DNA from: Gammaproteobacteria bacterium
GTDB lineage: Bacteria > Pseudomonadota > Gammaproteobacteria > SZUA-152
DNA: 64,000 nucleotides
Assembly (NCBI GenBank): GCA_013152545.1
Contig: JAADGF010000105.1
Span: 27,950 to 91,949, forward strand
Reading direction: 5' to 3'
The position numbers were made by a program, and so were the translations under genes. Shown in pieces: positions 1-64,000 of this stretch. A model generated the notes under the pieces. It was not told the DNA's origin. It did not search any database and was given only the letters and a program-made list of their open reading frames with translations. Positions within the stretch are counted from its first letter, which is position 1; each line of letters starts with the position of its first letter.

Positions 1-908
1 CGCGGATTCATTTCAATAACAATCATGCGGCCATCATCCGGGTTAATCGCAAACTGCACATTGGAACCGCCCGTGTCCACGCCAATTTCACGCAATACTG
101 CCAACGATGCATCGCGCATGATTTGGTATTCTTTGTCGGTCAGGGTTTGTGCGGGTGCGACAGTAATTGAATCACCTGTGTGCACGCCCATTGGATCAAG
201 GTTTTCAATGGAACAGATAATAATGCAGTTATCTTTGCGGTCCCGCACCACTTCCATTTCAAACTCTTTCCAACCTAGCGCAGACTCTTCGATGAGCAAC
301 TCATTGGTTGGGGAAAGATCCAGACCACGCTGGCATATTTCTCCAAATTCCTCTTTGTTATAAGCAATGCCACCACCACTACCCCCCATGGTGAAAGAGG
401 GCCGGATAATAGAAGGATACCCTATTTGGGCCTGAACCTGGTACGCTTCCTCCATGCTATGAGCAACAGCAGAACGAGGTGTTTTCAAGCCAATGGCATG
501 CATGGCCTGACGAAAACGCTCCCGATCTTCAGCTTTGTCGATGGCATCCCGTGTGGCACCAATCATTTCCACATTATAGTGCTCTAAAATACCTTCGCGC
601 GCTAAATCAAGGGCACAATTTAACGCTGTTTGTCCACCCATGGTAGGTAAAAGTGCATCAGGACGCTCTTTTTCAATAATTTTAGCGACCACATCCCAAT
701 AAATAGGTTCGATATAGGTTGCGTCTGCCAATCCCGGATCCGTCATTATCGTGGCAGGATTAGAGTTGACTAAAATGACTCGATAGCCTTCCTCTTTAAG
801 GGCCTTACAGGCTTGTGCGCCGGAATAATCAAACTCACAAGCCTGGCCTATAATGATTGGGCCTGCACCGATAATAAGAATACTGTTTATGTCATTACGT
901 TTTGGCAT
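1..908 (-). CDS. carB: carbamoyl-phosphate synthase large subunit, N-terminal part (runs off window start)
   Basis: Minus-strand translation from the ATG at 908..906 gives [58 protein letters not shown]..., near-identical to the enterobacterial CarB N-terminus. The track ORF 25..363(+) is antisense noise inside it. Confidence 0.95.
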
Positions 909-945
909 GGCGGCTTTTTTTTAATAGGTTGCTTAATTTGTAACC

Positions 946-1105
946 GCTCAACCTGCCTTTGATTTGCCCAATCACTGCATTAAAATCTGCATCAAAAGTG
1001 CTCATTTGCATCGAGTAAATCACCGCGCTTCTTTCTTATTCTCGAGCAAATCAAAGGCAATCTGAACAGTTGACTGAGCACTCAAAATCAGGCTCAGTAA
1101 TTACA
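946..1105 (+). repeat. family-1 intergenic repeat, copy A (~160 bp) in the carA-carB spacer
   Basis: Shares gctcaacctgcctttgatttg...aaaagtgctcatt...caaatcaaaggcaatctga...ggctcagtaattaca with 7741..7896, 26666..26826 and 40646..40806. The 5' cctttgatttgc pairs with gcaaatcaaagg about 75 nt downstream. Confidence 0.75.
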
Positions 1106-1363
1106 CTTACTCTTATAATTTTGCTTTTATAATTTTGAATACTGAATACTGAGCACCCCAAATTGAATCCAACATCGCTATCCGACAATCGCGACCATCA
1201 TGAGAAAACGCTATCGATCTCTTTGTTCTCCAGATACCAGGAGCCTGTCCGATGATCTGTTGACCGTTTCATTTTTGTCACCGTTGCACTTGCTTAGACG
1301 GAAAAGACGCCCCAACAGCGATAAAAATGAAACGTCAACAGACCCAGTGTATTCCTAAACATT

Positions 1364-2503
1364 TTAAGCGTTCTGCATTAACGCAATAAAACGATCAAAC
1401 AAAGAAGAAACATCGCGAGGGCCTGGACTGGCCTCCGGATGTCCCTGAAAACCAAATGCGGGACAGTCCCGGTGTGTGATTCCCTGCAATGAACCATCAA
1501 ATAAGGAACGATGGGTTGGCTTAAGGTGCCCAGGCAAACTGGATTCATCCACCGCAAAACCGTGATTTTGGCTGGTAATCATAACCGCATTGGTTGTTAA
1601 ATCCTGAACGGGGTGATTGGCACCGTGATGGCCAAATTTCATTTTACTGGAACGAGCACCGCTGGCCAACCCTAACAGTTGGTGCCCCAGACAAATACCA
1701 AACAAGGGCATTTTTTGATCTAATAACACGTTAATCGCCGCTAACGCATACTCACACGGAGCTGGGTCGCCCGGACCATTCGACAAAAACACGCCATCCG
1801 GCGACATCGCAAACACCTCCTCAACGGCTGTCTGCGCAGGAACCACGGTAACATGACAACCCCGATCCACTAAAATGCGTAATATGTTTCGTTTTACGCC
1901 AAAATCATAAACAACGACCTTGTAATTGTCGTTGGTATCGGTCATTGGTGCCCTCTGGCCTTCTTCCCCCGGTGCCAGCCACATACCTTCCTGCCATCGA
2001 TAAGGTTTTACCGTAGTGACAACTTTGGCGAGATCCATGCCTTTCAACCCAGGGTAGGCTTTGGCCACTTGCAGCGCCGTTGATTCGTCAAGATCCTCCC
2101 CTGCCATTATGCAACCATTCTGCACACCTTTTTCACGCAGCAGACGCGTCAATTGGCGGGTATCGATACCAGCAATGGCAACAACGGATTTCTGTTTCAG
2201 GTAAGCATCCAGTGATTGTTGGCTACGCCAGCTACTGGCTATACAGGGAAGGTCACGGATCACCAATCCGCTTGCCCAAACGTCACTGGATTCTTCGTCT
2301 TCGGTATTAGTGCCCACATTACCAATATGGGGGTAAGTTAGCGTAACAATTTGCTGGCAATAGGATGGGTCGGTCAAAATTTCCTGATAGCCCGTAATCG
2401 CGGTATTAAAAACCACTTCGCCCACTGCCTGCCCATCAACACCGATGGACTCTCCCCGTAAAACAGTGCCATCTTCAAGGGCTAATATCGCCGGTTTCCT
2501 CAA
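1364..2503 (-). CDS. carA: carbamoyl-phosphate synthase small (glutamine amidotransferase) subunit
   Basis: 379 aa, [21 protein letters not shown]...; contains the GATase catalytic-Cys motif GICLGHQLL. Confidence 0.95.
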
Positions 2504-2783
2504 CTAAACCTCCCCTTTTATTTACCTTTTCAGTATTTACATACTTTTTAATACGATGGCAAGGTGGTTTTAGCACCAAACGGCGCCAAAATTTGTCATT
2601 CACACATACAAAGCGGGAGAGACGTATTACGCCTCTCCCGCTTAATTTTCACTCATCGCACATGGAGCGATTTTACTGTAGAAGGTGACAAGGTGTCTAC
2701 GGTCGCGCATCAAATAATAGCCAGTTTGTATGCGCAGGTAATGGAGTTGGTGGAAAATGCAGGTTAATCATCGGGGCACACCG

Positions 2784-3677
<894 letters not shown>

Positions 3678-4217
3678 TCACCAGCTTATGTAGGCATAAC
3701 CTTGTTCTTGCAACACCATCAAATCCGCCGCACCCACATCGACTATTTTTACAGAATCCCGTATGTTTTTTTTCGACCAACCTAATGCTTTCAGGGTATT
3801 ACCACAGGCATGAAATTCCACACCATATTGCAATAAACTGGTAACACGTTCGCGAACGTCATTATTTACCGGACGCCCAGGCTTTTTTGCCAAAATATGA
3901 ATACCCGGCCCGATACCAACAACGACAATATGAATATTATCACCATAGTACCGCAGCATAGCCCCCACGGAAGATAGGACCGCGTTATGGTAAGTGTTAT
4001 CCGCTCTATTAAATTGATAAACAACATTATGATCGGTCGGATCGCCAGGGAATCGCAGTTCATCATCACTGGCATCTCTCACAGGCACTGCATCGGCAGC
4101 CTCTACCCCCTTGGAACGGGCGAACACCAAACCGCTGCCAGCTAATAAACCACCTAACCATCTGCGTCGAGTATGATCAGAAGGGGCATTGAAGAGTTTA
4201 GGTAGTTTCAGTCTCAA
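3678..4217 (-). CDS. Tat-signal periplasmic protein, DsrE/DsrF-like family (putative)
   Basis: 179 aa; twin-arginine motif TRRRWLGGLLAGSGLVFA followed by a domain resembling the DsrE/YchN fold. Only a TTG start is available and the Shine-Dalgarno is weak. Confidence 0.6.
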   Translation of the reverse strand: MRLKLPKLFNAPSDHTRRRWLGGLLAGSGLVFARSKGVEAADAVPVRDASDDELRFPGDPTDHNVVYQFNRADNTYHNAVLSSVGAMLRYYGDNIHIVVVGIGPGIHILAKKPGRPVNNDVRERVTSLLQYGVEFHACGNTLKALGWSKKNIRDSVKIVDVGAADLMVLQEQGYAYISW

Positions 4218-4340
4218 TTTGCTTCATTTTTAACCTATGGTCGACTACAATAGCGAGTCCAATAACGAATTCATTGTAACCTCATCTACCACTATACTCG
4301 TGACGAACGTTACGCGATAAATGTAAAATATTTAACAATA

Positions 4341-5465
4341 TCAAGATTTTAAGTCATCAAAAAATTTCTTTACGCCATTCAGCCAGGAACTCTCCTTGGG
4401 CCGGTGTTTGATATGACTGTTTATGGTTGATTCAAAGTCATGCAATAGTTCTTTTTGCTTGGAACTGAGATTCACGGGAGTTTCCACCACTACTCGGCAC
4501 ATCAAATCCCCCACGGCTCCACCCCTAATGGGTTTTACACCCTTACCCCGCAAGCGAAATAATTTTCCGGTTTGTGTCTCCGCCGGCACTTTAAGTTTAA
4601 CGCGCCCTTCCAGGGTAGGCACATCCAATTCCCCTCCCAGAGTCGCCGTAACAAAACTAATCGGCACTTCACAAAATAAATCGCTTTCATCACGCTCAAA
4701 AATAGGGTGAGGTTTGACTGAAATTTGCACATACAAATCCCCTGGTACCGAATCCCGTTCACCAGCTTCACCCTCGCCGCTCAAACGTATGCGATCGCCA
4801 TTATCGACACCCGCTGGCACTTTAACCGATAACGTTTTTTGCTCTTGCACACGACCCTGACCGTGACATTTGGGACAAGGATCAGAAATAGATTTACCTG
4901 CACCTCGACAAGTGGGGCACGTCTGTTGCAACGAGAAAAAACCCTGCTGCATACGCACTTGACCAATGCCATTGCAAGTGGAACACGTCGTTGCTGATGT
5001 ACCTTTGCGGGCACCGCTGCCCTTACAAGTATTACATTCGACGGCTGTTGGCACTCGTATTTTTACAGTGGTTCCTTGTACGGCCTCTTCCAAGGACAAA
5101 TCGAGATTATAGCGTAAATCCGCACCACGCCTGGCACGAGAACCACCACCACTTCGCGCACCGCCGCCAAAAATATCGCCAAACACATCGCCAAAAATAT
5201 CACTAAAGCTGCCACTTCCAGCACCATGCCCAGCACTACCCTCTACGCCAGCATGGCCAAACTGGTCATATGCCGCACGTTTTTGTGCATCGGATAACAC
5301 TTCATAGGCTTCTTTGGCTTCTTTGAATTTATTTTCAGCATCATTATCATCCGGATTACGATCGGGATGAAACTTCATTGCCAAACGTTTGAAGGTTTTT
5401 TTTAATTCCGCCTCGCTGGCGTTTTTGTTAACACCCAGTATTTCGTAATAATCGCGTTTAGACAT
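4341..5465 (-). CDS. dnaJ: chaperone DnaJ
   Basis: J-domain with HPD, G/F-rich linker and four CxxCxGxG zinc-finger repeats. Confidence 0.97.
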
Positions 5466-5731
5466 AAGATATCAGTTTACTCGTTCGTCCATTCAAATCT
5501 GGTACTCTATTCCTGCTACTCTATTCGAGCTACAGTTTTCAGCGCTATGATCCGTGGCTGTAAATTCAAACACCCAATTCAAAAGTGCGATACACCAATC
5601 CACATCCTGGATTAATGCATCAACACGGGATCAGCTTATGCACTGACCCCGCACAATACATTACAACCCAACGAAGCAATCACAATTTATCATGCAGTAT
5701 TTTCAAAGAGGTATTATTAGTTTGATAGCGA

Positions 5732-7657
5732 TTATTTAGTATCGTCTTTTACTTCTTCAAACTCTGCATCCACTACATCTTCACCCGCTTTTGCCTCTGC
5801 TTCCGGCGCAGCATCGCCAGCCGCTTCTTGACCCTGTGATTTTTGTTGGTAAGCACGTTCAGCAATCTTACCGGAAGCCTCGGCAAGCACCTTGGTTTTT
5901 TCTTCGATGACATCCTTGTTATCACCTTTCATTACATCTTCAAGCGCGGTGATTGCCGTCTCAATATTCGACTTTTCATCGGCACTGACTTGATCACCTA
6001 AATCGGCGATGGATTTTTTAGTCCCGTGAATCAGATTATCGGCCTGGTTTCGAGCAGTAACCAATTCGTGAAATTTTTTATCCTCTTCGGCATGCGCCTC
6101 TGCATCAGTCACCATTTTCTGAATTTCGCCATCAGACAAGCCACTTGATGCCTTAACCACGATGGATTGCTCTTTGCCTGTGGCTTTGTCTTTGGCAGAT
6201 ACATTGAGAATACCGTTAGCGTCAATATCAAATGCCACCTCAATTTGTGGCATACCCCGAGGTGCAGGTGGAATATCCGACAAATCAAACCGGCCAAGTG
6301 ATTTATTGGCGGAAGCCATTTCTCGCTCGCCCTGCAAAACATGCACAGTAACCGCCGTTTGGTTGTCATCTGCCGTTGAAAACACCTGCTGCGCCTTGGT
6401 AGGAATAGTGGTGTTTTTCTCAATCAACTTAGTCATCACTCCACCCATGGTTTCAATTCCCAAGGATAACGGAGTAACATCTAACAGCAATACATCTTTA
6501 ACTTCACCACCTAATACCCCTGCCTGAATAGCCGCACCAACGGCAACGGCTTCATCCGGGTTAACGTCTTTGCGCGCCTCTTTGCCAAAAAAATCACGTA
6601 CCGCTTCCTGCACTTTAGGCATGCGGGATTGACCACCAACCAAGATCACATCACTGATTTCACTGGCTTTTAAACCTGCATCCTGTAACGCAACCTTACA
6701 AGGCTCCATGGTTCGAGTAATTAACTCCTCCACCATCGACTCCAGTTTTGCCCGAGTCATTTTAATGTTCAAATGCTTGGGTCCAGAGGCATCCGCCGTG
6801 ATATAAGGAAGATTAATATCGGTTTGCTGTGATGAAGACAGCTCGATCTTCGCCTTCTCAGCAGCTTCTTTCAAACGCTGTAATGCAAGTGGGTCATTGC
6901 GCAAGTCGATGCCTTGTTCCTTTTTAAACTCATCCACTAAGTAATCAATGAGCCGTTGATCGAAATCCTCACCACCCAGAAAGGTATCACCATTGGTGGA
7001 GAGCACTTCAATTTGGTGTTCACCATCAATATCTGCAATTTCGATAATGGAAACATCAAACGTACCCCCACCAAGATCGTAAACTGCAATTTTCCGGTCA
7101 CCTTCACTTTTATCCAGGCCAAATGCTAAAGCCGCAGCAGTTGGTTCATTAATAATGCGCTTTACATCCAAACCCGCTATACGGCCTGCATCTTTAGTAG
7201 CTTGGCGTTGTGAATCATTAAAATAAGCAGGCACGGTAATAACGGCATCGGAAACAGTTTCACCCAAATAGTCTTCAGCGGTCTTTTTCATTTTCATTAG
7301 CACTCGCGCTGCAATTTCAGGCGGAGCCAGTTTATTGCCATTCGCCTCAACCCAGGCATCACCATTGTCAGCCGCTAATATTTTATAGGGAACCAGATCG
7401 ATGTCCTTTTGCACCTCAGCATCGGTGAATCGACGCCCGATCAGCCTTTTTACCGCGAAAAGTGTATTAGTGGGATTGGTCACAGCTTGACGCTTTGCCG
7501 AAGCACCAACCAATACTTCATCCTCATTGGTAAAAGCTACAACTGATGGTGTGGTACGATCGCCTTCGCTGTTTTCAATGACCCGCGGTTTACCGCCTTC
7601 CATAACAGCGACACAGGAGTTTGTTGTACCTAAATCAATTCCGATTATTTTACCCAT
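5732..7657 (-). CDS. dnaK: chaperone DnaK (Hsp70)
   Basis: 641 aa, [18 protein letters not shown]...; full-length Hsp70. Confidence 0.98.
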
Positions 7658-7740
7658 GTTTCCTGGTCTCCAATCTTTTAGTTTCTATCGGTGGTTTTCT
7701 ATCAACGATCATTTAATAATATTTCGTTACTACGTAGGTA

Positions 7741-7896
7741 GCTTAACCTTTGATTTGACCAACTACAGCATCAACACGCTGATTTTACACGGATAAACTC
7801 CGTATTTTTTCTTTTGCTCAACAAACCAAAAAAGCAGCAATCAAAGGTAACCTAAGCCGTTACTCTTACTCGTTCAAAAACTACATTAAGTGTTAC
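7741..7896 (+). repeat. family-1 intergenic repeat, copy C, in the dnaK 5' leader
   Basis: gcttaacctttgatttgacc...cagcatcaacacgctgatttt...caatcaaaggtaacctaagccgttact...tgttac aligns with copies A, B and D. Confidence 0.65.
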
Positions 7897-7965
7897 TTTC
7901 CCAAATCTTCATTACAAATTTCTGTCTCTTGACGTTGCTTCCAACAGCGTTGTCTCTTCATCATA

Positions 7966-7993
7966 ACGTAGGGGCATTAGGTGTATTTTCAAG
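7966..7993 (-). promoter_or_regulatory. candidate sigma-32 promoter for dnaK
   Basis: On the minus strand, CTTGAAA (7993..7987), a 12-nt spacer, then CCCCTACGT (7974..7966) approximates CTTGAAA-N13-15-CCCCATnT. It overlaps the grpE stop. The spacing is short, so this is tentative. Confidence 0.3.
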
Positions 7994-8762
7994 CTTGTTC
8001 ATCAATGTTATTGCCGATAACGGCATCGTTCTCATAGACACCTTGCTCCGCATTTGAGGCATTATTTTTATTGTCGGTCGACTGTTCCCCCCCCGTCTTC
8101 GACACCACAACCATGGCAGGTCTCGCCAACCGACCATGCAGCAGGTATCCCTTTTGCATCACCGCTAAAACCGTGTTAGGTTTATGCTCATTGCTTTCCT
8201 GCATCGACATAGCCTGGTGAAACTCAGGATCAAATATTTCTCCCACAGGATTTGTAACCTGTACGCCAAATTTTTGCACACAGTCAAAAAACAATTTAAG
8301 TGTTAACTCCGTGCCTTCCTTAAGCTTTTCTATATCCGCATTTTCAGAATTCGCCGCGATTAGTCCCATTTCCAGGCTATCGATAACTGGCAATAATTCC
8401 TGTACAAATTTTTCTACCGCGTATTTGTGTGCATTCTCAACATCCCGTTCCGCCCGGCGACGCACATTATCCAATTCAGCCCTGGCACGTAACAAATCAT
8501 TCCAATGCTTCTCCGCAGTTTCTTCTGCTTTTAGCAGATTTGCACTGAGAACCTCCACATCTGTGTCAGTCGCCAAGTTGTCATCTGTCTTACCGGACAA
8601 AGTATCATCTTCGACTAAGTTATCTTTCGAAAAAACATCATTAATCCCATCATTGGCATCTGTTAAGTCGTTTTTCATCTCTTGCTGCTCATTTAACGTT
8701 GTTTCAGAACCGGATACTGGGTTTTCATTGTTTTTTGTCAACGTGCTGTCGTCACTCACCAT
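7989..8762 (-). CDS. grpE: nucleotide exchange factor GrpE (with long acidic N-terminal extension and C-terminal tail)
   Basis: The core ...HWNDLLRARAELDNVRRRAERDVENAHKYAVEKF... is GrpE. About 70 N-terminal residues are low-complexity and an internal Met may be the true start. Confidence 0.85.
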   Translation of the reverse strand: MVSDDSTLTKNNENPVSGSETTLNEQQEMKNDLTDANDGINDVFSKDNLVEDDTLSGKTDDNLATDTDVEVLSANLLKAEETAEKHWNDLLRARAELDNVRRRAERDVENAHKYAVEKFVQELLPVIDSLEMGLIAANSENADIEKLKEGTELTLKLFFDCVQKFGVQVTNPVGEIFDPEFHQAMSMQESNEHKPNTVLAVMQKGYLLHGRLARPAMVVVSKTGGEQSTDNKNNASNAEQGVYENDAVIGNNIDEQA

Positions 8763-8892
8763 TGATTACCTCCATGAACATTACTGACCAAAAACCGTCA
8801 GCCAAAATCAGCAGGGTAAAACATTGAATTCGCGGCCTACTCAAAACTCACCACTAAACCTGCGGTTAACCAGTTAATTTAATTTATTTTTT

Positions 8893-8920
8893 TTGACACC
8901 CTACCGTTGGCTTGTAATAT
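8893..8920 (+). promoter_or_regulatory. near-consensus sigma-70 promoter (TTGACA, 16-nt spacer, TAATAT) in the grpE-hrcA spacer, reading toward hrcA
   Basis: TTGACA 8893..8898 and TAATAT 8915..8920 with TG just upstream of the -10. There is no ORF downstream; a weak hairpin plus T-run lies at about 9067..9100. Confidence 0.3.
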
Positions 8921-9382
8921 ACCTTTCACAAACAGGCATGCCTCGGAAAACAACGTGCATTAAACCTAACACATCAGCTGAATCTACTGCGAACGCCTAT
9001 CACACAGAATCTAAAAGACTTTTACCTTCAGCGCTTTCGTTACGATTCAACTGATTTATTGTAGATTGAAGCAACTCGCTGATGTGTTGCTGTGCTTTTC
9101 AATATAACCCGATTCAATGCAACGTGACCCAACATACAGAGTGCATCGTCGATCCATCCTCAGTTAGAAAGCCGCTTATATCGCACTCTTTATTCGGAAA
9201 ACCTGCCCGCGATGGGTATATAAGGGCAGATTTCAAAGAATCAAGCAAAAGACAGGTACTTTTTTCGTAGAATTAAAATCCCGTGATGCTTAGACTGCAC
9301 CTATGCCAGCAGTGCAATGTCCTCCTGGAAGAAAACTTGCACGTTTATAAGTACACTGATAAGCCTTGCAACTCAACAAAAC

Positions 9383-10426
9383 TTAAATCCGCGCCTTTAA
9401 TACCGTCCCCAATATTTTTGCCGTCACATCAACAATGGGAATCACCCGGTCATAAGCCATCCGGGTGGGACCAATGATGCCTAACGCACCAATAACACTG
9501 GTACCATCACTATAAGTAGCTGTCACGACACTGCACTCGTCAAGCACTTCATAACCGGATTCATTACCGATAAAAATCTGGATACCCGGTGCCTGCAAAG
9601 ACTCATTCAATAGTTGCAAAATACTTCGTTTCTCGTTAAATGCTTCAAAAAGTTGTTGTAAGCGCTTAACATCCGCAATTTCTTCATAATTCATTAGATT
9701 GGTTTGGCCCGCCAACACAAAATCGTGTTGCGCAGTATCCTCTTTGAATATTTTTTGTGCCATTTCAATCGCATTGAGCATTATCCGGTCCATGCTCTCC
9801 CGCGCGTCCTTCATCTGCGTTAACAGGGATTCCCGTACTTGATTCGCTTCTTTGCCAACTAATTCGTTATTAAGACAATTAGAGATATTTTCCAATTCGT
9901 GCTGAGAGTAATTACGATCGGTATAAATAATCCGGTTTTGAACATCACCCTGATTAAACACCAGAATCGCCAAGACTCGCCGGTCTGAAAGTGGTAAAAA
10001 CTCAATATGGCGAATACTGGACTGCTCACGATCTGGCAACATCACTACACCCGCCATTTTGGTTAACCCGGACAAAATGGAAGATGCAGATTCCACTAAT
10101 AATTGCGTATCTGCTTCAGCATCCAACTGCTCCTTGAGTTGTTCGACCTGTAGCGACTTCATGGGCTGCATGGTTAATAAGTTATCAATAAACACACGAT
10201 AGCCTTTTACCGTCGGAATACGGCCCGAAGACGTATGAGGTGACTTAACGAGCCCTAAACGTTCCAGATCAGCAATAACATTGCGAACGGTGGCTGAACT
10301 AAGCTCCAAACTGGATTCACGAGCTAACGTCGTGGAACCCACCGGCTGACCCTCACGAATATAATATTCCACCAGTGTTTTGAATAACTGCTGCGCTCGT
10401 TGATTTAATATCGTTTTATCTACCAC
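9383..10426 (-). CDS. hrcA: heat-inducible transcription repressor HrcA
   Basis: 347 aa with GTG start; HTH N-terminus LVEYYIREGQPVGSTTLARES and HrcA C-domain. Confidence 0.93.
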   Translation of the reverse strand: MVDKTILNQRAQQLFKTLVEYYIREGQPVGSTTLARESSLELSSATVRNVIADLERLGLVKSPHTSSGRIPTVKGYRVFIDNLLTMQPMKSLQVEQLKEQLDAEADTQLLVESASSILSGLTKMAGVVMLPDREQSSIRHIEFLPLSDRRVLAILVFNQGDVQNRIIYTDRNYSQHELENISNCLNNELVGKEANQVRESLLTQMKDARESMDRIMLNAIEMAQKIFKEDTAQHDFVLAGQTNLMNYEEIADVKRLQQLFEAFNEKRSILQLLNESLQAPGIQIFIGNESGYEVLDECSVVTATYSDGTSVIGALGIIGPTRMAYDRVIPIVDVTAKILGTVLKARI

Positions 10427-10521
10427 AAGCTTCCAAATTTTACCCTATTCATTAAAATCAACCGAAACGCACGCTATTGCGTAACCCATAAGACAAAAAT
10501 AGATACCGCCAAACTCCTATT

Positions 10522-10682
10522 TAAGTAGGTGAGCATAATTATTTTAACAAACAATCGCAGGATATTTTATGGCCTTCAAGACGCTGCGAAGATGAGCATC
10601 GTGAGCTATGTGATCGTAGCAGCAACGCAGAAGGCCGGAAAATAGACAAAAAAATGTTAAAATAATTATGCTCACCTACTTA
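10522..10682. repeat. 28-bp perfect inverted repeat (taagtaggtgagcataattattttaaca) flanking a 105-bp core
   Basis: Left arm 10522..10549 is the exact reverse complement of right arm 10655..10682. The core carries two ATGA-coupled mini-ORFs (MAFKTLRR, then MSIVSYVIVAATQKAGK) behind an AGGA Shine-Dalgarno. Confidence 0.8.
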
Positions 10683-11222
10683 TAATCGGGTCTGTTAAAA
10701 CATCATAAAGCATTCCCATCTTACCAAACGCGCACTCACTGATTTTTTAATCGTCCTACAGGTAATGGATCGAGCATACGACCTAAACACCAAACCCAGT
10801 AATATCGCAACATTATAGGCGTTACCCAAGCCTTGTGAAGCAGTATTAAAGCCAATAAAAAGTTTATATCGAGCCGCTAAATGTTTTATGATATTGAATC
10901 TATTAACACTTTATTCAAAATCGTGCAAAAAGTAGAATAAAGAACCAGTACATCAGTCACAACAAGACTTGAGATTACATCGATATAGCAGTATTTTATG
11001 TATAGTTTATAAACAGAACGTATATTTACACGAGGAAATCGTATCCTTATCATCCTTAGAGTCGTTTATTATTTTCGCCAGATAATTTAGCGATTAAATC
11101 GATCAAACTCAATAAACAATACAATCATGTCGGCTTAAATAACACCACCTTGTGTCTACATTGAAATGCGTTTTAAATATACACCTAAACTTTGAGACAC
11201 TTTCTATAATTGGAATATAAAG

Positions 11223-12101
11223 TTGGAACAAAAATTCAAAAAAATTGGTCTTATTGGCAAACACGGTGATGATCGTGTTATCACAGCGCTTAATGATTTA
11301 AGCGCTTACCTCCTTGCTCATGACAAAGAAGTTTACCTCGACAAAATAACGGCCCCGTTGGTCCCAGAATTGTCGCACGAAATATTGGAACGCGCTGATC
11401 TGGGCAAATTCGTTGATCTTGCAATCGTCATTGGTGGTGATGGCACCTTGCTTAATGCTGCACGCAGCCTGGTAAGCCATGACGTACCATTGTTAGGCAT
11501 CAACTTAGGGCGCTTAGGTTTTTTAACCGACGTGTCGCCCACCGACCTGCATGATAAACTCGATAAAATATTTGCTGGTGAATACACCGAAGAGCCTCGC
11601 GGTTTGTTACACGCAACAATCGAACGGCATGGCGAAATTATCAGCAAAAGCTGTGCCTTTAATGATGTTGTTGTGCATAAATGGAACGGTGCACGCATGT
11701 TAGAGTACGAAACCTTCATCGACGGCTCGTTTATCAATACCACACGCTCAGATGGATTAATCGTATCAACACCCACTGGTTCAACAGGTTACGCATTATC
11801 AGGGGGTGGCCCCATTCTCCATCCGAGCCTGCACGCCATTGTGCTCGTTCCCATTTGCCCTCATACCATGACCTATCGACCCATCGTTGTCTACGCTGAC
11901 AGTAAAATTAAAATAGTCGTGAAAGACTGTAATCAAGCGGAAGCGCAGGTCACCTGCGACGGCCAGATCAACTTGGGATTACAGGCTGAAGACAGTATTC
12001 ACATTACTCGCGAAAAACACCTTATTCGTCTCATACACCCCAAAAGTTACGATTACTATGAAATGTTGCGAGCCAAACTCCATTGGGGAAAAAGACTTTA
12101 A
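11223..12101 (+). CDS. nadK: NAD kinase
   Basis: 292 aa; GGDGT motif; aligns along its full length with E. coli NadK. Confidence 0.95.
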   Translation: MEQKFKKIGLIGKHGDDRVITALNDLSAYLLAHDKEVYLDKITAPLVPELSHEILERADLGKFVDLAIVIGGDGTLLNAARSLVSHDVPLLGINLGRLGFLTDVSPTDLHDKLDKIFAGEYTEEPRGLLHATIERHGEIISKSCAFNDVVVHKWNGARMLEYETFIDGSFINTTRSDGLIVSTPTGSTGYALSGGGPILHPSLHAIVLVPICPHTMTYRPIVVYADSKIKIVVKDCNQAEAQVTCDGQINLGLQAEDSIHITREKHLIRLIHPKSYDYYEMLRAKLHWGKRL

Positions 12102-12179
12102 ACGTTACGCAGCAAACCCAACAAACAAACAGAACACAAAATACGAAAAAACAGCTTAACAAGCATTATAATGTAGCCA

Positions 12180-13856
12180 ATGATTAACCATATTCAGATT
12201 CGAAATTTTGCCATTGTCGATCAATTGGAGCTTCTCCTCAGTTCAGGCATGACGGTGTTAACGGGTGAAACCGGTGCTGGCAAATCCATATTGTTCGATG
12301 CCTTAAACCTCGCCTTAGGCGGGCGAGCGGAAAGTGGCATTATTCGGCACGGCACGAATCGAGCAGAAATTACCGTCAATTTTGATTTATCCAGATCACC
12401 ATCCGTTAAACAGTGGATGATCGACAACGCCCTTGATGACAACAACGACTGCCTGATTCGGCGAATCGCCACGACCGATGGGCGCTCAAAGGGCTTTATT
12501 AACGGTCAGGCGGTACCGATGCAATCGTTACGCGAATTAGGTGAGCAATTGGTGGATATTCAAGGCCAACATGCACACCAATCTTTATTAAAACAAGACA
12601 TGCAGCGCCAGGCCTTGGATGATTTCGCAGGCCATCAACGCTTGCATCTTGAAACCAAACAACACTATCAACGACTCAAAATATTACGAGAGCAGCAAAC
12701 ATTATTAAAGCAATCCAAAAATGAGCGTGCGTCACGAATCGAACTGCTTTCATATCAAACCCAAGAATTGGAGGATTTGTGCCTCAAAGAAAATGAATTT
12801 GCCGCCTTGGAAGAAGAACACTCACGACTGGCGCATCTAACACAAATTGAAGAAGGATGCAAACATGCTCTTTTCACATTAACTGACGCCGAAGAACAAT
12901 CCGTTACGCAGCAATTAAATAGCGTAATGCAACAACTCGACGTGTTGCAACAATTCGACATTAACCTGCAAGCCATTAGTCAAATGCTCAACGAAAGCTT
13001 AATACAGACTCAAGAGGCAAGCAACGAATTACGTCATTATCTAGGCGATCTTGACATGAACCCAAAACGAATGAACGAAGTCGACGAACGCCTCGGCTTA
13101 ATTCATGATTTATCCCGAAAACACCGAATTAACCCCAAAGAATTAACAACACTGTATAATGAATTAACCAAAGAACTCGCAAGCCTGCTGCAAGCCAATG
13201 ACCAATCCGATTCACTGGATGCCAAAATTACAGAGGCTGAAAAAAACTACTTTGCCTGTGCAAAAAAATTATCCATCAGCCGTCAATCAGCCGCTAAGCG
13301 CTTACAGCAAAAAGTGACTGCTAATTTACAGCAATTAGGCATGAAAACAGGGCAATTTAACGTTACACTGCACCTGCAAGAAGATATCTCGATCAACGGT
13401 TTGGAACGCGTGGAGTTTTTAGTGACAATGAACCCGGGCCAACCACTTAAGCCCTTAAACAAAGTAGCATCCGGTGGCGAGTTATCCCGAATCAGTTTAG
13501 CGATTCAAGTCATTATTGCCGCTACAGGACGTATACCAACGTTACTTTTTGATGAAGTTGACGTTGGTATCGGCGGCGGCACCGCCGAAATCGTAGGACG
13601 CATGCTACGTGATTTAAGCCGCGAACGGCAAGTAATATGTGTTACCCATCAACCTCAGGTCGCAGCACTCGGTCATCAACATTTACAAGTGAATAAACTT
13701 GCCTCGAAAAACACCACCAAAGCCCACGTTAATATACTCAATGAATCACAACGCGCTGATGAAATCGCCCGCATGCTAGGTGGCATAGAAATCACAGAGC
13801 AGACACTGTCCCATGCAAAAGAAATGATAAACCGCTCGCAGTCAGAGCCTGTTTAG
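12180..13856 (+). CDS. recN: DNA repair protein RecN
   Basis: 558 aa; Walker A GETGAGKS, coiled-coil middle, C-terminal signature and Walker B. Confidence 0.96.
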   Translation: MINHIQIRNFAIVDQLELLLSSGMTVLTGETGAGKSILFDALNLALGGRAESGIIRHGTNRAEITVNFDLSRSPSVKQWMIDNALDDNNDCLIRRIATTDGRSKGFINGQAVPMQSLRELGEQLVDIQGQHAHQSLLKQDMQRQALDDFAGHQRLHLETKQHYQRLKILREQQTLLKQSKNERASRIELLSYQTQELEDLCLKENEFAALEEEHSRLAHLTQIEEGCKHALFTLTDAEEQSVTQQLNSVMQQLDVLQQFDINLQAISQMLNESLIQTQEASNELRHYLGDLDMNPKRMNEVDERLGLIHDLSRKHRINPKELTTLYNELTKELASLLQANDQSDSLDAKITEAEKNYFACAKKLSISRQSAAKRLQQKVTANLQQLGMKTGQFNVTLHLQEDISINGLERVEFLVTMNPGQPLKPLNKVASGGELSRISLAIQVIIAATGRIPTLLFDEVDVGIGGGTAEIVGRMLRDLSRERQVICVTHQPQVAALGHQHLQVNKLASKNTTKAHVNILNESQRADEIARMLGGIEITEQTLSHAKEMINRSQSEPV

Positions 13857-13904
13857 GGGCGCAGCATAATACGATACGGCCTGATCTGCCCCAGCAATTT
13901 TTTA
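13856..13904 (+). terminator. putative rho-independent terminator after recN
   Basis: GGGGCgCAG...CTGCCCC hairpin followed by a T-run (agcaatttttt). Confidence 0.4.
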
Positions 13905-14339
13905 AATATTGTGCAAACTCAAACCCTCATTCGTTTGGCAGGCTTCGCAAATGCCATAAATATTCAAACTATGATCAGTCATTAAAAAACCTGCTTTTGC
14001 AGCAATATCCCGCTGGCGTTGTTCAATCACATTATCCACAAATTCTTCCACTTTACCGCATTTAATGCATAATATGTGGTCGTGGTGCTCACCCTGATTG
14101 AGTTCAAACACGGAGATACCGCTTTCAAAGTGGTGCCGAGTCACCAAACCAGCGCTTTCAAACTGCGTTAATACACGATAAATTGTTGCAATCCCCACGT
14201 CTTCGCCAAGTCCGATCATGGTCTTATAGATATCCTCAGCGCTCAAATGACGAACGGGGCTACGCTCCATAATCTCCAAAATTTTCACTCGTGGTAGCGT
14301 TGCTTTTAACCCTACTTCACGCAGGTTTTGATTTCCCAT
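13902..14339 (-). CDS. fur: ferric uptake regulator
   Basis: 145 aa; winged-helix N-domain; HHDH and CxxC metal-binding motifs. Confidence 0.95.
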   Translation of the reverse strand: MGNQNLREVGLKATLPRVKILEIMERSPVRHLSAEDIYKTMIGLGEDVGIATIYRVLTQFESAGLVTRHHFESGISVFELNQGEHHDHILCIKCGKVEEFVDNVIEQRQRDIAAKAGFLMTDHSLNIYGICEACQTNEGLSLHNI

Positions 14340-15339
14340 CTAAATCTCTCCAAATACCGTGAAGGGACATTTTACCCGTAGATAGCCCGCCAAGACAGTT
14401 AATTTTCTTGACGGACTAAAATGTTACGTGCGTCGGGTTACCTGAGCACTTACTATTTAAGTTGTTTTCACGTATTCGAATAAAACCAGACCGTTAATCA
14501 TGACAAAACAGAATTAAGGTGCTAATTAAAAAGACGGCTCCAGTTCGTAAACCAAAACCGCCTACTTCATCACCTTTACCGACTCTCGCATTCTAACTCT
14601 ACCAAAGCCATTTCTGTTTTAACAAAGTTAACCGTTATGACGTTGCCGCAGTTTAGTATGGGGACATTGCTGAATTTTAATGATGCCTGTTTATAAGAGC
14701 TTTTACGTACTGTGACTTTTTGAATTTAAACAAATAGGCTTGATTGATGTCTTCAAGTTCATTCCTAACTCGGTGGCTTCCCCAATCACAATCACCCCGT
14801 ACAAACCTCGGCCATTGTTCCACAAGCAGCTTGTTAAGAATCGCCAACAAGCCACCAGGTAAGGAATGGGCTGATTAAGCTTGGTCACCCGACTGCACTT
14901 CCATATCCAATACTAATCGTAGATTAGCAATCATATAAGTATGGTCGGTGTGAGAAGGTCACCCTGGTTTATGCGAGCTATATCCGACCACTGCACCTTG
15001 CTGATGTCCGTAAAGGGGGTTTAATACTTACATCGGTATCTAATATCCATGGTGCTTTAAGTAACGGGGCGTAACTTAAATATAAATGGGGTTATAACCA
15101 TTTGATACCATCATGTTCGTCAATTTTTTTCAAGGCTCGTCGTGCTGAATCATCGCTGACAACTTTTTTCATGCCTAACAATGTTGAGTTAACCGTATCA
15201 CTCATCAAGGTCGTGATACGAGAATAGCAGGTACGGCCCGATAAGACGGATCATAAAAATGATCCTATCTTCAACCCACGACTCAAATCGGTTTCCTAAT
15301 TTCAAACACTGAATGTTGGTTTGGCTGCATTTAGTTCGA

Positions 15340-16833
15340 CTACCGGCCGTAAAGCTTAGTCATTGATTTAATTTTTGACGGAATCCCAGGGACCACCTGA
15401 TCCCACTGGAAACGCCAACGCCAGTTATCCGCCGTAACACCAGGGGTATTCATGCGGTGGCCCTGCCCCAACGATAATAAATCCTGCATCGGAAACAAAG
15501 CCCAATTTGAAACGGACGCCAATGCACTACGTATCAACGCCCAGGGCATGGCTTCACTCGTGTCAGCTAAATAAGCCATCACCTGTTTTTTCTCGTGTTC
15601 CGGAAGCTGCTCATACCAACTTAAGGTGGTGTCGTTATCGTGCGTACCCGTGTACATCACGCTATTTTGTTCGGCGTTATGAGGCAAATAAGCATTAGTT
15701 GCATCACCATCAAAGGCAAATTGTAAAATTTTCATGCCGGGCCAGCCAAACTCCTGCCTTAAGGCATTCACTTCCTCGGTTATTATGCCTAAATCTTCCG
15801 CAATAAAGGCAAGCTGCTGCTGATGTGAAGATAATGGTGGTTGGGATTGCAAAAGCGCTTTAAATAAAGTCGCACCAGGGCCTTTTACCCAATGGCCGTT
15901 CTCAGCTGTTTTTTCCTTGGCATCAATTTCCCAAAATGATTCAAAACCACGAAAGTGGTCAATGCGTATCGCATCATAAAGTGCAAAACCCACGCGACAA
16001 CGTTCAATCCACCATTGATAACCCGCCTCTTTCATTCTCTCCCATAAATAAAGCGGATTCCCCCAGCGTTGCCCCGTTGCTGAAAAATAATCCGGTGGCA
16101 CACCAGCAATCGTTCGCGGGGAACCGTCTGCATTAAGATCAAAGTATTTGCGGTGCTTCCAGACTTCAGCGCTATCATGAGCCACAAAAATTGGCATATC
16201 CCCCACCATTTTGACATTATGATCATTGGCGTATTGCTTAAGATCAAGCCATTGTTTAAAAAATACAAATTGCTCAAAATTAATCTGCTCAATCGCATCT
16301 TGCAATTGATGTGTCGCCGCGCGTATGGCACCCGCTTCACGGTCCCTCAACACCACCGGCCAGTCCACCCAGGACTTATTGCCCTGGGTATTTTTTATGG
16401 CCTGAAATAAAGCATAATCAGCTAACCAATATTGGTGCTGATTGATAAATTGTTGCAACGCCGTTTTATCGTTAGTACTGGCTTGTTGTAAAAACTGCTG
16501 CCTCGCAATCACTAGTTTTTGACGTTTTCCCGCATCAGTCAGTGCTTCGTTTGCAGGCAACCATCCCCACTCAGCAAGTAAAGTCAGACTGATAAAATCT
16601 GTGTTACCGGCAAACACGGACAAGTTCATGTAGGGAGAACGGTCTTCATGGGTAGGATTCATTGGCAGCACCTGCCAAACACTTAAACCACAGTCATTAA
16701 GGAAATCCACAAAATGATACGCTTCAGGCCCCAATTCACCTTGCCCATTTGGACCTGGCAACGAAGTGGGGTGGAGAATAACGCCAGCTTGACGTTTTTC
16801 AAATATGGGCTGTTGTTTTGTGCACACAGACAT
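15340..16833 (-). CDS. malQ: 4-alpha-glucanotransferase (amylomaltase, GH77)
   Basis: 497 aa; MalQ/disproportionating-enzyme motifs (e.g. HFRGF, YTGTHDNDT). Confidence 0.9.
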   Translation of the reverse strand: MSVCTKQQPIFEKRQAGVILHPTSLPGPNGQGELGPEAYHFVDFLNDCGLSVWQVLPMNPTHEDRSPYMNLSVFAGNTDFISLTLLAEWGWLPANEALTDAGKRQKLVIARQQFLQQASTNDKTALQQFINQHQYWLADYALFQAIKNTQGNKSWVDWPVVLRDREAGAIRAATHQLQDAIEQINFEQFVFFKQWLDLKQYANDHNVKMVGDMPIFVAHDSAEVWKHRKYFDLNADGSPRTIAGVPPDYFSATGQRWGNPLYLWERMKEAGYQWWIERCRVGFALYDAIRIDHFRGFESFWEIDAKEKTAENGHWVKGPGATLFKALLQSQPPLSSHQQQLAFIAEDLGIITEEVNALRQEFGWPGMKILQFAFDGDATNAYLPHNAEQNSVMYTGTHDNDTTLSWYEQLPEHEKKQVMAYLADTSEAMPWALIRSALASVSNWALFPMQDLLSLGQGHRMNTPGVTADNWRWRFQWDQVVPGIPSKIKSMTKLYGR

Positions 16834-16909
16834 AATTAGTTAGAGTTTCAATACGATGTAATATACTCGATATAGTTTGGCGTGGCTATCTAAGGAACCT
16901 GCGCGCTCC

Positions 16910-18619
16910 TTAGTCTGAGCCGCGGCGCATCACTCCTCCCAAGGCTGGTTTACCACTGCCATACGCAAAAACATGCGATAGATATTCCGGTGGTTGTTTG
17001 CCAATCACCCGATATACGTTAGCTAGCTGCATGCGGTACAAATGGTCAAAATCACTCACGGTGTCTGCCGGATTATAGTCACCAAACCACCAGAACCAGT
17101 CGGAGCCTTCACAAATCGCCAGTTGTCGTTGTACAGCACTGAGCTGTTCAGGCGACAACTGCCGGGATTCAACGGCAACATCAAACGCGCGTTTGGCGTC
17201 CCCCAGCATATCCCAGGCACGGTTTTTATCACTGTCACCAATCCATGTGGATAACGTACCATATACCCAACTGCCCGCCACAAAATGGGGCATGGAAACC
17301 AACGGTACCCCAACATCAAGGCATTTCGAAAAAGTGGTCAAGTTAATCTTTGGGTTTTCAAGCAGTTTTTTATACAGCGTACTTAGAAAATAATAACCAT
17401 TTTCCGGATAATGTTCCCATGCGTTTTCACCATCAAGAATAATTGACACCACATGCTGACCAGCTTTCGCTTTCAATGTGGTAGCGATATTATTCAAATA
17501 GTGATTAACGTTTGCAACTGCGTCATCTGCATGCCAAGTGGCATACGTAAAACCCACCAAATCCGATAACTTGTCATCACGAAAAAAACATGCCATCTCA
17601 CCTTGGTTTAAAGTGTATGCACGATGCGGACCTGGGTTACCCGTAAGATGGGAATGTTGCTTTGCGTGACTGAGGCTGTTTTGTATGACACTTTCGCCAC
17701 TGGCCACCCAGCGAAAACCGTTTGCTTCGAAAAGGCTAATCGCAGCATCACTGATACCGCCTTCTGAAGGCCAGCAGCCAACGGGTTTAAAACCAAAATA
17801 ATGTTGAAATATTTCGATACCTTCATCAATATGCCATTGCAGCCTTTGTTTGCCGTCACTGTACATACCCAACGAAGGCATTTTTGCGTCGGGTATCGCT
17901 TCACGCGCACTGGCTAAATCAATTAACAAAGGCGCGATCGGGTGCGCATAGGGCGTCATGGAAAGCTCTATGCGGCCATCTTGTGCCAGTTTTTTATACC
18001 GACCGATAATGCCGGAAAGTAATTCACCGATAATTTTCAATAAACAGCAGCGATCACTAAACGTGTAGCCACCGCCCTTATGCATCAAACGTCTGACTCG
18101 TTCATCCTCCCGGCGAACCGTTTCACCTAACCAAGCCAGGTGATACCACATGATCAAATCCACTAAAAACTGATTGTTGATGTAGATATTGGCTTCCGGG
18201 TGCGACATAAACCAAGAAGCCATTTCGGCTAATCGTTTATAATCCTCAAAACGATCAATCAGACGTGTTTTGTTAGCGCGCAAGCAATCACCCACCAGAC
18301 CAATACGCTGTGAAATTTCAACGGGTAACACTGCATTGCCTAATGCCGCCAGCAACGGATCATTGATTGCTGCGCCGGTTTTCAAATAAGCATTCACTTG
18401 TCGGGCATAATCGTCGATTTGCTCCAACAGGATGGGTGCAAAATTAACGACGGCCTGCGCACCTGGCACCGATTCCAAATGCGCGGCCATATCAGTGTAA
18501 TCTTTTATGGCATGTAAATAAGTCCATGGAAGATGATACTCACCGCTCAAACGATTAGCATACACCGGTTGGTGCATATGCCAACATATCACCACATTTA
18601 ATCTCGAATTATCGAACAC
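16910..18619 (-). CDS. glycoside hydrolase family 57 protein (GH57 alpha-glucan branching/amylase-type)
   Basis: 569 aa with GTG start; N-terminal [21 protein letters not shown] is typical of GH57. Its start overlaps the glgC stop by 11 nt. Confidence 0.85.
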
Positions 18620-19877
18620 TGTGGATTTTCTGCCCCATCATTTCGGGAGTGACTAATACCACGCCATTGGGCGAAACATAAAAACGATCACGATCCTGGG
18701 CAAGATTAACACCGATTTTTGTGCCTTCAGGAATAATACAGTTTTTATCAATAATCGCTTTTCGTATGGTGCAATTACTGCGGATCTCCACGTTTGGGAG
18801 AATAACAGAGTCTTCAACCGAGCAATAAGAATTCACCCGCACCTTGGAAAACAACAGAGAATGGCGCACCAGCGCGCCGGAGATAATACAACCACCGGAT
18901 ACCATGGAGTCCACCGCCATACCCCGGTGCTCATTGTCATCGAACACAAACTTCGCTGGGGGTAATTGTTCCTGATAGGTCCAAATAGGCCAATCCTCAT
19001 CGTACAAATTAAGTTCAGGCGTCACACCAATCAACTCCAGGTTAGCCTGCCAGAATGAATCCACCGTACCCACATCACGCCAATAAGCCACCTTATTAGT
19101 CATCGCATCACGAAACGAATACGCATGGGCATGATAATTATTGACAATGTCCGGCACAATATCGAGTCCAAAATCATGAGTTGACTTAGCATCGTCTGTG
19201 TCAGCAATGAGCATATCATATAAAAATTTTGCCGAGAAAACATAAATCCCCATAGAAGCCAAAGCATGGCTATCACAGCTTGGCATGGGCTGAGGGTTCG
19301 TCGGCTTCTCCGCAAATTGAGTGATTCGGCCATCGGCCTCAACGCTCATTACTCCATAAGCAGTTGCCTGTTCCAAGGGCACTTCTATACAACCGACGGT
19401 GATATCAGCATTCTGATCCACATGAGCGGCAATCATCGGACCATAATCCATTTTATACACATGGTCCCCGGCCAAAATAAGCACATACTCCGGATTATGG
19501 CTGCGTATGATGTCGATATTCTGGTAAATCGCATCGGCGGTACCCGTGTACCAATTTTCCTGTATACGTTGTTGGGCTGGTAAAATCTCGATAAATTCAT
19601 TAAATTCACCTCGTAAAAAACTCCAACCCCGCTGAACATGCTGATTGAGCGAATGAGATTTATACTGAGTAAGCAACCCAACTTGGCGTATACCTGAATT
19701 AACACAATTCGATAACGGAAAATCTATTATTCGGAACTTGCCGCCAAAGGGTACAGCAGGCTTGGCACGCCAATCTGTTAAATGTTTCAAACGGCTACCC
19801 CGACCACCCGCCATGATCAGCGCCAACGTTTTTCTCGTCAAACGGCTGACAAAGCGTGGTGTATGTTTGGTATGCAT
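18609..19877 (-). CDS. glgC: glucose-1-phosphate adenylyltransferase
   Basis: Aligns along its full length with E. coli GlgC ([32 protein letters not shown]...). The track ORF starts at a TTG at 19895; the ATG at 19877 with an AGGGAG Shine-Dalgarno is preferred. Confidence 0.93.
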
Positions 19878-20357
19878 CGCTGTACTCCCTTTCAAATTCT
19901 ATTGTTGGCAAAAATATTTCGTGACAAAGTAAGGAGGTGTGTCAAAATAACGTGAGCATTTGGGTATCCAGGCGCCTACTCAACTACTTCAACTACTCAA
20001 CAAGGCTTTCGAACCTAATGTTCGAACAACGGGAATGAATAAACAACCAGATGTTCACGTTATTTCGGCACACCTCTCGTTAAGTTATAGGATCAATAAT
20101 TCGTATTACGTTATTAGTGTTACAGCAATAAAATTGAGGAATGATGCAAAATATTGTCCTAAATCCATCGGCAAGCGTGCATTTGTGTTAGCATGTATTC
20201 TATTGCTTAAGCCAATGCTTGTTTAAGTCACCGTTATTGTAAGTTAAAGATGTAAGTCAAAGACAGCAAATATCGACACTACCCAATTGAGCAGGTTTGG
20301 CAAACGATCCATCGGGTTCTCGATTACAATGATAGTAACAATATTTTTTTCGATTTA

Positions 20358-22655
20358 ATGAACACGCCCACAAAACACAATTCGGAAAAACCAGACCATA
20401 GCAGTCAGATTTCCGGCAAAGGATTCACCACAACTGACAATCCAGCGCTAGAAACCCCGACAAAAAATACCGCAACTACCTCTATTTTGGCATTAGATCC
20501 TGAATTACAAAAAATTATCGACGCAACCCACCATAATCCGTTTTCGGTATTAGGGAAACACACCGTCGACAGTACAGAAATAGTGCGTGTCTATATTCCT
20601 CAAGCCAGCCAAGCCTTTCTCCCTGATCTGGGTACACGCCTAACGCGTCTTGAAGGGACCGATTTTTTCCAATGGCGTGGCGCCCATAATCAGGTAGCAC
20701 AGCATTACCAAATCAAATGGTATGACAGGAACAACCAGCAGCACATCCGCTATGACCCCTATTGTTTTGCACCTCAAATCCCCGATTATGATCTGCATCT
20801 GTTTGGTGAAGGCAAACACTGGCACGCTTATCGTTTCCTCGGTGCACATCTACACAGTATAGACGCAATAGAGGGTGTTTTATTTGCCACTTGGGCACCC
20901 AATGCCAAACGCGTCAGCGTTATCGGTGATTTTAATGACTGGGACGGCCGCGCCCATCCAATGCGAACTCGTGGCAATAGTGGCGTTTGGGAGTTATTTA
21001 TACCCGGCATTAAAGCAAATCAACTCTATAAATTTGAAATCCGCGGCCAACATGGCAACATCCTCCAAAAAGCTGACCCTTATGGACAAGCATTCGAACT
21101 GCGGCCAAACACCGCTTCGCTCGTTTTAGATAATTTACCGTTTTTGTGGCAAGACAAGGCATGGATCGAGCAACGCAAAAACAACGAGTGGTTACACACA
21201 CCGTTATCAATCTACGAAGTTCATCTGGGCTCCTGGCAACGCAATGAAAACGATCAATTTCTGAATTACACCGAACTGGCTCAACGCTTGGTGGACCATG
21301 TAAAACGCTTAGGATTTACTCACCTACAATTATTGCCGATCACTGAACATCCTTTTGATGCTTCCTGGGGATATCAAACCACGGGGTATTTCGCCCCCAC
21401 CCGACGCTTTGGTACGCCGGATGAGTTTCGTTATTTCGTGAACCATTGCCATCGCAATGGTATCGGCGTTATTCTCGACTGGGTACCAGCGCATTTCCCC
21501 AAAGACGCCCATGCCCTGGCAGAATATGATGGTACCGCCTTATACGAACACGAAGACCCCCGTCGCGGCGAACACCGTGACTGGGGCACCTTAATTTATA
21601 ATTATGGCCGAAATGAAGTTAAAAACTTTCTGTTATCCAGTGCCTTGTATTGGCTAGAGGAATACCATATTGACGGCTTGCGCGTGGATGCCGTAGCCTC
21701 AATGCTGTACCTTGATTACTCTCGCAACGAAGGCGACTGGCTACCCAACCCCCATGGCGGCAACGAAAATCTGGAAGCCATTGATTTTCTACGGGAAATG
21801 AACACCGTGGTGCATGGTGAATTTCCCGGTTGCATGACCATCGCTGAAGAATCCACATCCTGGCCGCAGGTTACACGCCCTACTTGGCTGGGAGGCTTGG
21901 GCTTTAGTATGAAATGGAATATGGGCTGGATGCACGATACACTTAACTATTTCAACAATGATCCTATATACCGCCAGTATCACCATGATCAATTGACGTT
22001 TGGTTTGATGTATTCGTTTTCTGAAAATTTCGTGCTACCTTTCTCCCACGATGAAGTGGTGCACGGCAAAAGTGCTATGCTCAATAAAATGCCGGGGGAT
22101 GAATGGCAAAAATTTGCTAATTTACGCCTATTATATACCTACATGTACACTTACCCAGGCAAAAAGACACTCTTCATGGGTGCGGAGTTTGCTCAAAGTA
22201 GTGAATGGAACGTTGATCAGGCATTGGACTGGCACTTATTGCAATATCCATTGCATCAAGGTGTCCAGAAATTAGTGACTGATCTCAACACACTTTATAA
22301 AGAGCTGCCCGCCCTGCACCAACTTGATTTCGAACAATCGGGTTTTGAATGGATTGATTGTCACGACGCCGCTCAATCGGTATTAAGCTTCCAGCGCAAA
22401 TCCACCGATAGCGTTGTTATCGTTGCTTTAAACTTTACCCCTATGCCACGCGAAGACTACCGCATAGGTGTTCCTTATGGCGGCACTTATCGGGAATTAT
22501 TGAATTCTGACTCAACATACTATGGCGGTAGCAACATAGGAAATGCCAGTACTATCACCGCGCAACCCCAACCTTGGATGGGCCTGCCCTATTCCGTTAA
22601 TTTGACCTTGCCACCATTAGGTGGCGTGGTTATAAAAACCGATCACCACAGCTAA
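20358..22655 (+). CDS. glgB: 1,4-alpha-glucan branching enzyme
   Basis: 765 aa; GH13 catalytic motifs ([25 protein letters not shown]); about 60-aa low-complexity N-terminal extension. Confidence 0.95.
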
Positions 22656-22690
22656 CGTGAACTCGCTCAGTATCCTGATATAAGTGACCA

Positions 22691-24154
22691 ATGAGCAAAA
22701 TATTATTCGCCACCAGTGAAGCGCATCCCCTGATTAAAACCGGTGGCTTGGCCGACGTGTCAAGCGCCTTGCCTATTGCGCTAAAAACATTGCGCTGTGA
22801 CATCCGCATCATACTACCCGCCTACGCTGAAGCCTTAAAAAACATAAAACGACTCAAAACCGTTGCTAATATAATATTACCAGGGCTACCCGGATACGTC
22901 GAAATATTGCAGGGGAAATTGCCTAACAGTAATATCAAAGTGCTTTTTGTTCAGTACGAACCTGCCTTTAAACGACCCGGCAACCCTTATACTGATGCAC
23001 AAGGTAACCCCTGGGCAGACAACGCTGAACGATTTTCCTTATTTTGCCGCGCCGTAACAGAAGTCGCACAAAACCGCGTGGGACTTAATTGGCAACCGGA
23101 TGTCATACATTGCAATGATTGGCAAACCGGCTTAGTACCCGCATTACTCAGCCTGGAGCAAACAAGACCTGCCACATTATTCACTATCCACAACCTTGCG
23201 TACCAGGGCTTATTTCCACACGCAACCTTTCAAGCATTGGGGTTGCCCCCATCACTTTGGTCTCACAATGCATTGGAATTTCATCAGCAGTTATCGTTTA
23301 TCAAAGGAGGGTTGATTTTTGCGGATCAAATAAATACCGTTAGCCCACGTTATGCGGAAGAAATTAAAACAGCAGAATTCGGCTACGGCCTGGAAGGACT
23401 GCTAAAACACCGTCAGTCGGCACTGACCGGCATCGTCAACGGTATTGACGATAAACTATGGAACCCTGCCACCGACCCACACATACACAAACATTACGAT
23501 AGCCAGCACCTCACTGATAAATCAGACAATAAGGACTATATCCAGGCCGCATTTAAGTTACCCATCGATAAAAGTAAATTATTATTAGGCTTTATCGGGC
23601 GACTGGTAGAACAAAAAGGCATTGACCTGATCCTCAGTTTATTGACACAAATCGAGCAACTGCCCATTCAGCTCATTGTACTGGGCAGCGGTGACACCCT
23701 ATTTGAAACCCAATTAAAAACCCTGGCTATCAAATTTCCGCGACAGTTTAACTGCAAAATTGGTTACGATGAAACATTGGCACATCAGATTGAAGCAGGT
23801 GCCGACGCGCTATTAATGCCATCACGATTTGAGCCTTGTGGGTTAAATCAGTTATACAGTTTACACTACGGCACCGTACCCATTGTGCATCACGTGGGTG
23901 GTTTAGCCGATACTGTTATTGACGCCAACGACAAAACCCTAGCGCTGAATCAAGCAACCGGCATTGTATTCAAACAACCGACTAACACTGCCTTGCTCAT
24001 GGCGGTTAACCGCACAATAGCGCTTTTTGCTAATCAACACACCTGGAAAAAAATAATGCGTAACGGCATGAACAGCCGTTTTAATTGGCGCAAAAGCGCG
24101 CTGCAATACATCAAGCTGTACAAAACGGCCCTCGCCTCAGTTGCAAAGATTTAG
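22691..24154 (+). CDS. glgA: glycogen synthase
   Basis: 487 aa, MSKILFATSEAHPLIKTGGLADV...; the KTGGL motif. Confidence 0.95.
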   Translation: MSKILFATSEAHPLIKTGGLADVSSALPIALKTLRCDIRIILPAYAEALKNIKRLKTVANIILPGLPGYVEILQGKLPNSNIKVLFVQYEPAFKRPGNPYTDAQGNPWADNAERFSLFCRAVTEVAQNRVGLNWQPDVIHCNDWQTGLVPALLSLEQTRPATLFTIHNLAYQGLFPHATFQALGLPPSLWSHNALEFHQQLSFIKGGLIFADQINTVSPRYAEEIKTAEFGYGLEGLLKHRQSALTGIVNGIDDKLWNPATDPHIHKHYDSQHLTDKSDNKDYIQAAFKLPIDKSKLLLGFIGRLVEQKGIDLILSLLTQIEQLPIQLIVLGSGDTLFETQLKTLAIKFPRQFNCKIGYDETLAHQIEAGADALLMPSRFEPCGLNQLYSLHYGTVPIVHHVGGLADTVIDANDKTLALNQATGIVFKQPTNTALLMAVNRTIALFANQHTWKKIMRNGMNSRFNWRKSALQYIKLYKTALASVAKI

Positions 24155-24287
24155 AAATGGAAGCGGTAACAAAACGTCCCGGTTTAGCGCTCAACGCGAA
24201 ACACCTCTGTCGCGCCACCACCTGCATCCATATAATAATTTGATGATTCTCAGGAACATGCACGTAACATATCCGCTGTACAACAAA

Positions 24288-25280
24288 TTATAATCGGCTA
24301 GCAACCAAGGCCGCCCCTAACAAACCTATCTGGGGATTGCTTACCACGCTCACTGGAATCGTTTCCAACAGATGCTGCATTTTACTTTTGCGATTGAATG
24401 CCGCAATAAACTCGCCGTTTTTCAGTGTTTCCATAATACGTGGTGCAATTCCGCCAGAGATATAAACACCACCCGTAGCATGACTCATTAAGGCCAAATT
24501 ACCGGCTATTGCGCCATAGATTTGCACAAACAACGTAAGCACTTGGGCAGCCAACGTGTCGCCACCTTGCCCCGCCCCGAGTGTAGTAATGGCAGGCGCT
24601 ACGCCTGACGCCTCAATCGCTTGCGCCAGCACATCAGAAACCCCAGCCGGCGCTTTTGCCTTGAAAAAATCAAAAATATTATCCAGACCTGGACCCGATA
24701 ACACATGCTCAATGCTTACGGCATTATATTTACACCGTAAAAATTGTAATAATTCAATTTGCACATCAGTCGCAGGGGAAAAATCTGCGTGCCCACCTTC
24801 GGAAGGTAACACGTCGTAGTGACCACCACGCCAGACTAGCATAGCGCAGCCTAAACCGGTTCCGGCCCCGATGATGGCGCGTGCACCATGCTCAACATTC
24901 CGACCCCGTTGTAACACCACAAGATCAGCCTCGTTCAACCCTTCAATACCATAACCAATTGCTTGAAAATCATTGATTAAGCGAACATTGGAAATTCCAA
25001 AATGATGGCTTAACTGATAGGTATCGAGCAACCAGGGTAGATTTGTCACCTTAGCGGTATTACCCGAAATCGGTCCAGCGACACCAATACACATGGATTC
25101 AACATCACCATGAAACAACGGTCTTGCTTCCTTTAAAAACGCTGTCAACACCTCATCAAAGGCGACCGCAGCCTGACTATCATAACGACTCTCGTGTATT
25201 ATGGTTATTTGACCATTCGTGTTATCGGCAAGTTGCAATAAGGTTTTAGTGCCACCAATATCACCCGCGATTATTTTCAT
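24288..25280 (-). CDS. glk: glucokinase
   Basis: 330 aa, MKIIAGDIGGTKT... ROK/Glk-type N-terminus. Confidence 0.9.
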   Translation of the reverse strand: MKIIAGDIGGTKTLLQLADNTNGQITIIHESRYDSQAAVAFDEVLTAFLKEARPLFHGDVESMCIGVAGPISGNTAKVTNLPWLLDTYQLSHHFGISNVRLINDFQAIGYGIEGLNEADLVVLQRGRNVEHGARAIIGAGTGLGCAMLVWRGGHYDVLPSEGGHADFSPATDVQIELLQFLRCKYNAVSIEHVLSGPGLDNIFDFFKAKAPAGVSDVLAQAIEASGVAPAITTLGAGQGGDTLAAQVLTLFVQIYGAIAGNLALMSHATGGVYISGGIAPRIMETLKNGEFIAAFNRKSKMQHLLETIPVSVVSNPQIGLLGAALVASRL

Positions 25281-26069
25281 TTACGCGCCCGTCATGTTCG
25301 CTTGGGTATTTGCGAGGCTTACTTTATTCAGCATTTCCGGCGGTAGATGTTTTGCAGCCTTTGAATCCAAGTACCAAATCAACTCTCCCTCGGGATTAAT
25401 CTGCTCTATTGGATTACGCTTGGTTTGCTTAACACATATTTCGTAAAGTTTATCCGCTTTTGCATCACCGGCAGCAATAATGGCAATGTGTTTCGCCATA
25501 TTAATGATCGGGTACGTTAAACTGACCCGCCAAGTCTTTAGTTTTTCCACATAGACAGGCGCAACCAGCTTTGTTTTTTCATCAAGAATTAACGTATCTG
25601 GAAATAGCGAAGCCGTATGGCCATCATCGCCCATACCCAACAATATCAAATCAAAACGGGGGATACCGTTTGATTTTACCACCACAGTACGTTGCAGAGT
25701 CGCTTCATAGTTTTTTGCGCTGCTTTCAATGTCACAAGCATCAATAAGGATCGGGTGAACATTTTCCTCTGGAATAGCCACTTTAGAAAGCAACGCCTCC
25801 CATGCCATTCGATAATTACTATCCGCATGATCAAGGGGAACCGGTCTTTCGTCGCCAAAATAAACATGCACCTTCTGCCAGTCCACCGCATCCAAATAAG
25901 GTGATTGTGATAATAACTGATACAAAGTACGAGGAGTGCTGCCACCTGCCAACGCAACGTAAAACCCCCCTTGTGTTTGTATGGCTTGTTGCGAAAGCGT
26001 TAACCACCATTGCGCAACAACATGACTTAGTTCAGTGGTATCGGGGATTACCTGTATATCTGCCTGCAT
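25281..26069 (-). CDS. pgl: 6-phosphogluconolactonase
   Basis: 262 aa; ALAGGSTP motif of the DevB/Pgl family. Confidence 0.88.
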   Translation of the reverse strand: MQADIQVIPDTTELSHVVAQWWLTLSQQAIQTQGGFYVALAGGSTPRTLYQLLSQSPYLDAVDWQKVHVYFGDERPVPLDHADSNYRMAWEALLSKVAIPEENVHPILIDACDIESSAKNYEATLQRTVVVKSNGIPRFDLILLGMGDDGHTASLFPDTLILDEKTKLVAPVYVEKLKTWRVSLTYPIINMAKHIAIIAAGDAKADKLYEICVKQTKRNPIEQINPEGELIWYLDSKAAKHLPPEMLNKVSLANTQANMTGA

Positions 26070-26665
26070 TATGCCACTCCAATTTAGCGCTTGGTTGCAC
26101 TCTCATTTTCCCTGTTGGTTTTTCCTCTATCCGCATCCCCTGTTCGGTTAGCATAGGAACGTGCAGGTTTCGTTCCTTATTACTTAAAAAGACTATATTG
26201 CCATTAACCTAGAAAAATCAGTTAGACAGCCTGCATAGCGCCTTCACCAAATAGGTGAATGTCAATTTCAGTACAATCTATTCAATTAATCGCCAGTTAG
26301 TTACTCCTCATAGCGGTCAACTGATTTTTCCAAGTTTAATTTCTAGGTTTAATGATAGTACTGTTAAGAGCTGTTCTCAATCATTTCAGTCAATGACAAC
26401 AATAATTACAAAACCATCCCATTTCGCGCTATCCTAAAATCATCCGTGGAATGCTAGGGGGGTGTTAACAATCAACTCAGAGAAGAGAAAAAGGTAAAGG
26501 TCGTGCAATACCGAGGAAATCCATATAATGAATTTAGGCTTATGCCGTAATAAAGAAAAGAATGTAAAGACGCTATCCAACCACTAACGAAATGTACAGC
26601 AATCACTCAAATTACCGTTGACTTACTCTTCGGCAATGAGGAAAAAACCTGGCAACGGCTACTTA

Positions 26666-26826
26666 GCTCGCCTCTGATTTACTCGATTACTGTACCAAAT
26701 CGATTACTGTACCAAAAGTGCTCATTGACATCGGTAAACACCGGGCTTGTTCCTTGTTCTCAAACAAATCAAAGGCAATCTGAGCAGTTACTGTACATTT
26801 AAAAAACGAGGCTGAGTAGTTACAAA
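26666..26826 (+). repeat. family-1 intergenic repeat, copy B (purA-pgl spacer)
   Basis: About 80% identical to copy A over about 112 bp (aaaagtgctcatt...caaatcaaaggcaatctgagcagtt...ggctgagtagttaca), preceded by a tandem cgattactgtaccaaa x2. Confidence 0.8.
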
Positions 26827-26942
26827 ACGTGATGCATTCGGGTAAAAATGAACACATTTAACACCGCCACTGCGCAAGCTAAAGGCAGGCTGAACAGACA
26901 CAGCGGAACTGAATTATTTGTGCCGTTGATAACCTCCTTTGA

Positions 26943-28259
<1,317 letters not shown>

Positions 28260-28287
28260 CTAAGCCTGATTCAGATTCTATTAACTA

Positions 28288-28475
28288 GGAGCCTGTCCGG
28301 AAATAGAAAGCCGACTGCAAAAACGCCATTTTGGCTCTTTTTTACGATCACTACGTTAAATAGACTCAATATTCGCCTCAAATGCCAAAAGTAGGTGCCT
28401 GATGCAATCAAAAAAATGCACTCATAATGGCATTCCCTCTTCCCTCGTGACAGCTGCTATTCTCGAACAAGCTCC
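28288..28475 (+). mobile_element. family-2 palindromic MITE-like element, full copy 1 (~188 bp), abutting the hisZ stop
   Basis: Termini ggagcctgtccggaaatag... and ...gaacaagctcc are imperfect inverted repeats. The internal halves are an inverted duplication (caaaaacgccattttg... / ...cataatggcattccc). Same family as 38847..39029. Confidence 0.8.
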
Positions 28476-29656
28476 TAGCCGATTGTCGTTACTATCCAGC
28501 GTCCATTGTGTTTTTCTAATCGCCGATCACAAACCATGGCCGCTGCATCACCGATTTGCCCAGGCAATTGCCGCACCACCCTTTCACCCGACTGCCGCAA
28601 TTCATCAATACGCGTCTGCAAACCATCGTCTTGATCCGCTGGGGCGTAAACGCCAAAAATCTGACGACTACTGTTAGTCGCGAAATGCATAAGCGCCCGC
28701 AAATCAGCACTAAAGCCGCTCGCTGGCCGGGCTCGCCCGAATACTTCACCAATATGATCGTATCGCCCACCTTTGGCGATAGCTTGTCCAACACCAGGTT
28801 GATATGCAGCAAACACCATTCCAGTATGATAATGATAGCCACGCAACTCAGCTAAATCGTAATTCACTTGAATATCTGGATTATATTTTTGCACCTGCAA
28901 GGATATGTTTTCTAATGCATCAATCGCCTCATGAACGGATTGATCCGCTGACTTTAAAGTGTCTCTAGCCTGTGGCAAAACGTCCCGACTACCATTTAAC
29001 CACATTAACTGACTCAACATATTTTTCATGTTTTGGCCAATATCAAATTTTTGTAACAGCACATCAATTTCCGGCGCAGCTTTACGCTGAAGAGCATCAA
29101 ATAACGCACCCTCTTGCACCTCATTCAAACGGGCCTGCTTGGTCAAACCACGAAATATTCCGACATGCCCAAGATCGACGTATATATTTTCAATGCCAAT
29201 TTTCTTGAGCATGGCCAACATCAGACTTAATGTTTCAACATCGCTTTCCAGCCCTGCATGACCAAAAAGTTCTGCCCCTATCTGCATCAAACTGCGAGCA
29301 TTGGACAAATCTTCCGCATGGGTAAGTAGTACCGTACCAATATAACAGAGCCGAACAGGGTGTGGTCGGGCCAGCTGATGAGCATCAATACGCGCCACCT
29401 GAGGTGTCATATCGGCCCGAACCCCCATCATACGACCATTTTTCTGGTCGATCAGTTTATAGGTTTGCAGTTCGAGGTCGTTACCCATCCCTGTCAGCAA
29501 AGATTCGATATATTCCACAAAGGGCGGTATCACTAATTCATAGCCCCAGGTTGAAAAAAAGTCCAATAACCGACGCCGCATCCATTCAATTTGTTGAGCG
29601 TCTTCGGGCAGGAGTTCCTCTATTCCTTCTGGCAGGAGCCAATGATCGTTATTCAT
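28475..29656 (-). CDS. hisZ: ATP phosphoribosyltransferase regulatory subunit
   Basis: 393 aa; HisRS-like catalytic core without an anticodon-binding domain; adjacent to purA as in many gammaproteobacteria. Confidence 0.85.
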   Translation of the reverse strand: MNNDHWLLPEGIEELLPEDAQQIEWMRRRLLDFFSTWGYELVIPPFVEYIESLLTGMGNDLELQTYKLIDQKNGRMMGVRADMTPQVARIDAHQLARPHPVRLCYIGTVLLTHAEDLSNARSLMQIGAELFGHAGLESDVETLSLMLAMLKKIGIENIYVDLGHVGIFRGLTKQARLNEVQEGALFDALQRKAAPEIDVLLQKFDIGQNMKNMLSQLMWLNGSRDVLPQARDTLKSADQSVHEAIDALENISLQVQKYNPDIQVNYDLAELRGYHYHTGMVFAAYQPGVGQAIAKGGRYDHIGEVFGRARPASGFSADLRALMHFATNSSRQIFGVYAPADQDDGLQTRIDELRQSGERVVRQLPGQIGDAAAMVCDRRLEKHNGRWIVTTIG

Positions 29657-29923
29657 GGTTGAGGTGTTTACTGTTAATTGAATTTTTAGTTGATTTTATA
29701 TTCTGAAATACCACTTTGAATATACTGAAATGGTGACGGCTTGGTATTGAGAAAGGGTAAAACTCATTTTAGCCGCATGATTCGTCAGTTGAATCATTCA
29801 CCTTCTGCATGTATTGCTAAAATAGCGATCAAAAACCCATCAATGCATACTTGTTTTTTCACAGCCGCCCATGGCTGCCCCCCTAAGAGCCCCCATGGTC
29901 TCCAGCCCCTAAACGGACACAAA

Positions 29924-30112
29924 TCAACCGTTTATAAAATACAGCAATATTACACCAATTATCATACTGGTTAAACCAGCAAAACGTAACTGCCGATCGT
30001 CCACCTGCGTCAATAAAAGCATGGTTTTTTTCAATCCCTCTGGATTTAAAAAAGGAAAAATACCTTCAATGACCAGCACCAGCGCCAAGGCCAACAATAA
30101 ATCATGCCACAT
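29924..30112 (-). CDS. DUF2065-family small inner-membrane protein (YjeT-like)
   Basis: 62 aa with two predicted TM segments, immediately downstream of hflC as yjeT is in E. coli. Confidence 0.7.
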   Translation of the reverse strand: MWHDLLLALALVLVIEGIFPFLNPEGLKKTMLLLTQVDDRQLRFAGLTSMIIGVILLYFING

Positions 30113-30271
30113 GAGTTTTTATCACCTTTCGGTACAATCACACCTTAAGGCACAAGCGTGAATCCCGATATCGAATAAAGTTTTCGGGAATTTTCCTGCC
30201 ACCAAAACCCACCTCAGGCGTATTCGCTTATAACGAACACGCCTGAATCAATGACAGAATTAGTTGTATTA

Positions 30272-31126
30272 TTATTTAAAAAATTCGAAAAACTCACTTT
30301 TTGGTTGCAATACTAACAAATCATCCTTATTAGAAAACGATGATTTGTACGCATTAAGACTGCGATATAATGCATAGAAGTCTTTATCCTCATTATAGGC
30401 AAGCGCATAAATACTCGCGGCAGTTCCATCGCCTTCACCACGAACTTTTTCAGCATCGCGGTAGGCTTCGGCAAGAATAATGGTTCTTTGTCTGTCAGCG
30501 TCTGCCCGTATACCTTCAGCTTCCTCTTCACCACGCGCCCTTAAATCTTTGGCAACACGCTGACGCTCCGCCTCCATACGCCGATAGACGGATTCGCTAA
30601 TTTTATCATCTAAATCAATACGCTTAATACGTACGTCGACAATATCAATACCAAATTCCTGGGCGGTTTTATTAGCCTCAAGCGTCAGGATATCCATGAT
30701 CTCATTACGCTCACCCGACACCACCTCACGAATGGTGCGCTTACCAAACTCACCCCGCAAACCATCTTTTATAAACTGAGAAAGTCGCAGATTAGCACGC
30801 GCGGAGTCCCCACCCGTCGCTGTATAGTATTTTGCGACGTTGTCAATTCTCCATTTTACAAATGCATCAACGATTACGTTTTTCTTCTCGCTGGTCAGAT
30901 AACGTTCCGGATCTGCATCCATGGTTTGAATACGAGCATCAAACTTCAGCACGTTATTCATAAAAGGTATTTTGAAATATAATCCCGGCTCAAAATCAGT
31001 GCTGATAATTTCACCAAATTTAAACAACACCGCTTTTTCCCGTTGTTCCACGGTAAAGACTGACAAAGAACCAATCATCAATACCGCAGCGATAACCACT
31101 AAACTAATCATTTTCGCCGGATTCAT
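30272..31126 (-). CDS. hflC: protease modulator HflC
   Basis: 284 aa; SPFH/band-7 domain with N-terminal TM anchor. Confidence 0.95.
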   Translation of the reverse strand: MNPAKMISLVVIAAVLMIGSLSVFTVEQREKAVLFKFGEIISTDFEPGLYFKIPFMNNVLKFDARIQTMDADPERYLTSEKKNVIVDAFVKWRIDNVAKYYTATGGDSARANLRLSQFIKDGLRGEFGKRTIREVVSGERNEIMDILTLEANKTAQEFGIDIVDVRIKRIDLDDKISESVYRRMEAERQRVAKDLRARGEEEAEGIRADADRQRTIILAEAYRDAEKVRGEGDGTAASIYALAYNEDKDFYALYRSLNAYKSSFSNKDDLLVLQPKSEFFEFFK

Positions 31127-32331
31127 TAGCGTACTCCTCGACTGCGTGCACTATCCCGCTGCTCGGCAGCTGTGCGAGTTGCTGGCATTAATTCAACGGA
31201 GGATGGAGAGGAAAGAACATCCGATGCTGCACCACCTTTTATCAAACGATCCAACGGCAGATACATTAAGCTGTTTCCACCTTCAACATCGACTATAATT
31301 TTGCTCGCGTTATTCATAACGGATTCCATCGCATCGATATAAAGCCGCTTACGTGTTACCTCAGGCGCCTTTTTATATTCTGCAAGCACTTGTAAAAAAC
31401 GGCTAGTTTCACCATTTGCCTCCGCTATCACCTGCTCTTTGTAGGCGCTGGCCTCTTGGAATTGCCGTGCAGCTTTACCACGCGCCCTGGGAATAATGTC
31501 GTTGGAATAAGCTTGCGCTTCATTTTTCAAACGTTCGTTATCCTCTCGCGCTTTCACCGCATCATCAAAAGCCGCCTGCACTTGCTCTGGTGGTTGAGCA
31601 TCCTGCATGTTCACGCTGGTGATTAACAATCCCGCATTATAGCGGTCAAGAATATATTGAATAAGACTTTGAACCTTGGAAACAATCTCGGCACGACCTT
31701 CTGTAATCACAAAGTCCATGGTGTTTTTTCCGATAATTTCCCGTAACGCACTTTCGGTGGCCTGACGCAATGTGAGATCAGGGTCCTTAACATTAAAAAC
31801 ATAATCACTGGCGCTTTTAATTTTATATTGTACCGCTAATTGGATATCAACAATATTTTCATCCTTGGTAAGCATTAATGACTCCCGCTCCACTGATGTC
31901 ACTGCTTTGCGGTTTGCACTAGCAGTACGATACCCAACCGGCGCGTCCCGAATTTGTTCAATATCCACCACTTCATAGGATTGAATAAAAGGTGGTACCC
32001 ATTGCAGGCCGGGCATCGTGGTTTTAATGTATTTGCCAAATTGCAATACTACCGCTCGCTTACCCTCATCGATGGTATAAAACCCAGACACCCCCCAAAC
32101 GGCTATCGCTATGGCTAAAACAATACCAATACCAACAGAGCCAAAACCAGCCCCACCCCCTCCTTTACCACTGCCGGAACCTTTACCTGAACCTCCACCA
32201 AATAAAGATCCAAATTTATCCTGCATTTTTTTGACAACTTCATCCAGGTCAGGCGGGCCCTGATTACCTCTGTTACCACCGCCCCATGGATCTTTATCTT
32301 TTCCAGAACCACCAGGTTCGTTCCAGGCCAT
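31126..32331 (-). CDS. hflK: protease modulator HflK
   Basis: MAWNEPGGSGKDKDPWGG...; the ATG at 32331 has a GGAG Shine-Dalgarno 8 nt upstream (the track ORF starts 4 codons earlier at 32343); SPFH domain. Confidence 0.93.
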   Translation of the reverse strand: MAWNEPGGSGKDKDPWGGGNRGNQGPPDLDEVVKKMQDKFGSLFGGGSGKGSGSGKGGGGAGFGSVGIGIVLAIAIAVWGVSGFYTIDEGKRAVVLQFGKYIKTTMPGLQWVPPFIQSYEVVDIEQIRDAPVGYRTASANRKAVTSVERESLMLTKDENIVDIQLAVQYKIKSASDYVFNVKDPDLTLRQATESALREIIGKNTMDFVITEGRAEIVSKVQSLIQYILDRYNAGLLITSVNMQDAQPPEQVQAAFDDAVKAREDNERLKNEAQAYSNDIIPRARGKAARQFQEASAYKEQVIAEANGETSRFLQVLAEYKKAPEVTRKRLYIDAMESVMNNASKIIVDVEGGNSLMYLPLDRLIKGGAASDVLSSPSSVELMPATRTAAEQRDSARSRGVR

Positions 32332-32556
32332 TAAATTCTCCATCTTTAGTTGATTAAATAATTGATTAAAATAAAAATTTCCACCGCAAGCGCGGCCAGG
32401 TATTTAGAAAAATTCGTCCACTTCGCATCGCTCAAGATTTATTCGCGGTGAGCTGCGGGGAATATAATTCTCAAAGACCAACAATACCCTGCCCACCAGC
32501 AGAAGCAAAATTACTGCAATGCTGAGGCAAAAGATGAATTCTAGGGTGCTATGGCG

Positions 32557-33879
32557 TTAGCCGCAACAGTTAATAACTCGTTTATCCGGTTCTTTTTCTA
32601 ATTTTACCCCTTCTTTAGCCTGTATAGACGATAAATCTTTATAACTTATTACTATTTCCAGCAGGATGTCGCCGGTATCATCGATACATTCCCGCAACAC
32701 ATTGGCATTTTTATAAATCAAGGAACGCAACCGACCATTGCCTGGCGCAACACATACCCACTGGTGCAACATATCGCCAGCCATACGCTCCTTCATCGCC
32801 TGGAGCAACAGCGCAATACCTTCGCCAGTATATGCAGACACCCAAACCCGTACAGCCTGACCAGTTTCATCCCTGTCAATCCGAGGCTGGCAAGCGCCTT
32901 GTTCAAAACCGGCGACAAGATCTATTTTATTGTAAACCTCAAGTTGAGGCACGTGCTCCGCACCAATTTCCTTTAAAACCGCATTCACATGCTGGATATT
33001 ACCCTGACTATCCGCATAACTGGCATCAATAATATGCAGCAGCAGGCTTGCCTCACGGGTTTCTTCTAATGTGGAATGAAAGGCCTGGACGAGATCATGG
33101 GGTAATTGACGAATAAATCCAACGGTATCTACCAAAATCACCTTGCTATTGCCACCTAAATCACAACGTCTTAAAGTCGGGTCCAGGGTCGCAAAGAGCT
33201 GATCTTGTGCAAAAACATCCGCCTGGGTGATTCGATTAAATAAAGTGGATTTCCCAGCATTGGTATAACCAACCAGTGAAACGGTTGCTATATCCGCTTT
33301 CTTCCTAGCGCGACGCCCTTGCTGGCGCCGGTTATGGACTTTCGATAAACGTTTTGCAAGTTGCTTGATACGAAGACCAATTAAGCGGCGATCCGTTTCC
33401 AGTTGGGTTTCACCGGGTCCACGCAATCCTATCCCCCCCTTTTGGCGTTCCAAATGGGTCCACCCTCTTACTAATCGTGTGGATAAATGCTGCAATTGCG
33501 CCAGTTCAACCTGCAACCGACCTTCGTGCGTTGTGGCACGCTGTGCAAAAATATCAAGTATTAGCCCTGTGCGGTCAAGAACCCGGCATTGTAAAAATCG
33601 CTCCAGATTGCGTTCCTGCGCCGGTGTCAAACGGTGATCCACCAGCACGATATCAGCACCTACCGACAATATCTGCTCGCGAATTTCCTGCGCTTTGGCC
33701 TCACCGATCAAGTACTTTGGATCTGGTTTTTTACGAGCTCCGGTTACCACTGCGATCGGTTCTGCCCCCGCCGATAACGCTAGCTCCCGAAACTCATGTA
33801 ATTCCTCTTCATCCAAGCGAGAAATAAAATTGATATAGACAAGAACTGCTCTCTCACCGTTGTCGGGACGATCAAACAA
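32557..33879 (-). CDS. hflX: GTPase HflX
   Basis: 440 aa; MFDRPDNGERAVLVYINF N-terminus and GYTNAGKSTLFN G1 motif. Confidence 0.95.
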   Translation of the reverse strand: MFDRPDNGERAVLVYINFISRLDEEELHEFRELALSAGAEPIAVVTGARKKPDPKYLIGEAKAQEIREQILSVGADIVLVDHRLTPAQERNLERFLQCRVLDRTGLILDIFAQRATTHEGRLQVELAQLQHLSTRLVRGWTHLERQKGGIGLRGPGETQLETDRRLIGLRIKQLAKRLSKVHNRRQQGRRARKKADIATVSLVGYTNAGKSTLFNRITQADVFAQDQLFATLDPTLRRCDLGGNSKVILVDTVGFIRQLPHDLVQAFHSTLEETREASLLLHIIDASYADSQGNIQHVNAVLKEIGAEHVPQLEVYNKIDLVAGFEQGACQPRIDRDETGQAVRVWVSAYTGEGIALLLQAMKERMAGDMLHQWVCVAPGNGRLRSLIYKNANVLRECIDDTGDILLEIVISYKDLSSIQAKEGVKLEKEPDKRVINCCG

Positions 33880-33984
33880 CGACGCCTCCGAGAATACGGC
33901 TTTGAGGCGTCTGCTTGATTTGTTTTTGAAACCGCTTATTACTCAACTATCTATCGTAGCTTACGTCGCTTAAGAATATGAAGA

Positions 33985-34233
33985 TCATGAGCCGCGTTCA
34001 GCGCCGCCTTCAGTCGATGATGGTAATTTGATGTTTCTCGCAGGTACTACCGTCGAAATAGCATGTTTGTATACCATCTGACTCACGCTATTTTTAAGCA
34101 ACACCACGAATTGATCAAAGGAATCTATCTGCCCTTGTAATTTTATACCATTCACTAAATAAATGGCTACAGGCACTCTTTCTTTGCGCAGGGCATTTAA
34201 AAAAGGGTCTTGTAGGGATTGCCCTTTTGGCAT
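33985..34233 (-). CDS. hfq: RNA chaperone Hfq
   Basis: 82 aa; [46 protein letters not shown] Sm fold. Confidence 0.97.
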
Positions 34234-34425
34234 GTTGAATCTCCTTAATTTATCATTGTTTTATAGCCGGAGGGTAGACACCAAATAACATCTCGTTTTT
34301 GACAAACATGAGATTTCTTGATAATTGGTCAGCTCGCCCTAAGTCAAACGCATAACAGTGTGTACAGTGTATAGTATTTGTAGCATCGACGTTCCACTAT
34401 CTACTATAGCACAACGCTTGATTTC

Positions 34426-35373
34426 CTATAATTTCGTCTTAACAATGGGGTCATTTAACAGTTTTTTCAAGACCTTAGAAAATAGCTTGTTATCTAAAGT
34501 ATCAAACCAAACTCCTTTTTTGTTTGCACGCAACCACGTAAACTGACGTTTCGCCAATTGCCTCGTGGCAACGATCCCTTTTTGGATCATTAGATCGTAA
34601 GCAAGTTCCCCCTCAAAGTACTCCCATACCTGCCGATAACCAACTGCCCTTATAGACGGTAGGTTTTTGTGCAAGCCACTGCAATTGAATAGTTTTCGCA
34701 CTTCATCAACTAAGCCCTTACTCAGCATCTCATTGAAACGTAAAGCGATTTTTTCATGCAACAGAGCACGATCACTAGGGGCAAGAATTAATTGAGTAAC
34801 ATCAAAGCAAAATTCGGTGGGTTTTTCATCTTTCAAAATCTGTGACATCGCCTTACCGGTTAATTCAAATACCTCTAAAGCGCGTTGAATCCGCTGCGGA
34901 TCATTAGGATGAATTCGTTGTGCGGCCATAGGATCTACCGTCATCAAGCGTTTGTGTAGGGCTTCCAGCCCCATGGTTTCAGCATCATATTCCAACTGTC
35001 TTCGTAAGGTGGGATCTGCCGCAGGCAAAGGCGATAACCCTTCATAGAGCGCACGGTAGTACAAAAACGTCCCTCCCACCAATAATGGAATATTCCCGCG
35101 GGAAATAATTTGTTGCATTATCAGTAAGGCATCCTCTGCAAATTGCGCAGCAGAATAAGGTTCACTGGGGTCACGAATATCAATAAGGTGATGCGGCGCA
35201 ATTTTTAGGATTTGCTGATCGGGTTTAGCGGTACCAATATCCATACCACGGTACACCATGGCAGAGTCTACACTCACTATTTCGCAAGGTAGCGCCTGCA
35301 CTAAGCGCACTGCAATCTCCGTTTTCCCAGAAGCCGTTGGCCCCATCAGGAAAATTGCTGCGGGTCTTGACAT
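34426..35373 (-). CDS. miaA: tRNA dimethylallyltransferase
   Basis: 315 aa; P-loop IFLMGPTASGKTEIAV. Confidence 0.95.
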   Translation of the reverse strand: MSRPAAIFLMGPTASGKTEIAVRLVQALPCEIVSVDSAMVYRGMDIGTAKPDQQILKIAPHHLIDIRDPSEPYSAAQFAEDALLIMQQIISRGNIPLLVGGTFLYYRALYEGLSPLPAADPTLRRQLEYDAETMGLEALHKRLMTVDPMAAQRIHPNDPQRIQRALEVFELTGKAMSQILKDEKPTEFCFDVTQLILAPSDRALLHEKIALRFNEMLSKGLVDEVRKLFNCSGLHKNLPSIRAVGYRQVWEYFEGELAYDLMIQKGIVATRQLAKRQFTWLRANKKGVWFDTLDNKLFSKVLKKLLNDPIVKTKL

Positions 35374-35867
35374 TAAGCAGGAAAGCTTTTGGCTATATTT
35401 TTAGCCAGGCTTTTAGCCAAAATAAGGGCATCTTCGCGACCTTTCTTGGTGGGATAATAATCTTTACGTTCACCTATTTGATTAAAACCCATTGCATCAT
35501 AAAGACAAAGCGCAATGCTATTACTCGGTCGAACTTCCAAAAAAACAGTGTCGATTTTTTTTTGTTCTGCCACTCCCAGCATATGGGACAACAGCTGCCG
35601 CCCCAACCCCTTACCTTGTCGCTCGCTACTAACACATAGGTTTAACACGTGGGCTTCAGCCGCTCCGGTGGACATTATGCCATAGGCGACGATATAGCCA
35701 TGCATCTCACAAACCTGACAATAATAGCCAGCACGTAAACAATCAATAAAAATCTGCCTGGTCCAGGGAAAAACGTAGCTTTTCAACTCGATGGCCATGA
35801 TCTCATCCATGTCATTTTTGAGCATTGGGCGAAGAAAAAAGGGTGATGTTTCGAGTACGGCACTCAT
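35373..35867 (-). CDS. rimI: ribosomal-protein-alanine N-acetyltransferase (GNAT)
   Basis: 164 aa; GNAT motif RQGKGLGRQLL; sits upstream of miaA as in the tsaB-rimI neighbourhood. Confidence 0.8.
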   Translation of the reverse strand: MSAVLETSPFFLRPMLKNDMDEIMAIELKSYVFPWTRQIFIDCLRAGYYCQVCEMHGYIVAYGIMSTGAAEAHVLNLCVSSERQGKGLGRQLLSHMLGVAEQKKIDTVFLEVRPSNSIALCLYDAMGFNQIGERKDYYPTKKGREDALILAKSLAKNIAKSFPA

Positions 35868-36058
35868 AATTGATTACATATATACTTAGGCTTAGGGTCC
35901 GTTAAGTGTGCTTCCTGCTTGTTTTCATAACAGTAAAAGCGGTTTTTTTGAAATGGTAAAACAACGCAGAACAACCAAACAATTGCGAGGCATTTCAACG
36001 TAGCCATGAAATAAACAGGGTATTCGATGAGACTAAATGCCACGGTTATACACATCAC
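35864..36058 (-). CDS. small hydrophobic ORF (64 aa), ATGA-coupled to rimI; function unknown
   Basis: Its stop overlaps the rimI start by 4 nt. No recognisable domain; it could be spurious. Confidence 0.3.
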   Translation of the reverse strand: MMCITVAFSLIEYPVYFMATLKCLAIVWLFCVVLPFQKNRFYCYENKQEAHLTDPKPKYICNQL

Positions 36059-36065
36059 CTGAACA

Positions 36066-36989
36066 CTAACTTATTTCCCCCCGGGTAACTGCCTGTGCAA
36101 ACAGCAAGTCCTGCCAAGCTTTACGTTTTTCCCTGGGTGAGCGCAACAGGTAAGCAGGATGATAGGTGACAACGAGTGCTGTTTTTGGGCCTGAATCTGG
36201 GTTACTTGGACCAGCAACGCTGCTTAAATCCGTGTTAACCACCCCAGCATCACCATCCGCATTAGCGTCATGCGCATCGCTACAGTTATTGTCCTGTTTA
36301 TAATAAAAACACTTCCCCCTCAGTTGCGCTAGGCTACTATTGGTTTTCAATAAATTATGAGCCGCAATTCGGCCAACAACCAATATTATTTTAGGCTTGA
36401 CCAATTCTACCTGACGCTTCAAGTAAGCCTCACATTTCATTACTTCCTCTGCACGCGGGTCGCGATTATCAGGTGGCCGACATTTCAAGGTGTTCGCGAT
36501 AAAAACCTGCTGCCGATTTAAACCGATAGCTTGCAGCATTTTATTCAGTAATTGGCCCGCCCGCCCCACAAAGGGTTCACCTTGCCGATCTTCATCCGCA
36601 CCGGGTGCTTCACCAACAATCATCCAGTCTGCCTGCGAATCGCCGACACCGAATACGGTGTTTTTCCGGGTGACATGCAAGTCGCAGGCAACGCAATGCC
36701 TCACTGCTGCTTGCAACTGATCCCAACCGTATGATGCAATAACACCGTTAGTGTCTGCTGCTGTTTCAACGGGCTCATGTACCGACTCATGTACCGACGG
36801 CTCATCCTGTTTTTGCGGAACCGGGCCATGTGTCACTTGCACATCACACTCTGTCGTAGTATTTAACGAAACCGCCGGTACCGGTACTACATCGCTCGGC
36901 GCTGACGGCGGCTGGGCGTCAACACGCAACATCCACGTATCAACACCCATTGCTTGCAAATATTGTCGCTGTTTATGCTCCACACTCAT
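36066..36989 (-). CDS. uracil-DNA glycosylase, family 4, with about 100-aa low-complexity N-terminal extension
   Basis: Core GEAPGADEDRQGEPFVGRAGQLLNKML and CxxC cluster typical of family-4 UDG. The N-terminal Pro/Val-rich region and a C-terminal insertion are unusual. Confidence 0.8.
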   Translation of the reverse strand: MSVEHKQRQYLQAMGVDTWMLRVDAQPPSAPSDVVPVPAVSLNTTTECDVQVTHGPVPQKQDEPSVHESVHEPVETAADTNGVIASYGWDQLQAAVRHCVACDLHVTRKNTVFGVGDSQADWMIVGEAPGADEDRQGEPFVGRAGQLLNKMLQAIGLNRQQVFIANTLKCRPPDNRDPRAEEVMKCEAYLKRQVELVKPKIILVVGRIAAHNLLKTNSSLAQLRGKCFYYKQDNNCSDAHDANADGDAGVVNTDLSSVAGPSNPDSGPKTALVVTYHPAYLLRSPREKRKAWQDLLFAQAVTRGEIS

Positions 36990-37005
36990 AAGCTCCAGTC
37001 ATTGG

Positions 37006-38544
37006 TCAAACTTGCGGATGCTGCCGTTCCTTAGGAATCAATAGTTTATTTAACGCATTAATATAGGCTTTCGCCGATGCAATCACGATATCGGTATCGG
37101 CACCCTGGCCATTGACAATATGGCCACCTTTTTCAAGTCGCACGGTTACTTCACCCTGCGCATCCGTACCACTGGTAATGTTATTCACTGAATACAATTG
37201 CAAATAAGAGCCGCTACTCACTGCTGTTTCGATTGCTTGGAAAGAAGCATCCACTGGCCCACCACCGCTTGCACTCATTTGATGCTCCACACCATCAATG
37301 TTGAGCGTTACCAATGCATTAGGTGTTTCACCCGTTTCTGAGCAAACTTTCAAGGCGATTAACTTAACGCGCTCATTTTCCGTTTCCAGATTGGTGGAAG
37401 TGGCTAAAGCCTGTAAATCATCGTCATAAATTTCATGCTTTTTATCAGCAAGTTCTTTAAAACGCATAAACGTCTGGTTTAAATCTGCTTCTGACTCAAA
37501 AGTAATACCTAATTCCTGTAAGCGTGTTTTAAACGCATTACGGCCGGAATGCTTACCGATTACCATACGGTTAGTAGACCAACCAACGTCCTCGGCGCGC
37601 ATTATCTCATAGGTGTCCCGGCTTTTTAATACTCCATCCTGGTGAATACCCGACTCATGAGCAAATGCATTGACACCGACAATCGCCTTGTTAGGCTGCA
37701 CGGCAAAACCAGTAATGCCCGCCACCAACCTTGATGTCGGTACTATTTGTGCCTTGTCGATATGGGATACATTGCAGGGAAAAATATCCTGACGGGTCGT
37801 CACCGCCATCACAATCTCCTCCAGTGCGGCATTGCCAGCCCGTTCACCTAAACCGTTTATGGTGCATTCCACCTGACGAGCCCCATTAATGACAGCAGAA
37901 AGTGAGTTGGCTACCGCTAGCCCCAAATCATTATGGCAATGCACTGAAAATACGGCTTTATCCGAATTTGGGACATTTTCAATTAATTGCCCGATTAACT
38001 CACCAAATTGCTGTGGTAAATTATAGCCTACCGTATCCGGTATATTCACGGTCGTTGCCCCCGCATCGATAACCGCTTCGATAATGCGACATAAAAAACC
38101 CAACTCCGAACGCCCGGCATCTTCAGGTGAAAACTCCACATTATCCGTAAATTTTCGAGCGCGTTTTACCGCCTGTACGGCTTGCTCTAGCACCTGATCC
38201 GGCGACATGCGAAGCTTCATTCTCATATGAATAGGCGAAGTAGCAATAAAAGTGTGTATTCGCGCGGAATTAGCGTTTTTAAGCGCCTCACCAACTCGAT
38301 CAATATCGTTATCCAATGCCCGGGCAAGTCCACAAACGGTGCTATCCTTAACTGCGTTGGCAATGGATCTTACCGCGTCAAAATCGCCTTGGCTGGCAAT
38401 AGGAAACCCCGCCTCAATGACGTCTACCCGCATTTTTTCCAGCGCTTTAGCAATGCGTAATTTTTCATCCCCCGTCATCGACGCACCAGGACTTTGCTCT
38501 CCATCGCGTAAAGTAGTATCAAAAATAATGACATTATTATTCAT
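37006..38544 (-). CDS. leuA: 2-isopropylmalate synthase
   Basis: [23 protein letters not shown]...; the ATG at 38544 has a GGAG Shine-Dalgarno 7 nt upstream (the track ORF starts 9 codons earlier); HMGL-like and LeuA dimerisation domains. Confidence 0.92.
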
Positions 38545-38846
38545 TTGCTCGCTCCATTTACCCTCTAACAATCAGTTGGGCGCACTTAACTTTGGACTAA
38601 AATACGCGATATCCGTTAATTGTATCAAACTTAAGATCCGCTTAGCGGGTTAAAAAAAGACCAAAAAAGGTGAATGTGAAAATGAAGCGTACGCCCGCAG
38701 AAACAGGCTATATAGTGAAGGGACAGCTAAGAGTTGATGACGAATTTACGCCAGAGAGAAACACACATCGCCCCAAACCGCAGCACTACCCCTTCATCGC
38801 CGACCATATCTCGATTTGCCAAGCAATTAATACCCCCGCTCCTAGG

Positions 38847-39029
38847 GGAGCCTGCCCGAGAATAGAAGCCTACTGCAAAAACGCCATTTTGAGTGCATTT
38901 TTTTCGATCATTTTCATTAAATAGGCTCAACATTCGCCTCAAATGCTAAAAATAGGTGCCTGATGCAATCGAAAAAATGCACTCAAAATGGCGTTCCCTC
39001 GCGACGACTGCTTTTCTCGGACAGGCTCC
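38847..39029 (+). mobile_element. family-2 palindromic MITE-like element, full copy 2 (~183 bp), between leuA start and pssA stop
   Basis: ggagcctgcccgagaatagaagcctactgcaaaaacgccattttgagtgcatttttt...aatgcactcaaaatggcgttccctcgcgacgactgcttttctcggacaggctcc; the right half is the reverse complement of the left. Track ORFs 38670..38924, 38727..38942 and 38939..39238 are artefacts of it. Confidence 0.85.
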
Positions 39030-39032
39030 AGT

Positions 39033-39860
39033 TTAGTCATCGTTATCCTCGCGCCGAGAGTGACTTTTGTTTTGATCAGGTTTCTGCGGATACTCTTGGT
39101 TATAATCCTCTTGGCCATACTTAAGACGCTCCGCTTTGCGTTTACGCAAACCCCATAGCGTATGTATGGGCCCAGACAAGGCATACAGTAGAAACACAAA
39201 AAATAACACTTGTGGCGGGTCAATTGACACAAACACAAAAACCATCACAACAACCAACAGCGAAACAAAAGGCACTTTACCTTTTAAATCAAGATCCTTA
39301 AAACTTCGATAACGTATATTACTCACCATGAGTATCCCAGCGAATAATGTTAGAACAAACGCCAAAACACGCCAATCCGCTCCCTGCTGAGCATAATCGG
39401 AACCGACCCATACCATACCGGCAATCAACGCAGCGGCGGCTGGACTGGCAAGACCTTGAAAAAAATGCTTGTCGGCGATACCAACCTGCGTATTAAAACG
39501 TGCTAGGCGTAATGCCGTACCGGCGACATAAATAAATGCTGCCAACCAACCCAACTTGCCCAAGCTAACCAACGACCATTCATACATTATCAACGCAGGC
39601 GCTAAACCAAATGAAACCATGTCTGCCAAACTATCATATTGCGCGCCAAAATCGCTCTGGGTATTGGTTAAGCGGGCAACACGCCCGTCCAAGCCATCCA
39701 TTATCATCGCTACAAAAATAGCCACCGCAGCCGCTTCAAAGCGATCATCCATCGCCGATACAATGGCGTAAAAGCCAGCAAACAGGCAACCAGTGGTAAA
39801 TAAGTTGGGTAACAGATAAATACCACGACCGCGTTTTTTTTCGGTATCAACAGAAGCCAT
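39033..39860 (-). CDS. pssA: CDP-diacylglycerol--serine O-phosphatidyltransferase (CDP-alcohol phosphatidyltransferase type)
   Basis: 275 aa; multi-TM; D-G..AR....G..D...D motif region (MIMDGLDGRVAR). Confidence 0.88.
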   Translation of the reverse strand: MASVDTEKKRGRGIYLLPNLFTTGCLFAGFYAIVSAMDDRFEAAAVAIFVAMIMDGLDGRVARLTNTQSDFGAQYDSLADMVSFGLAPALIMYEWSLVSLGKLGWLAAFIYVAGTALRLARFNTQVGIADKHFFQGLASPAAAALIAGMVWVGSDYAQQGADWRVLAFVLTLFAGILMVSNIRYRSFKDLDLKGKVPFVSLLVVVMVFVFVSIDPPQVLFFVFLLYALSGPIHTLWGLRKRKAERLKYGQEDYNQEYPQKPDQNKSHSRREDNDD

Positions 39861-39941
39861 TCGTTAATATCTAGTCTCAAACTGTAGAATTAGGATAATA
39901 GCAACTAAACACTGAATACAGCCTGTTGCCACTATAATCGT

Positions 39942-40586
39942 TTAATGCGCACGCACCAAGAGCGCTATAATTGAACTACCACCGGTCAACTCATCCCCCA
40001 CCCTGACTTCCACGTGGGAATTGGCCGGAATATACACTGTTGAATTTGCCCCAAAGGGTATAAACCCACAACGCTGCCCTTGACCGATTCGTTCGCCACT
40101 ATGAACAGAGCACAGTGGCATTTTTTTATAGAACCTGGGGGCTAATGCCAGTATAACATTATCGCCTTCATCACTTTGCACCCACTGTGCAAAATACTCA
40201 TCCGAAACTGGTACTGAGGGTTTAATGTCATTCATGACAGCATTAAACCATTGCTTGTTAACTTTGCCTTCCATCGGGCTTCTAACCGTAAATACTCCCC
40301 AGGCACGGCCTCGCAACTGTATTCGCAAGGTATCGGCTTCCAGGTAAGGATCCATTATTTTTTCGATGGCGACCACGGTGCTATCCATCGGTGCGACGAT
40401 ACCCAACGGAGTGGCTGGTATATCGCGACGAGGATCACGAAACAAAAATAGCAATACGAGTACCACTACCCCAGTAGGTATGGCTACAAAAAAACCAAAA
40501 TAATATTGCAACAAAAATGCCAATAAGACGAAACTAAAGATGGGACTCCAACCTTCTTTAGCAATAAGGGTGTGACGTTGAGGCAT
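39942..40586 (-). CDS. psd: phosphatidylserine decarboxylase (short-form, Psd-related)
   Basis: 214 aa; two N-terminal TM helices; the C-terminal GGSS is consistent with the autocleavage (G-S) site of short-form Psd; adjacent to pssA. Confidence 0.8.
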   Translation of the reverse strand: MPQRHTLIAKEGWSPIFSFVLLAFLLQYYFGFFVAIPTGVVVLVLLFLFRDPRRDIPATPLGIVAPMDSTVVAIEKIMDPYLEADTLRIQLRGRAWGVFTVRSPMEGKVNKQWFNAVMNDIKPSVPVSDEYFAQWVQSDEGDNVILALAPRFYKKMPLCSVHSGERIGQGQRCGFIPFGANSTVYIPANSHVEVRVGDELTGGSSIIALLVRAH

Positions 40587-40645
40587 GGAGGTTGTTAACT
40601 TATAAAAGGTTTGTAACCTATAATTAATTGTAACAATTCAAGCTT

Positions 40646-40806
40646 ACCATTGCTTTGCCTGCCCGATAACGGCGCCAAAAGTGTTTGTTGACACGGCTAA
40701 ACGCCACATATTTTCCAAACAAAACTATCGACAAAAAAACCAAAGGTAATCTAATGCAGCGCATTCACAAATGAACTGAGCAAGTTCAATTAGCTCAAAC
40801 TGTCAG
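40646..40806 (+). repeat. family-1 intergenic repeat, diverged copy D (ilvC-psd spacer)
   Basis: ccaaaagtgtttgttgacacgg...acaaaaaaaccaaaggtaatctaatgcag...actgagca...agctcaaactgtcag matches the cores of copies B and C. Confidence 0.55.
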
Positions 40807-40899
40807 GGTGATGTCAAAACGACAACACCACCCCAGACAAACTTAAAATGATCTAATTCGGCACAATACACTATTATCTATTGCCGAAATAAAATCATT

Positions 40900-41925
<1,026 letters not shown>

Positions 41926-42114
41926 TCATCTCCTCTCGATTCTAATAAAAATTTCATTTAAAAAAATATCGAAATCGTATTTTCAAACGTATGCCCCCTA
42001 CACCTTACACAACCGTGTCAGCACTTACTAAATGCTCATTATCAAAGAAGTGCAGCCTGATGAATAATTGCAATGTCAATTAACAGAAGGATGCGCTTCC
42101 AGGCGACGACGACC

Positions 42115-42603
42115 TTAAACATGTAACGATTTCTCACCCCGGGATATACCCGCCGCGCCGGAACGCACAGTTTCCAGTATCGGGGCTTTTATAGCCATAA
42201 TAAAGGCATCAAGTTTGTCTGCACTGCCCGTTAGCTCAATGGTGTAAGTGGTTTCAGTAACGTCGATAATGCGACCACGAAATATGTCTGTCAGCCGTTT
42301 TATTTCTTCGCGCCCCTCTCCGGTAACCCGGGTTTTAACCATCATCATTTCACGCTCAATGTGATCGCCCTCTGTCAAATCCAGCAATTTAACCACATCG
42401 ACCAACTTATTGAGTTGTTTGGTGATTTGTTCAATGATCTCTTCTGAACCACGCGTTACCATTGTCATGCGTGACAAAGTAGGGTCTTCCGTTGGCGCAA
42501 CGGACAGCGATTCGATATTGTATCCACGGGCCGAAAATAACCCAGCAACCCGGGAAAGCGCACCAGCTTCATTTTCCAGAAGTATTGATATTATGTGCCG
42601 CAT
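42115..42603 (-). CDS. ilvH: acetolactate synthase small (regulatory) subunit
   Basis: 162 aa; ACT domain MRHIISILLENEAGALSRVAGLFSARGYNIESL. Confidence 0.93.
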   Translation of the reverse strand: MRHIISILLENEAGALSRVAGLFSARGYNIESLSVAPTEDPTLSRMTMVTRGSEEIIEQITKQLNKLVDVVKLLDLTEGDHIEREMMMVKTRVTGEGREEIKRLTDIFRGRIIDVTETTYTIELTGSADKLDAFIMAIKAPILETVRSGAAGISRGEKSLHV

Positions 42604-42605
42604 GA

Positions 42606-44348
42606 TTAAGCCAGTCCTCTTCCGCGTTCTGATGCCAAATACATTTCGTGGTGCCCTTGACCTGTTTTAATCATTGGGTACACATTTTCGCTCTGGTCAG
42701 TCTCGAAATCCAAAAACACTAAACGGTCACTGTATTTGCCAAACGCTTCGTTAAGGGCATCATCGACGTCTTTCGGGTCAGTAATTTTCAGACCAACGTG
42801 CCCATAAGCTTCAGCCAGCTTAACAAAATCGGGCAACGCATCCATGTACGAATGCGAATAACGGCTTTCATAAATAAACTCTTGCCATTGCCGAACCATC
42901 CCCATGTAGCGATTATTGAGATTAACAACCTTAATGGGTAATGAATATTGCAGGCAGGTTGATAGCTCCTGAATGCACATTTGAATACTGGCCTCGCCGG
43001 TAATACAAGCAACTGGTGCATCAGGATACGCCAGTTGCACGCCCACAGCGGCAGGTAACCCGAACCCCATGGTTCCCAGGCCACCGGAATTGATCCAACG
43101 CCGTGGCTTGTCAAATTTATAAAATTGCGCAGCAAACATTTGATGCTGACCGACATCAGAGGTGACAAAAGCATCCCCCTTAGTGACTTCGTAGAGTTTT
43201 TCGATCACATATTGCGGTTTAATCAATTCACACTGACGATCATATTGAAGACAATTCTCCTTTTGCCAACCCTTAATGCGGCCCCACCACTGCGCCAGAG
43301 CCTCCTTGTCCGGCTTAGTACTCTTTTCCTTGAGTAACGCATTAATATCACGAACCACTCGCTTCACATCGCCAACAATCGGCACATCAACCCGAACATT
43401 TTTTGAGATTGAAGAAGGATCAATATCAACATGAATTATTTTTGCGTCAGGACAGAATTTTTCGATGTCGCCTGTAACTCTGTCATCAAAGCGCACACCA
43501 ATAGCAATTAACACATCGCTCTGGTGCATGGCCATGTTCGCCTCGAAAGTCCCGTGCATGCCCAACATTCCCACAAACAGGGGATCAGTAGCAGGGTATG
43601 CACCAAGCCCCATCAAAGTATTGGTAATGGGATAACCCAGATAACGCGCCAATTCGGTCACTTCGTCGGCAGCACCACTAAGCACCACACCACCGCCCGT
43701 ATAAATCATGGGTTGCCTGGCCGACAAAATGATATCAACCGCTTGCTTGATTTGCTTAGGGTGACCTTTAACCACCGGATTATACGAGCGAATATTAATG
43801 GTTTCAGGGTATTTATAGTCTACTTTCACATTAGGCGCGGTAATATCCTTGGGGATATCCACGACAACAGGCCCCGGGCGGCCAGTCGTTGCAACATAAA
43901 AAGCTTTCTTCAAGGTAACAGCGATATCCTCTACCCGTTTCACCAGAAAATTGTGCTTAACACAGGGACGGGTAATCCCAACCGAATCCACTTCCTGAAA
44001 CGCATCGCTGCCTATAAATTGTGTTGCAACCTGGCCGGTGATCACCACCATGGGAATAGAGTCAAGATGTGCAGTCGCGATCCCGGTAACCGCATTCGTA
44101 GCGCCTGGGCCGGACGTCACCAAGACAACACCCGGTTTGCCCGTCGCTCTTGCATAACCATCAGCCGCATGGGTAGCACCCTGCTCGTGCCGGACAAGAA
44201 TGTGCTTTACTTTGTCCTGCTTGTAAATTGCATCATATATATGCAACACAGCCCCACCGGGATAACCAAAAATACACTCAACCCCTTCATCGTGGAGGAA
44301 CCGCACTAATATTTCACCGCCATTTAACTTCACTATACTATCACTCAC
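42606..44348 (-). CDS. ilvI: acetolactate synthase large subunit
   Basis: 580 aa; TPP enzyme; the first in-frame start is a GTG at 44348..44346. The antisense track ORF 43524..44309 is spurious. Confidence 0.95.
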   Translation of the reverse strand: MSDSIVKLNGGEILVRFLHDEGVECIFGYPGGAVLHIYDAIYKQDKVKHILVRHEQGATHAADGYARATGKPGVVLVTSGPGATNAVTGIATAHLDSIPMVVITGQVATQFIGSDAFQEVDSVGITRPCVKHNFLVKRVEDIAVTLKKAFYVATTGRPGPVVVDIPKDITAPNVKVDYKYPETINIRSYNPVVKGHPKQIKQAVDIILSARQPMIYTGGGVVLSGAADEVTELARYLGYPITNTLMGLGAYPATDPLFVGMLGMHGTFEANMAMHQSDVLIAIGVRFDDRVTGDIEKFCPDAKIIHVDIDPSSISKNVRVDVPIVGDVKRVVRDINALLKEKSTKPDKEALAQWWGRIKGWQKENCLQYDRQCELIKPQYVIEKLYEVTKGDAFVTSDVGQHQMFAAQFYKFDKPRRWINSGGLGTMGFGLPAAVGVQLAYPDAPVACITGEASIQMCIQELSTCLQYSLPIKVVNLNNRYMGMVRQWQEFIYESRYSHSYMDALPDFVKLAEAYGHVGLKITDPKDVDDALNEAFGKYSDRLVFLDFETDQSENVYPMIKTGQGHHEMYLASERGRGLA

Positions 44349-45788
44349 TTTGGCTCACTTTGCCTGTTTAAAAGTTCTTGTTTGGTGTGTTGCCTGAGAA
44401 TATTGCAACTCCAATTTAGATTAGCTACTTTGTGCCTGGAAAACCTGCCAGACTTAAACAAAACATACGTAGTAAATCATTTTTATACTGCCCAAACCAC
44501 CCGCTCGACTACCTACCCTACTACCTACTCGCAAGCACTCTCAACAAGTACTCCCAAGAAGTACTCTCACTCACTACCGATTTGAAATTCAATTCTATCG
44601 TGCCAAAAAAGCTCATGCACCGCCCACAATATCCATGCATTAAGTAAACACAAGATAAAATAAAGAGGAGAGGCAGAATAAGCAACCAAGCCCGCGATTA
44701 ACCCATTTTTTATAACTATTTTTAGAAACAGGCCACTTTGTTTGCCTTAAATAATCGAAAAATCTGACCTTAATCGGCACTTTGCTTTGCTCTATGCCAG
44801 TCAATACCTCCCCTGGCAATCCCAAACAGCAATTCCAGCCACCAGTCCGGCATCGGGCGCTGCTTCGCCATTAAATAGATAAACGTTCAAAAATACTGCT
44901 AAGTACTCAATTCGTCAAGCCTTTAGGTTTAATTAACTACAATTCCAGGCAAATTGCTCATTTGACCTCAAATTCCGGTGCACCATCACGTGCAAAAGGT
45001 GCCGTCTACGCTTCCCCTGGATAACCATGACTGTATAGGCTCATTGCAAAATAGGTTTTCTCACATCCTGGTTTGCGTTATTTCCCCCTGACGGCTTTGC
45101 TGCTGTCGCGCTCGATTAGCCTTGGCATAGACCACAGTGTGAAGACTCGTCAACCATTCTGCATATGCCATGCAATACGACTACTGGTTAGTAACCATCA
45201 TTAGAGCAAGCAACATGGGGTAAACCAAGGATTGGGGCAACTTGTGGTTCAGAGCCTTAATTGAAAGTGAAGACACAAACATCAACAGGCTCTGGTATGC
45301 CATGGTACTTTAGGGACAGGTAACAAAAAATCATACTATGAAGCCCCTGCCCTACCGGGCATTGAATCTTTGCAAAACACCCGCATATAAATCAAAACTA
45401 ACGATATAAAACCCTATTGCTATTTGATATTGCCTGATTTACCACTACATTTAAGCGTGTAGAGGCTAATGCGTCAGCCCCCTCAAGAGTTATAGCCATT
45501 GTCCGATAAACTGATCAGATAGCTGGACGTATACAAGCGCGATTATCCAGTGGTAAAATTAACGTCGTTGGTTATTGAGGTACCATGTCGCGTTAGCTAG
45601 ATATATTTAAGCAACATCGGAATTATTCGCGTGTTGTTAGGTCAGAATGTCATACTGCATCGCATGAGGCGATTAGTGTGTTTCAATAAACGTAGTTAGC
45701 GCAAACCTGGTTGTAAATGACGCACGAACCGCACTTTTTACACATGGAAGAGGTGTGTTTGAGCAGGGTATTTTAGGGGGCAGTGCTA

Positions 45789-46109
45789 ATGTTAAACTTA
45801 TCTACGGAAGCTGTGAAAAAAATCATTATCGAAGGTATCACCGAAAGCGGAAGCAAATTTCGCCCAAGTGATTGGGCTGAAAGAATGAGTGGCGCCTTGT
45901 CCACGTTTGGGCCTGATCATCGCATCCAATATTCTCCTATGCTACAACCGCTAACACTTAACGGGGTAAAATGTGTTTCTGTGGACCCCAATCTGCGCAA
46001 AGCTTACCCTGAAATGTTTGCCTATATTATGCGTTGGGTAGAATTGAACCGTCTTAAGATCGTCGAAGTGGACGAAGAAGATGCTGTAAGCTCGAAAGCA
46101 GCTGGTTAA
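45789..46109 (+). CDS. small conserved hypothetical protein (DUF-like, about 106 aa)
   Basis: The ATG at 45789 has an AGGGGG Shine-Dalgarno (the track ORF starts 2 codons earlier at a GTG at 45783); ...KFRPSDWAERMSGALSTFGPDHRIQYSPML... resembles a widespread small proteobacterial family of unknown function. Confidence 0.6.
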   Translation: MLNLSTEAVKKIIIEGITESGSKFRPSDWAERMSGALSTFGPDHRIQYSPMLQPLTLNGVKCVSVDPNLRKAYPEMFAYIMRWVELNRLKIVEVDEEDAVSSKAAG

Positions 46110-46525
46110 TACCGCTATTATCCACCCGTATTCTACCTGTGTTGGACAATTCACTCAGCCGCCACACTTGTCGTGGCATGGCGTGTTTGTTTGCAACGCA
46201 GGTGACGGGTGCAAATCATCTATCCCATATCTCGATATCAAAGTGGCAGCACCTGCAACACGACTTCGCTGCGAGCAGCAGAGAATAGACTCACAAAAAA
46301 ACCTTTATAATCATTATGTTATAAAATAAAGTAAGTTGTGGTAAGAATGAGATACAGGCAATTCAATCAATTTGCGTAACGACTCAACCTGATTTTTAAA
46401 TGTTCAGCAACGGCTCTCACCTTACCGACCAAACGTTAGGAAGCAGACTTGCCAGAACGCTCCTACGGCCAACGTATCGCAAACGCTTTAAACGAAACAA
46501 GCAGCTAATTTCTATGTTTGGTGAA

Positions 46526-46581
46526 AAATAGACTCAAAATGGCGTTCCCTCGCGACGGCTGCTAATTATCGGACAGGCTCC
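46526..46581 (+). mobile_element. family-2 MITE, partial copy (right half only), overlapping the 3' end of the response-regulator gene
   Basis: gactcaaaatggcgttccctcgcgacggctgctaattatcggacaggctcc matches the right arm of copy 2. It supplies the last four codons and the stop (EPVR*) of the regulator. Confidence 0.7.
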
Positions 46582-46949
46582 CTCCTAGCGCGGTATTTAT
46601 CAATCATTTCCTTAATTTTTACCGAAGTAAACGGTTTAACAACAAAACCGTCGGCGCCTAAATCCGTCGCTTGCTTTATATTTTCAAAAGTATTGTGGCC
46701 ACTGACCATTGCCACAAAAATACTGTCAAATTGTGACTTTATTTCCTTAAGCACTTCAAGCCCATTTTTCCCCGGCATATTAATATCCAGAAAAACCAGA
46801 TGTGGTTTGAATTTTTTGATATTTTCGATCACCTCATTGCCATTCTCCACCTGGGCAACAACTTCGCAATTATAAGTGGCAAGATTGCTCTTTAATAAGG
46901 CACGCATAATTTTTATATCATCAGCAACCAGAACCCGACGTTTTTGCAT
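46566..46949 (-). CDS. single-domain response regulator (CheY-like receiver)
   Basis: 127 aa; DD...D phospho-acceptor pocket (VLVADDIKIM...LVFLDINMPG...) and a conserved K. Confidence 0.85.
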   Translation of the reverse strand: MQKRRVLVADDIKIMRALLKSNLATYNCEVVAQVENGNEVIENIKKFKPHLVFLDINMPGKNGLEVLKEIKSQFDSIFVAMVSGHNTFENIKQATDLGADGFVVKPFTSVKIKEMIDKYRARREPVR

Positions 46950-46952
46950 GAT

Positions 46953-49142
46953 TTAAGCCCCTAACTGACGCTTTTTGGTGGCATTATCGGTATGGGCATC
47001 GACTATCTCGCCAACATAGTTAAACAACTCAGAAAGCATGATGACTGCCGCTGCATGATTTTCTTCCCGAACTTTCGTTTCAACATCGACGCATTGCTCG
47101 GTGATTTTAGGGAATCCAAAACCGCCACCTAAGCCTTTCAATTGATGCACAATGGATTTAACCTGCGCCCAATTTTTCATTTTCAAAGCCTGCTGTAACT
47201 CATGCATACTACCGGGTAAAGAGGCAACAAATTGTGCCACAAGCACCGCCATATCATCATTAGGAATGCCAGGGGCTACCTCCTCGCCAGATCGGCTATT
47301 TTTGCAGAGATACTTGGTGAGCATGATAAAAAATGATTTTTTATCAATCGGTTTAGTTAAAAACACATTTGCCCCAAATTCAAGGCATTGCTCTTGCTCC
47401 TCTTTCATTGCATTGGCAGATAACATCGCAATAGGTGACTGATTACCCACCCGGCGCAGCCATTGCACGGCTTCACCCCCCCCCATTATGGGCATCTGTA
47501 TATCCATCAATATCAAGTCAAACTCATTCGCCAAAGCCTGCTCAACAGCCCGCTGCCCGTTATCCACCACAACCACCGATGCACCAGTACTCATAATATA
47601 CATTGAAATCAGACGCTGGTTATCAGGAAGATCCTCTGCTAACAAGACCTTGCCCTCAAGGGATGGCACCACAAAATGATCATCATTTGCCTCCTCCAGC
47701 ACCTCAAGTGTCTCGATCATTGGCGCTTCATGCTGCTCACTGATATCGGCAACCCCCGCTGCGATTGTCACAACAAAACAACTGCCTTGGCCTTTTTGAC
47801 TGTCACACACCAGATCTCCACCCAGCATTTTGGCCAATTGATGTGAAATACACAACCCTAAACCAGTCCCGCCAAATTCCCGTGTCGTTGAAGCATCGGC
47901 CTGACTAAAGGGTTTAAACAAGCGGGCCTGCTCCTCTGTACTCATACCGACACCACTATCCTGAATAACGTAACACATCTGATTGCTGGCTGCTAAAAAC
48001 CTTACGTCAACATCTATGCTGCCTTGCGCCGTAAATTTTTTTGCATTACCAATTAAGTTTAGCAGTACTTGCATTAATCGCGTTGGATCTGTACTTATTT
48101 TTGATGGAATTGGAAATTGATAATTAATATTAAACTCTAAACCCTTCTTACGGATACTTTCACCGATAAGTGAATCGATATCGCGCATTAACACCAACGG
48201 TGACACCACTATTTTCTCTAGTGCCAGTTGCCCGGCTTCAATTTTGGAAATATCCAGTATGTCATTAATAATACGCAATAAATGTTGGCCGTTGTGTAAA
48301 ATACGGGTCACACTGTGTTGACGTTCTTCTTCCGGCAAATTTTGTTCCAGCAAGGTATCCGCATAACCAATCACAGCGGTCAACGGTGTTCTAATCTCAT
48401 GACTCATATTTGCCAAAAACTGCGATTTTAAATCCGTGGCCATTTGTGCAACCCTGCGAGCCTCCCGCAAACCCGCTTCAGCATCTGTCGCACGTCGAAT
48501 AACAATAAACGCGATAATGAACGTTAATATAACCGCCCCACTACCAGCGCTTAGAGCAATCCAATAAATTTTCTGATTACGGATGTAGACCTCATTATGC
48601 TCGGCTTCAGCAATGTGGTCTTGCACTGTAAACATCGCTGACAATATGTTGTTGACGTGATTTTGAAGGGGTATTACTTTTTCCAGCAACAATCGATTCG
48701 CCTTCAGAATATTACCCTCCAGCAGTAATGTTAACACCGCTTGCTGAACGGCCCGTCCTCCATCGACATAAGGTTTCGCTTTTTCCCAAATAGATATTAT
48801 CTCTGTCGTTACGCGCTCCAAACTTAACAGCTCATCTCTGGCTGCAATAAAACCGTCATCAGCTTGCTTAAATTTTATGTACTCGTGATTGCGACCGGGT
48901 TCATCCTCCATCATTGCCATTCGGTGCAGGTAAATCGCCTTTCGACGCGCGGCATCTCGCATTGCGATCAATAGACGAGATTGTTTCTGTTCAGCAAGTA
49001 TACTGTAGATGTTTTTTTTACTTTCTGATACATGAATAATCCAAGAACAGGTAAATGCAATCATTATTAAAATAACAACCGCAAAACCAAATATAAGAAT
49101 AAACCTGGACTTATGTTGATATTTTTGCTTTTCGGAATTCAA
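46953..49142 (-). CDS. hybrid sensor histidine kinase (TM sensor, HisKA, HATPase, REC and Hpt domains)
   Basis: 729 aa; two TM segments flank a periplasmic sensor region; H-box ANMSHEIRTPL, G-box GTGLGLCISHQLAKMLGGDL, a receiver with D...DIQMP, and a C-terminal Hpt (HQLKGLGGGFGF). Confidence 0.9.
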   Translation of the reverse strand: MNSEKQKYQHKSRFILIFGFAVVILIMIAFTCSWIIHVSESKKNIYSILAEQKQSRLLIAMRDAARRKAIYLHRMAMMEDEPGRNHEYIKFKQADDGFIAARDELLSLERVTTEIISIWEKAKPYVDGGRAVQQAVLTLLLEGNILKANRLLLEKVIPLQNHVNNILSAMFTVQDHIAEAEHNEVYIRNQKIYWIALSAGSGAVILTFIIAFIVIRRATDAEAGLREARRVAQMATDLKSQFLANMSHEIRTPLTAVIGYADTLLEQNLPEEERQHSVTRILHNGQHLLRIINDILDISKIEAGQLALEKIVVSPLVLMRDIDSLIGESIRKKGLEFNINYQFPIPSKISTDPTRLMQVLLNLIGNAKKFTAQGSIDVDVRFLAASNQMCYVIQDSGVGMSTEEQARLFKPFSQADASTTREFGGTGLGLCISHQLAKMLGGDLVCDSQKGQGSCFVVTIAAGVADISEQHEAPMIETLEVLEEANDDHFVVPSLEGKVLLAEDLPDNQRLISMYIMSTGASVVVVDNGQRAVEQALANEFDLILMDIQMPIMGGGEAVQWLRRVGNQSPIAMLSANAMKEEQEQCLEFGANVFLTKPIDKKSFFIMLTKYLCKNSRSGEEVAPGIPNDDMAVLVAQFVASLPGSMHELQQALKMKNWAQVKSIVHQLKGLGGGFGFPKITEQCVDVETKVREENHAAAVIMLSELFNYVGEIVDAHTDNATKKRQLGA

Positions 49143-49734
49143 TTTTTTACGCCGTTAAACATAAATTAGCCACTGTACACCGCACCTTGATTGATGACCG
49201 GAACACTCCATTCGTAGACATTAACCCCAAGGCATATCGCAACATTCAATCAACCCAAAATCCAATTCACTGGATGGCACTCTATCGCGACTGGCAAGCG
49301 GCAATTGCAAGGGATTGCAACGCTTCTCAACGCTCCCAGACACGACAACCACCGTACTCTACCTGTCGTCGCATACCACCCCATTAGGGTGATGACAGCG
49401 AAAGCGGAATAATTCAACTGATTAATATAGGTTCAATGGTTCCAATCAGTTGATATCAGGTCGACGCAATCAACTGACGATATACCCAAAGCGTTTAAAA
49501 TTTCGGGTATATTTAGGTGCAACGCTGCTCATTAATAGTTTCGGCCTAGATAATCAATGCTTTAGGAAAAGCACACAACAACATCAAAATGCATTATCGA
49601 ATTGTAACTAAGCGGTAGCACTTGAATTTAAAGACAAAACAAGTAAACAATACCCTGTTGAACCAGGGTATGTATTTGCCATAGAAGTTAATGTCTTTAT
49701 AATCTTTCAAAAGGTATGGGTGATGTGGCTCCCT

Positions 49735-49917
49735 TCATCGGGCTGCCGTTATCAGAATGCAATACGAGCCCTTCCTGATGAGATACTTGTTTCGCCAATT
49801 ATAAAGGGTTGCTCCAGAAATACCGGTTTCTCGATTTACATCAGCAACGGATAGGGCGTTGGGCAGCATCCGTTTTCGCACAATCTGTTCTTTAAACGCT
49901 TCTGTGTAATGTAACAT
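49735..49917 (-). pseudogene. IS3-family transposase orfA fragment (N-terminal HTH only), with putative IS end near 49988
   Basis: [45 protein letters not shown]... then an abrupt stop; orfB is absent. The element end reads TGTGTCAGG... on the minus strand at about 49988. Confidence 0.7.
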
Positions 49918-49988
49918 TTCATATTCACTTTCCGCCCCCTAGGGGGTATATTTATAAATCAAATCACCGGACATCTATCCTGACACAG

Positions 49989-50525
49989 GGGGATCTTCGA
50001 CAAACCGTAGAAGGAATTTTAAATCGCCTGCGTGTTCAAGATATTGATTTTGAATACCAGCACATTATCATTCGTAATGGAAAAAGCCTCAAAGACCGAG
50101 TGGTGCCACTGCCAACAAGTTTGATGGCGCCATTAAATGATCGAGGTGAAACATACCTGCCTAATGCGCTCTCAATCAAGTATCCAAAAGCCGCTAAAGA
50201 GTGGAAATGGCAATACGTTTTTCCAAGCGACCGACTCTCTGTTGGTCCTCGTTCGAATGAAGGTGCGACGCCACCCCACCATATCCATGAAAATGGGCTG
50301 CAAAAACCAATCAAAAAAGCATCCGATAAAACAGAGTTAATAAAACGGGTCCATTGCCATGCATTGCGTCACAGTTTCTTCGCGACGCATTTACTGAAAT
50401 CAGGTTATGACATACGCACCGTACAAGGGTTGCTTGGCCATGCCGATGTTTCAACGACGATGATATACACTCACGTAGTAAATAAAGGTGGATGCGGAGT
50501 AATCGTCCCTTTGGATAGCTTATAG
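49989..50525 (+). pseudogene. intI: integron-type tyrosine integrase (IntI) remnant: C-terminal about 178 aa only, 5' half missing
   Basis: ...[32 protein letters not shown]...[25 protein letters not shown]...[45 protein letters not shown] aligns with IntI1 from about residue 160 to the end, including the IntI-specific extra segment. The open frame begins at 49908 after a stop and has no N-terminal domain. Confidence 0.8.
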
Positions 50526-50642
50526 TTTTTTCTGCAAACAATTCACCAAAGATTCTGTCTACTAAGTACCATTCGCTGCCGTTCGTCAAATTTCGTCAAC
50601 AGCAAGATTTGCGCTGCCGCATTCCCTGAATCAACTGATGTA

Positions 50643-53231
50643 TTAGGAAATATTTTTGATGACCTGCAACGGTGGTTTTGAAAGCACTTTTCGGGTACCC
50701 AGCAAACCCGCTAAACCAATACCGAACGCACCACCCACGACGCCCATCAACCATAGTGAACTGTTGATTTTATAGGCTAGTGAGAAAACTTGATCCGCCA
50801 ATACATAGCCGATTGCGGTTGCACAGAGTGAGGCCACGAATCCCGCCAATAGTCCCAGCAAAACAAATTCAGCGGCCAAACCTTGGTACAAGCGTTTGCG
50901 ACTGGCACCAATGGCCCGCAGTATGGCATTTTCCCGGATTCGGTCATCCTGTGTTGCTTGAATCGCGGCATATAACACCGTTAATCCTGCCAGCAGTGTA
51001 AATACAAAAACATATTCCACCGTCAATGTAACACGATCAATAATTGACCGTACTTGTTTCATAATTGCGGAGATGTCAACCACGGTGAGATTAGGGAAAG
51101 ACTGAATCAAACGATCCAATAACGCCGTTTGCTCATCCGCCAAATAAAAACTGGTCATGTAACTGGCGGGAAAACGATCCAATAACCCCGGTGACGCAAT
51201 GACAAAAAAATTAGCCCGAAAGGTATCCCATTGAACCGTGCGTATACTGGTCACTTCTGCGCTGACCTCTTCCCCTGCAATTTGGTAGGTCAGAGTATCT
51301 CCCAACGAAACATTAAGCGCCTTGGCAATGCCTTCTTCCACCGACCATTGTGGTAACGCGGTCGCCCCATTGAGTCGATTTGTCGACCACCACTTGCCTT
51401 GAATAATCTTATTATCCTGTTGCAAATCTTCCGCCCAGGATAAATTAAACTCGCGGCCCGCCAAGCGATTGGCTCGCTGCCCCTCCACCGGGTCCCTATC
51501 AAGACTTTTATTATTCACTTTTATGAGACGGCCCCGCACCATTGGGTACAAATGAATTTCTTGCCGATGCAGCTGTGTCGGCATTTTTTCAATAATACGG
51601 TCATCAACATTTTCCGTCACACTCGCCGTAAAGTTCTCCATAAAAAAATGCTTTACTGCCGCTAATTGATTAGGTTGAATATTAATAACAAATCGGTTTG
51701 AGGCGTTTTCCGGTAAACTACCTTGCCAAGTATCCAATAAATCCCCCCTCACCACACTCAACAACAACAGCACCATAATCCCAATGCCAAATGCCATAAT
51801 TTGAGTAATACTCAACGCAGTACGACGAGTAATATTTGCTATACCAAAACGCCAAAATCGACGACTCTGTTGTCGTTGAGGAAATTGCAACATCCATTTT
51901 AAGCTTTTAATCATTATAAATGCCACGACAGCAAGCACCACACAAGAGATCAATACCCCAACCAGCACCGTCAGCCCCAGATTAATATCATCGGCCTGCC
52001 ACAACACCAACATTGCCAATGCAACAATACCCAGGGTATACGACGTCAGGGAGGTCGGTTTAAGGCTACCCAGTTCGCGCCGAAACACCCGTAGGGTAGG
52101 AACATTGCGCAATTGCAATAACGGCGGCAACGCAAAACCAAGCAATCCCACTAACCCAACTACAAATCCCGTTACAATAGGCCAATAAGAACTGGGTGGG
52201 AGCTGCACAGCAAACAGATTCCCCGCCACTTGGTATAATCCCAGATGCGCAAGATACCCCAACAAGCAACCCACAGCGCTCCCCAAAAGGCCTAAGCTGA
52301 CTATTTGAATTAAATAAATTTGTGTCATCTGCCATTGCCGGGCACCAACACAGCGCATAATGGCACAAGTATTCAAATGTCGTTCGGCATAACGCCTGGC
52401 CGACATCGCCACTGCCACGCAAGACAAAATCACACTGACAATTGCTGCCAACCCTAAAAATTGCTGTGAACGTTCTAATGCGATGCGTACTTCCTGGCGA
52501 GCATCTTTAATATCCTCAACCCGCTGTCCACGTTGTAATTGCGGCTCAACCCAGTGTCGGTAACGGTCGATGGTTTTTTTATTTCCCGCCACTAATAAGC
52601 GGTATTGCATGCGGCTGCCTTCCTGGATCAATTCTGTTTCCGCCAGATCACTTTGGTTCAACAGCACGCGCGGTGCAATACTGAATAAATCCCCACTACG
52701 GTCCGGTTCATACTGGATAAATGCAACAATGGTAAAGTCCTTAACCCCTAATGAAATTTGATCGCCAATACCGACACCTAGCTGACTCACCAGGCGCTGC
52801 TCCACCCATACGGTACTGCGCGCGGGTATTGAAAATACTCGCTCACCGGCATCAAAGGCTTGCTTGGATATTTTTAATTGCCCCCGTAACGGATAATACT
52901 CACTGACCGCCTTAATTTCCGCCAACTGGCTGCGTTGGCCAGTAAGCAACATGCTACGAAAACTCATCGTGCTGGCAGTTTGTAAATGGAGGCGACGAGC
53001 CTCTTGCAGGTATTTTTCATCAAGCACATCGTCGGATACAATGCGTAAATCGGCAGCCAAAAGCTCACTGGCCTGAACTGTTAACGCTTGCGCAATACGA
53101 TCGGTAAAAAACACCACGGATGTCACGCAGGTTACCGCAATAACAATGGCAGCAACCAATACGCGTAATTCACCAGCGCGCCAATCCCGACGCAAGAACC
53201 GCAATGACAATCGAATTACCTTGGCTCGCAT
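50643..53231 (-). CDS. ABC transporter permease, FtsX-like duplicated (YbbP-like)
   Basis: About 860 aa with two FtsX/4-TM modules. Probable start MRAKVIRLSLRFLRRDWRAGEL at 53231 (the track ORF extends to 53303); overlaps the ATPase gene stop. Confidence 0.88.
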   Translation of the reverse strand: MRAKVIRLSLRFLRRDWRAGELRVLVAAIVIAVTCVTSVVFFTDRIAQALTVQASELLAADLRIVSDDVLDEKYLQEARRLHLQTASTMSFRSMLLTGQRSQLAEIKAVSEYYPLRGQLKISKQAFDAGERVFSIPARSTVWVEQRLVSQLGVGIGDQISLGVKDFTIVAFIQYEPDRSGDLFSIAPRVLLNQSDLAETELIQEGSRMQYRLLVAGNKKTIDRYRHWVEPQLQRGQRVEDIKDARQEVRIALERSQQFLGLAAIVSVILSCVAVAMSARRYAERHLNTCAIMRCVGARQWQMTQIYLIQIVSLGLLGSAVGCLLGYLAHLGLYQVAGNLFAVQLPPSSYWPIVTGFVVGLVGLLGFALPPLLQLRNVPTLRVFRRELGSLKPTSLTSYTLGIVALAMLVLWQADDINLGLTVLVGVLISCVVLAVVAFIMIKSLKWMLQFPQRQQSRRFWRFGIANITRRTALSITQIMAFGIGIMVLLLLSVVRGDLLDTWQGSLPENASNRFVINIQPNQLAAVKHFFMENFTASVTENVDDRIIEKMPTQLHRQEIHLYPMVRGRLIKVNNKSLDRDPVEGQRANRLAGREFNLSWAEDLQQDNKIIQGKWWSTNRLNGATALPQWSVEEGIAKALNVSLGDTLTYQIAGEEVSAEVTSIRTVQWDTFRANFFVIASPGLLDRFPASYMTSFYLADEQTALLDRLIQSFPNLTVVDISAIMKQVRSIIDRVTLTVEYVFVFTLLAGLTVLYAAIQATQDDRIRENAILRAIGASRKRLYQGLAAEFVLLGLLAGFVASLCATAIGYVLADQVFSLAYKINSSLWLMGVVGGAFGIGLAGLLGTRKVLSKPPLQVIKNIS

Positions 53232-53245
53232 GATAGACTCTGGCA

Positions 53246-53968
53246 TTATGCGGTGGCAGGCGTTTGTAACTGTCCGCCCTCCAGTTGCAATAATCGGTGA
53301 CACTTTTTAGCTAACGACATATCATGTGTTACCAATATCAAGGTCGTCCCCTTTTCCTGGTTAAGCTCAAACAACAACTCAATAATTTGCTGGCCTGTGT
53401 GCCTATCGAGGTTCCCCGTGGGCTCATCCGCCAAGAGTATCCTTGGGCTAGGCGCAAAAGCCCGGGCGATGGCAACCCGCTGCTGCTCGCCACCCGACAA
53501 TTGTTGTGGATAATGCTGTAACCGTCGGCCAAGTCCGACACGCTCCAGGACGCGCCGTGCAATCGGCTCGGCGTCGGCGACACCGATAATCTCTAGGGGT
53601 AACATGACATTCTCAAGCGTTGTAAATGCGGGTAATAACTGAAACGACTGGAAGACAAAACCCATTTTTTGAGCTCGTAACAACGCCCGGCCATCCTCAT
53701 TCAAACGAAAAATGTCCTGACCATCCACTAACACCTTACCTTTAGTCGGTGTATCAAGACCAGCAAGCAACCCCAACAAAGTGGATTTTCCCGAACCTGA
53801 AGGCCCTACAATGGCTATAATTTCACCCGATTTAATGGCAAAATGAATATCATTTACTATAACCAATGGTTCATTGGCATCCAGGTTTAGATCTGCAACC
53901 TGTTTTGTTAGGCTCTGAACCTCCAACAAAGGAACGTCCGACTGCAATTTAGTATTTATTTCAGACAT
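53246..53968 (-). CDS. ABC transporter ATP-binding protein (YbbA/LolD-like)
   Basis: 240 aa; Walker A GPSGSGKST, signature LSGGEQQRVAIARA, Walker B ILLADEPT; about 50% identical to E. coli YbbA. Confidence 0.93.
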   Translation of the reverse strand: MSEINTKLQSDVPLLEVQSLTKQVADLNLDANEPLVIVNDIHFAIKSGEIIAIVGPSGSGKSTLLGLLAGLDTPTKGKVLVDGQDIFRLNEDGRALLRAQKMGFVFQSFQLLPAFTTLENVMLPLEIIGVADAEPIARRVLERVGLGRRLQHYPQQLSGGEQQRVAIARAFAPSPRILLADEPTGNLDRHTGQQIIELLFELNQEKGTTLILVTHDMSLAKKCHRLLQLEGGQLQTPATA

Positions 53969-54656
53969 GTATATAAGATTCCATCGAAATCATCCACATT
54001 TGAGCGCCAGGCTGCTGACCGTTCTGCTAATAATAGAGCTCACCATCAGTGCCGCTTGTTTGGCTGCCACCCCCGCTAAAACAGCGCCCACTATTTTGGT
54101 ATTGGGCGATAGTTTAAGCGCATTTTACGGCATAGAACAGTCACAAGGGTGGGTAAATTTACTGCAAAAAAAACTCATTGAGTCAAAATATAGTTACACT
54201 GTTATTAATGCAAGCATTTCCGGCGAAACCACCCAAGGTGGTGTCAGCCGCCTTCCCGCTTTATTAGCAAAACATAAACCTGCCCTTCTATTATTGGAAT
54301 TAGGGGGTAACGATGGGCTTCGTGGCTTACCGCTGAATTTGATGAAAAACAGCCTGCAAACCATGATCAGCAAAGCCCTGGAACAACAAATTCCAGTGTT
54401 GTTAATCGGTATGAAATTGCCGCCCAATTACGGCCGCAGCTACACCGAACGCTTTCATGATATTTATACCCAGTTAGCAAAACGCAATAACATTGCGTTA
54501 GTCCCCTTTCTATTAGCGGGTTTCGCTACGGATAAAACTAAAATACAAGCCGATGGCATTCACCCAATGGCCATCGCCCAACCCGCTATGCTAAATAATG
54601 TGTGGCTCCACTTGCAACCCTTATTAATCCGACAACAAAAACTCACGGCAAAATAA
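53967..54656 (+). CDS. tesA: multifunctional acyl-CoA thioesterase I / lysophospholipase L1 (GDSL, periplasmic)
   Basis: GDSLS nucleophile motif, GGNDGLRG block and the DGIHP catalytic His block; signal peptide; divergent from the ABC genes as in E. coli tesA-ybbA-ybbP. The ATG overlaps the ybbA-like ATG by 2 nt; an internal TTG start is possible. Confidence 0.9.
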   Translation: MYIRFHRNHPHLSARLLTVLLIIELTISAACLAATPAKTAPTILVLGDSLSAFYGIEQSQGWVNLLQKKLIESKYSYTVINASISGETTQGGVSRLPALLAKHKPALLLLELGGNDGLRGLPLNLMKNSLQTMISKALEQQIPVLLIGMKLPPNYGRSYTERFHDIYTQLAKRNNIALVPFLLAGFATDKTKIQADGIHPMAIAQPAMLNNVWLHLQPLLIRQQKLTAK

Positions 54657-54659
54657 GGA

Positions 54660-55370
54660 ATAGCTACAATTTGGCACCCGGCGTTAGTCATCTAAGCCAC
54701 GCGAGAACTGCCTGCATCGACGCAATTGTGAGGTTCATCTTCGACAAAATTACGAAACATGCTGTCGGCCTACCGCCAAAACCAGCTCAAATGGCGCTAT
54801 GTCTTGGCTTACAGCCGATTTTCATCCAGCGAGAACATGAATTTTATCCATGATAATCTGAAAAAGCACTTCATTCTAGCGTTGAAAAGCAATCGCCTGG
54901 TGGCACTCAGTTTAGCGGACAAGCAACAAGGTCATTACGTTCGCATTGATGAATTGAAATGGTCAGAAAAGCCCGTTCGGGGATGAGTGAAAGGGCTGGA
55001 ATTTCCAGTGCTTTTACATCGCCAGGTCTTTACAAACAAAGATGAAAGAGCAAGCTTTACATCAAAGCGATTAGACAGGCTTTCGAGGAATTCCATATGT
55101 CAAATTCGCTGCGGGTAAAAATGACGCCGGCTTGACCCGCTATTTGGTTTCGCGTAAATTCTTGCTATTGCAATTTCGTTAATGAAGATTCTCGTCTACT
55201 GCACACATAATGCATTATGTGTGCGGGTAATGCGGGTAAAAAGAGCTAAACGTGAAAATACTGAGTGAACACAACCAAATGTGAACACAATAAGTATAAA
55301 GACGTATTCCATTTTTAAGGCTGTCCACCTAAAGCAGACGAAGAGACCGTCAATAAGACTGACGACAGAA
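54660..55370 (+). pseudogene. decayed transposase-like region (frame-broken ORF fragments), tentative
   Basis: Adjacent frames give ...YVRIDELKWSEKPVRG* then VKGLEFPVLLHRQVFTNKDERASF...; there is no intact ORF in 0.7 kb. This resembles a DDE-transposase C-terminus, but the family is not recognised. Confidence 0.35.
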
Positions 55371-55386
55371 ATAGGTGCCGCTTAAA

Positions 55387-56772
55387 ATGCCAAAATCACC
55401 CATGCGATCGACGATGCTACCAATGCTGGTGACGGATAGAGACCTCGCCTTATTGTTTGATATCCAGGATGTTACCATTAACAGAGAACTGCGTGAACTG
55501 TTAGCCAGATTGGGCGAAAGACCTAGCCGTATTAGTCATCAGGATTTACTGCCCGCCATAAAGCGACATATCGACGCCGAATCACTCACGATAGCGGATT
55601 ATCACACCTTTCAGCCCAGAGTCACCGACCCCTATCGTACCCTCGAACTACTGCACGCCCGCGATCCACATGTGCGTGATATTGGCTGGAATCGAAATCC
55701 AAGCCTGTATGCCACAACAATGGCGTTTGAAAAGCAGGAAGCCGACGCCAGCGGACGAGGGAAAGATGTTGTTGCAGAGAAGGCAGAGCAAGAAACCTTC
55801 GCGGCCGCTGAGACAAGCAACACCAGTATGGGCGCGGAGCAAGTAGGTATAGCAACCCTCACAGGGAAACGCCAGCAAAACTACCAGGAACGGAAACAGA
55901 TGGCCGCCAACGCCGGGAATACCCCGGCACAACAAGCCGCCGCAGCACGATTGCTTGATAATAATGATAATATTCTGCGTGCGGAATCGGCGGCTTATGT
56001 TTATAAAGTGGATGAGTTTAATCGGGGCCATATAAATGAACTCCCAGAAGCACCGACCGGGTTGAATCTGATTGACCCCAAAGAAATACCGGGGCTGGAG
56101 AATGCGACTTTTACCAGTAAAAAATCAGGCTTTGGTGCCGCCCTGTTTGAATCAGAAATTAATGGGGAAACCATGTTGGCCTACCGGGGTACCAACCCTG
56201 GTGTGACAGGCATGAAAGATGCGAAAACCAACCTTTTGCAAGGCATCGGCGGCGAAAGTGATCAATACGATCAGGCAATGGATTTGGCTGAACTAGCGAA
56301 TAAAACTTTAGAAGGAAATTTCGTCAATGTCGGCCACTCTCTGGGAGCGGGTCTGGCCTCCGCGGCGACAGCCGTGACGGGCATTAAAGGCTATACCTTC
56401 AACGCGGCAGGCCTGCATCCCGATACTGCCACCCGCAAAGGTGGCATGAACAATGATGCCGCCGCAAAATTGATACAGACCCGGGCCATTGAGGGTGAGG
56501 TGTTGACCACTGTACAACGCCATGGAAACAACGTCCTGAGTGGACTAGGCGCAGGGGGCGGCGCAGCCATGGCGGGGCTGGTGGGGGCAGGACTCGGCTA
56601 TCTGGCGAGCAAAGCATTGCCCGATATCCCCGAGGCAGTGGGCGAAATGAAGACCCTGCCCAGTGTCAAGGGCGGCAGCCCGATGGCGCGACACGGCATG
56701 GATCAGGTCATTGACGGCATTGAGGTGCAAAAGAAAGAGGATATTAAAACGCTCACCCAAAGTGCTGGGTAA
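55387..56772 (+). CDS. class-3 lipase-like (alpha/beta-hydrolase, GHSLGAG nucleophile elbow) putative phospholipase toxin/effector
   Basis: ATG at 55387 (AGGTG Shine-Dalgarno; the track ORF begins at a GTG at 55375). C-terminal domain ...MLAYRGTNPGVTGMKDAKTNL...VNVGHSLGAGLASAATAVTG...HPD... fits Lipase_3/DUF2974-like hydrolases. A glycine-zipper tail (GLGAGGGAAMAGLVGAGLGYLA) follows. No signal peptide. Confidence 0.8.
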   Translation: MPKSPMRSTMLPMLVTDRDLALLFDIQDVTINRELRELLARLGERPSRISHQDLLPAIKRHIDAESLTIADYHTFQPRVTDPYRTLELLHARDPHVRDIGWNRNPSLYATTMAFEKQEADASGRGKDVVAEKAEQETFAAAETSNTSMGAEQVGIATLTGKRQQNYQERKQMAANAGNTPAQQAAAARLLDNNDNILRAESAAYVYKVDEFNRGHINELPEAPTGLNLIDPKEIPGLENATFTSKKSGFGAALFESEINGETMLAYRGTNPGVTGMKDAKTNLLQGIGGESDQYDQAMDLAELANKTLEGNFVNVGHSLGAGLASAATAVTGIKGYTFNAAGLHPDTATRKGGMNNDAAAKLIQTRAIEGEVLTTVQRHGNNVLSGLGAGGGAAMAGLVGAGLGYLASKALPDIPEAVGEMKTLPSVKGGSPMARHGMDQVIDGIEVQKKEDIKTLTQSAG

Positions 56773-56777
56773 TCGAT

Positions 56778-57605
56778 ATGTTCAATTTTAAAAAACCATT
56801 GACGTTAACGACCAGCCTGCTTCTCGGGGTGCTGACCAGCTGCGGGCTCACAGGAAAAACCATGAAACTGACTGACTTTTTTAAACCCGAGATGGTTGAA
56901 TTGATTCGCGCCATCGAAAAAGACGACGAAGCCAAGGCCCGTGCTCTTATCGCGCAGGGCCTGTCACTGAATGTGCAGGGCGACGAAGGCATTACGCCGT
57001 TGTTCTGGTTAATGACACAAAAAAATAAAGCCGGGATGCGCCTGGCCATCAAGCTGGGGGCTGATCCAAATTTTGCCGACCCGAACGGGGACAGCCCGGT
57101 CGTTTTTGCAGCAGGCGCTAATGACGACGAATTGTTACTGATTCTGCTGGAAGGGGGGGGGAATCCCAATGCGGTGGATAGCGATGGCCACCCGGCGATA
57201 TTCGGCGCAATCGGTGGAGAACGTCTCGAACAGATCAAGATGTTGATGCGTTTTGGGGCAGATATTAATTTGACGGATCGATCAGGCCGTAACGGCGCCT
57301 TGTATGGAGCCGATATAAATCGATTCGAGATGGTGCATTATCTGATTGAGCAGGGTGTGGACTATGCTGTGCGTGACGCGACTCGCGGAGACATTGCGTG
57401 GAGTGTACATAATAAACTTTCCAAAAATTTACTCAGCCCCGAATACCCCGCCTACGGCTGGGCATTAAAAGTCAAACAGCAGTTGATTGATCTCGGGGTT
57501 AAATTCCCGCCACTCTCACCACGGGAAGTACGCTGGAAAGAAGGCAAACCGAATAAGTATGACATCAAGGCGCGTGAAAAAGAACGCCAGGAAAAGAAAC
57601 CCTAA
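56778..57605 (+). CDS. ankyrin-repeat lipoprotein (putative periplasmic immunity protein)
   Basis: Lipobox LLLGVLTSC followed by at least five ankyrin repeats (GITPLFWLM..., GDSPVVFAAG..., GHPAIFGAI..., GRNGALYGA...). Starts 5 nt after the lipase stop. Confidence 0.85.
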   Translation: MFNFKKPLTLTTSLLLGVLTSCGLTGKTMKLTDFFKPEMVELIRAIEKDDEAKARALIAQGLSLNVQGDEGITPLFWLMTQKNKAGMRLAIKLGADPNFADPNGDSPVVFAAGANDDELLLILLEGGGNPNAVDSDGHPAIFGAIGGERLEQIKMLMRFGADINLTDRSGRNGALYGADINRFEMVHYLIEQGVDYAVRDATRGDIAWSVHNKLSKNLLSPEYPAYGWALKVKQQLIDLGVKFPPLSPREVRWKEGKPNKYDIKAREKERQEKKP

Positions 57606-58168
57606 GGGAAATGATCGTAGCCGGATCCCGTTTTTGAAAGGTGTTAAATCGTTTTCCCTGACACGTATGACAATGGTGTGAGATCGACGACATCAGCCAG
57701 CGTTGTCAGAATCGTCTGTGTGGGTGGATCAGCTACTTCAAGCTGAGTAGAGGCTTAAAGTTGTAATTAGTTGGGTTGGATAATAACATTCATGAAATGT
57801 TGTAAAGAAATTAAATGCCCAAAATGCAGATTATCTAAGCTAAGCGTCAATTTGCTTTGCATCGAAACACCTCCGTGATGTATTAATTTAACATAAACCT
57901 TCTTGGATAACGAATTGGGGGAAAGATTCACCCGCGGATTCGACAGACCTTGCTCAACGTTTCGCCTTGGCTTTAGTTTCTAACATCTGGAGATAATCGG
58001 GTAGCCTTTTCTACGAACCTTGGCTTGTCACTGGCCGTCGCCGCATTTTGTGAGCGTTGCCATAATGTCCTCCCTTAGTAGTACGAGGACGTTATAGTTC
58101 AGTGTCCCAAATAGACGAAAAAGGCCCAATTAGCTTTTACACTAATCGAGCCTAACTTCATTGCTATA

Positions 58169-58259
58169 TGGCGGAGAGGCAGGGATTCGAACCCTGGGAG
58201 GGGATAAACCCTCAACGGTTTTCAAGACCGCCGCTTTCGACCACTCAGCCACCTCTTCC
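58169..58259 (-). tRNA. tRNA-Ser (anticodon UGA), class II with long variable arm
   Basis: Reverse complement GGAAGAGGTGGCTGAGTGGTCGAAAGCGGCGGTCTTGAAAACCGTTGAGGGTTTATCCCCTCCCAGGGTTCGAATCCCTGCCTCTCCGCCA. T-arm CAGGG-TTCGAAT-CCCTG; anticodon loop CTTGAAA. The acceptor stem needs a 1-nt bulge (extra A) on the 5' strand. Confidence 0.85.
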
Positions 58260-58610
58260 TTAAACTTTAAATGCGCTGTACGCCTATAATGCGTTGTTGT
58301 ACGAATACTTCCTTAATATTAACCTTACTATTTTTATTTACGTAAATTATTTACGTAAAATTACACCAATACCATATTTTATCGCTATCTTACTTCAAGT
58401 ATTGTTCAATTCTCACTCAAACCATCCAATTCTGCTATTGAATTCCTGGTATATACCGCTATATAACTGAGTAAGGCGCGAATAATACTGAAGATTTACC
58501 TTAAGTTCCACCTTGATCTTTGACTTTCGTTCAGGATATGCTTGAACTTATATGGTATAAAGCAGCTCCAAAAAGGCTAACTTGTTAAAATAACTGGAGG
58601 TTCTCCTACA

Positions 58611-59279
58611 ATGATGCAAAATAATGCTGTAGCTACAAGAACATCAGGTGCGGTTCTAGCTACAAACAAAATGATTCGTAATACCTACACTCTGTTGGCG
58701 ATGACGCTGATCTTCAGCGCAGCTACAGCGGGTATCGCAATGGTGATGAATATGCCATTCATGAATCCGTTTCTGGTATTGGGTGGTTTTTTTCTGTTGC
58801 TATTCCTGACTCATAAAACTGCGAATAGCAGCATGGGGTTATTGTTTGTTTTTGCATTAACCGGCTTTATGGGGTTAACTTTAGGTCCGACGCTGAATGC
58901 TTATTTAAGCATGTCGAATGGCAGCCAAATAGTAATGACAGCGCTGGGTGGAACCGGAGCAATTTTTCTGGGCTTATCTGGCTATGCATTAACCACCCGA
59001 AAAGACTTCAGCTTCATGGGCGGTTTCCTGATGGTTGGTATCCTGGTGGCATTCCTTGCTGGTATCGGGGCAGCCATTTTCAGTTTACCAATGCTGTCAC
59101 TCGCCGTTTCCGGCATGTTCGTGCTATTAATGTCCGGCCTGATCCTGTATCAAACCAGCCAAATCGTGAATGGCGGTGAAACCAATTATATTCTCGCAAC
59201 AGTCACTTTGTATGTGAGTATTTATAACTTGTTCCTAAGCCTACTGCACATTTTGGGCTCCTTAGGTGGGGATGATTAA
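58611..59279 (+). CDS. yccA: Bax-inhibitor-1/YccA family membrane protein (FtsH modulator)
   Basis: 222 aa; seven predicted TM helices; BI-1 family. Adjacent to tRNA-Ser(UGA) as yccA-serT are in E. coli. Confidence 0.88.
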   Translation: MMQNNAVATRTSGAVLATNKMIRNTYTLLAMTLIFSAATAGIAMVMNMPFMNPFLVLGGFFLLLFLTHKTANSSMGLLFVFALTGFMGLTLGPTLNAYLSMSNGSQIVMTALGGTGAIFLGLSGYALTTRKDFSFMGGFLMVGILVAFLAGIGAAIFSLPMLSLAVSGMFVLLMSGLILYQTSQIVNGGETNYILATVTLYVSIYNLFLSLLHILGSLGGDD

Positions 59280-59320
59280 ATCAGCACCTAATTGATTCAT
59301 CAGTAATTGTTCAATCAATG

Positions 59321-59344
59321 CCCCGCTACTGCGGGGCGTTTTGA
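59321..59344 (+). terminator. rho-independent terminator after yccA
   Basis: GCCCCGCtactGCGGGGC hairpin followed by GTTTTG. Confidence 0.6.
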
Positions 59345-59362
59345 TTATGGTCAGTTTTTTCG

Positions 59363-59989
59363 CTAAGACGACGGGCTTTCTTGTTTTTTATTTTCTTTAC
59401 GTTGTTGTAGCCCCAACACATCATTCACTACTCGATTTATCTTTTCGGCAATATCTGGCGCCTCAATATCGATCACCTGCTCCACCACCCACTTGCTATC
59501 GGTCTGTTTCATTCGCTCTGAAATGTTTAAGGCTAAATAACGGGTGAATTCGTAACTGGGCTTGTCATCTACAAAACCACATTCAGCATAGTTTGCCATG
59601 CGCTCATTCATTAAGCCAATAAACGCATCAACGTACTCGCCTTGCCCTAATAAGTCTGTTTTATTTTCCACCATCAAATCCACCAAGTACATTGCCGTAG
59701 CACTCATAAAACCGCTACGCTCCTCTTCAGAAAACAGGCTGTAAATAAGCCTGTCGGTGATATGCAGCTGGTAAATAACAAATTCACTAATCACGTTGAT
59801 GGTCTGGCTGTCTTCCTTGAAACGGTATCCTTCTTTTTCCATGCGCAAAAAGGCTTCTTTGGCCAGTTTCCAGATATTGATACCGATGACACTGGCCAGA
59901 TCTTGTAATTTTTTTGGGGCATTGGAGCCATGACGATTACGCTTTGAACGTTTTGACTTGTGCCATTTAGTTTTTAGCCTCACTGCCAT
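59363..59989 (-). CDS. hypothetical protein with Lys/Arg-rich N-terminus
   Basis: The ATG at 59989 has a GGAG Shine-Dalgarno (the track ORF starts at a TTG at 60010); MAVRLKTKWHKSKRSKRNRHG... then a roughly 180-aa acidic domain; no recognised family. Confidence 0.6.
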   Translation of the reverse strand: MAVRLKTKWHKSKRSKRNRHGSNAPKKLQDLASVIGINIWKLAKEAFLRMEKEGYRFKEDSQTINVISEFVIYQLHITDRLIYSLFSEEERSGFMSATAMYLVDLMVENKTDLLGQGEYVDAFIGLMNERMANYAECGFVDDKPSYEFTRYLALNISERMKQTDSKWVVEQVIDIEAPDIAEKINRVVNDVLGLQQRKENKKQESPSS

Positions 59990-60220
59990 CGCTGTAATCT
60001 CCAACGTCAATTACCCCGCCACAGGCACATCATCTGATTAAGGCATCTAGAAACATTTACGATTGAGAATAATTACAGCCAGTATAAACTAGAGATTGTG
60101 TCATCGATATACTCCTGATGCATTATCCTAAATTGTGGTTAATATTCAAGAACAACAACAAGACTGCAAAAAAACAATAGCCAGCGATAGAACGCCTATT
60201 TTTCACCTTGGAGTTAAGTC

Positions 60221-60649
60221 ATGAATGATAACGAATTTGAACTAAGCAGCGGCATTAATGCATTTGAAGCCAAAGATTTCACCCGCGCGATGCGGCTGTT
60301 ATCGCCTATCGCTGAACAGGGTAATGCCGAAGCGCAGTACCGCATGGGCATGATGTATCAAAACGGCCTGGGGAAGGTTAAAAATGATGAATATGCGGAA
60401 AAATACATGCGAGCAGCAGCTGATCAAGGTCACGCATACGCACAACATGGCCTAGGGATAATGTATTTATATGGTGAAGGTCTGGGAAAAGATGAAAAAC
60501 AGGCAGCGGAATGGTTTGTTAAAGCTGCCGAACAGGGCTTACCCGGCTCTCAAATGACCCTAGGCATGCTGTATGAAAAGGGTCAGGGCGTGGACAAAAA
60601 CGAGGTGGAAGCGAAACGCTGGTACAAGCGTGCTGAAAAACAACGCTGA
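60221..60649 (+). CDS. Sel1-repeat (TPR-like) protein
   Basis: 142 aa; three Sel1 repeats (AEAQYRMGMMYQNGLG..., AYAQHGLGIMYLYGEG..., PGSQMTLGMLYEKGQG...); GGAG Shine-Dalgarno; no signal peptide. Confidence 0.8.
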   Translation: MNDNEFELSSGINAFEAKDFTRAMRLLSPIAEQGNAEAQYRMGMMYQNGLGKVKNDEYAEKYMRAAADQGHAYAQHGLGIMYLYGEGLGKDEKQAAEWFVKAAEQGLPGSQMTLGMLYEKGQGVDKNEVEAKRWYKRAEKQR

Positions 60650-60764
60650 CGACAGAAACAAAAAAGGTGAGTGCCAAGCACCTTGCTTTCTTGTTCCCGA
60701 TGTTGCATGTCGCCAGTTACCTATTCGATACGAACGATAATGGTGGTTTTATTTGTCAATCTTT

Positions 60765-60962
60765 TTATTTTTCAACCCATTCGCCAAAATTATCAGAATT
60801 TTTTCCTTCACCGTCAATATAACCTGCTTCGTAGGCATCATTTAAACGTTGTTCTTCTCTTTTCGGATTATGCAAATAACCACTGGCCCAACCCACCACA
60901 TATTCCCGAGAAACATTAGCTTTTTCCATTTTATCAATGGATTCGTAGTACTCATTATTCAT
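60765..60962 (-). CDS. small hypothetical protein (65 aa)
   Basis: ATG start with a GGGAG Shine-Dalgarno about 11 nt upstream; acidic, Tyr/Gly-rich; no recognised domain. Confidence 0.45.
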   Translation of the reverse strand: MNNEYYESIDKMEKANVSREYVVGWASGYLHNPKREEQRLNDAYEAGYIDGEGKNSDNFGEWVEK

Positions 60963-61479
60963 TGCCCATCAACTCCCATCAATTATTAAAATTTATAAGC
61001 GCTACTGATAATGCACTCTTTATAAACATTATTTATAATCATGATTCATAATCTCTAACGCTTAAAATCTTACTCCAACAGAAAATTAGGTTATGCTTAT
61101 ATTACATCATAATCGAGGTATTGCAACGCTGGAACGAATATTGACCTATAAAGCATTTTAATTGCCATTGATCACTGAACCATCATAATAAAAATTTATA
61201 CCCTCATGCGATAACAACCAAACCATGACTACAATGACTACAATAAATAACACTCAAGTACCACCTTATGTCGTTAACGAAATTAAACCCATGAGTTTTA
61301 TCTTCGAAATTAACACTGCGCTTACTCAGAACATCTGCATGAACATTATTGAACGCTTCGAAGCAAACCCAGCACAACGTTGCCTGAGCTAACAACTTTT
61401 TTCACTAAGGAACATGCACCATTTAACCAGATATTTCGCAGACTCCAAGCAACCGCCAACAGAAAAAAGGTCAATATCA

Positions 61480-62154
61480 ATGTTATTACAAATTCCCGCT
61501 GTGTTTGATCAGGACAAACTGAACAATATTAGCAAAATACTCATCACCAACGCCTTTATCGATGGCAGGCAATCGGCGGGGCAAGCCGCCAAAGCGGTAA
61601 AACATAACGAGGAAATGCAGTCCAATCCACAACAAACAGAATACCTTGACCGATTAATCATGACCACACTTGCCGCTAATCGGACCTTCAGAGACGCGGT
61701 ATTACCCCACCAAGTCTCCCAACCGGTATTTGCACGTTATAGCACCACAATGCGCTACGGCAATCATATCGACGACCCCATCATGGGCGGCGCAAATGGC
61801 CGCTTTCGCAGTGATGTTGCCATAACCATCTTCCTGAATGCACCGACGGCCTATGAGGGCGGTGAATTAATCATCAACACTACATTTGGCGAAAGGCAGG
61901 TGAAACTGGCAGCAGGCGATGTCATCACCTACCCGGCATCCAGCATTCACCGAGTCAACGAAGTAAGTAGCGGTGAACGCTTGGTTGCCGTGTGTTGGGT
62001 CCAAAGCCTGGTCCGCGATGCCACCAAGCGGGAATTATTGTATGAACTTTGCCTGGCACGTCATGAACTCATGAACAATCACCCTGACTCAAAAACAACC
62101 CAGCAAGTTGATCATAGTTATGTCAATTTAGTGCGTATGTGGAGTGATGTATAG
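61480..62154 (+). CDS. PKHD-type Fe(II)/2-oxoglutarate-dependent hydroxylase (PiuC/YbiX-like)
   Basis: Aligns with E. coli YbiX from MLLQIPAVFDQDKL (ATG at 61480; the track ORF starts 22 codons upstream). The His-x-Asp...His facial triad positions are conserved (HIDD..., SIHRV). Confidence 0.85.
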   Translation: MLLQIPAVFDQDKLNNISKILITNAFIDGRQSAGQAAKAVKHNEEMQSNPQQTEYLDRLIMTTLAANRTFRDAVLPHQVSQPVFARYSTTMRYGNHIDDPIMGGANGRFRSDVAITIFLNAPTAYEGGELIINTTFGERQVKLAAGDVITYPASSIHRVNEVSSGERLVAVCWVQSLVRDATKRELLYELCLARHELMNNHPDSKTTQQVDHSYVNLVRMWSDV

Positions 62155-62670
62155 ACAAACCGCAAAACGACCGGCCATCTCAACAGCCGTTCAACCTATA
62201 TCAACTCAAACAAAATCTTTTAAATAGACAATACAAACAAATAGTTACAACCAAAGCAAAGGAATCATAATGCGATTCCCAGAACAATTACCCTAAACTT
62301 TACTTTATCCGTTAAATAACATTCAAGGCGCGAAAATAGGCCCATACTCGTTATCTGTAAGCTTTTGCGCAACACCGAAGACGCAAGGATAGATAAAAAC
62401 TAAAGGTTCACATTATTTCTTTACAGACCCTTCGTTAATCGCCCATCAAAGAGACGATGCAAAAAATTTAGACTCAAGCTCATCATAACATCGGCCGATT
62501 TAGACTGATGAGTTGCGCATAACGCGTTGTTTCGACAATTACAGCCATTAAGTGGTATAACCACAAGGCATCACCCCACACATCAGATGAGTTGTCACTA
62601 GAGCACTGAAGCTAAAAAACACATTGCGAATAACTCAACGAACAGGCTGACGACACCTAAACCGTAGACC

Positions 62671-64000
62671 ATGAATATTTTATTTCTAACAACACCAGCA
62701 CAACATGGCTACAACAATCCATCCGTCCCAATGAGTGCTAAAGAACTAAAGCAATGGCTCGACAGCTTACCGACCGACAATGTGTTGGAAACGGTGCATC
62801 AATTACGAGAAGCTATTGAAACCTTCAACGAAATACAGGTGGAAGATGCCAAAAGAATTAAATTACTTGAGCTTTATAAAGAGACTCTGGACCTTATCTT
62901 ATACTCCTACGACGAAATGCGCTTACGTCAACTGCCAATCCCGACAATACAACGGAAATCATTAGCAGAAGATATTATGTGGTTGTACCTTGGTTTGTCT
63001 AATGGTTATAAAACTGTCGTACTCCACAGTCATGAAAATCAATTAATGCCGTCACAGGATACAAAAATTTTATTAGCTGTCTACCGCGCCATGGAACTGA
63101 TTATTCATGCGCTAATTTATGCATTCCGCTCCCAGCATACAGCGCCCCCGCTTGCCTATTTGGAATTAAATCAGCTTTATTTTTTTGCAGAACAAGACGA
63201 GGCCCTGGCGCTAGCCGTTAAAGGCGTTAGAGGACATGCGGTTACGCCCTCAATAGATGTGCTCTTTAAACAATTTATGTTATTAATAGTAGCCGACCCC
63301 ACCAGCATAAAGCACACCCGGCTCTACCAACTTCATAGTGCACTGGAAACATTTACAACAAATTGTACGGTGCTCAAAGGCTATCAGGATAAAAACTCAC
63401 CCTATAAATATCGGCTGGATCTGATGGACGATACCCCACCAGGGTTGAGCAGCAACGACAATACCACATTTGTTTCTGACACAGTGCGAACACTGGATAT
63501 TTATCCTGCACTATCAGACATTGAAACTTGGATAACAACACATCTCAAACAAACCACAAACTATTTTGACGAACATGAATTGCATTTATTGGAAGAATAT
63601 TTATCTTCCGTCAACAACATCTGGGCACTAAAAAACATTAACCTGCCGACCAGTTCGCTAGTATCACTGACGATGGGAGCAACAAATATCCGACATTTAC
63701 TTAAAGAAACGTCCCTCGCAGTAGGAAACTACAATACGCCGCAACATAATATGGCTGCAGCACATGCAAATTGGCAAGTTATTGACAAACAGCTCAAAAA
63801 AATTACTATTCAAGGACAATTTTCACACCCTACTGACAGCCCATTAAATGGAGACATTGTCGGACTATTGAGCACTGAACAAGATACAGGAAACCCCGAA
63901 ATCACCATTGCCAGCATCTTGGAAACCACAAAAAATCATAGCGCATCAACCACACTGAAACTGCAACTCATCAACCACAATCCCACCCCCGTAACCTGTC
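62671..64000 (+). CDS. large hypothetical protein, 5' part (at least 443 aa; runs off window end)
   Basis: Uninterrupted frame from the ATG at 62671 (MNILFLTTPAQHGYNNPSVPMSAKELKQWL...) to position 64000. It is absent from the ORF track because no stop lies within the window. No family recognised. Confidence 0.6.
   Translation, partial: MNILFLTTPAQHGYNNPSVPMSAKELKQWLDSLPTDNVLETVHQLREAIETFNEIQVEDAKRIKLLELYKETLDLILYSYDEMRLRQLPIPTIQRKSLAEDIMWLYLGLSNGYKTVVLHSHENQLMPSQDTKILLAVYRAMELIIHALIYAFRSQHTAPPLAYLELNQLYFFAEQDEALALAVKGVRGHAVTPSIDVLFKQFMLLIVADPTSIKHTRLYQLHSALETFTTNCTVLKGYQDKNSPYKYRLDLMDDTPPGLSSNDNTTFVSDTVRTLDIYPALSDIETWITTHLKQTTNYFDEHELHLLEEYLSSVNNIWALKNINLPTSSLVSLTMGATNIRHLLKETSLAVGNYNTPQHNMAAAHANWQVIDKQLKKITIQGQFSHPTDSPLNGDIVGLLSTEQDTGNPEITIASILETTKNHSASTTLKLQLINHNPTPVTC

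Follow-up and report, generated by a model that had tools for sequence, protein, structure and literature searches.

What is the perfect inverted repeat that lies between the divergent hrcA and nadK genes of this gammaproteobacterial contig, and does it act on either of them? Within the window (the whole stretch of DNA analysed here, 64 kb in length), a 28-nt arm, TAAGTAGGTGAGCATAATTATTTTAACA, at positions 10522-10549 is the exact reverse complement of positions 10655-10682, and 105 nt separate the two arms. A sequence-only reading of the locus had described this repeat, the pair of overlapping mini-ORFs inside it and the AT-rich spacer around it, all of which we find as described, and had offered four explanations: a tiny MITE, an invertible promoter-type switch, a small hydrophobic toxin-like peptide embedded in a hairpin, and a leader-peptide regulatory structure for hrcA or nadK. 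Only the MITE is supported by our analysis. We propose, with a probability of roughly 80%, that the 161-bp unit is a non-autonomous transposable element (MITE) moved by a transposase encoded elsewhere, and that it inserted at a TA upstream of hrcA. The element is ordinary selfish DNA without a gene, and not a switch, a toxin or a leader-peptide device.

The spacer between hrcA and nadK measures 796 bp, has a GC content of 30-40% and separates genes with clear Pfam assignments (Table 1). The outer neighbors, also identified by Pfam, encode RecN and Fur in one direction and GrpE and DnaK in the opposite one. The HrcA protein of the window is 100% identical to NCBI NOZ54479.1, from a gammaproteobacterial MAG. 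A search for the CIRCE operator with up to three mismatches found none in the 64-kb window.

Table 1. Features of the element and of the divergent spacer in which it lies, in window coordinates.
Feature	Position	Strand	Basis
hrcA; start 95 nt from the element	9383..10426	-	Pfam HrcA, 1.2e-67
hrcA-proximal half of the interrupted host motif, AATAGG in hrcA sense; with TA and the other flank it gives TATAAATAGG	10516..10521	-	MAFFT alignment
Left TA, copy of the target dinucleotide (putative target-site duplication)	10522..10523	.	TA in other copies; single TA in empty sites
Left terminal inverted repeat, AGTAGGTGAGCATAATTATTTTAACA	10524..10549	+	Exact reverse complement of 10655-10680
Interior, 105 nt, imperfect palindrome; upper part of the hairpin	10550..10654	+	Fold; family alignment A2; consensus pairs
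Mini-ORF 1, MAFKTLRR and stop, judged spurious	10569..10595	+	Window copy only; absent in 7 other copies
Mini-ORF 2, MSIVSYVIVAATQKAGK and stop, judged spurious	10592..10645	+	Window copy only
Right terminal inverted repeat	10655..10680	-	Exact complement of the left repeat; arm identity across copies
Right TA, second copy of the target dinucleotide	10681..10682	.	Empty sites; TA in other copies
nadK-proximal flank, plus strand TAATCGGG; with the right TA it forms a plus-strand TATAAT	10683..10690	-	Sequence; alignment
Sigma-70-like match TTCACA-16-TATAAT facing hrcA	10812..10839	-	Consensus scan, 11/12 positions; not conserved in relatives
nadK (NAD kinase); start 540 nt from the element	11223..12101	+	Pfam NAD_kinase and NAD_kinase_C

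We count the unit as 161 bp, made up of an element proper of 157 bp (AGTAGG...CCTACT) and a TA on each side. Together with short flanks it folds into one long hairpin: 186 nt around the element fold at -73.9 kcal/mol, compared with -35.5 ± 3.9 kcal/mol for shuffled sequences (z = -10). Because the whole unit folds as a single hairpin, the interior between the perfect arms must itself be an imperfect palindrome. The two arms are the only matches in the 64-kb window to the 28-mer at up to three mismatches (0 further matches expected by chance) and to the arm 15-mer at up to two mismatches. Rfam covariance models gave no relevant match between positions 9000 and 12500 at E ≤ 1.

Outside the window, the terminus recurs. 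Scanning species-representative genomes, and separately metagenome contigs, for the arm 20-mer AGTAGGTGAGCATAATTATT gave 25 loci, and a profile built from eight copies served for a second round of searching; together, these place the family at about 17 distinct insertion sites in other genomes and metagenomes. A Zetaproteobacteria MAG carries three copies (L002, L007 and L008), a Methylococcales MAG and matching contigs from Saanich Inlet contain others (L003, L005, L009, L017, L019, L022, L023 and L025), and FXBE01 carries one (L021), which over its full length shares 78.5% identity with the window copy, with 27/28 and 28/28 matches in the arms. Four copies in JACKQG01 (L014, L015, L016 and L024) lie at contig ends and all differ in their flanks, as is typical of an assembly-breaking repeat. 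Copies that do not contain the exact 20-mer were added by the profile at L009 7269-7431 (L009b), L019 8332-8492 and 9936-10099 (L019b and L019c) and L032 2729-2891 (L032b); L019 holds three copies in 13.5 kb, and L002 additionally holds a decayed half copy. More distantly, the cyanobacterium Leptothoe spongobia (L006) carries a 126-bp hairpin element that shares the first 23 nt (TA and 21 nt of terminus) and the TA flanks, and that is only loosely related to the family beyond them. Taxon labels are those of the records, with which neighboring genes agree: the UvrA relatives of the L008 locus are Mariprofundaceae, and an identical PilU in the Saanich population is named Methylococcales.

Some of the loci returned by the scan were set aside. 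Those at L001, L004, L012, L013, L020 and L026 are apparent chance 20-mer matches inside coding sequence, and those at L010 and L018 lie at the ends of ordinary genes and are neither family elements nor a partner. The plasmid collection and the viral contigs contained no match to the family. Many dispersed copies had been named beforehand as the mark of a plain MITE; we find such dispersal across genomes, while the 64-kb source stretch holds one copy, with no second one detected there by the profile. Searching the literature for the terminus strings gave no relevant match, only mouse primers. Judged by these literature strings, Rfam and the plasmid collection, the MITE family is undescribed as far as we have checked.

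The copies share their ends far more than their middles. They are 148-184 bp long, apart from one internally deleted copy of 49 bp, and have the form TA-AGTAGG...CCTACT-TA: TA stands at both ends of all but one of the 13 complete copies tabulated (12/13), and at the end that is present in all four contig-end copies (4/4). The sole exception, L019b, has TC at a position where it adjoins another repeat. Sequence beyond the TA is unrelated between sites. Arms match the window arm at 21-28 of 28 positions in 17 of 18 comparisons, including copies that were not ascertained through the 20-mer, and the left 28-nt arm is identical at 26-28 positions in eight of nine other aligned copies, all from other organisms; the truncated arm of L005 is the exception (13/28). 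Near-identical 26-nt termini are common to Gamma- and Zetaproteobacteria and a cyanobacterium. Interiors, by comparison, are only 45-68% identical, and the motifs CGCAGGATATTTT and GGAAAATAGAC in the interior of the window copy are common to part of the family (alignment A2). The perfection of the window repeat had been taken to imply recent origin or selection. The repeats are indeed perfect, and we attribute this to termini that are conserved throughout the family, as expected of transposase binding sites, rather than necessarily to youth.

All of the complete copies checked are intergenic (12/12). They sit between convergent, divergent or tandem genes, in mixed orientation to their neighbors. 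At two places the element touches a reading frame: the contig-end copy in L014 abuts a 300-aa ORF (46-948) that ends at a TAG inside the element terminus, and the stop codon TAA of pgl in L008 (4734-4736) combines the final T of the element with the TA.

Other small repeats accompany the family. The Saanich Methylococcales population contains a second MITE family, which we call B, of ~145-165 bp with inverted repeats GGTAACNCGCAATAAATAAACTACCCAT and TTA/TAA flanks. A B element adjoins a copy of the family studied here at three genomic places (L005 4723-4866, L009 6474-6636 and L027 6152-6311), which suggests either that B preferentially targets the T-TA with which the latter ends or that both elements move together. 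The window itself has a perfect inverted repeat at 38880-38995, with 24-nt arms AACGCCATTTTGAGTGCATTTTTT around 68 nt, that looks like a different MITE-like hairpin element. Four further inverted-repeat units, at 19934-20076, 942-1071, 1265-1334 and 26206-26336 (70-143 bp overall; arms of 18-30 nt, 81-89% complementary), could represent additional small repeat families, or else terminators.

Comparison with close relatives shows the hrcA site in its empty state. The element is absent from three relatives whose HrcA is at least 90% identical and falls in the same 90% cluster (L036, L037 and L038), and from a fourth at 89% (L011). All four share the gene order of the window, recN-nadK<>hrcA-grpE-dnaK-dnaJ, with nadK-hrcA spacers of 532 and 433 bp in the relatives versus 796 bp in the window. 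Aligned with MAFFT (window, L036/L037/L038 and L011), the spacers are mostly diverged, and all four relatives keep the block TGAAATA..TATAAATAG(G)..GAGTGTATGCGTTT..TTGTGCTATAGGTTG. The window element sits inside TATAAATAGG, a motif conserved in three related lineages. Read in hrcA sense, the filled site is ...GATTA/TA-AGTAGG...CCTACT-TA/AATAGGAG (slashes mark the limits of the 161-bp unit), and taking out the element and one TA restores the conserved TATAAATAG(G) 10-mer of the relatives exactly. A further TA is already present in the flank, and a 2-bp duplication is therefore indistinguishable from no duplication on the basis of this pair by itself. The interval that separates the element from the promoter-like site farther from hrcA (10683-10811) also contains, in the window, ~60 nt, running from about GGTTTGGTGTTTAGG to about GCGCGTTTGGTAA in hrcA sense, that have no counterpart in the four relatives; given this extra sequence, the spacer of the window has grown by more than the element.

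A second filled and empty pair, the cleaner of the two, comes from the Zetaproteobacteria. At L008 the stop codons of uvrA and pgl face each other across the element, giving ...CTTGT-TA-[element]-TA-AGTTTGAACGTACA, and in L039/L040, whose UvrA is 94% identical, the two genes abut at ...GGGT-TA-GGGTTTTACGTACA, with a single TA. To the right of the element, 10 of 14 positions agree with the empty site, and no indel interrupts the collinearity. On the left, ~25-30 nt next to the element have no counterpart in the empty relative, and for this reason the pair is good but not perfect. Both pairs show a lineage-specific insertion at TA and are most simply explained by duplication of that TA. With about 17 unrelated sites sharing the same termini and TA flanks, and with the orthologous site empty in four relatives, the tiny MITE considered at the outset is the explanation that stands. 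Looking for an empty site in the Saanich Methylococcales by way of PilU (23 contigs) yielded none, as the ten places listed all carry the same insertions wherever they are reached, and L032, considered as an empty site, differs by a rearrangement instead.

Described bacterial MITEs are A+T-rich sequences of <200 bp that have terminal inverted repeats and 5′-TA-3′ termini, duplicate their target and give rise to long stem-loop transcripts (PMC2229807), and because its profile matches this description the element fits the class. What we find is a unit shorter than ~300 bp without a conserved ORF, with conserved terminal repeats, dispersed copies, and filled and empty sites that differ at a TA. 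In the mechanism that we envisage, the two 26-nt termini would be the recognition sites of a transposase encoded elsewhere; this enzyme would excise the element from another site, or copy it there, and the element would then enter the TA ~100 bp upstream of hrcA, with the TA being duplicated.

Among prokaryotic insertion-sequence families, duplication of a TA target is typical of IS630/Tc1-mariner. The family likewise has a TA target that appears duplicated on insertion, subject to the adjacent TA in the window and the neighboring indel at L008, and judging from the TA target alone the enzyme would be a TA-targeting DDE transposase of IS630/Tc1-mariner type. We found no pair of AGTAGGTGAGC-type termini enclosing a transposase gene in the loci examined, the plasmid collection or the viral contigs. 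The half copy in L002, considered as the end of a partner transposon, is a decayed remnant.

Does the insertion nonetheless matter to its host genes? In the relatives, the TATAAAT that it interrupts is found ~100 nt upstream of where hrcA starts, and it may be the -10 box of hrcA. If so, the insertion would have split this conserved motif, and hrcA would then be read either through the hairpin, from the promoter-like site upstream, or from a hybrid promoter that uses the TTAAAA of the terminal repeat. Were the upstream candidate promoter (Table 1) used, transcripts of the hrcA 5′ leader would include the element. Facing nadK on the plus strand is another promoter-like site, in which the TTAAAA of the right repeat is followed by an 18-nt spacer and a TATAAT made of the TA and the flanking TAAT.

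From these features one could argue for an exapted regulatory hairpin that controls hrcA or nadK, either as a leader target of RNase III/E or as a donor of an outward -35 element. Correia and ERIC elements offer precedents for such roles (PMC2229807, PMC10969869), the insertion is 95 nt upstream of hrcA within a motif that three related lineages conserve, the near-consensus site upstream could place the hairpin in a leader, and the TTAAAA-18-TATAAT junction faces nadK. We nevertheless consider exaptation unlikely. The consensus scan found six promoter-like sites where 3.6 were expected, a frequency near background, and these matches therefore carry little weight. Moreover, in the relatives this operon is regulated with no element present, and the mixed orientation to neighboring genes across the family argues against a general RNA-level role. 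The same comparison speaks against the leader-type regulatory structure proposed from sequence, as the closest relatives lack the element altogether. Most likely, the net effect of the MITE on its host is neutral or mildly modulatory.

The hairpin itself is conserved among copies. RNAalifold, applied to ten copies, gives 48 consensus pairs with 95.3% of cells paired, and sliding the partners by 1-3 columns reduces pairing to 37-48%. Compensatory double changes are present at 12 of the 48 consensus pairs, and the covariation exceeds that of all 500 column shuffles. Much of this signal lies between subfamilies, whose interiors are almost unrelated and each palindromic, and the between-subfamily pattern could also be explained if each subfamily started as a fold-back of a different parent end. 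Within the single Methylococcales population, however, six copies still show eight pairs with compensatory double changes, and one pair in the Methylococcales copies occurs as C-G, U-A and A-U. The full-length hairpin would appear to matter for the element, whether in mobilisation or as a transcript.

One clade adds an asymmetry between strands. The arms of L009b, L019b, L019c and L032b differ by 7-11 G.T wobble positions versus 0-1 A.C. One strand of the three copies of this clade that were folded (L032b left out) is ~16-20 kcal/mol more stable as RNA than the other, and across the L009b/L019b/L019c clade and the Zetaproteobacteria copies one strand folds 15-24 kcal/mol better. No such strand asymmetry is seen in the window copy, L021, L017 or L005. 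The wobble and strand asymmetry hints at selection on a single-stranded form, in few independent lineages and with mixed orientation to transcription. We do not argue for selection at the RNA level, the folding asymmetry being clade-specific and the orientation to genes mixed.

Taken alone, cut-and-paste movement of double-stranded DNA accounts neither for the compensated pairing of the interior nor for the G.T excess of one clade. Because of this compensated interior turnover, the one-clade G.T excess and the lack of a known transposase, we allow for a variant in which the family is a TA-flanked hairpin that is kept or moved as a single strand, and in which the window copy perhaps replaced the hrcA promoter by splitting the TATAAAT box. 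We rate this combination as somewhat less probable than regulatory exaptation.

A related alternative dispenses with the DDE enzyme: a REPIN-like element or TIR dimer, moved as a single-stranded hairpin by a Y1/HUH transposase (RAYT/TIRYT) through a GTAG-containing foot. Such a mechanism would suit a hairpin that is held by compensatory changes even within one population, as well as the strand-specific G.T excess (7-11 versus 0-1) and the strand difference of 15-24 kcal/mol in one clade. The termini also contain GTAG (TAAGTAGG...), the tag of REP sequences (PMC3733652). Yet one arm taken alone shows no self-complementarity (0 to -0.6 kcal/mol) and hence is not a REP unit, and its GTAG is paired with the CTAC of the other arm rather than left as an unpaired tag. 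The TA at both ends and the single TA in empty sites point to target duplication, which HUH transposition does not make, and neither the window copy nor L021, L017 or L005 has the wobble asymmetry.

Two Y1 genes could be seen as partners for a hairpin of this kind. The relative L011 has a Y1_Tnp gene 8 kb from hrcA, with AGTAGGTGA directly 5′ of its ATG, and L014 has a Y1 homolog on the same contig as a family copy. Around the former, however, the profile detects no family sequence; the latter lies ~1.75 kb from the copy with other ORFs between, and the 64-kb window contains no Y1 gene. The gene in L011 (2001-2864) encodes a 284-aa Y1_Tnp protein (PF01797), a second copy of its 3′ end is present at the start of the locus (1-22), and it has no counterpart in the window. 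After arm folding and examination of the L011 and L014 neighborhoods, we judged the RAYT lead weak, and we regard HUH-mediated movement as less probable again than the variant above.

Far less credible is a device specific to this locus, be it an invertible promoter switch, a hydrophobic toxin embedded in a hairpin or a leader-peptide attenuator for hrcA or nadK. Perfect inverted repeats do flank a 105-bp core, mini-ORF 1 is preceded by an AGGA Shine-Dalgarno 6 nt before its ATG (AGGA-N6-ATG), and its stop overlaps the start of mini-ORF 2, which is hydrophobic, in an ATGA. However, the seven other copies in the alignment all lack both mini-ORFs, even L021 with its 78.5% identity, which leaves a toxin-like or leader peptide unsupported; and no recombinase gene accompanies HrcA, NadK, RecN, Fur, GrpE and DnaK in the neighborhood, which leaves the switch unsupported too. 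As the same family also occupies unrelated loci in other bacteria and the orthologous region of four relatives lacks the element, a locus-specific device is already largely refuted. Least probable of all is an assembly artefact: the source is a MAG contig, in which a fold-back chimera could yield a perfect palindrome, but homologous elements with the same architecture and termini occur in independent assemblies from other samples and organisms, and the interior palindrome is imperfect.

Among known elements, Correia/NEMIS (CREE) of Neisseria is the closest to this MITE in architecture, with no sequence relation seen. Correia elements are ~105-155 bp long, have TA termini with TA duplication and form one long hairpin (PMC2229807, PMC10969869). 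Outward promoters and cleavage of the transcript by RNase III are described for them (PMC2229807, PMC10969869), as are IHF sites and even inversion (PMC10969869). Like the family described here, they are mostly intergenic, often immediately precede genes and lack a known cognate transposase, and their terminal repeats are of similar length (24-26 bp versus 26-28). The family described here differs in its hosts, which are uncultured marine Gamma- and Zetaproteobacteria, and no IHF site was identified in the element. Against the Correia terminus, compared without alignment, similarity is seen only as TA-AGT-GG at the tip.

Other families resemble it in part. RUP of Streptococcus pneumoniae is also a small TA-targeting MITE, and its partner IS630-Spn1 was assigned from terminal-repeat similarity together with the TA target (PMC2229807). 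RUP thereby has a known candidate partner, whereas the IS630 link of the present family comes from the TA target only, and the terminal repeats of RUP comprise 9 contiguous bp as against 26-28 here. ERIC/IRU (RU-1) of enterobacteria shares an imperfect palindrome (~127 bp or more), TA termini with duplication, intergenic location and long stem-loop transcripts; it differs in having 7-bp terminal repeats and experimentally shown, orientation-dependent effects on mRNA stability, and has no sequence relation to the family. REPINs and their RAYTs are alike in having two inverted conserved arms around a spacer, a hairpin, GTAG near the outer ends, many copies and intergenic positions (PMC3116915, PMC3733652). 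The arms of the present family, in contrast, are not self-palindromic REP units, a TA duplication is indicated, and no RAYT flanked by copies was found in the window, L011 or L014.

Together, these findings define a new MITE family of the Correia/ERIC/RUP type, carried by uncultured marine Gamma- and Zetaproteobacteria and related to an element in a cyanobacterium. For annotation, neither this palindrome nor its mini-ORFs should be called a gene, a switch or a riboswitch-like leader. The family is also a source of assembly breaks, with four contigs ending inside copies. As it is common to uncultured marine lineages, it could mark horizontal exchange among them, and its insertion upstream of the gene for a heat-shock repressor could alter expression of hrcA-grpE-dnaK in the lineage of the window.

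What the first reader, a model, noticed from the sequence alone, without database searches (positions are those of the whole stretch)
28288..46581. Family-2 ~185-bp palindromic MITE-like element inserted exactly at gene 3' ends and supplying a stop codon
There are full copies at 28288..28475 and 38847..39029, a right-half copy at 46526..46581, and a 13-bp solo terminus (ggagcctgtccga) at 1240..1252. The element is a large near-perfect palindrome: a unit ggagcctgtccgagaatag...cgccattttgagtgcatttttt, a short core, then the inverted unit. Each copy abuts or overlaps a minus-strand gene's 3' end. Copy 1 overlaps the hisZ stop by 1 nt. Copy 2 ends 3 nt before the pssA stop. The partial copy encodes the last four codons and stop of the response regulator, so it replaced the native C-terminus. 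A long hairpin at a 3' end could act as a bidirectional terminator or stabilising stem. This targeting pattern resembles REP/ERIC/BIME-type elements.
Basis: seen in the sequence. Interest (0 to 1): 0.5.

Follow-up and report, generated by a model that had tools for sequence, protein, structure and literature searches.

The report
Small hairpin transposon targeting CTAG sites
The repeat is a real miniature, non-coding transposon (MITE) that inserts at the TA of CTAG sites, so copies surviving at TAG stop codons rebuild the stop; it is an ordinary kind of selfish element, though from a family not found in any library or paper searched here.

Summary
There are two full copies (28288-28475 and 38847-39029), a truncated arm (about 46522-46581) and a 13-nt terminus (1240-1252). 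A weak internal fragment lies at 44735-44779.

The element belongs to a large MITE family, usually 160-161 nt long. I recovered about 95 distinct copies from marine-sediment-type metagenomes, several gammaproteobacterial MAGs and one Pseudomonas plasmid.

Across 92 copies the flanks read CTA|GGAGCC...GGCTCC|TAG. The first G and last C never change when the outer flank bases differ. The duplication is therefore TA and the preferred target is CTAG. This matches IS630/Tc1-mariner elements, although the IS427 group of IS5 cannot be excluded.

Because the element begins with G, insertion into a C-TAG stop codon rebuilds TAG. This happened at hisZ, and in 12-20 of the family copies.

Close relatives have empty sites at all three loci. 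The response regulator really lost its last six residues to the element, and a neighbouring MIF gene is also missing.

The excess at gene ends is explained by the rare CTAG target plus loss of insertions inside genes. There is no orientation bias, no terminator or promoter signature and no Rfam match. Compensatory changes do maintain the hairpin. No autonomous parent element was found.

The parts
28288..28475 (.). Full MITE copy 1 (188 nt). Its terminal inverted repeats are decayed. It lies between hisZ and purA.
   Evidence: profile match E 1e-31.
28286..28287 (.). Left TA target-site duplication of copy 1. Together with the first G of the element it forms the junction CTAG at 28285-28288.
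   Evidence: Sequence; family-wide flank logo.
28475..28478 (-). Right junction CTAG of copy 1: the last C of the element, the TA duplication and the flanking G. Read on the minus strand, 28475-28477 is the hisZ TAG stop codon.
   Evidence: The reconstructed empty site aligns colinearly with the relative L013.
38847..39029 (.). Full MITE copy 2 (183 nt), the best-preserved hairpin, lying between pssA and leuA. Its flanks are decayed and no clean TA/TA duplication remains.
   Evidence: profile match E 9e-37; absent from the same spacer in L011, L013 and L016.
46522..46581 (.). Truncated copy consisting of the right arm only. Its outer end is fused to the response-regulator ORF and encodes its last residues E-P-V-R and the TAA stop (46566-46568).
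   Evidence: profile match at 46524-46581, E 6e-13.
1240..1252 (+). 13-nt exact copy of the element terminus (GGAGCCTGTCCGA) downstream of carA. It is probably the relic of a deleted copy. It has no TA flank.
   Evidence: Truncated and miniature derivatives of the family are common in other loci.
44735..44779 (+). Weak match to the central and right-inner part of the family profile. It is possibly another decayed fragment in the ilvB-upstream spacer.
   Evidence: nhmmer E 5.5e-4; sequence; this stretch is not among the parts of the spacer that match the relatives.
28475..29656 (-). hisZ (393 aa). Its stop codon is the insertion site of copy 1.
26943..28235 (-). purA, 52 nt downstream of copy 1.
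39033..39860 (-). pssA. Its stop codon lies 3 nt from copy 2.
46566..46949 (-). CheY-like response regulator (127 aa). Its native last six residues were replaced by junction and element sequence.

Best explanation
These are copies and relics of a non-autonomous DNA transposon (MITE). The family consensus is 160-161 nt; the window carries a 183-188-nt variant.

Anatomy. The element has 19-nt terminal inverted repeats (GGAGCCTGTCCGAGAATAG). The two arms pair into a long hairpin around a short asymmetric core (CGTTAAATAG ... CTATTCGCCTCAAATG).

Mechanism. A transposase supplied from elsewhere in the genome (not identified here) cuts and pastes the element into the TA of the rare tetranucleotide CTAG and duplicates the TA. 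The element starts with G and ends with C, so both junctions read CTAG again. An insertion into the TA of a C-TAG stop codon on either strand therefore regenerates TAG in the same frame and leaves the protein unchanged. Such insertions survive, as do intergenic ones, while insertions inside genes are purged.

This filter is why the copies appear glued to gene 3' ends. Copy 1 (hisZ) is the textbook case. Copy 2 (pssA-leuA spacer) is an old intergenic insertion with decayed flanks. The regulator copy inserted a few codons before the native stop, and its other half was later lost in a deletion or replacement that also removed the neighbouring MIF gene. The regulator now ends in element-encoded residues.

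The copies in this genome are old and probably immobile.

Shown: family membership, TA duplication and CTAG target, empty orthologous sites, the enrichment statistics, the C-terminal replacement and the covariation in the hairpin.

Inferred: cut-and-paste by an IS630-type transposase (or an IS5/IS427-type one), the selection filter, and the order of events at the regulator locus.
For: Repeat family.
- About 95 distinct copies were recovered; 98 terminal-repeat pairs have a modal length of 160-161 nt.
- One copy lies on Pseudomonas sp. MPC6 plasmid pMPC6-328K, 82% identical over 161 nt with canonical CTA...TAG flanks.
- Fifteen pairs of copies are at least 97% identical yet sit in unrelated flanks, which indicates recent movement elsewhere.

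Target site, from 92 copies.
- Left flank: C 77, T 80, A 88. Right flank: T 85, A 85, G 82. Fifty-seven copies are fully canonical.
- The element's first base is G in 92 of 92 and its last base is C in 91 of 92, even where the outer flank base differs (TTA..TAG, GTA..TAG, CTA..TAA). The duplication is therefore TA, not a 4-bp CTAG.

Empty sites.
- Relatives with proteins 82-91% identical lack the element at all three loci.
- The window sequence minus the element and one TA aligns colinearly with L013 across the hisZ stop, the spacer and the purA start.

Stop codons.
- Twenty incoming ORFs end exactly in the junction TAG, against 1-3 at any other offset.
- After in-silico excision, 12 of 73 sites are stop codons, against 20 of 599 background CTAG sites (odds ratio 5.7, p = 4e-5). 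Coding sites make up 25% against 73% (p = 6e-16). Within non-coding plus stop sites the share is 12 of 55 against 20 of 159 (p = 0.12).
- CTAG is the rarest palindromic tetranucleotide in the window (49 sites, observed/expected 0.62).

Regulator locus.
- Orthologues end ...KYHAG(K/N)AD(C/H)E*, while the window protein ends ...KYRARREPVR* at the same length.
- DNA homology to the relatives stops at 46592-46594 and resumes at about 46080-46091. The MIF gene present in both relatives is absent from the window.

No coding or known RNA function.
- No Rfam match.
- No orientation bias relative to the upstream gene: 9:9 and 16:14.

Literature.
- Bacterial MITEs typically carry TA at their termini and make target duplications. 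RUP is thought to be mobilised by IS630-Spn1 at TA targets (PMC2229807).
Against: - No autonomous element with matching terminal repeats was found. I searched the 120 metagenome loci, PLSDB and the pMPC6 plasmid. The IS630-family element on that plasmid has different repeats (TA|GTGTCCTGAGTTAAAAG).
- The transposase family is therefore inferred only from the target site. The IS427 group of IS5 also makes 2-bp duplications (PMC3281130).
- Copy 2, the truncated copy and the 13-mer lack clean TA flanks.
- The inner hairpin shows compensatory changes: 14 pairs against 6.0 +/- 1.2 in shuffles. A purely selfish, structure-indifferent element does not predict this.
- Genome-wide copy number in the source organism could not be measured. 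Only this window of its 281-kb contig was readable.
Confidence: 0.85

Rival explanations
1. The element is mobile, but it is kept by the host or spreads because its long hairpin works at the RNA level. It might act as a 3' stabiliser, an RNase III processing site, a transcription attenuator or a terminator for the upstream gene.
For: - The hairpins are very stable (z -9.2 and -5.1).
- Compensatory substitutions maintain the inner helices across 44 diverse copies: 14 pairs changed on both sides against 6.0 +/- 1.2 in shuffles and 3-8 in slid controls, with 95% of cells paired.
- The asymmetric core is almost invariant.
- Compensatory changes have been reported for a transcribed Bacillus repeat, bcr1 (PMC3184786). 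RNase III is reported to process hairpins in Correia/NEMIS transcripts (PMC2229807).
Against: - There is no orientation bias relative to the upstream gene.
- G-U mismatches (26) and A-C mismatches (33) are about equally common in my tally, so neither strand is favoured.
- No U-tract or terminator-like site lies within the copies.
- Copy 1 lies between hisZ and purA, which are 38 nt apart in a relative. A strong terminator there would harm purA.
- The window copies are decaying (82% identical, damaged terminal repeats), which argues against host-level selection here.
- Covariation could equally reflect a DNA-hairpin requirement for transposition, or concerted evolution of the two arms.
Confidence: 0.15
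2. It is an IS5-type MITE, like MITEPsy1, that duplicates a 4-bp CTAG/YTAR target. In that case the element would start at GAGCC.
For: - The flanks CTAG|GAGCC...GGCTC|CTAG can formally be read this way.
- MITEPsy1 duplicates CTAG or YTAA (PMC3189936).
- The terminal repeat has an IS5-like look; this is my recollection and was not tested.
Against: Where the outer flank base is not C or G (TTA..TAG five times, GTA..TAG, CTA..TAA, ATA..TAT and others), the adjacent G or C does not change with it. It is G in 92 of 92 copies and C in 91 of 92. A 4-bp direct repeat would require it to change.
Confidence: 0.03
3. It is a REP/BIME-type or ERIC-type repeat, that is, a palindromic unit mobilised by a RAYT (REP-associated tyrosine transposase) or one of the enterobacterial repeat families.
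For: It has an intergenic, gene-end location and a palindromic structure. ERIC is also a hairpin repeat over 100 nt long.
Against: - It has a TA duplication and 19-nt terminal inverted repeats, which REP units lack.
- At 160-188 nt it is far longer than the small REP stem-loops described in PMC3184786.
- The family consensus gave no blastn match in 5,426 E. coli genomes.
Confidence: 0.02
4. The shared sequence is a native, vertically inherited gene-end signal rather than an insertion.
For: None beyond its position at the gene ends.
Against: - All three orthologous sites in two relatives lack it.
- The same sequence occurs in unrelated contexts in many other organisms.
Confidence: 0.01

Closest known systems
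RUP (repeat unit of pneumococcus), the MITE thought to be mobilised by IS630-Spn1
   Same: Both are small, non-coding, intergenic, multi-copy elements with terminal inverted repeats that insert at TA targets (PMC2229807).
   Different: RUP is 107 nt, occurs in a Gram-positive host and has an identified parent element. The present family is 160-188 nt, occurs in Gammaproteobacteria, has unrelated terminal repeats and has no parent identified here. Its strong CTAG preference and its G...C ends, which rebuild TAG, are specific to it.
Correia elements / NEMIS of Neisseria
   Same: Both are MITEs of roughly 100-155 nt that form long hairpins in transcripts and are mostly intergenic. The review's general description of bacterial MITEs (TA at the termini, target-site duplication) covers them (PMC2229807).
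   Different: The review describes promoter and IHF-binding motifs in such elements. The present element shows no sigma-70-like promoter consensus, and I saw no IHF-like site by eye. An RNase III role is untested here. I did not compare the sequences directly.
IS630 family insertion sequences (Tc1/mariner superfamily)
   Same: Both duplicate TA and prefer CTAG. The CTAG preference of IS630 is from my own knowledge (Tenzen et al. 1990). The IS630-family element on pMPC6 is flanked CC-TA|G...C|TA-GG, and its transposase stop codon TAG is built from the target TA plus G. That is the same junction logic seen at hisZ.
   Different: The MITE has no transposase. Its terminal repeat is not that of the pMPC6 element and shares only a loose TGTCC.GAG..AA.AG resemblance. 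The IS427 group of IS5 also makes 2-bp duplications (PMC3281130) and cannot be excluded as the parent.
bcr1 of the Bacillus cereus group
   Same: Both are MITE-like repeats of about 155-160 nt in which base-pair compensatory changes maintain a hairpin (PMC3184786; here).
   Different: bcr1 has 5-bp direct repeats and is known to be transcribed. The present element has a 2-bp TA duplication, and its transcription is unknown.
ERIC / REP / BIME of enterobacteria
   Same: All are intergenic palindromic repeats near gene ends.
   Different: There is no sequence match. REP/BIME units are short stem-loops (PMC3184786) that, from my own knowledge, are RAYT-associated and make no target duplication. 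The present element has terminal inverted repeats and a TA duplication.

Membership tests
MITE (bacterial miniature inverted-repeat transposable element) | Small size (under about 300 nt) with terminal inverted repeats | tested here: met
   The elements are 160-188 nt long with a 19-nt terminal repeat, GGAGCCTGTCCGAGAATAG, at both ends.
MITE (bacterial miniature inverted-repeat transposable element) | Target-site duplication flanking the copies | tested here: met
   TA lies on both sides in about 85-88 of 92 copies. It is intact at window copy 1.
MITE (bacterial miniature inverted-repeat transposable element) | Multiple dispersed copies and presence/absence polymorphism between related genomes | tested here: met
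   About 95 distinct copies sit in unrelated contexts. Empty sites occur in relatives at all three window loci.
MITE (bacterial miniature inverted-repeat transposable element) | No coding capacity | tested here: met
   At 160 nt the element is too short to encode a transposase. In alignment A7, 1-nt indels fall in the only ATG-started frame I noticed. No transposase homologue lies in the loci.
MITE (bacterial miniature inverted-repeat transposable element) | An autonomous parent element with matching terminal repeats | tested here: inconclusive
   None was found in 867 kb of loci, in PLSDB or next to the pMPC6 copy.
IS630 / Tc1-mariner-mobilised element | TA target duplication with a CTAG preference | tested here: met
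   The 4-bp alternative is excluded because the terminal G and C are invariant.
IS630 / Tc1-mariner-mobilised element | Terminal repeats shared with an IS630-family transposase gene | tested here: not met
   The only IS630-family element examined (pMPC6) has different terminal repeats. This does not exclude another IS630 member. The IS5/IS427 group also makes 2-bp duplications.
IS5-group MITE (for example MITEPsy1) | 4-bp duplication of CTAG/YTAR | tested here: not met
   Non-canonical flanks show that the G and C belong to the element.
REP / BIME | Short G+C-rich stem-loop units, without terminal repeats or a target duplication, linked to a RAYT transposase | tested here: not met
   The element is 160-188 nt long and has terminal repeats and a TA duplication. 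It has no match in E. coli genomes. I did not search for a RAYT gene.
ERIC | Sequence similarity to the 127-nt enterobacterial consensus | tested here: not met
   The family consensus gave no blastn match in 5,426 E. coli genomes, which carry ERIC copies.
Intrinsic (Rho-independent) terminator | G+C-rich stem followed directly by a U-tract | tested here: not met
   No terminator-like site was found within either full copy or the truncated copy. The flanks after the hairpin read TAGTTAATAG and CCTAGGAGCG on the transcribed strand.
Described structured RNA family (Rfam 15) | Match to a covariance model | tested here: not met
   No hit at gathering score in the window except a tRNA. No hit at E <= 1 on a window copy, and only a chance-level one (Ocean-VII, 13.6 bits against a gathering score of 53.5) beside a foreign copy.

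The most novel reading that the evidence does not exclude
The family is more than a selfish MITE. It is a structure-selected hairpin module with an almost invariant asymmetric core, kept paired by compensatory substitutions across many gammaproteobacterial lineages and a Pseudomonas plasmid. It would act on nucleic acid, either as an RNA 3'-end or processing element, or as a single-stranded DNA hairpin required by a not-yet-described transposition route. Its G...C ends would have evolved to restore TAG so that it can colonise stop codons harmlessly.
Probability: 0.15. Interest if true: 0.55.

Novelty: new member of a known kind. Interest (0 to 1): 0.3.

Why it matters
The practical value lies in annotation and in understanding this genome.

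- It gives a consensus, a target rule (TA within CTAG) and a profile for a MITE family that is abundant in sediment Gammaproteobacteria. The many copies cut off at contig ends suggest it often breaks metagenome assemblies there.
- It explains, without invoking any special targeting of 3' ends, why such elements appear welded to stop codons.
- It documents one real gene-level consequence: a response regulator with an element-encoded C-terminus, next to a lost MIF gene.
- It adds a case of compensatory evolution in a MITE hairpin, which bears on the old question of whether such hairpins are selected at the DNA or the RNA level.

None of this would surprise a specialist in mobile elements.

Tried and rejected
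- Exact-protein look-up of the window's hisZ found nothing, although an identical protein is in the homologue database. I used its relatives instead.
- Two of the ten loci from the genome-contig scan (L001, L003) were chance matches.
- Search for the parent element:
  - Interior solo terminal repeats turned out to be truncated or miniature derivatives.
  - tblastn with the pMPC6 IS630 and IS5 transposases found nothing in the metagenome loci.
  - The first 100 kb of pMPC6 holds no second copy. The second match place reported in that record was not located.
- There were no matches in viral contigs, phage genomes or E. coli genomes.
- A full-text search for the terminal-repeat sequence found no paper.
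- The idea of selection on orientation was rejected. All three window copies face their upstream gene with the same arm, but the family shows 9:9 and 16:14.
- A small ORF in the right arm (MIEKIDSKW...) was rejected because indels and covarying positions disrupt it.
- The 46092-46525 stretch beside the truncated copy has no homologue except a 42-nt piece of another window repeat.

Full report
**1. The observation**

The sequences at the stated coordinates are as described.
- The repeat finder links 28356-28439 to 38917-39000 at 92% identity, and links both to 46524-46563.
- A pattern combining the terminus and an inner block hits exactly the five expected arms, with 0.00 expected by chance.
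- Copy 2 folds at -93.5 kcal/mol (z -9.2) and copy 1 at -73.5 kcal/mol (z -5.1).
- NCBIfam confirms purA, hisZ, leuA, pssA, psd, a CheY-like regulator and a hybrid histidine kinase.

The positions relative to the genes are also correct.
- The hisZ stop (28475-27 on the minus strand) overlaps the element by one base.
- The pssA stop lies 3 nt beyond copy 2.
- The regulator reads E-P-V-R-stop from the truncated copy.
- The 13-mer at 1240 is an exact terminus.
- A profile built only from foreign copies recovers the three window copies and one weak extra fragment at 44735-44779.

**2. What the family is**

A scan of species-representative genomes found full-length copies about 70% identical and about 160 nt long. 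They occur in Sedimenticola, Chromatiales and other gammaproteobacterial MAGs.

Together these loci give 98 terminal-repeat pairs with a modal length of 160-161 nt, along with many copies cut off at contig ends and several truncated or miniature (24-76 nt) derivatives.

The consensus is GGAGCCTGTCCGAGAATAG...CGTTAAATAG-(variable loop)-CTATTCGCCTCAAATG...CTATTCTCGGACAGGCTCC. Mean pairwise identity is 81%.

A copy with canonical flanks lies on the conjugative Pseudomonas sp. MPC6 plasmid pMPC6-328K. Fifteen pairs of copies at least 97% identical sit in unrelated flanks, so the family has moved recently in some genomes.

The two window copies carry a 22-nt internal insertion, are only 82% identical to each other and have damaged termini. 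They are old copies.

**3. Target site and duplication**

In 92 distinct copies the left flank is C/T/A in 77/80/88 copies and the right flank is T/A/G in 85/85/82 copies. Fifty-seven copies are fully canonical, reading CTA|G...C|TAG.

The flanks could be read in two ways: a TA duplication with the element spanning GGAGCC...GGCTCC, or a CTAG duplication with the element spanning GAGCC...GGCTC. The non-canonical sites separate the two readings. In TTA..TAG, GTA..TAG, CTA..TAA, ATA..TAT and similar sites, the adjacent G (92 of 92) and C (91 of 92) do not follow the outer base. The duplication is therefore TA and the preferred target is CTAG.

This is the classic behaviour of IS630 (from my own knowledge). 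The IS630-family element on pMPC6 shows it directly. That element is flanked CC-TA|G...C|TA-GG, and its transposase stop codon TAG is made of the target TA plus G. Its terminal repeats are not those of the MITE, however.

The IS427 group of IS5 also makes 2-bp duplications (PMC3281130). No parent element was found, so the transposase family remains inferred.

**4. Empty sites**

Two relatives from one ENA assembly, with proteins 82-91% identical to the window's, are syntenic across the whole region. None of their loci contains the element (and the alignments).

At hisZ-purA, relative L013 has a 38-nt spacer. The window sequence with the element and one TA removed aligns colinearly with L013 from the end of hisZ through the spacer to the start of purA.

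The window hisZ is one codon shorter (...TTIG* against ...TTINQ*). Its TAG aligns with the relatives' final Gln codon. The C-TAG that served as the target therefore looks like a lineage-specific change, but the reconstruction shows that the stop existed before insertion. The element merely rebuilt it.

**5. The regulator locus**

Orthologues end ...KYHAG(K/N)AD(C/H)E*. The window protein has the same length but ends ...KYRARREPVR*. DNA homology stops at 46592-46594, at the sequence GCG CTA GGAG|GGAGCC.

Homology resumes only at about 46080-46091, inside the DUF3579 gene. The MIF gene that both relatives carry between the two genes is absent from the window. The element arm itself is cut off at about 46522.

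The simplest reading is an inference. The element inserted at a TA a few codons before the stop. Its far half and the adjoining DNA were later deleted or replaced. The changed tail lies beyond the last conserved columns of the receiver-domain alignment, so the protein is probably still functional.

**6. Why the copies sit at gene ends**

Twenty incoming ORFs of at least 80 codons end exactly in the junction TAG, whereas every other offset has 1-3.

I applied a stricter gene map and excised the elements in silico. The sites then classify as follows.

| Site class | MITE sites (n = 73) | Background CTAG sites (n = 599) | Test |
|---|---|---|---|
| Stop codon | 16% (12) | 3.3% (20) | odds ratio 5.7, p = 4e-5 |
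| Non-coding | 59% (43) | 23% (139) | not tested |
| Coding | 25% (18) | 73% (440) | p = 6e-16 |

Among sites that do not disrupt a gene (stop plus non-coding), the stop share is 12 of 55 against 20 of 159, which is not significant (p = 0.12). CTAG is also the rarest palindromic tetranucleotide in the window (49 sites, observed/expected 0.62).

Target choice plus purifying selection is therefore enough. No mechanism that recognises 3' ends is needed.

**7. Function beyond selfishness**

Evidence against a host function:
- Orientation relative to the upstream gene is random (9:9 at stop codons, 16:14 just downstream).
- No promoter-like or terminator-like site lies inside the copies.
- There is no Rfam match.

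The one feature that goes beyond a plain MITE is covariation. On 44 diverse copies the consensus hairpin has 95% of cells paired. Fourteen pairs change on both sides, against 6.0 +/- 1.2 in shuffles (0 of 500 reach 14) and 3-8 in slid controls. Several pairs show three pair types; for example, columns 47/132 show AU 22, CG 9 and GC 2.

G-U and A-C mismatches are about equally frequent (26 against 33, my tally), so neither strand is favoured. This fits three possibilities: a DNA-hairpin or both-strand constraint, concerted evolution of the arms, or RNA selection in both orientations. It cannot distinguish among them. Comparable compensatory changes are reported for bcr1 (PMC3184786).

**8. Verdict**

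This is a real feature and a new member of a known kind. It is a TA-duplicating, CTAG-targeting MITE family that I found in no library or paper searched (Rfam; phage, plasmid and E. coli collections apart from the one unannotated plasmid copy; a full-text search for the terminus).

Its MITE reading and its claim of C-terminal replacement are upheld. Its ideas of 3'-end targeting, a REP/BIME relationship and a terminator role are not.

Noticed in passing
window 900-1130, 26650-26850 and 46376-46416: A second, unrelated repeat family of about 200 nt lies downstream of carA and purA, with a 42-nt piece downstream of the regulator. It contains the motif GTAAC..CTCAACCTG and a CTGAGC...GCTCAG stem. 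Two of its copies lie within about 110-170 nt of the truncated relics of the MITE.
   Followed up: partly
window 10522-10682 and 19934-20076: Two further inverted-repeat pairs: 28-nt arms, 100% complementary, 105 nt apart; and 30-nt arms, 87% complementary, 83 nt apart. Both contain GTGAGCAT and may belong to another MITE-like family.
   Followed up: no
window 46092-46565, compared with L011 10385-11535 and L012 10385-11140: The window lacks the MIF-family gene (PF01187) that both relatives carry, convergent with the response regulator. About 430 nt of unique non-coding sequence takes its place.
   Followed up: partly
L016 10615-10766: In one relative the hisZ-purA spacer is expanded to 152 nt by a different AT-rich repeat built of TAATAGCGAATGAT-like units. 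It starts right after the hisZ TAG stop, so the same spot has been colonised independently.
   Followed up: no
L142 1540-2714 (pMPC6-328K 100239-101413): An IS630-family insertion sequence has a transposase ORF with no internal stop. Its TAG is formed by the duplicated target TA plus the next base of a CCTAGG site.
   Followed up: partly
L036 4-207, L046 761-968, L049 2715-2927, L069 582-779, L127 246-454: Some family copies are 198-213 nt long because they carry nested insertions of about 40-50 nt. Two of them (L046, L127) share the same insert, CTCGGCAATTGCTCCTGCATTGCTCTACCTACGT... This suggests an even smaller mobile unit.
   Followed up: no
L005 (JAIVTC010000407.1) and proteins P0022, P0047, P0125 and others: A 3-kb contig binned as Bathyarchaeota carries a copy about 90% identical to those in gammaproteobacterial MAGs. 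Several proteins named Kaarinaea lacus (a cyanobacterium) are 60-67% identical to this gammaproteobacterium's regulator and HisZ. Both look like mis-binned or contaminant contigs.
   Followed up: no
window 28475-28483, compared with L013 and L016: The window HisZ is 393 aa and ends ...TTIG*. Both relatives are 394 aa and end ...TTINQ* or ...TAINQ*. The window TAG aligns with their last Gln codon (CAA/CAG), which suggests a C-to-T change created the C-TAG site that the element then used.
   Followed up: partly

Follow-up and report, generated by a model that had tools for sequence, protein, structure and literature searches.

Positions 49725-50555 of the window, by which we mean the whole 64,000-nucleotide stretch of gammaproteobacterial DNA that was analyzed, most probably represent an 831-bp non-functional relic of a znuA-linked integron that lies ectopically in a conserved permease/kinase spacer; we put the probability of this reading at about 0.85. 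The relic is located between a gene for an FtsX-type ABC permease and a gene for a hybrid histidine kinase. From left to right, it is composed of a 57-nt OrfB scrap, the first 212 nt of an insertion sequence (IS) of the IS3 family, 30 uncertain nucleotides, 166 codons of an integron integrase gene (intI), and the last ~10-11 codons of znuA, which encodes a zinc ABC substrate-binding protein. The features of the spacer are as follows.

49528-49581, minus strand: conserved native element of ~55 nt (TTTCCTAAAGCATTGATT...GCCGAAA) upstream of the kinase gene, found also in the relatives L005, L007, and L009.
49590-49724: left flank of 135 nt without detectable homolog, with a terminator-like hairpin at 49650-49671 on the minus strand and then a T-rich run.
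49725-49781, minus strand: IS OrfB patch of 57 nt (IS positions ~1178-1234), encoding LVLHSDNGSPMKGAT around the second catalytic Asp.
49782-49993, minus strand: IS left end (IS positions 1-212), with the terminal repeat CCCCCTGTGTCAGGATAGATGTCCGG..., a 71-nt leader, the OrfA start at 49917, and ~45 OrfA codons (HTH_Tnp_1).
49994-50023: filler or decayed intI, 30 nt that separate the IS terminus from the first clear intI base.
50024-50525, plus strand: 3' portion of intI, 166 codons plus TAG; in the intact 461-aa IntI of L051, the matching residues are 283-461.
50520-50555, minus strand: 3' tail of znuA, the last ~10-11 codons plus stop (ESLVNCLQKKL*), overlapping the intI stop tail-to-tail.
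50556-50642: right flank of 87 nt without detectable homolog, from the znuA tail to the permease stop codon (50643-50645).

The integrase fragment is a member of the IntI family. The plus-strand frame 49989-50525 runs through 179 codons without an internal stop and contains the tyrosine-recombinase catalytic domain PF00589 (Pfam Phage_integrase; 7.5e-26, 91.4 bits, profile positions 43-168 of 172). The NCBIfam model TIGR02249 ('integron integrase') matched the fragment with 211.6 bits (1.7e-62), versus 86-98 bits for the Xer models (XerA, XerC, and XerD; 92 for XerC and 86 for XerD). On these profile scores an identity as XerC/XerD or as a phage integrase was rejected, in agreement with an earlier note on this DNA, which had proposed an integron integrase. 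The TIGR02249 score remains below the whole-protein cut-off of 265 bits, the match being to a fragment in which only model positions 136-315 of 315 are present. Among solved structures, the top match was VchIntIA (2A3V), the integron integrase of Vibrio cholerae (4e-40), followed by a XerC-like protein (9e-19). The fragment aligns to residues 197-319 of 2A3V and includes the IntI-specific segment that is absent from XerC and XerD, so the earlier observation of this segment is supported by the TIGR02249 scores and the structure alignment alike. A 21-residue IntI patch (...PRS) is conserved with six IntIs, and the RRHH end of the IntI-specific segment is frameshifted. In a search against 5.8 billion proteins we obtained 7961 matches at E<=1e-10; the best 120 of these 7961 are 55-100% identical to the fragment, and wherever a source names one of them, the name is 'integron integrase'. 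At the protein level, the fragment shares 75% identity with the intact IntI of an uncultured gammaproteobacterium (L051), starting from residue 283 of the latter. Identity to IntI1, described earlier as close, is 47% and had been overstated.

Comparison with the intI genes of L051 and L052 places the beginning of DNA homology at 50024. The previous reading of 49989-50525 as the C-terminal half of an integron integrase on the plus strand was thus right about the family but set the start too far upstream. The portion of intI left amounts to 36% of the gene. It retains the K, HxxR, H, and Y catalytic residues, with the motifs HALRH, LLGH, and IYTH; the full catalytic set R-K-H-R-H-Y is incomplete, since homology begins only downstream of the GTGMR motif, leaving out the first catalytic Arg. 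The N-terminal SAM-like DNA-binding domain PF13495, which is found in the L051 IntI and in P0007, was not detected in the fragment. The IS remnant replaces the 5' end of intI and all that lay upstream of it; the loss of the N-terminal part, recognized in the earlier note, is well founded, and attI, together with the Pc promoter, has probably gone as well. The stretch 49994-50023 may consist either of intI codons in advanced decay (the GTGMRLMEC region with the first catalytic Arg) or of filler DNA; its 30 nt gave no convincing alignment to the L051 and L052 intI genes and no match in any compared locus.

Indels and relaxed constraint mark this gene portion as a putative pseudogene. Read relative to the closest relative, L001, the lesions include a 48-nt deletion between 50134 and 50135, a compensated +1/+5 frameshift at 50259-50279 by which the conserved KVRRH becomes EGATPP, and a TTC duplication at 50376-50381 that adds an extra Phe within the HSFATH motif. 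In addition, GKG is changed to GKS, and several positions that are invariant in six IntIs are replaced. Using L051 and L052 as outgroups and excluding the frameshift patch, we counted 18 replacement and 20 silent changes on the window branch; the corresponding counts for the L001 branch are 2 and 13 (Fisher p = 0.028). The dN/dS ratio on the window branch is ~8-fold that of its sister (L001) branch, at ~0.3 rather than 1, and the open frame is therefore compatible with recent inactivation. That the frame is still open, with every indel a net multiple of three, is a mild oddity under neutral decay, and by a rough estimate a 1-in-10 to 1-in-30 coincidence.

These same properties could be read as signs that the truncated ORF (from GTG 50100 or ATG 50124 to 50525; 141 or 133 aa) is expressed and has been retained as a stand-alone catalytic-domain fragment, for example in a regulatory or DNA-binding role, acting on DNA or interfering with another recombinase. 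The 179-codon frame, the in-frame indels, and the preserved HALRH, LLGH, and IYTH motifs (HxxR, H, and Y) would suit such a role, as would an 11/12 promoter-like site upstream at 49676-49703 (+) and the 133-aa gene called here by the JGI annotation. However, the fragment is devoid of the first catalytic Arg and of the entire N-terminal domain, its RRHH patch is frameshifted, the extra Phe breaks HSFATH, GKG has become GKS, and the dN/dS ratio is raised ~8-fold over the sister branch; moreover, we saw no other case of a form truncated in this way at a conserved position. We consider a retained function very improbable. Judging by its sequence, the pseudogene would do nothing today and appears to be decaying, having no N-terminal domain, first catalytic Arg, or attI and attC substrates.

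Next to intI, the IS remnant ends at the genuine terminus of a 1.68-kb IS3-family element that is present in multiple copies. We found its 21-mer, TGTGTCAGGATAGATGTCCGG, in 30 metagenome stretches whose upstream flanks all differ. The terminus proposed earlier is therefore genuine, although its boundary had been set at 49988; every IS copy has CCCCC ahead of TGTG, which moves the end to 49993. A full copy of the element (L023, 128-1808) is 1681 bp long with OrfA and a DDE OrfB, and the latter passes the NCBIfam model NF033516 (IS3) with 193 bits against a cut-off of 160. The full-length relatives have an OrfA with HTH, then a frameshifted OrfB with a DDE (rve) domain. Window positions 49992-49782 are 84-85% identical over 211 nt to the IS copies in L014 and L023, and positions 49781-49725 are 88-92% identical to L014, L023, and L024; at the region matching this patch, the OrfB of L023 reads GLVLHSDNGSPMKGATMLATLQ. 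The 60-codon ORF at 49735-49917 (-), upstream of intI and on the opposite strand, carries an HTH_Tnp_1 domain (1.5e-9) and is 46-52% identical to annotated IS3 transposases over residues 1-48/51. It had been described as the first 60 codons of an IS3-family orfA; the family assignment stands, but only ~45 codons (49782-49917) are OrfA, and the tail of the ORF is read-through into the 57-nt OrfB patch in another frame.

Within the remnant, IS position 212 is joined to position ~1178 by a 966-bp internal deletion, and no IS sequence continues beyond position ~1234. The remnant resembles the IS3 family in that it matches the 1681-bp two-ORF element in its left inverted repeat, its leader, and the HTH of OrfA; it differs in that only 269 of 1681 nt survive (45 OrfA codons and 15 OrfB codons) and the right end is missing, and the termini of the element have CCCCC ahead of the usual TG. 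The left terminus in the window is defined by the 30 copies, whereas the right terminus, needed to see a target duplication, is deleted; around the relic, a search of the window found no IS right end, no further IS copy, and no flanking repeats. IS insertion followed by deletion, as the earlier note had suggested, agrees well with an IS3 end that abuts intI, the 966-bp internal deletion, and the further truncation of the IS. The termini of the 1681-bp element begin CCCCCTGTGTCAGG, and its copies in L012-L041 are often found at contig ends, with one named marine metagenome assembly among the sources. In L032, two IS copies are identical over at least 3 kb.

Since IS copies often break or mis-join assemblies, and many copies of this IS3-family element are at contig ends, the structure might be an assembly chimera in a metagenome-derived contig. 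A mis-join would alter the flanking genome, yet syntenic native DNA borders the 831-bp patch on both sides, and the patch holds only 269 nt of IS. We regard a chimera as the least probable of the explanations considered, with hardly any weight.

The origin of the relic is indicated by the znuA tail. Homology of the window to L001, L051, and L052 spans 50024-50555, extending 30 nt beyond the intI stop, and the three alignments share one end point, 50555. The C-terminus of the L001 ZnuA (...AESLVNCLQTKL) matches the window sequence ESLVNCLQKKL, and znuA beyond this tail is deleted from the window. The tail-to-tail intI/znuA junction is the same as the junction of intact integrons in three gammaproteobacterial MAGs, the compared loci being L051 (GCA_021648145.1), L052 (GCA_054016435.1), and L001 (GCA_011051515.1), all from uncultured Gammaproteobacteria. 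Both L051 and L052 have a full-length intI tail-to-tail with znuA, and in L051 an AIPR gene and two attC-like hairpins come after the 461-aa intI. The window intI DNA is 86-88% identical to L001, and 78-88% across L001, L051, and L052. Because it carries the znuA tail, the relic derives from an integron locus of the type comprising cassettes, attI, intI, and then convergent znuA and znuCB. The likeness to these sedentary chromosomal integrons extends to 75% protein identity with the L051 IntI and to the same intI/znuA junction, including 30 nt of znuA. In contrast, those loci have a full-length intI of 450-461 aa, with cassettes and attC-like sites also present in L051, whereas the window is without full intI or cassettes and has permease and kinase genes, rather than znuCB, at its flanks. 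No remnants of the L051 attI or cassette DNA were found in the window.

The IntI proteins of L051 (10908-12293, minus strand, 461 aa) and of a Thiodictyon plasmid (L044:14572-15936, plus strand, 454 aa annotated) are ~150 residues longer at the N-terminus, and run long against the typical IntI length of 311-337 aa. An IntI clade that is ~120 aa longer was described by Nemergut et al. 2008 (PMC2426708).

The surroundings of the relic are native and conserved. The window shares with three related lineages the gene order GDSL lipase, ABC ATPase, FtsX permease, hybrid kinase, response regulator, (hypothetical), MIF, DUF3579, ilvI, ilvH, ilvC, psd, and pssA, and departs from it at 46110-46565, where MIF and the hypothetical gene are absent. 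The synteny sample consists of these three lineages only, namely L005/L006 (kinase 69% identical) and L007/L008 and L009/L010 (kinase 56-58%), so that even the closest syntenic relative, L005, has a kinase only 69% identical. When the permease was used as the query against genome contigs, only distant Acidobacteriota matches were returned. Over the syntenic block, the window DNA is 72-84% identical to L005. The spacer between the permease and kinase genes measures 250-475 bp in the relatives and contains no intI (five contigs from the three lineages). The element at 49528-49581 is 80% identical to L005 9652-9706, indicating that native DNA resumes by 49581; lying within an otherwise divergent spacer, it is a candidate regulatory site of the two-component operon. 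The left flank (49590-49724) is probably native spacer DNA downstream of the permease operon, and its hairpin at 49650-49671 (z = -3.5) sits on the permease strand. The right flank (50556-50642) is probably native spacer as well, and the 135-nt and 87-nt flanks may be the two parts of a split native spacer.

According to the earlier note, a chromosomal integron had been native to this site, and the hybrid kinase, the CheY-like regulator, a small conserved gene, and the ORF-poor stretches could be former cassettes with decayed attC sites. The arrangement has some appeal, as the kinase and regulator genes sit 5' of intI and on the opposite strand, like the cassettes of the control integrons. The comparison of the orthologous locus, however, showed the same gene content and order in three lineages with no intI at this locus. 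The DNA of the block is 72-84% identical to L005, the ORF-poor stretches are themselves conserved in relatives, and the znuA tail points to a different locus. We conclude that, on the evidence of synteny and sequence, the kinase, the CheY-like regulator, the DUF3579 gene, and the ORF-poor stretches are not former cassettes.

Alternatively, an integron may have been ancestral at this site and cleanly lost in all sampled relatives. Integron loss is frequent (PMC2426708), but this scenario needs at least 2-3 independent precise losses, each sparing the 55-bp element and a short spacer, and it leaves the znuA tail unexplained in view of relatives without znuA here. We therefore regard it as improbable, if slightly less so than an integron native to the site with its neighbors as cassettes.

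The ORF-poor stretch between ilvI and the DUF3579 gene holds two conserved blocks, 45474-45799 and 44877-44948. The first is 85% identical to L005, above the neighboring coding regions (72-82%). Its portion 45474-45783, ~310 nt upstream of the DUF3579 gene, is apparently non-coding, with no ORF of at least 40 aa, and may represent a leader, a small RNA, or a small gene that has escaped annotation. The second block, upstream of ilvI, is a 45-70-nt element that is 75-87% conserved in L005, L007, and L009 amid unalignable spacer, and is a candidate ilv regulatory or leader element. An Rfam scan of 44000-51000 gave no match at E<=1. In all sampled relatives, a MIF (tautomerase-like) gene is located between the response regulator and DUF3579 genes, and most of them also have a hypothetical gene of 87-109 aa; no trace of either gene was found by tblastn in the 456 bp of the window at 46110-46565.

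We searched for attC sites with a weighted position weight matrix (PWM) on the 24 nt at each end of AAC...GTT pairs 45-150 nt apart. This detector is home-made rather than IntegronFinder and needs intact AAC and GTT cores; an end PWM was used instead of a covariance model because MAFFT misplaced the left arms of attC sites differing in length. The 33 control attC sites came from Thiodictyon pTs485, Vibrio sp. HDW18, and five class 1 arrays, and under leave-one-family-out validation 31 of the 33 scored at least 15 bits, with a median of 26.9. The two attC-like hairpins of L051, which are outside the training set, scored 24.9 and 6.6 bits, so that one of the two reached 15 bits. In comparison, the top score among the 173 AAC...GTT pairs in 44350-50000 was -0.2 bits, and the top score among the 2260 pairs of the whole window was 13.0 bits. 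The box pattern AAC-N5-6-GTT...AAC-N5-6-GTT occurs nowhere in 44350-50000, twice elsewhere in the window, and eight times in the control arrays. A constrained-fold energy scan, which is G+C-biased, found no stable AAC/GTT-closed hairpin between 43074 and 53474, and there are no direct or inverted repeats of at least 20 nt in 44350-50000 past two chance-level pairs. The search of the upstream side by PWM, folds, and repeats thus yielded no attC-like site in 44350-50000, and no attC or cassette was found within ~4 kb of the intI relic.

Three fold-based detectors were dropped. Strict RYYYAAC/GTTRRRY boxes with an unconstrained MFE fold had poor sensitivity on known arrays, a relaxed MFE fold was insensitive on them, and a constrained fold with loop and helix filters was insensitive as well. 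The insensitivity arises because real attC sites fold with bulges and branched centres.

Given the -0.2 bits against the control scores and the lack of repeats past chance level, together with the conserved synteny, the idea of an integron native to this site is refuted as far as present data go and keeps only a very small probability. Among the three observations that had been named beforehand as speaking against a local integron, two were made, namely no attC-like sites upstream and relatives with the same genes but no intI; the third, a fragment falling outside IntI, was not, as the fragment is IntI.

Several observations were made alongside the attC search. The stretch upstream of the P0004 integrase (L042:1-1700), in which the PWM finds no attC, may or may not hold cassettes. 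A very stable 124-nt hairpin at 38876-38999, with perfect 20-nt arms AACGCCATTTTGAGTGCATT / AATGCACTCAAAATGGCGTT, is located between the leuA-like and pssA genes of the window; its DNA fold of ~-34 kcal/mol is the strongest of 2204 AAC...GTT pairs in the window, and it scores -40 bits on the attC end model. In Vibrio sp. HDW18 (L045:10953-12350), the integron integrase neighbors rplT-rpmI-infC-thrS and has 12 VCR-like attC sites on its upstream side. Its sequence record bears the label of a 599-kb plasmid, yet it carries these core translation genes.

The components of the relic, its intI/znuA junction, and the synteny around it are observed, and the steps of its history are inferred as follows. 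In the donor locus, with cassettes, attI, intI, and then convergent znuA and znuCB, the IS3-family element would have entered intI near codon 280 of the long form, which corresponds to ~codon 130 of a 311-aa IntI. DNA with the interrupted intI would then have arrived between the permease and kinase genes after the split from the L005 lineage. Subsequent deletions would have taken the remainder of the IS and the 5' part of intI, along with attI, Pc, and all cassettes, and would have left only the last 30 nt of znuA. A second IS copy, a target duplication, or a flanking repeat, any of which could point to the route of relocation, was looked for and not found.

The relic might also have arisen in one step, by illegitimate recombination that pasted in an already eroded ~0.8-kb fragment, either of the genome's own znuA-linked integron or of foreign DNA, with no larger insert ever present. 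The 135-nt and 87-nt flanks could be halves of the native spacer, the terminator-like hairpin suits a permease operon, and no further foreign DNA remains. The intI DNA is closer to L001 (86-88%) than the core genes are to L005 (72-84%), which is compatible with a lateral origin. On the other hand, neither microhomology nor target duplication was found, and the several deletion junctions (IS 212/1178, the IS cut at ~1234, and the znuA cut) are simpler to explain by stepwise erosion. Because of these multiple internal junctions, we favour stepwise erosion of a large insert in place over the single pasting of an eroded 0.8-kb piece, which we keep as a tentative alternative of lower probability.

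The relic at 49725-50555 is a further instance of known intI decay, and what is unusual is the degree of erosion and the ectopic position shown by the znuA tail. Chromosomal integrons with decayed intI beside ilvD were reportedly described in Xanthomonas by Gillings and colleagues in 2005. The present relic resembles them in that chromosomal intI is often inactivated within the lineage, but they occupy a fixed native locus with cassette arrays, whereas the relic is not at its native locus. The nearness of ilvIH is a coincidence, since relatives without intI at this locus have the ilv genes in synteny too.

In the survey of Nemergut et al. 2008 (BMC Genomics 9:261; PMC2426708), about one third of genomic intI genes were pseudogenes with stops, frameshifts, or major indels, and intI decay followed by loss was considered frequent. 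The relic is like these 'pseudo-integrons' (PMC2426708) in that intI is inactivated by a major indel and frameshifts. It differs in the extreme erosion (36% of the gene, no attI, and no cassettes) and in being away from the locus type of its intact relatives. IntegronFinder distinguishes complete integrons, In0, and CALIN (Cury et al. 2016, PMC4889954), and its authors sought intI pseudogenes near integrase-less attC clusters with the intI_Cterm and PF00589 profiles (PMC4889954). The nearest category is In0, with intI and no attC within 4 kb (PMC4889954). As In0 presumes an integrase gene and the relic is a truncated pseudogene, the locus fits none of the three categories.

The relic is of small significance, adding one case to a well-documented process, the decay of integron integrase genes. 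In annotation, the 133-aa 'integrase' call is better marked as a fragment of a pseudogene, and the two-component system and its neighbors should not be labelled integron cassettes. The znuA tail shows that small integron scraps can end up far from the site of their intact relatives, and an intI match alone is thus a poor marker of integron position.

On the other side of the relic, the synteny stops just beyond the GDSL lipase gene, from 54657 onward. The relatives go on with def, an ACT-domain gene, Cu-oxidase_4, rluD, and bamD, whereas the window at 55375-62154 contains a 465-aa ORF without Pfam match, followed by ankyrin-repeat, Bax1-I, Sel1-repeat, and 2OG-Fe(II) oxygenase genes.

Follow-up and report, generated by a model that had tools for sequence, protein, structure and literature searches.

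The window, that is, the whole 64,000-nucleotide stretch of DNA that was analysed, contains two adjacent genes, tle and tli, which lie between the remnant of a transposase gene and a tRNA gene. The features of the locus, with the evidence for each in parentheses, are the following (residue numbers after an equals sign refer to the Enterobacter cloacae protein).

54776–55048, plus strand: IS4/ISAba11-group transposase gene remnant, left side of the islet (blastn).
55387–56772, plus strand: tle, predicted Tle6-family phospholipase effector gene, 461 aa (open reading frame; PDB sequence and fold matches).
55387–55860, plus strand: N-terminal ORFan segment of Tle, aa 1–158 (exhaustive search; hhalign; frame statistics).
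55861–56769, plus strand: Tle's lipase domain (an alpha/beta-hydrolase), aa 159–461 (homologs; pLDDT mostly >90; dN/dS).
55891–55893, plus strand: Arg169 (= Arg180), putative MODIC crosslink partner on helix alpha1 (alignment to 7UBZ_B; codon verified).
56338–56340, plus strand: Ser318, predicted nucleophile in GHSLG (= Ser341) (alignments; invariant).
56497–56499, plus strand: Glu371, predicted catalytic acid (= Glu393) (alignments; invariant or at least 90% conserved).
56533–56622, plus strand: Gly-rich hydrophobic insert, approximately aa 383–412, with overlapping GxxxG/A motifs (hydropathy; gaps versus 7UBZ_B).
56692–56694, plus strand: His436, predicted catalytic base (= His448) (alignments; invariant).
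56722–56733, plus strand: Glu446 to Lys449 in the C-terminal helix (= Glu458 and Lys461) (both at least 90% conserved).
56778–57605, plus strand: tli, ankyrin-repeat lipoprotein gene, 275 aa (open reading frame; Pfam; 7UBZ_A; Foldseek; dN/dS).
56778–56843, plus strand: predicted lipoprotein signal peptide of Tli with lipobox LTSC, L19-T20-S21-C22 (sequence; homologs).
56852–56864, plus strand: internal Shine-Dalgarno-like AGGA (56852–56855) and Met29 ATG (56862–56864) of tli (sequence; conservation).
58169–58258, minus strand: tRNA-Ser(UGA) (ARAGORN; Rfam tRNA, 54.6 bits).

The product of tle is recorded in NCBI as hypothetical protein GXP08_15515 and is identical to protein P0001. An AGGTG-type ribosome-binding site precedes its ATG, which lies 158 codons upstream of the lipase domain; an alternative GTG start at position 55375 would yield a 465-aa protein, and an in-frame TAG is found at 55372–55374. 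The preliminary description of this DNA, made by inspection of the letters, had placed here a 461-aa lipase frame with a GHSLG nucleophile elbow, and both the frame and the elbow, with Ser318, were confirmed. The same description called the protein class-3-lipase/DUF2974-like. While the alpha/beta-hydrolase fold was borne out, the family matches were not, as both Lipase_3 (PF01764, 15.0 bits versus 22) and Mbeg1-like/DUF2974 (PF11187, 15.9 bits versus 21.1) scored under their curated gathering thresholds. A precomputed annotation assigns the protein to a newer model, PF26363 ("Phospholipase-like"). No further Pfam or NCBIfam match at E ≤ 1 revealed homology to Tle1–Tle5, the five T6SS lipase families first defined (Russell et al. 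2013), and a partial match to the NCBIfam "SA1320 family" (34.5 bits versus a cutoff of 230) was set aside as generic similarity of the hydrolase core. In the PDB, aa 160–456 of Tle align with residues 12–309 of 7UBZ_B/9CYS (phmmer E = 2.8e-24), and a Foldseek search with the AlphaFold model returned 9CYS_A as the best match (E = 7.5e-17, TM 0.75), the runner-up having an E-value of 8e-6; fungal lipases and feruloyl esterases appeared as second-tier matches (E of about 1e-5 to 1e-3). Residues 159–245 correspond to helices alpha1–alpha2 of the solved Tle domain, and the N-terminal region initially left unassigned is thus approximately 158, rather than 250, residues long.

The second gene, tli, begins 5 nt past the tle stop codon, and its product, as had been proposed, is an ankyrin-repeat protein (Ank_2, E = 2.7e-14 in Pfam) with an LTSC lipobox. 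The lipobox follows a hydrophobic N-terminal helix (aa 5–21) and is found in most full-length homologs; Tli is therefore a predicted lipoprotein, with Cys22 as the likely lipidation site. NCBI starts the gene at Met29 (GXP08_15520, 247 aa), a residue that is at least 90% conserved in 40 Tli homologs and was chosen as the start by gene callers in several records. The AGGA motif sits 6 nt before the Met29 ATG, and the 11 nt preceding this codon, ACAGGAAAAAC, are identical in five loci despite a dS of about 1. Met29 is a candidate start of a cytosolic Tli isoform. Residues 29–246 align with residues 3–227 of 7UBZ_A (E = 5.8e-21), colinearly across the whole mature length. In a Foldseek search with the Tli model (pLDDT 92), 7UBZ_A and 9CYS_I ranked first and second among PDB ankyrin proteins. 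Matches of Tli to Legionella Ank effectors (ca. 40 bits versus cutoffs of at least 600) were rejected as generic ankyrin similarity.

Both products therefore match, in sequence and in fold, the two chains of 7UBZ/9CYS, which are Tle (ECL_01553) and Tli (ECL_01554) of E. cloacae ATCC 13047, a pair for which the designation Tle6/Tli6 was proposed (Jensen et al. 2023, bioRxiv 10.1101/2023.03.28.534661; Jensen et al. 2024, PMC11470151). E. cloacae Tle falls in none of the Tle1–5 families (PMC11470151), and in the T6SS literature the name "Tle6" was found in PMC11470151 only. The match agrees with the initial suggestion of a Tle/Tli-type effector–immunity pair with an ankyrin immunity protein. We conclude that the window pair adds a new member to a known family and is a clear relative of E. 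cloacae Tle-Tli, which was described in 2023–2024; since that family was on record under a name beforehand, the novelty of the pair is lower than was first implied. The reading that we consider probable is that the two genes encode a Tle6/Tli6-type antibacterial phospholipase effector and its immunity protein, carried on a small, horizontally acquired cassette. Tli presumably serves as both the immunity protein and the activator of Tle. The likeness of the fold to fungal secreted lipases and feruloyl esterases, and the lack of a secretion-system gene nearby, would also suit a lipase of housekeeping or nutritional function that is accompanied by an ankyrin chaperone and plays no part in interbacterial antagonism. 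We regard such a function as very improbable, because the specific best match is a demonstrated antibacterial effector–immunity complex, because a PAAR, VgrG or Rhs fusion is present in the majority of homologs, and because the pair has a foreign composition, a patchy and non-syntenic placement across genomes, and relatives that occur with arrays of immunity genes.

The conservation of functional residues was read from family alignments of 11 and 41 sequences. As aligned, the catalytic triad of Tle (Ser318/Glu371/His436) is intact. Loss of a Ser-Asp-His triad had been named beforehand as a result that would speak against the effector reading; a complete triad is found, but it is Ser-Glu-His, the acid being Glu371 rather than the anticipated Asp. 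E. cloacae Tle is activated by a methylglyoxal crosslink between Arg180 and Lys461, with Glu458 forming a hydrogen bond to MODIC (PMC11470151). The putative crosslink residues of the window protein, Arg169 and Lys449, and the helper Glu446 are present at the aligned positions, and the conservation of Arg169 across the 41 family sequences is at least 90%. The Gly-rich segment, initially thought to be a Gly-zipper tail, turned out to be an internal insert between the catalytic residues Glu371 and His436. It contains the highest Kyte-Doolittle 19-mer of Tle and seven GxxxG/A/S motifs, is modelled as a helix (pLDDT 63–71), and is kept in most relatives; a role in membrane interaction is possible. 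Because the insert is missing from the sole characterised family member, mechanistic details may differ.

The lipase domain is 45–60% identical to lipases fused to PAAR, DUF4150, VgrG and Rhs. Among the 119 closest lipase homologs, 76 have PAAR N-termini, and DUF4150, VgrG or Rhs is found on others; these fusions connect the toxin domain with delivery by a T6SS. An ankyrin gene was found directly downstream of the lipase gene in every relative examined, and homologs of Tli come from the same genera (Dickeya, Pectobacterium, Aeromonas and Brenneria) as the PAAR-bearing lipases. The dN/dS ratios, averaged over long branches, were 0.11–0.16 for the tle lipase domain and 0.13–0.14 for tli, indicating purifying selection on both genes as a long-branch average rather than for this copy alone.

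An exhaustive phmmer search of 1.84 billion representative proteins with aa 1–158 returned the segment itself and no relative, and no Pfam match at E ≤ 1 was obtained for aa 1–244. Nor did hhalign or phmmer match it to any of the at least 14 N-domain types of the 119 homologs (hhalign probability ≤0.3% for each N-domain cluster). A resemblance to ORF6N/HTH-type sequences, seen by eye, received no support from Pfam or the exhaustive search, and derivation from a decayed vent-type N-domain was discarded after tblastn found no frameshifted remnants upstream of tle. As the family tolerates unrelated N-domains, an unmatched N-terminus is compatible with membership of the toxin domain in Tle6. We presume that aa 1–158 constitute a delivery or loading region followed by a disordered linker.

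Homology to relatives at both the DNA and protein levels begins sharply at 55860–55867, and the shared unit consists of the lipase domain and tli. To judge from these comparisons, the toxin–immunity cassette recombines at a sharply defined point, where the lipase domain begins, and occurs joined to 14 or more N-terminal modules that are unrelated to one another. Displacement of cassettes can be demonstrated within the family: relative L006 has a degenerate 3' lipase fragment (12808–13849) and a second ankyrin gene, 83% identical to Tli, while the P0009 frame opens with a relic of the C-terminus of another lipase. About 340 nt 5' of tle there is, in addition, the decayed transposase-like stretch noticed at the outset. 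It proved to be real: positions 54776–55048 are 66–68% identical at the DNA level to IS4-family transposase genes on two cyanobacterial plasmids, although only ca. 270 nt remain of a gene that normally exceeds 1 kb, and short reading frames across the interval gave no Pfam match. The tle N-terminus could thus be a product of rearrangement. The sharp boundary, the displaced relatives, the nearby transposase remnant, the ORFan character of the N-terminus, its weak coding score (0.07 versus 0.27 bits per codon) and its low model confidence (pLDDT 30–63) are what would be expected of a stranded cassette for which delivery is no longer possible. In such a case, recombination or IS activity would have replaced the loading domain, the frame upstream of residue 159 would be non-functional filler, and the pair would persist mainly through Tli immunity to Tle6 toxins of neighbours, or because it provides a reservoir from which cassettes can be exchanged. 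We consider this rather unlikely. The 158-codon frame contains no stops, versus six to nine in the other five frames, and stays open in a fraction of only 0.0005 of shuffled sequences (ca. 0.05%); it starts behind the AGGTG-type ribosome-binding site, and its GC3 (0.513) is islet-like. The catalytic and crosslink residues are all intact, the orphan fragments in relatives are truncated and degenerate while the window lipase domain is complete, and variable, mutually unrelated N-domains are normal in this family. The view of Tle as an orphan 3' toxin fragment of a polymorphic-toxin array, of which the L006 fragment is a true case, was rejected, since the domain is complete and has its own ATG and ribosome-binding site, with no full-length copy upstream.

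The GC3 of the islet, 0.51–0.56, exceeds the maximum for host genes (0.495; 0.443 ± 0.031 overall), and we conclude that the islet is foreign in composition and that the cassette was probably acquired horizontally; the islet-like context first suspected is upheld. The tRNA-Ser gene that had been placed beside the pair is also where it was expected, downstream of tli, with its 3' end pointing toward the islet. It is a possible integration landmark; when an att-like direct repeat of the tRNA 3' end was looked for, only short, chance-level repeats turned up. Predicted promoters and terminators were no more numerous than in shuffled controls, the tRNA terminator alone being convincing, and a contig scan for a syntenic empty site through the neighbouring YbbP-like permease gave only distant Acidobacteria (26–28% identity). 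Forty further reading frames, nearly every one of at least 120 aa in the 64-kb window, were searched with Pfam. Apart from three without a Pfam match, they code for proteins of housekeeping function, two signalling proteins and part of an integrase; neither a T6SS component or adaptor nor a PAAR, vgrG or hcp gene was found among them, as the preliminary description had reported for the last three.

Isolation of this kind is shared by relatives. All seven non-PAAR relatives whose loci were read lie amid housekeeping genes, one of them inside an sdh operon, with no T6SS gene within 8–10 kb, contig permitting. We conclude that an orphan location is the norm among members of the Tle6/Tli6 family that lack PAAR. 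The same observation speaks for the reading that these proteins leave the cell by a T1SS, in vesicles, upon lysis or through a novel N-domain-dependent pathway, or that the pair is a selfish, addiction-like cassette which stabilises itself after chromosomal insertion. The same lipase domain is also borne by CdiA (T5SS) proteins (PMC11470151), and several hosts are apparently vent sulfur-oxidiser lineages, to judge from the MAG names Thiotrichaceae and Thiomicrorhabdus. We think T6SS-independent export or maintenance improbable: the periplasm-facing lipoprotein as immunity protein implies attack from outside and argues against an intracellular toxin–antitoxin system, and Tle itself has no signal peptide, T1SS, T5SS or other export feature in Pfam or NCBIfam. 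Moreover, orphan cargo effectors distant from T6SS clusters are common. E. cloacae Tle, with a non-PAAR N-domain, is still T6SS-dependent (PMC11470151). A more specific proposal of this sort, to which we give an equally low chance, is that the non-PAAR Tle6-like clade of vent sulfur-oxidiser-like Gammaproteobacteria, the window copy included, is not T6SS cargo but a mobile toxin–immunity module of ca. 1.8 kb that inserts into housekeeping loci, with an undescribed route of export or maintenance set by its hypervariable N-terminal region.

Taking the Tle6/Tli6-type effector–immunity reading as the preferred one, we infer from the homology with E. cloacae Tle-Tli that the enzyme is active, that it is crosslinked and neutralised, and how it is exported. 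Tle would be synthesised in the cytoplasm as an alpha/beta-hydrolase that is inactive and poorly folded. Cytosolic Tli, translated from the internal Met29, would bind it and hold it in a conformation open to crosslinking, whereupon endogenous methylglyoxal would join Arg169 in the first helix to Lys449 in the last, with Glu446 helping the MODIC link. The link would fasten the two ends of the lipase domain to each other and render the enzyme competent. Export of the effector into neighbouring bacteria would follow, most likely through a T6SS encoded elsewhere in the genome, and the unique N-terminal 158 aa would act as a loading or adaptor part. In the target periplasm, the Ser318/Glu371/His436 triad would hydrolyse membrane phospholipids (PLA1/PLA2). 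Full-length Tli would be exported, receive its lipid at Cys22 and become anchored in the envelope, where it would sequester the lid helix of the lipase and so protect the producer and its kin.

The methylglyoxal (AGE) crosslink has been shown experimentally in one protein. The conservation of Arg, Lys and Glu in relatives as distant as 28–29% identity, and across 41 diverse members, supports the suggestion of the authors of that work that glycation-dependent activation is family-wide. Similarly, the near-invariant internal start of Tli and a Shine-Dalgarno sequence conserved at synonymous sites support a dual, periplasmic and cytosolic, Tli throughout the family. The module of the window, one of at least 14 unrelated N-terminal modules on this cassette, had no relative in the search of 1.84 billion proteins, a point that would become interesting if the source organism lacks a T6SS.

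Among known systems, E. cloacae Tle-Tli is the best PDB fold match and the closest natural PDB sequence relative for both window proteins. The effectors have in common a variable N-terminal part, a linker and a C-terminal alpha/beta-hydrolase, as well as the Ser-Glu-His triad and the Arg (alpha1), Lys (alpha13) and Glu crosslink residues; in both cases, an ankyrin lipoprotein gene with an internal Met start just past the signal peptide lies directly downstream. The two systems differ in that identity is only ca. 28–29%, in that E. cloacae Tle has a shorter polar segment where the window lipase has the Gly-rich insert of ca. 30 aa, and in that the E. cloacae pair is located in the T6SS-1 locus beside vgrG2, whereas the window pair is an isolated islet. 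The Slp lipase effector of Serratia marcescens is homologous to E. cloacae Tle and falls with it in the proposed Tle6 group (PMC11470151). PAAR-, DUF4150-, VgrG- and Rhs-fused lipases of Dickeya, Pectobacterium, Aeromonas, Shewanella and Vibrio are 48–57% identical to Tle over aa 159–461, conserve the triad and crosslink residues, and have ankyrin partners 45–51% identical to Tli, but carry an explicit N-terminal T6SS spike or tip domain that window Tle does not have. Fungal class-3 lipases and feruloyl esterases (Rhizomucor miehei lipase and Aspergillus niger FaeA) share the alpha/beta-hydrolase subfold and lid helix; unlike the window protein, they are secreted, disulfide-stabilised nutritional enzymes with no immunity partner. 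The closest relatives of all are uncharacterised pairs from vent metagenomes (P0002, P0003, P0005, P0009 and P0012; L001–L006). Their lipase domains are 74–81%, and their Tli proteins 75–85%, identical to those of the window; they share the cassette of ca. 1.75 kb, the Gly-rich insert, the internal Tli start and the orphan placement, and differ in possessing their own N-domain of ca. 240 aa and a Pro/Glu-rich linker, both of which are absent from window Tle.

The preliminary description had reported a 461-aa lipase ORF followed 5 nt later by an ankyrin lipoprotein gene, with a decayed transposase-like stretch and a tRNA-Ser close by. All of these were found, and they are listed here with other elements of the surroundings:

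44350-46560, ca. 2.2 kb without an ORF of at least 120 aa and without an Rfam match
50100-50525, plus strand, 141-aa ORF, truncated integrase
54776-55048, transposase-like stretch, 66-68% identical at the DNA level to IS4/ISAba11-group transposase genes
55387-56772, plus strand, tle, lipase
56778-57605, plus strand, tli, ankyrin lipoprotein
58169-58258, minus strand, tRNA-Ser(UGA) with its own terminator
59363-60010, minus strand, 215-aa ORF without a Pfam match
60221-60649, 142-aa ORF, Sel1/TPR-type repeats by eye

The tle ORF runs from an ATG at 55387 to a TAA at 56770-56772; just before the ATG come an in-frame TAG (55372-55374) and a GTG (55375). Tli, of 275 aa, has a hydrophobic N-terminus, an L-T-S-C lipobox (Cys22) and ankyrin repeats (Pfam Ank_2, E=2.7e-14). 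The pair is compositionally foreign, since its GC3 of 0.51-0.56 exceeds that of 26 neighbouring genes (0.443 +/- 0.031, maximum 0.495). The truncated integrase, ca. 5 kb from the islet and separated from it by ABC-transporter genes, aligns to the phage-integrase family over the C-terminal part of the profile alone (positions 88-168 of 172, E=1e-18). The sole ORF noted in 44350-46560, between acetolactate-synthase-like and response-regulator genes, is 108 aa long (45783-46109). The adjoining 215-aa and 142-aa ORFs lie just past tRNA-Ser and a Bax1-I/YccA-like gene.

Tle was scored below threshold by generic Pfam lipase models. When sequences of solved structures were searched, Tle residues 160-456 matched chain B of 7UBZ/9CYS, annotated as a T6SS lipase effector (E=2.8e-24), and Tli matched chain A of the same entries (E=5.8e-21) in a single colinear stretch, residues 29-246 aligning to 3-227 of the 230-residue chain. 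As a match to Tli, chain A was outscored only by DARPins (designed consensus ankyrins), by ankyrin-1/2 and by a small number of other long ankyrin proteins with many repeats. Both entries show the Enterobacter cloacae Tle-Tli complex, for which the name Tle6/Tli6 was proposed by its authors (bioRxiv 10.1101/2023.03.28.534661; PMC11470151). The AlphaFold2 model of Tle, with pLDDT >90 over most of residues 150-461, retrieved 9CYS_A as the top fold match (E=7.5e-17, TM 0.75); the E-values of fungal lipases and feruloyl esterases were worse by eleven orders of magnitude. For the Tli model (mean pLDDT 92), 7UBZ_A and 9CYS_I ranked first and second, before ca. 700 other ankyrin structures. We conclude from this direct evidence that the window pair very probably belongs to the Tle6/Tli6 family; it lies outside Tle1-5. 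Agreement extended to every sequence and structure feature that could be tested, save an N-domain related to those of other Tle6 members, which was not found for the window Tle; for T6SS linkage, the evidence covers the 64-kb window, where no T6SS gene was seen. A related N-domain is not defining, because N-domains of at least 14 types occur in the family. The pair is unsurprising to a specialist, the family having already been described. Three points are of modest value: the glycation-crosslink residues are conserved family-wide, so is the start codon inside tli, and the cassette has a sharp junction with an ORFan N-terminus.

The catalytic triad of E. cloacae Tle consists of Ser341, Glu393 and His448 (PMC11470151; bioRxiv 10.1101/2023.03.28.534661). 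Window equivalents were mapped through a HMMER alignment and checked in family alignments of 11 and 41 sequences. Both the triad equivalents (Ser318, Glu371 and His436) and the crosslink-residue equivalents (Arg169, Lys449 and Glu446) are invariant or at least 90% conserved; the acid of the triad is thus Glu, and not Asp as first supposed. What had been called a Gly-zipper tail is indeed Gly-rich, but it is an internal insert (ca. residues 383-412) between two catalytic residues. It carries seven overlapping GxxxG/A/S motifs, is the most hydrophobic stretch of Tle, and is present in most relatives but absent from E. cloacae Tle. This insert may plausibly interact with the membrane.

In E. cloacae, the lipoprotein Tli has a second, cytosolic form that starts at internal Met codons, and Tle activation depends on Tli (PMC11470151; bioRxiv 10.1101/2023.03.28.534661). 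The signal peptide of the window Tli ends at Cys22, and Met29 follows seven residues on, preceded by AGGA at 6-nt spacing. The window and four independent relatives share the same 11 nt ACAGGAAAAAC directly ahead of the Met29 ATG, at a synonymous divergence of ca. 1 substitution per site (window, L001 and L002 loci compared). Across 40 homologs, out to Dickeya and Photobacterium, conservation of Met29 itself is 90% or higher. Such conservation is the signature that would be expected if the dual localisation of E. cloacae Tli is general. Gene callers begin tli at Met29, including NCBI for the source MAG (GXP08_15520, 247 aa); this annotation drops the signal peptide and lipobox, and many database homologs are also annotated from an internal Met. 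In the first ankyrin gene of an array in a relative's locus (L006:11636-12466; also homologs P0123 and P0136), Gly replaces the lipobox Cys (LLVSGG versus LxSCG). The protein may escape lipidation and may be a solely soluble or cytosolic form.

The exact Tle protein is already in the records as hypothetical protein GXP08_15515, encoded on a 281-kb contig of a MAG from an uncultured gammaproteobacterium. All other homologs align to ca. 65% of it only, the lipase domain. Among the best 119 homologs, 76 have PAAR N-termini; others carry DUF4150, VgrG or Rhs, and the rest at least 10 further unrelated N-domain types. The nearest relatives, with lipase domains 74-81% identical to that of the window, come from hydrothermal-vent metagenomes (one a Thiotrichaceae MAG) and, unlike the window Tle, have a common N-domain of ca. 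240 aa. A DsrE/DsrF-like protein encoded amid housekeeping genes (3678-4217, minus strand), the vent-metagenome relatives and the MAG names Thiotrichaceae/Thiomicrorhabdus hint at a sulfur-oxidising gammaproteobacterium as host. Homology to the relatives, in protein and DNA, sets in sharply at 55860-55867 (residues 159-161) and stops within ca. 50 nt past the tli stop. The unit in common is thus a ca. 1.75-kb cassette of lipase domain plus tli.

The lipase N-terminus is unassigned, as first described, but spans 158 aa instead of ca. 250. When 1.84 billion representative proteins were searched exhaustively by HMMER with residues 1-158, only the query itself came back; Pfam gave no match at E<=1, and phmmer and profile-profile alignment against each of the family's N-domain clusters were negative (hhalign probability <=0.3%). 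Upstream of tle there was no trace of the relatives' N-domain in frameshifted form. The segment nevertheless looks translated, because its frame has no stop in 158 codons (6-9 in each of the other five; the frame remains open in just 0.05% of shuffles), it scores weakly positive for coding, at 0.07 bits per codon (0.27 in the lipase domain), its GC3 of 0.513 is islet-like, and AGGTG stands 9 nt before the tle ATG. AlphaFold predicted a few helices (residues 17-68) at pLDDT ca. 57-63, the remainder, including an acidic Ala-rich linker, being below 50. We read residues 1-158 as a lineage-specific N-terminal module, gained with or made at the recombination junction.

Pfam scans of 40 further ORFs of the 64-kb window revealed no T6SS component, which bears out the earlier remark on this point. 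The ORFs comprise housekeeping genes (carA, dapB, dnaK/J-grpE-hrcA, recN, fur, glycogen genes, purA, hflXKC, miaA, leuA, ilvC/ilvB-like, a TesA-like GDSL esterase and a YbbA/YbbP-type ABC transporter). Two signalling proteins, a hybrid histidine kinase and a response regulator, were also among them, as was an integrase fragment, and three ORFs had no match. A stranded cassette, its delivery lost and the genes retained for immunity or as recombination stock, is an unlikely but serious alternative here. Values of dN/dS of 0.11-0.16 for both tle and tli indicate purifying selection on both, and divergence from L001 and L002 is parallel (76-78% identity for the lipase, 76-80% for Tli). We consider it probable, with some reserve, that the window copy follows the full E. 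cloacae-type mechanism, T6SS export included. Cytosolic Tli, made from Met29, would chaperone Tle into a conformation that lets methylglyoxal crosslink Arg169 and Lys449. Activated Tle would be exported, most probably via a T6SS encoded elsewhere, and would break down phospholipids in the periplasm of competitors; lipidated Tli in the periplasm would sequester the lid helix and so shield kin.

The neighbourhoods of seven relatives were read, five of them from vent metagenomes and the other two from Rheinheimera sp. NSM and Thalassomonas actiniarum. In all of them the lipase lies amid unrelated housekeeping genes, at a locus that differs from one relative to the next, and wherever the contig continues an ankyrin gene directly follows it. 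No T6SS gene was seen within the 8-10 kb read around them, where the contig extends that far, and Tli homologs occur in the same genera as PAAR-fused lipases. The relatives' neighbourhoods show that orphan placement is normal in the non-PAAR part of the Tle6 family. Of the other readings of the window pair, a module that works independently of T6SS is improbable, more so than a stranded cassette, and a housekeeping lipase is very improbable.

In a close relative (vent contigs L002 and L003), the cassette has landed inside the succinate dehydrogenase operon, which is unusual for a toxin cassette: a 136-aa ORF, the lipase gene and the ankyrin gene (L002:1813-5033 and L003) separate sdhA from sdhB-sdhE-cptA. 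The 610-aa lipase ORF called there (P0009) opens with ca. 45 residues including 'IKDAIETQKKEDINSLS' (L002:2349-2480), a remnant of a different lipase copy's C-terminal helix that is joined in frame to the real N-domain behind it. In the T. actiniarum isolate (CP059735.1, L010:9670-12296), the genes after a non-PAAR homolog are, in order, an ankyrin gene, two ORFs of 159 aa each and another ankyrin gene; a SymE-toxin gene lies upstream of the homolog, and 8 kb around it contain no T6SS gene. The full lipase-ankyrin pair of L006 is followed, at 12683-13879, by a degenerate 3' piece of a lipase gene (12808-13083) and, after it, by another complete gene for an ankyrin lipoprotein, 83% identical to the window Tli. 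Scattered loci, extra ankyrin genes and lipase relics are hallmarks of polymorphic-toxin cassette exchange, and the orphan-module array of L006 is like the arrays of Rhs and CDI loci.
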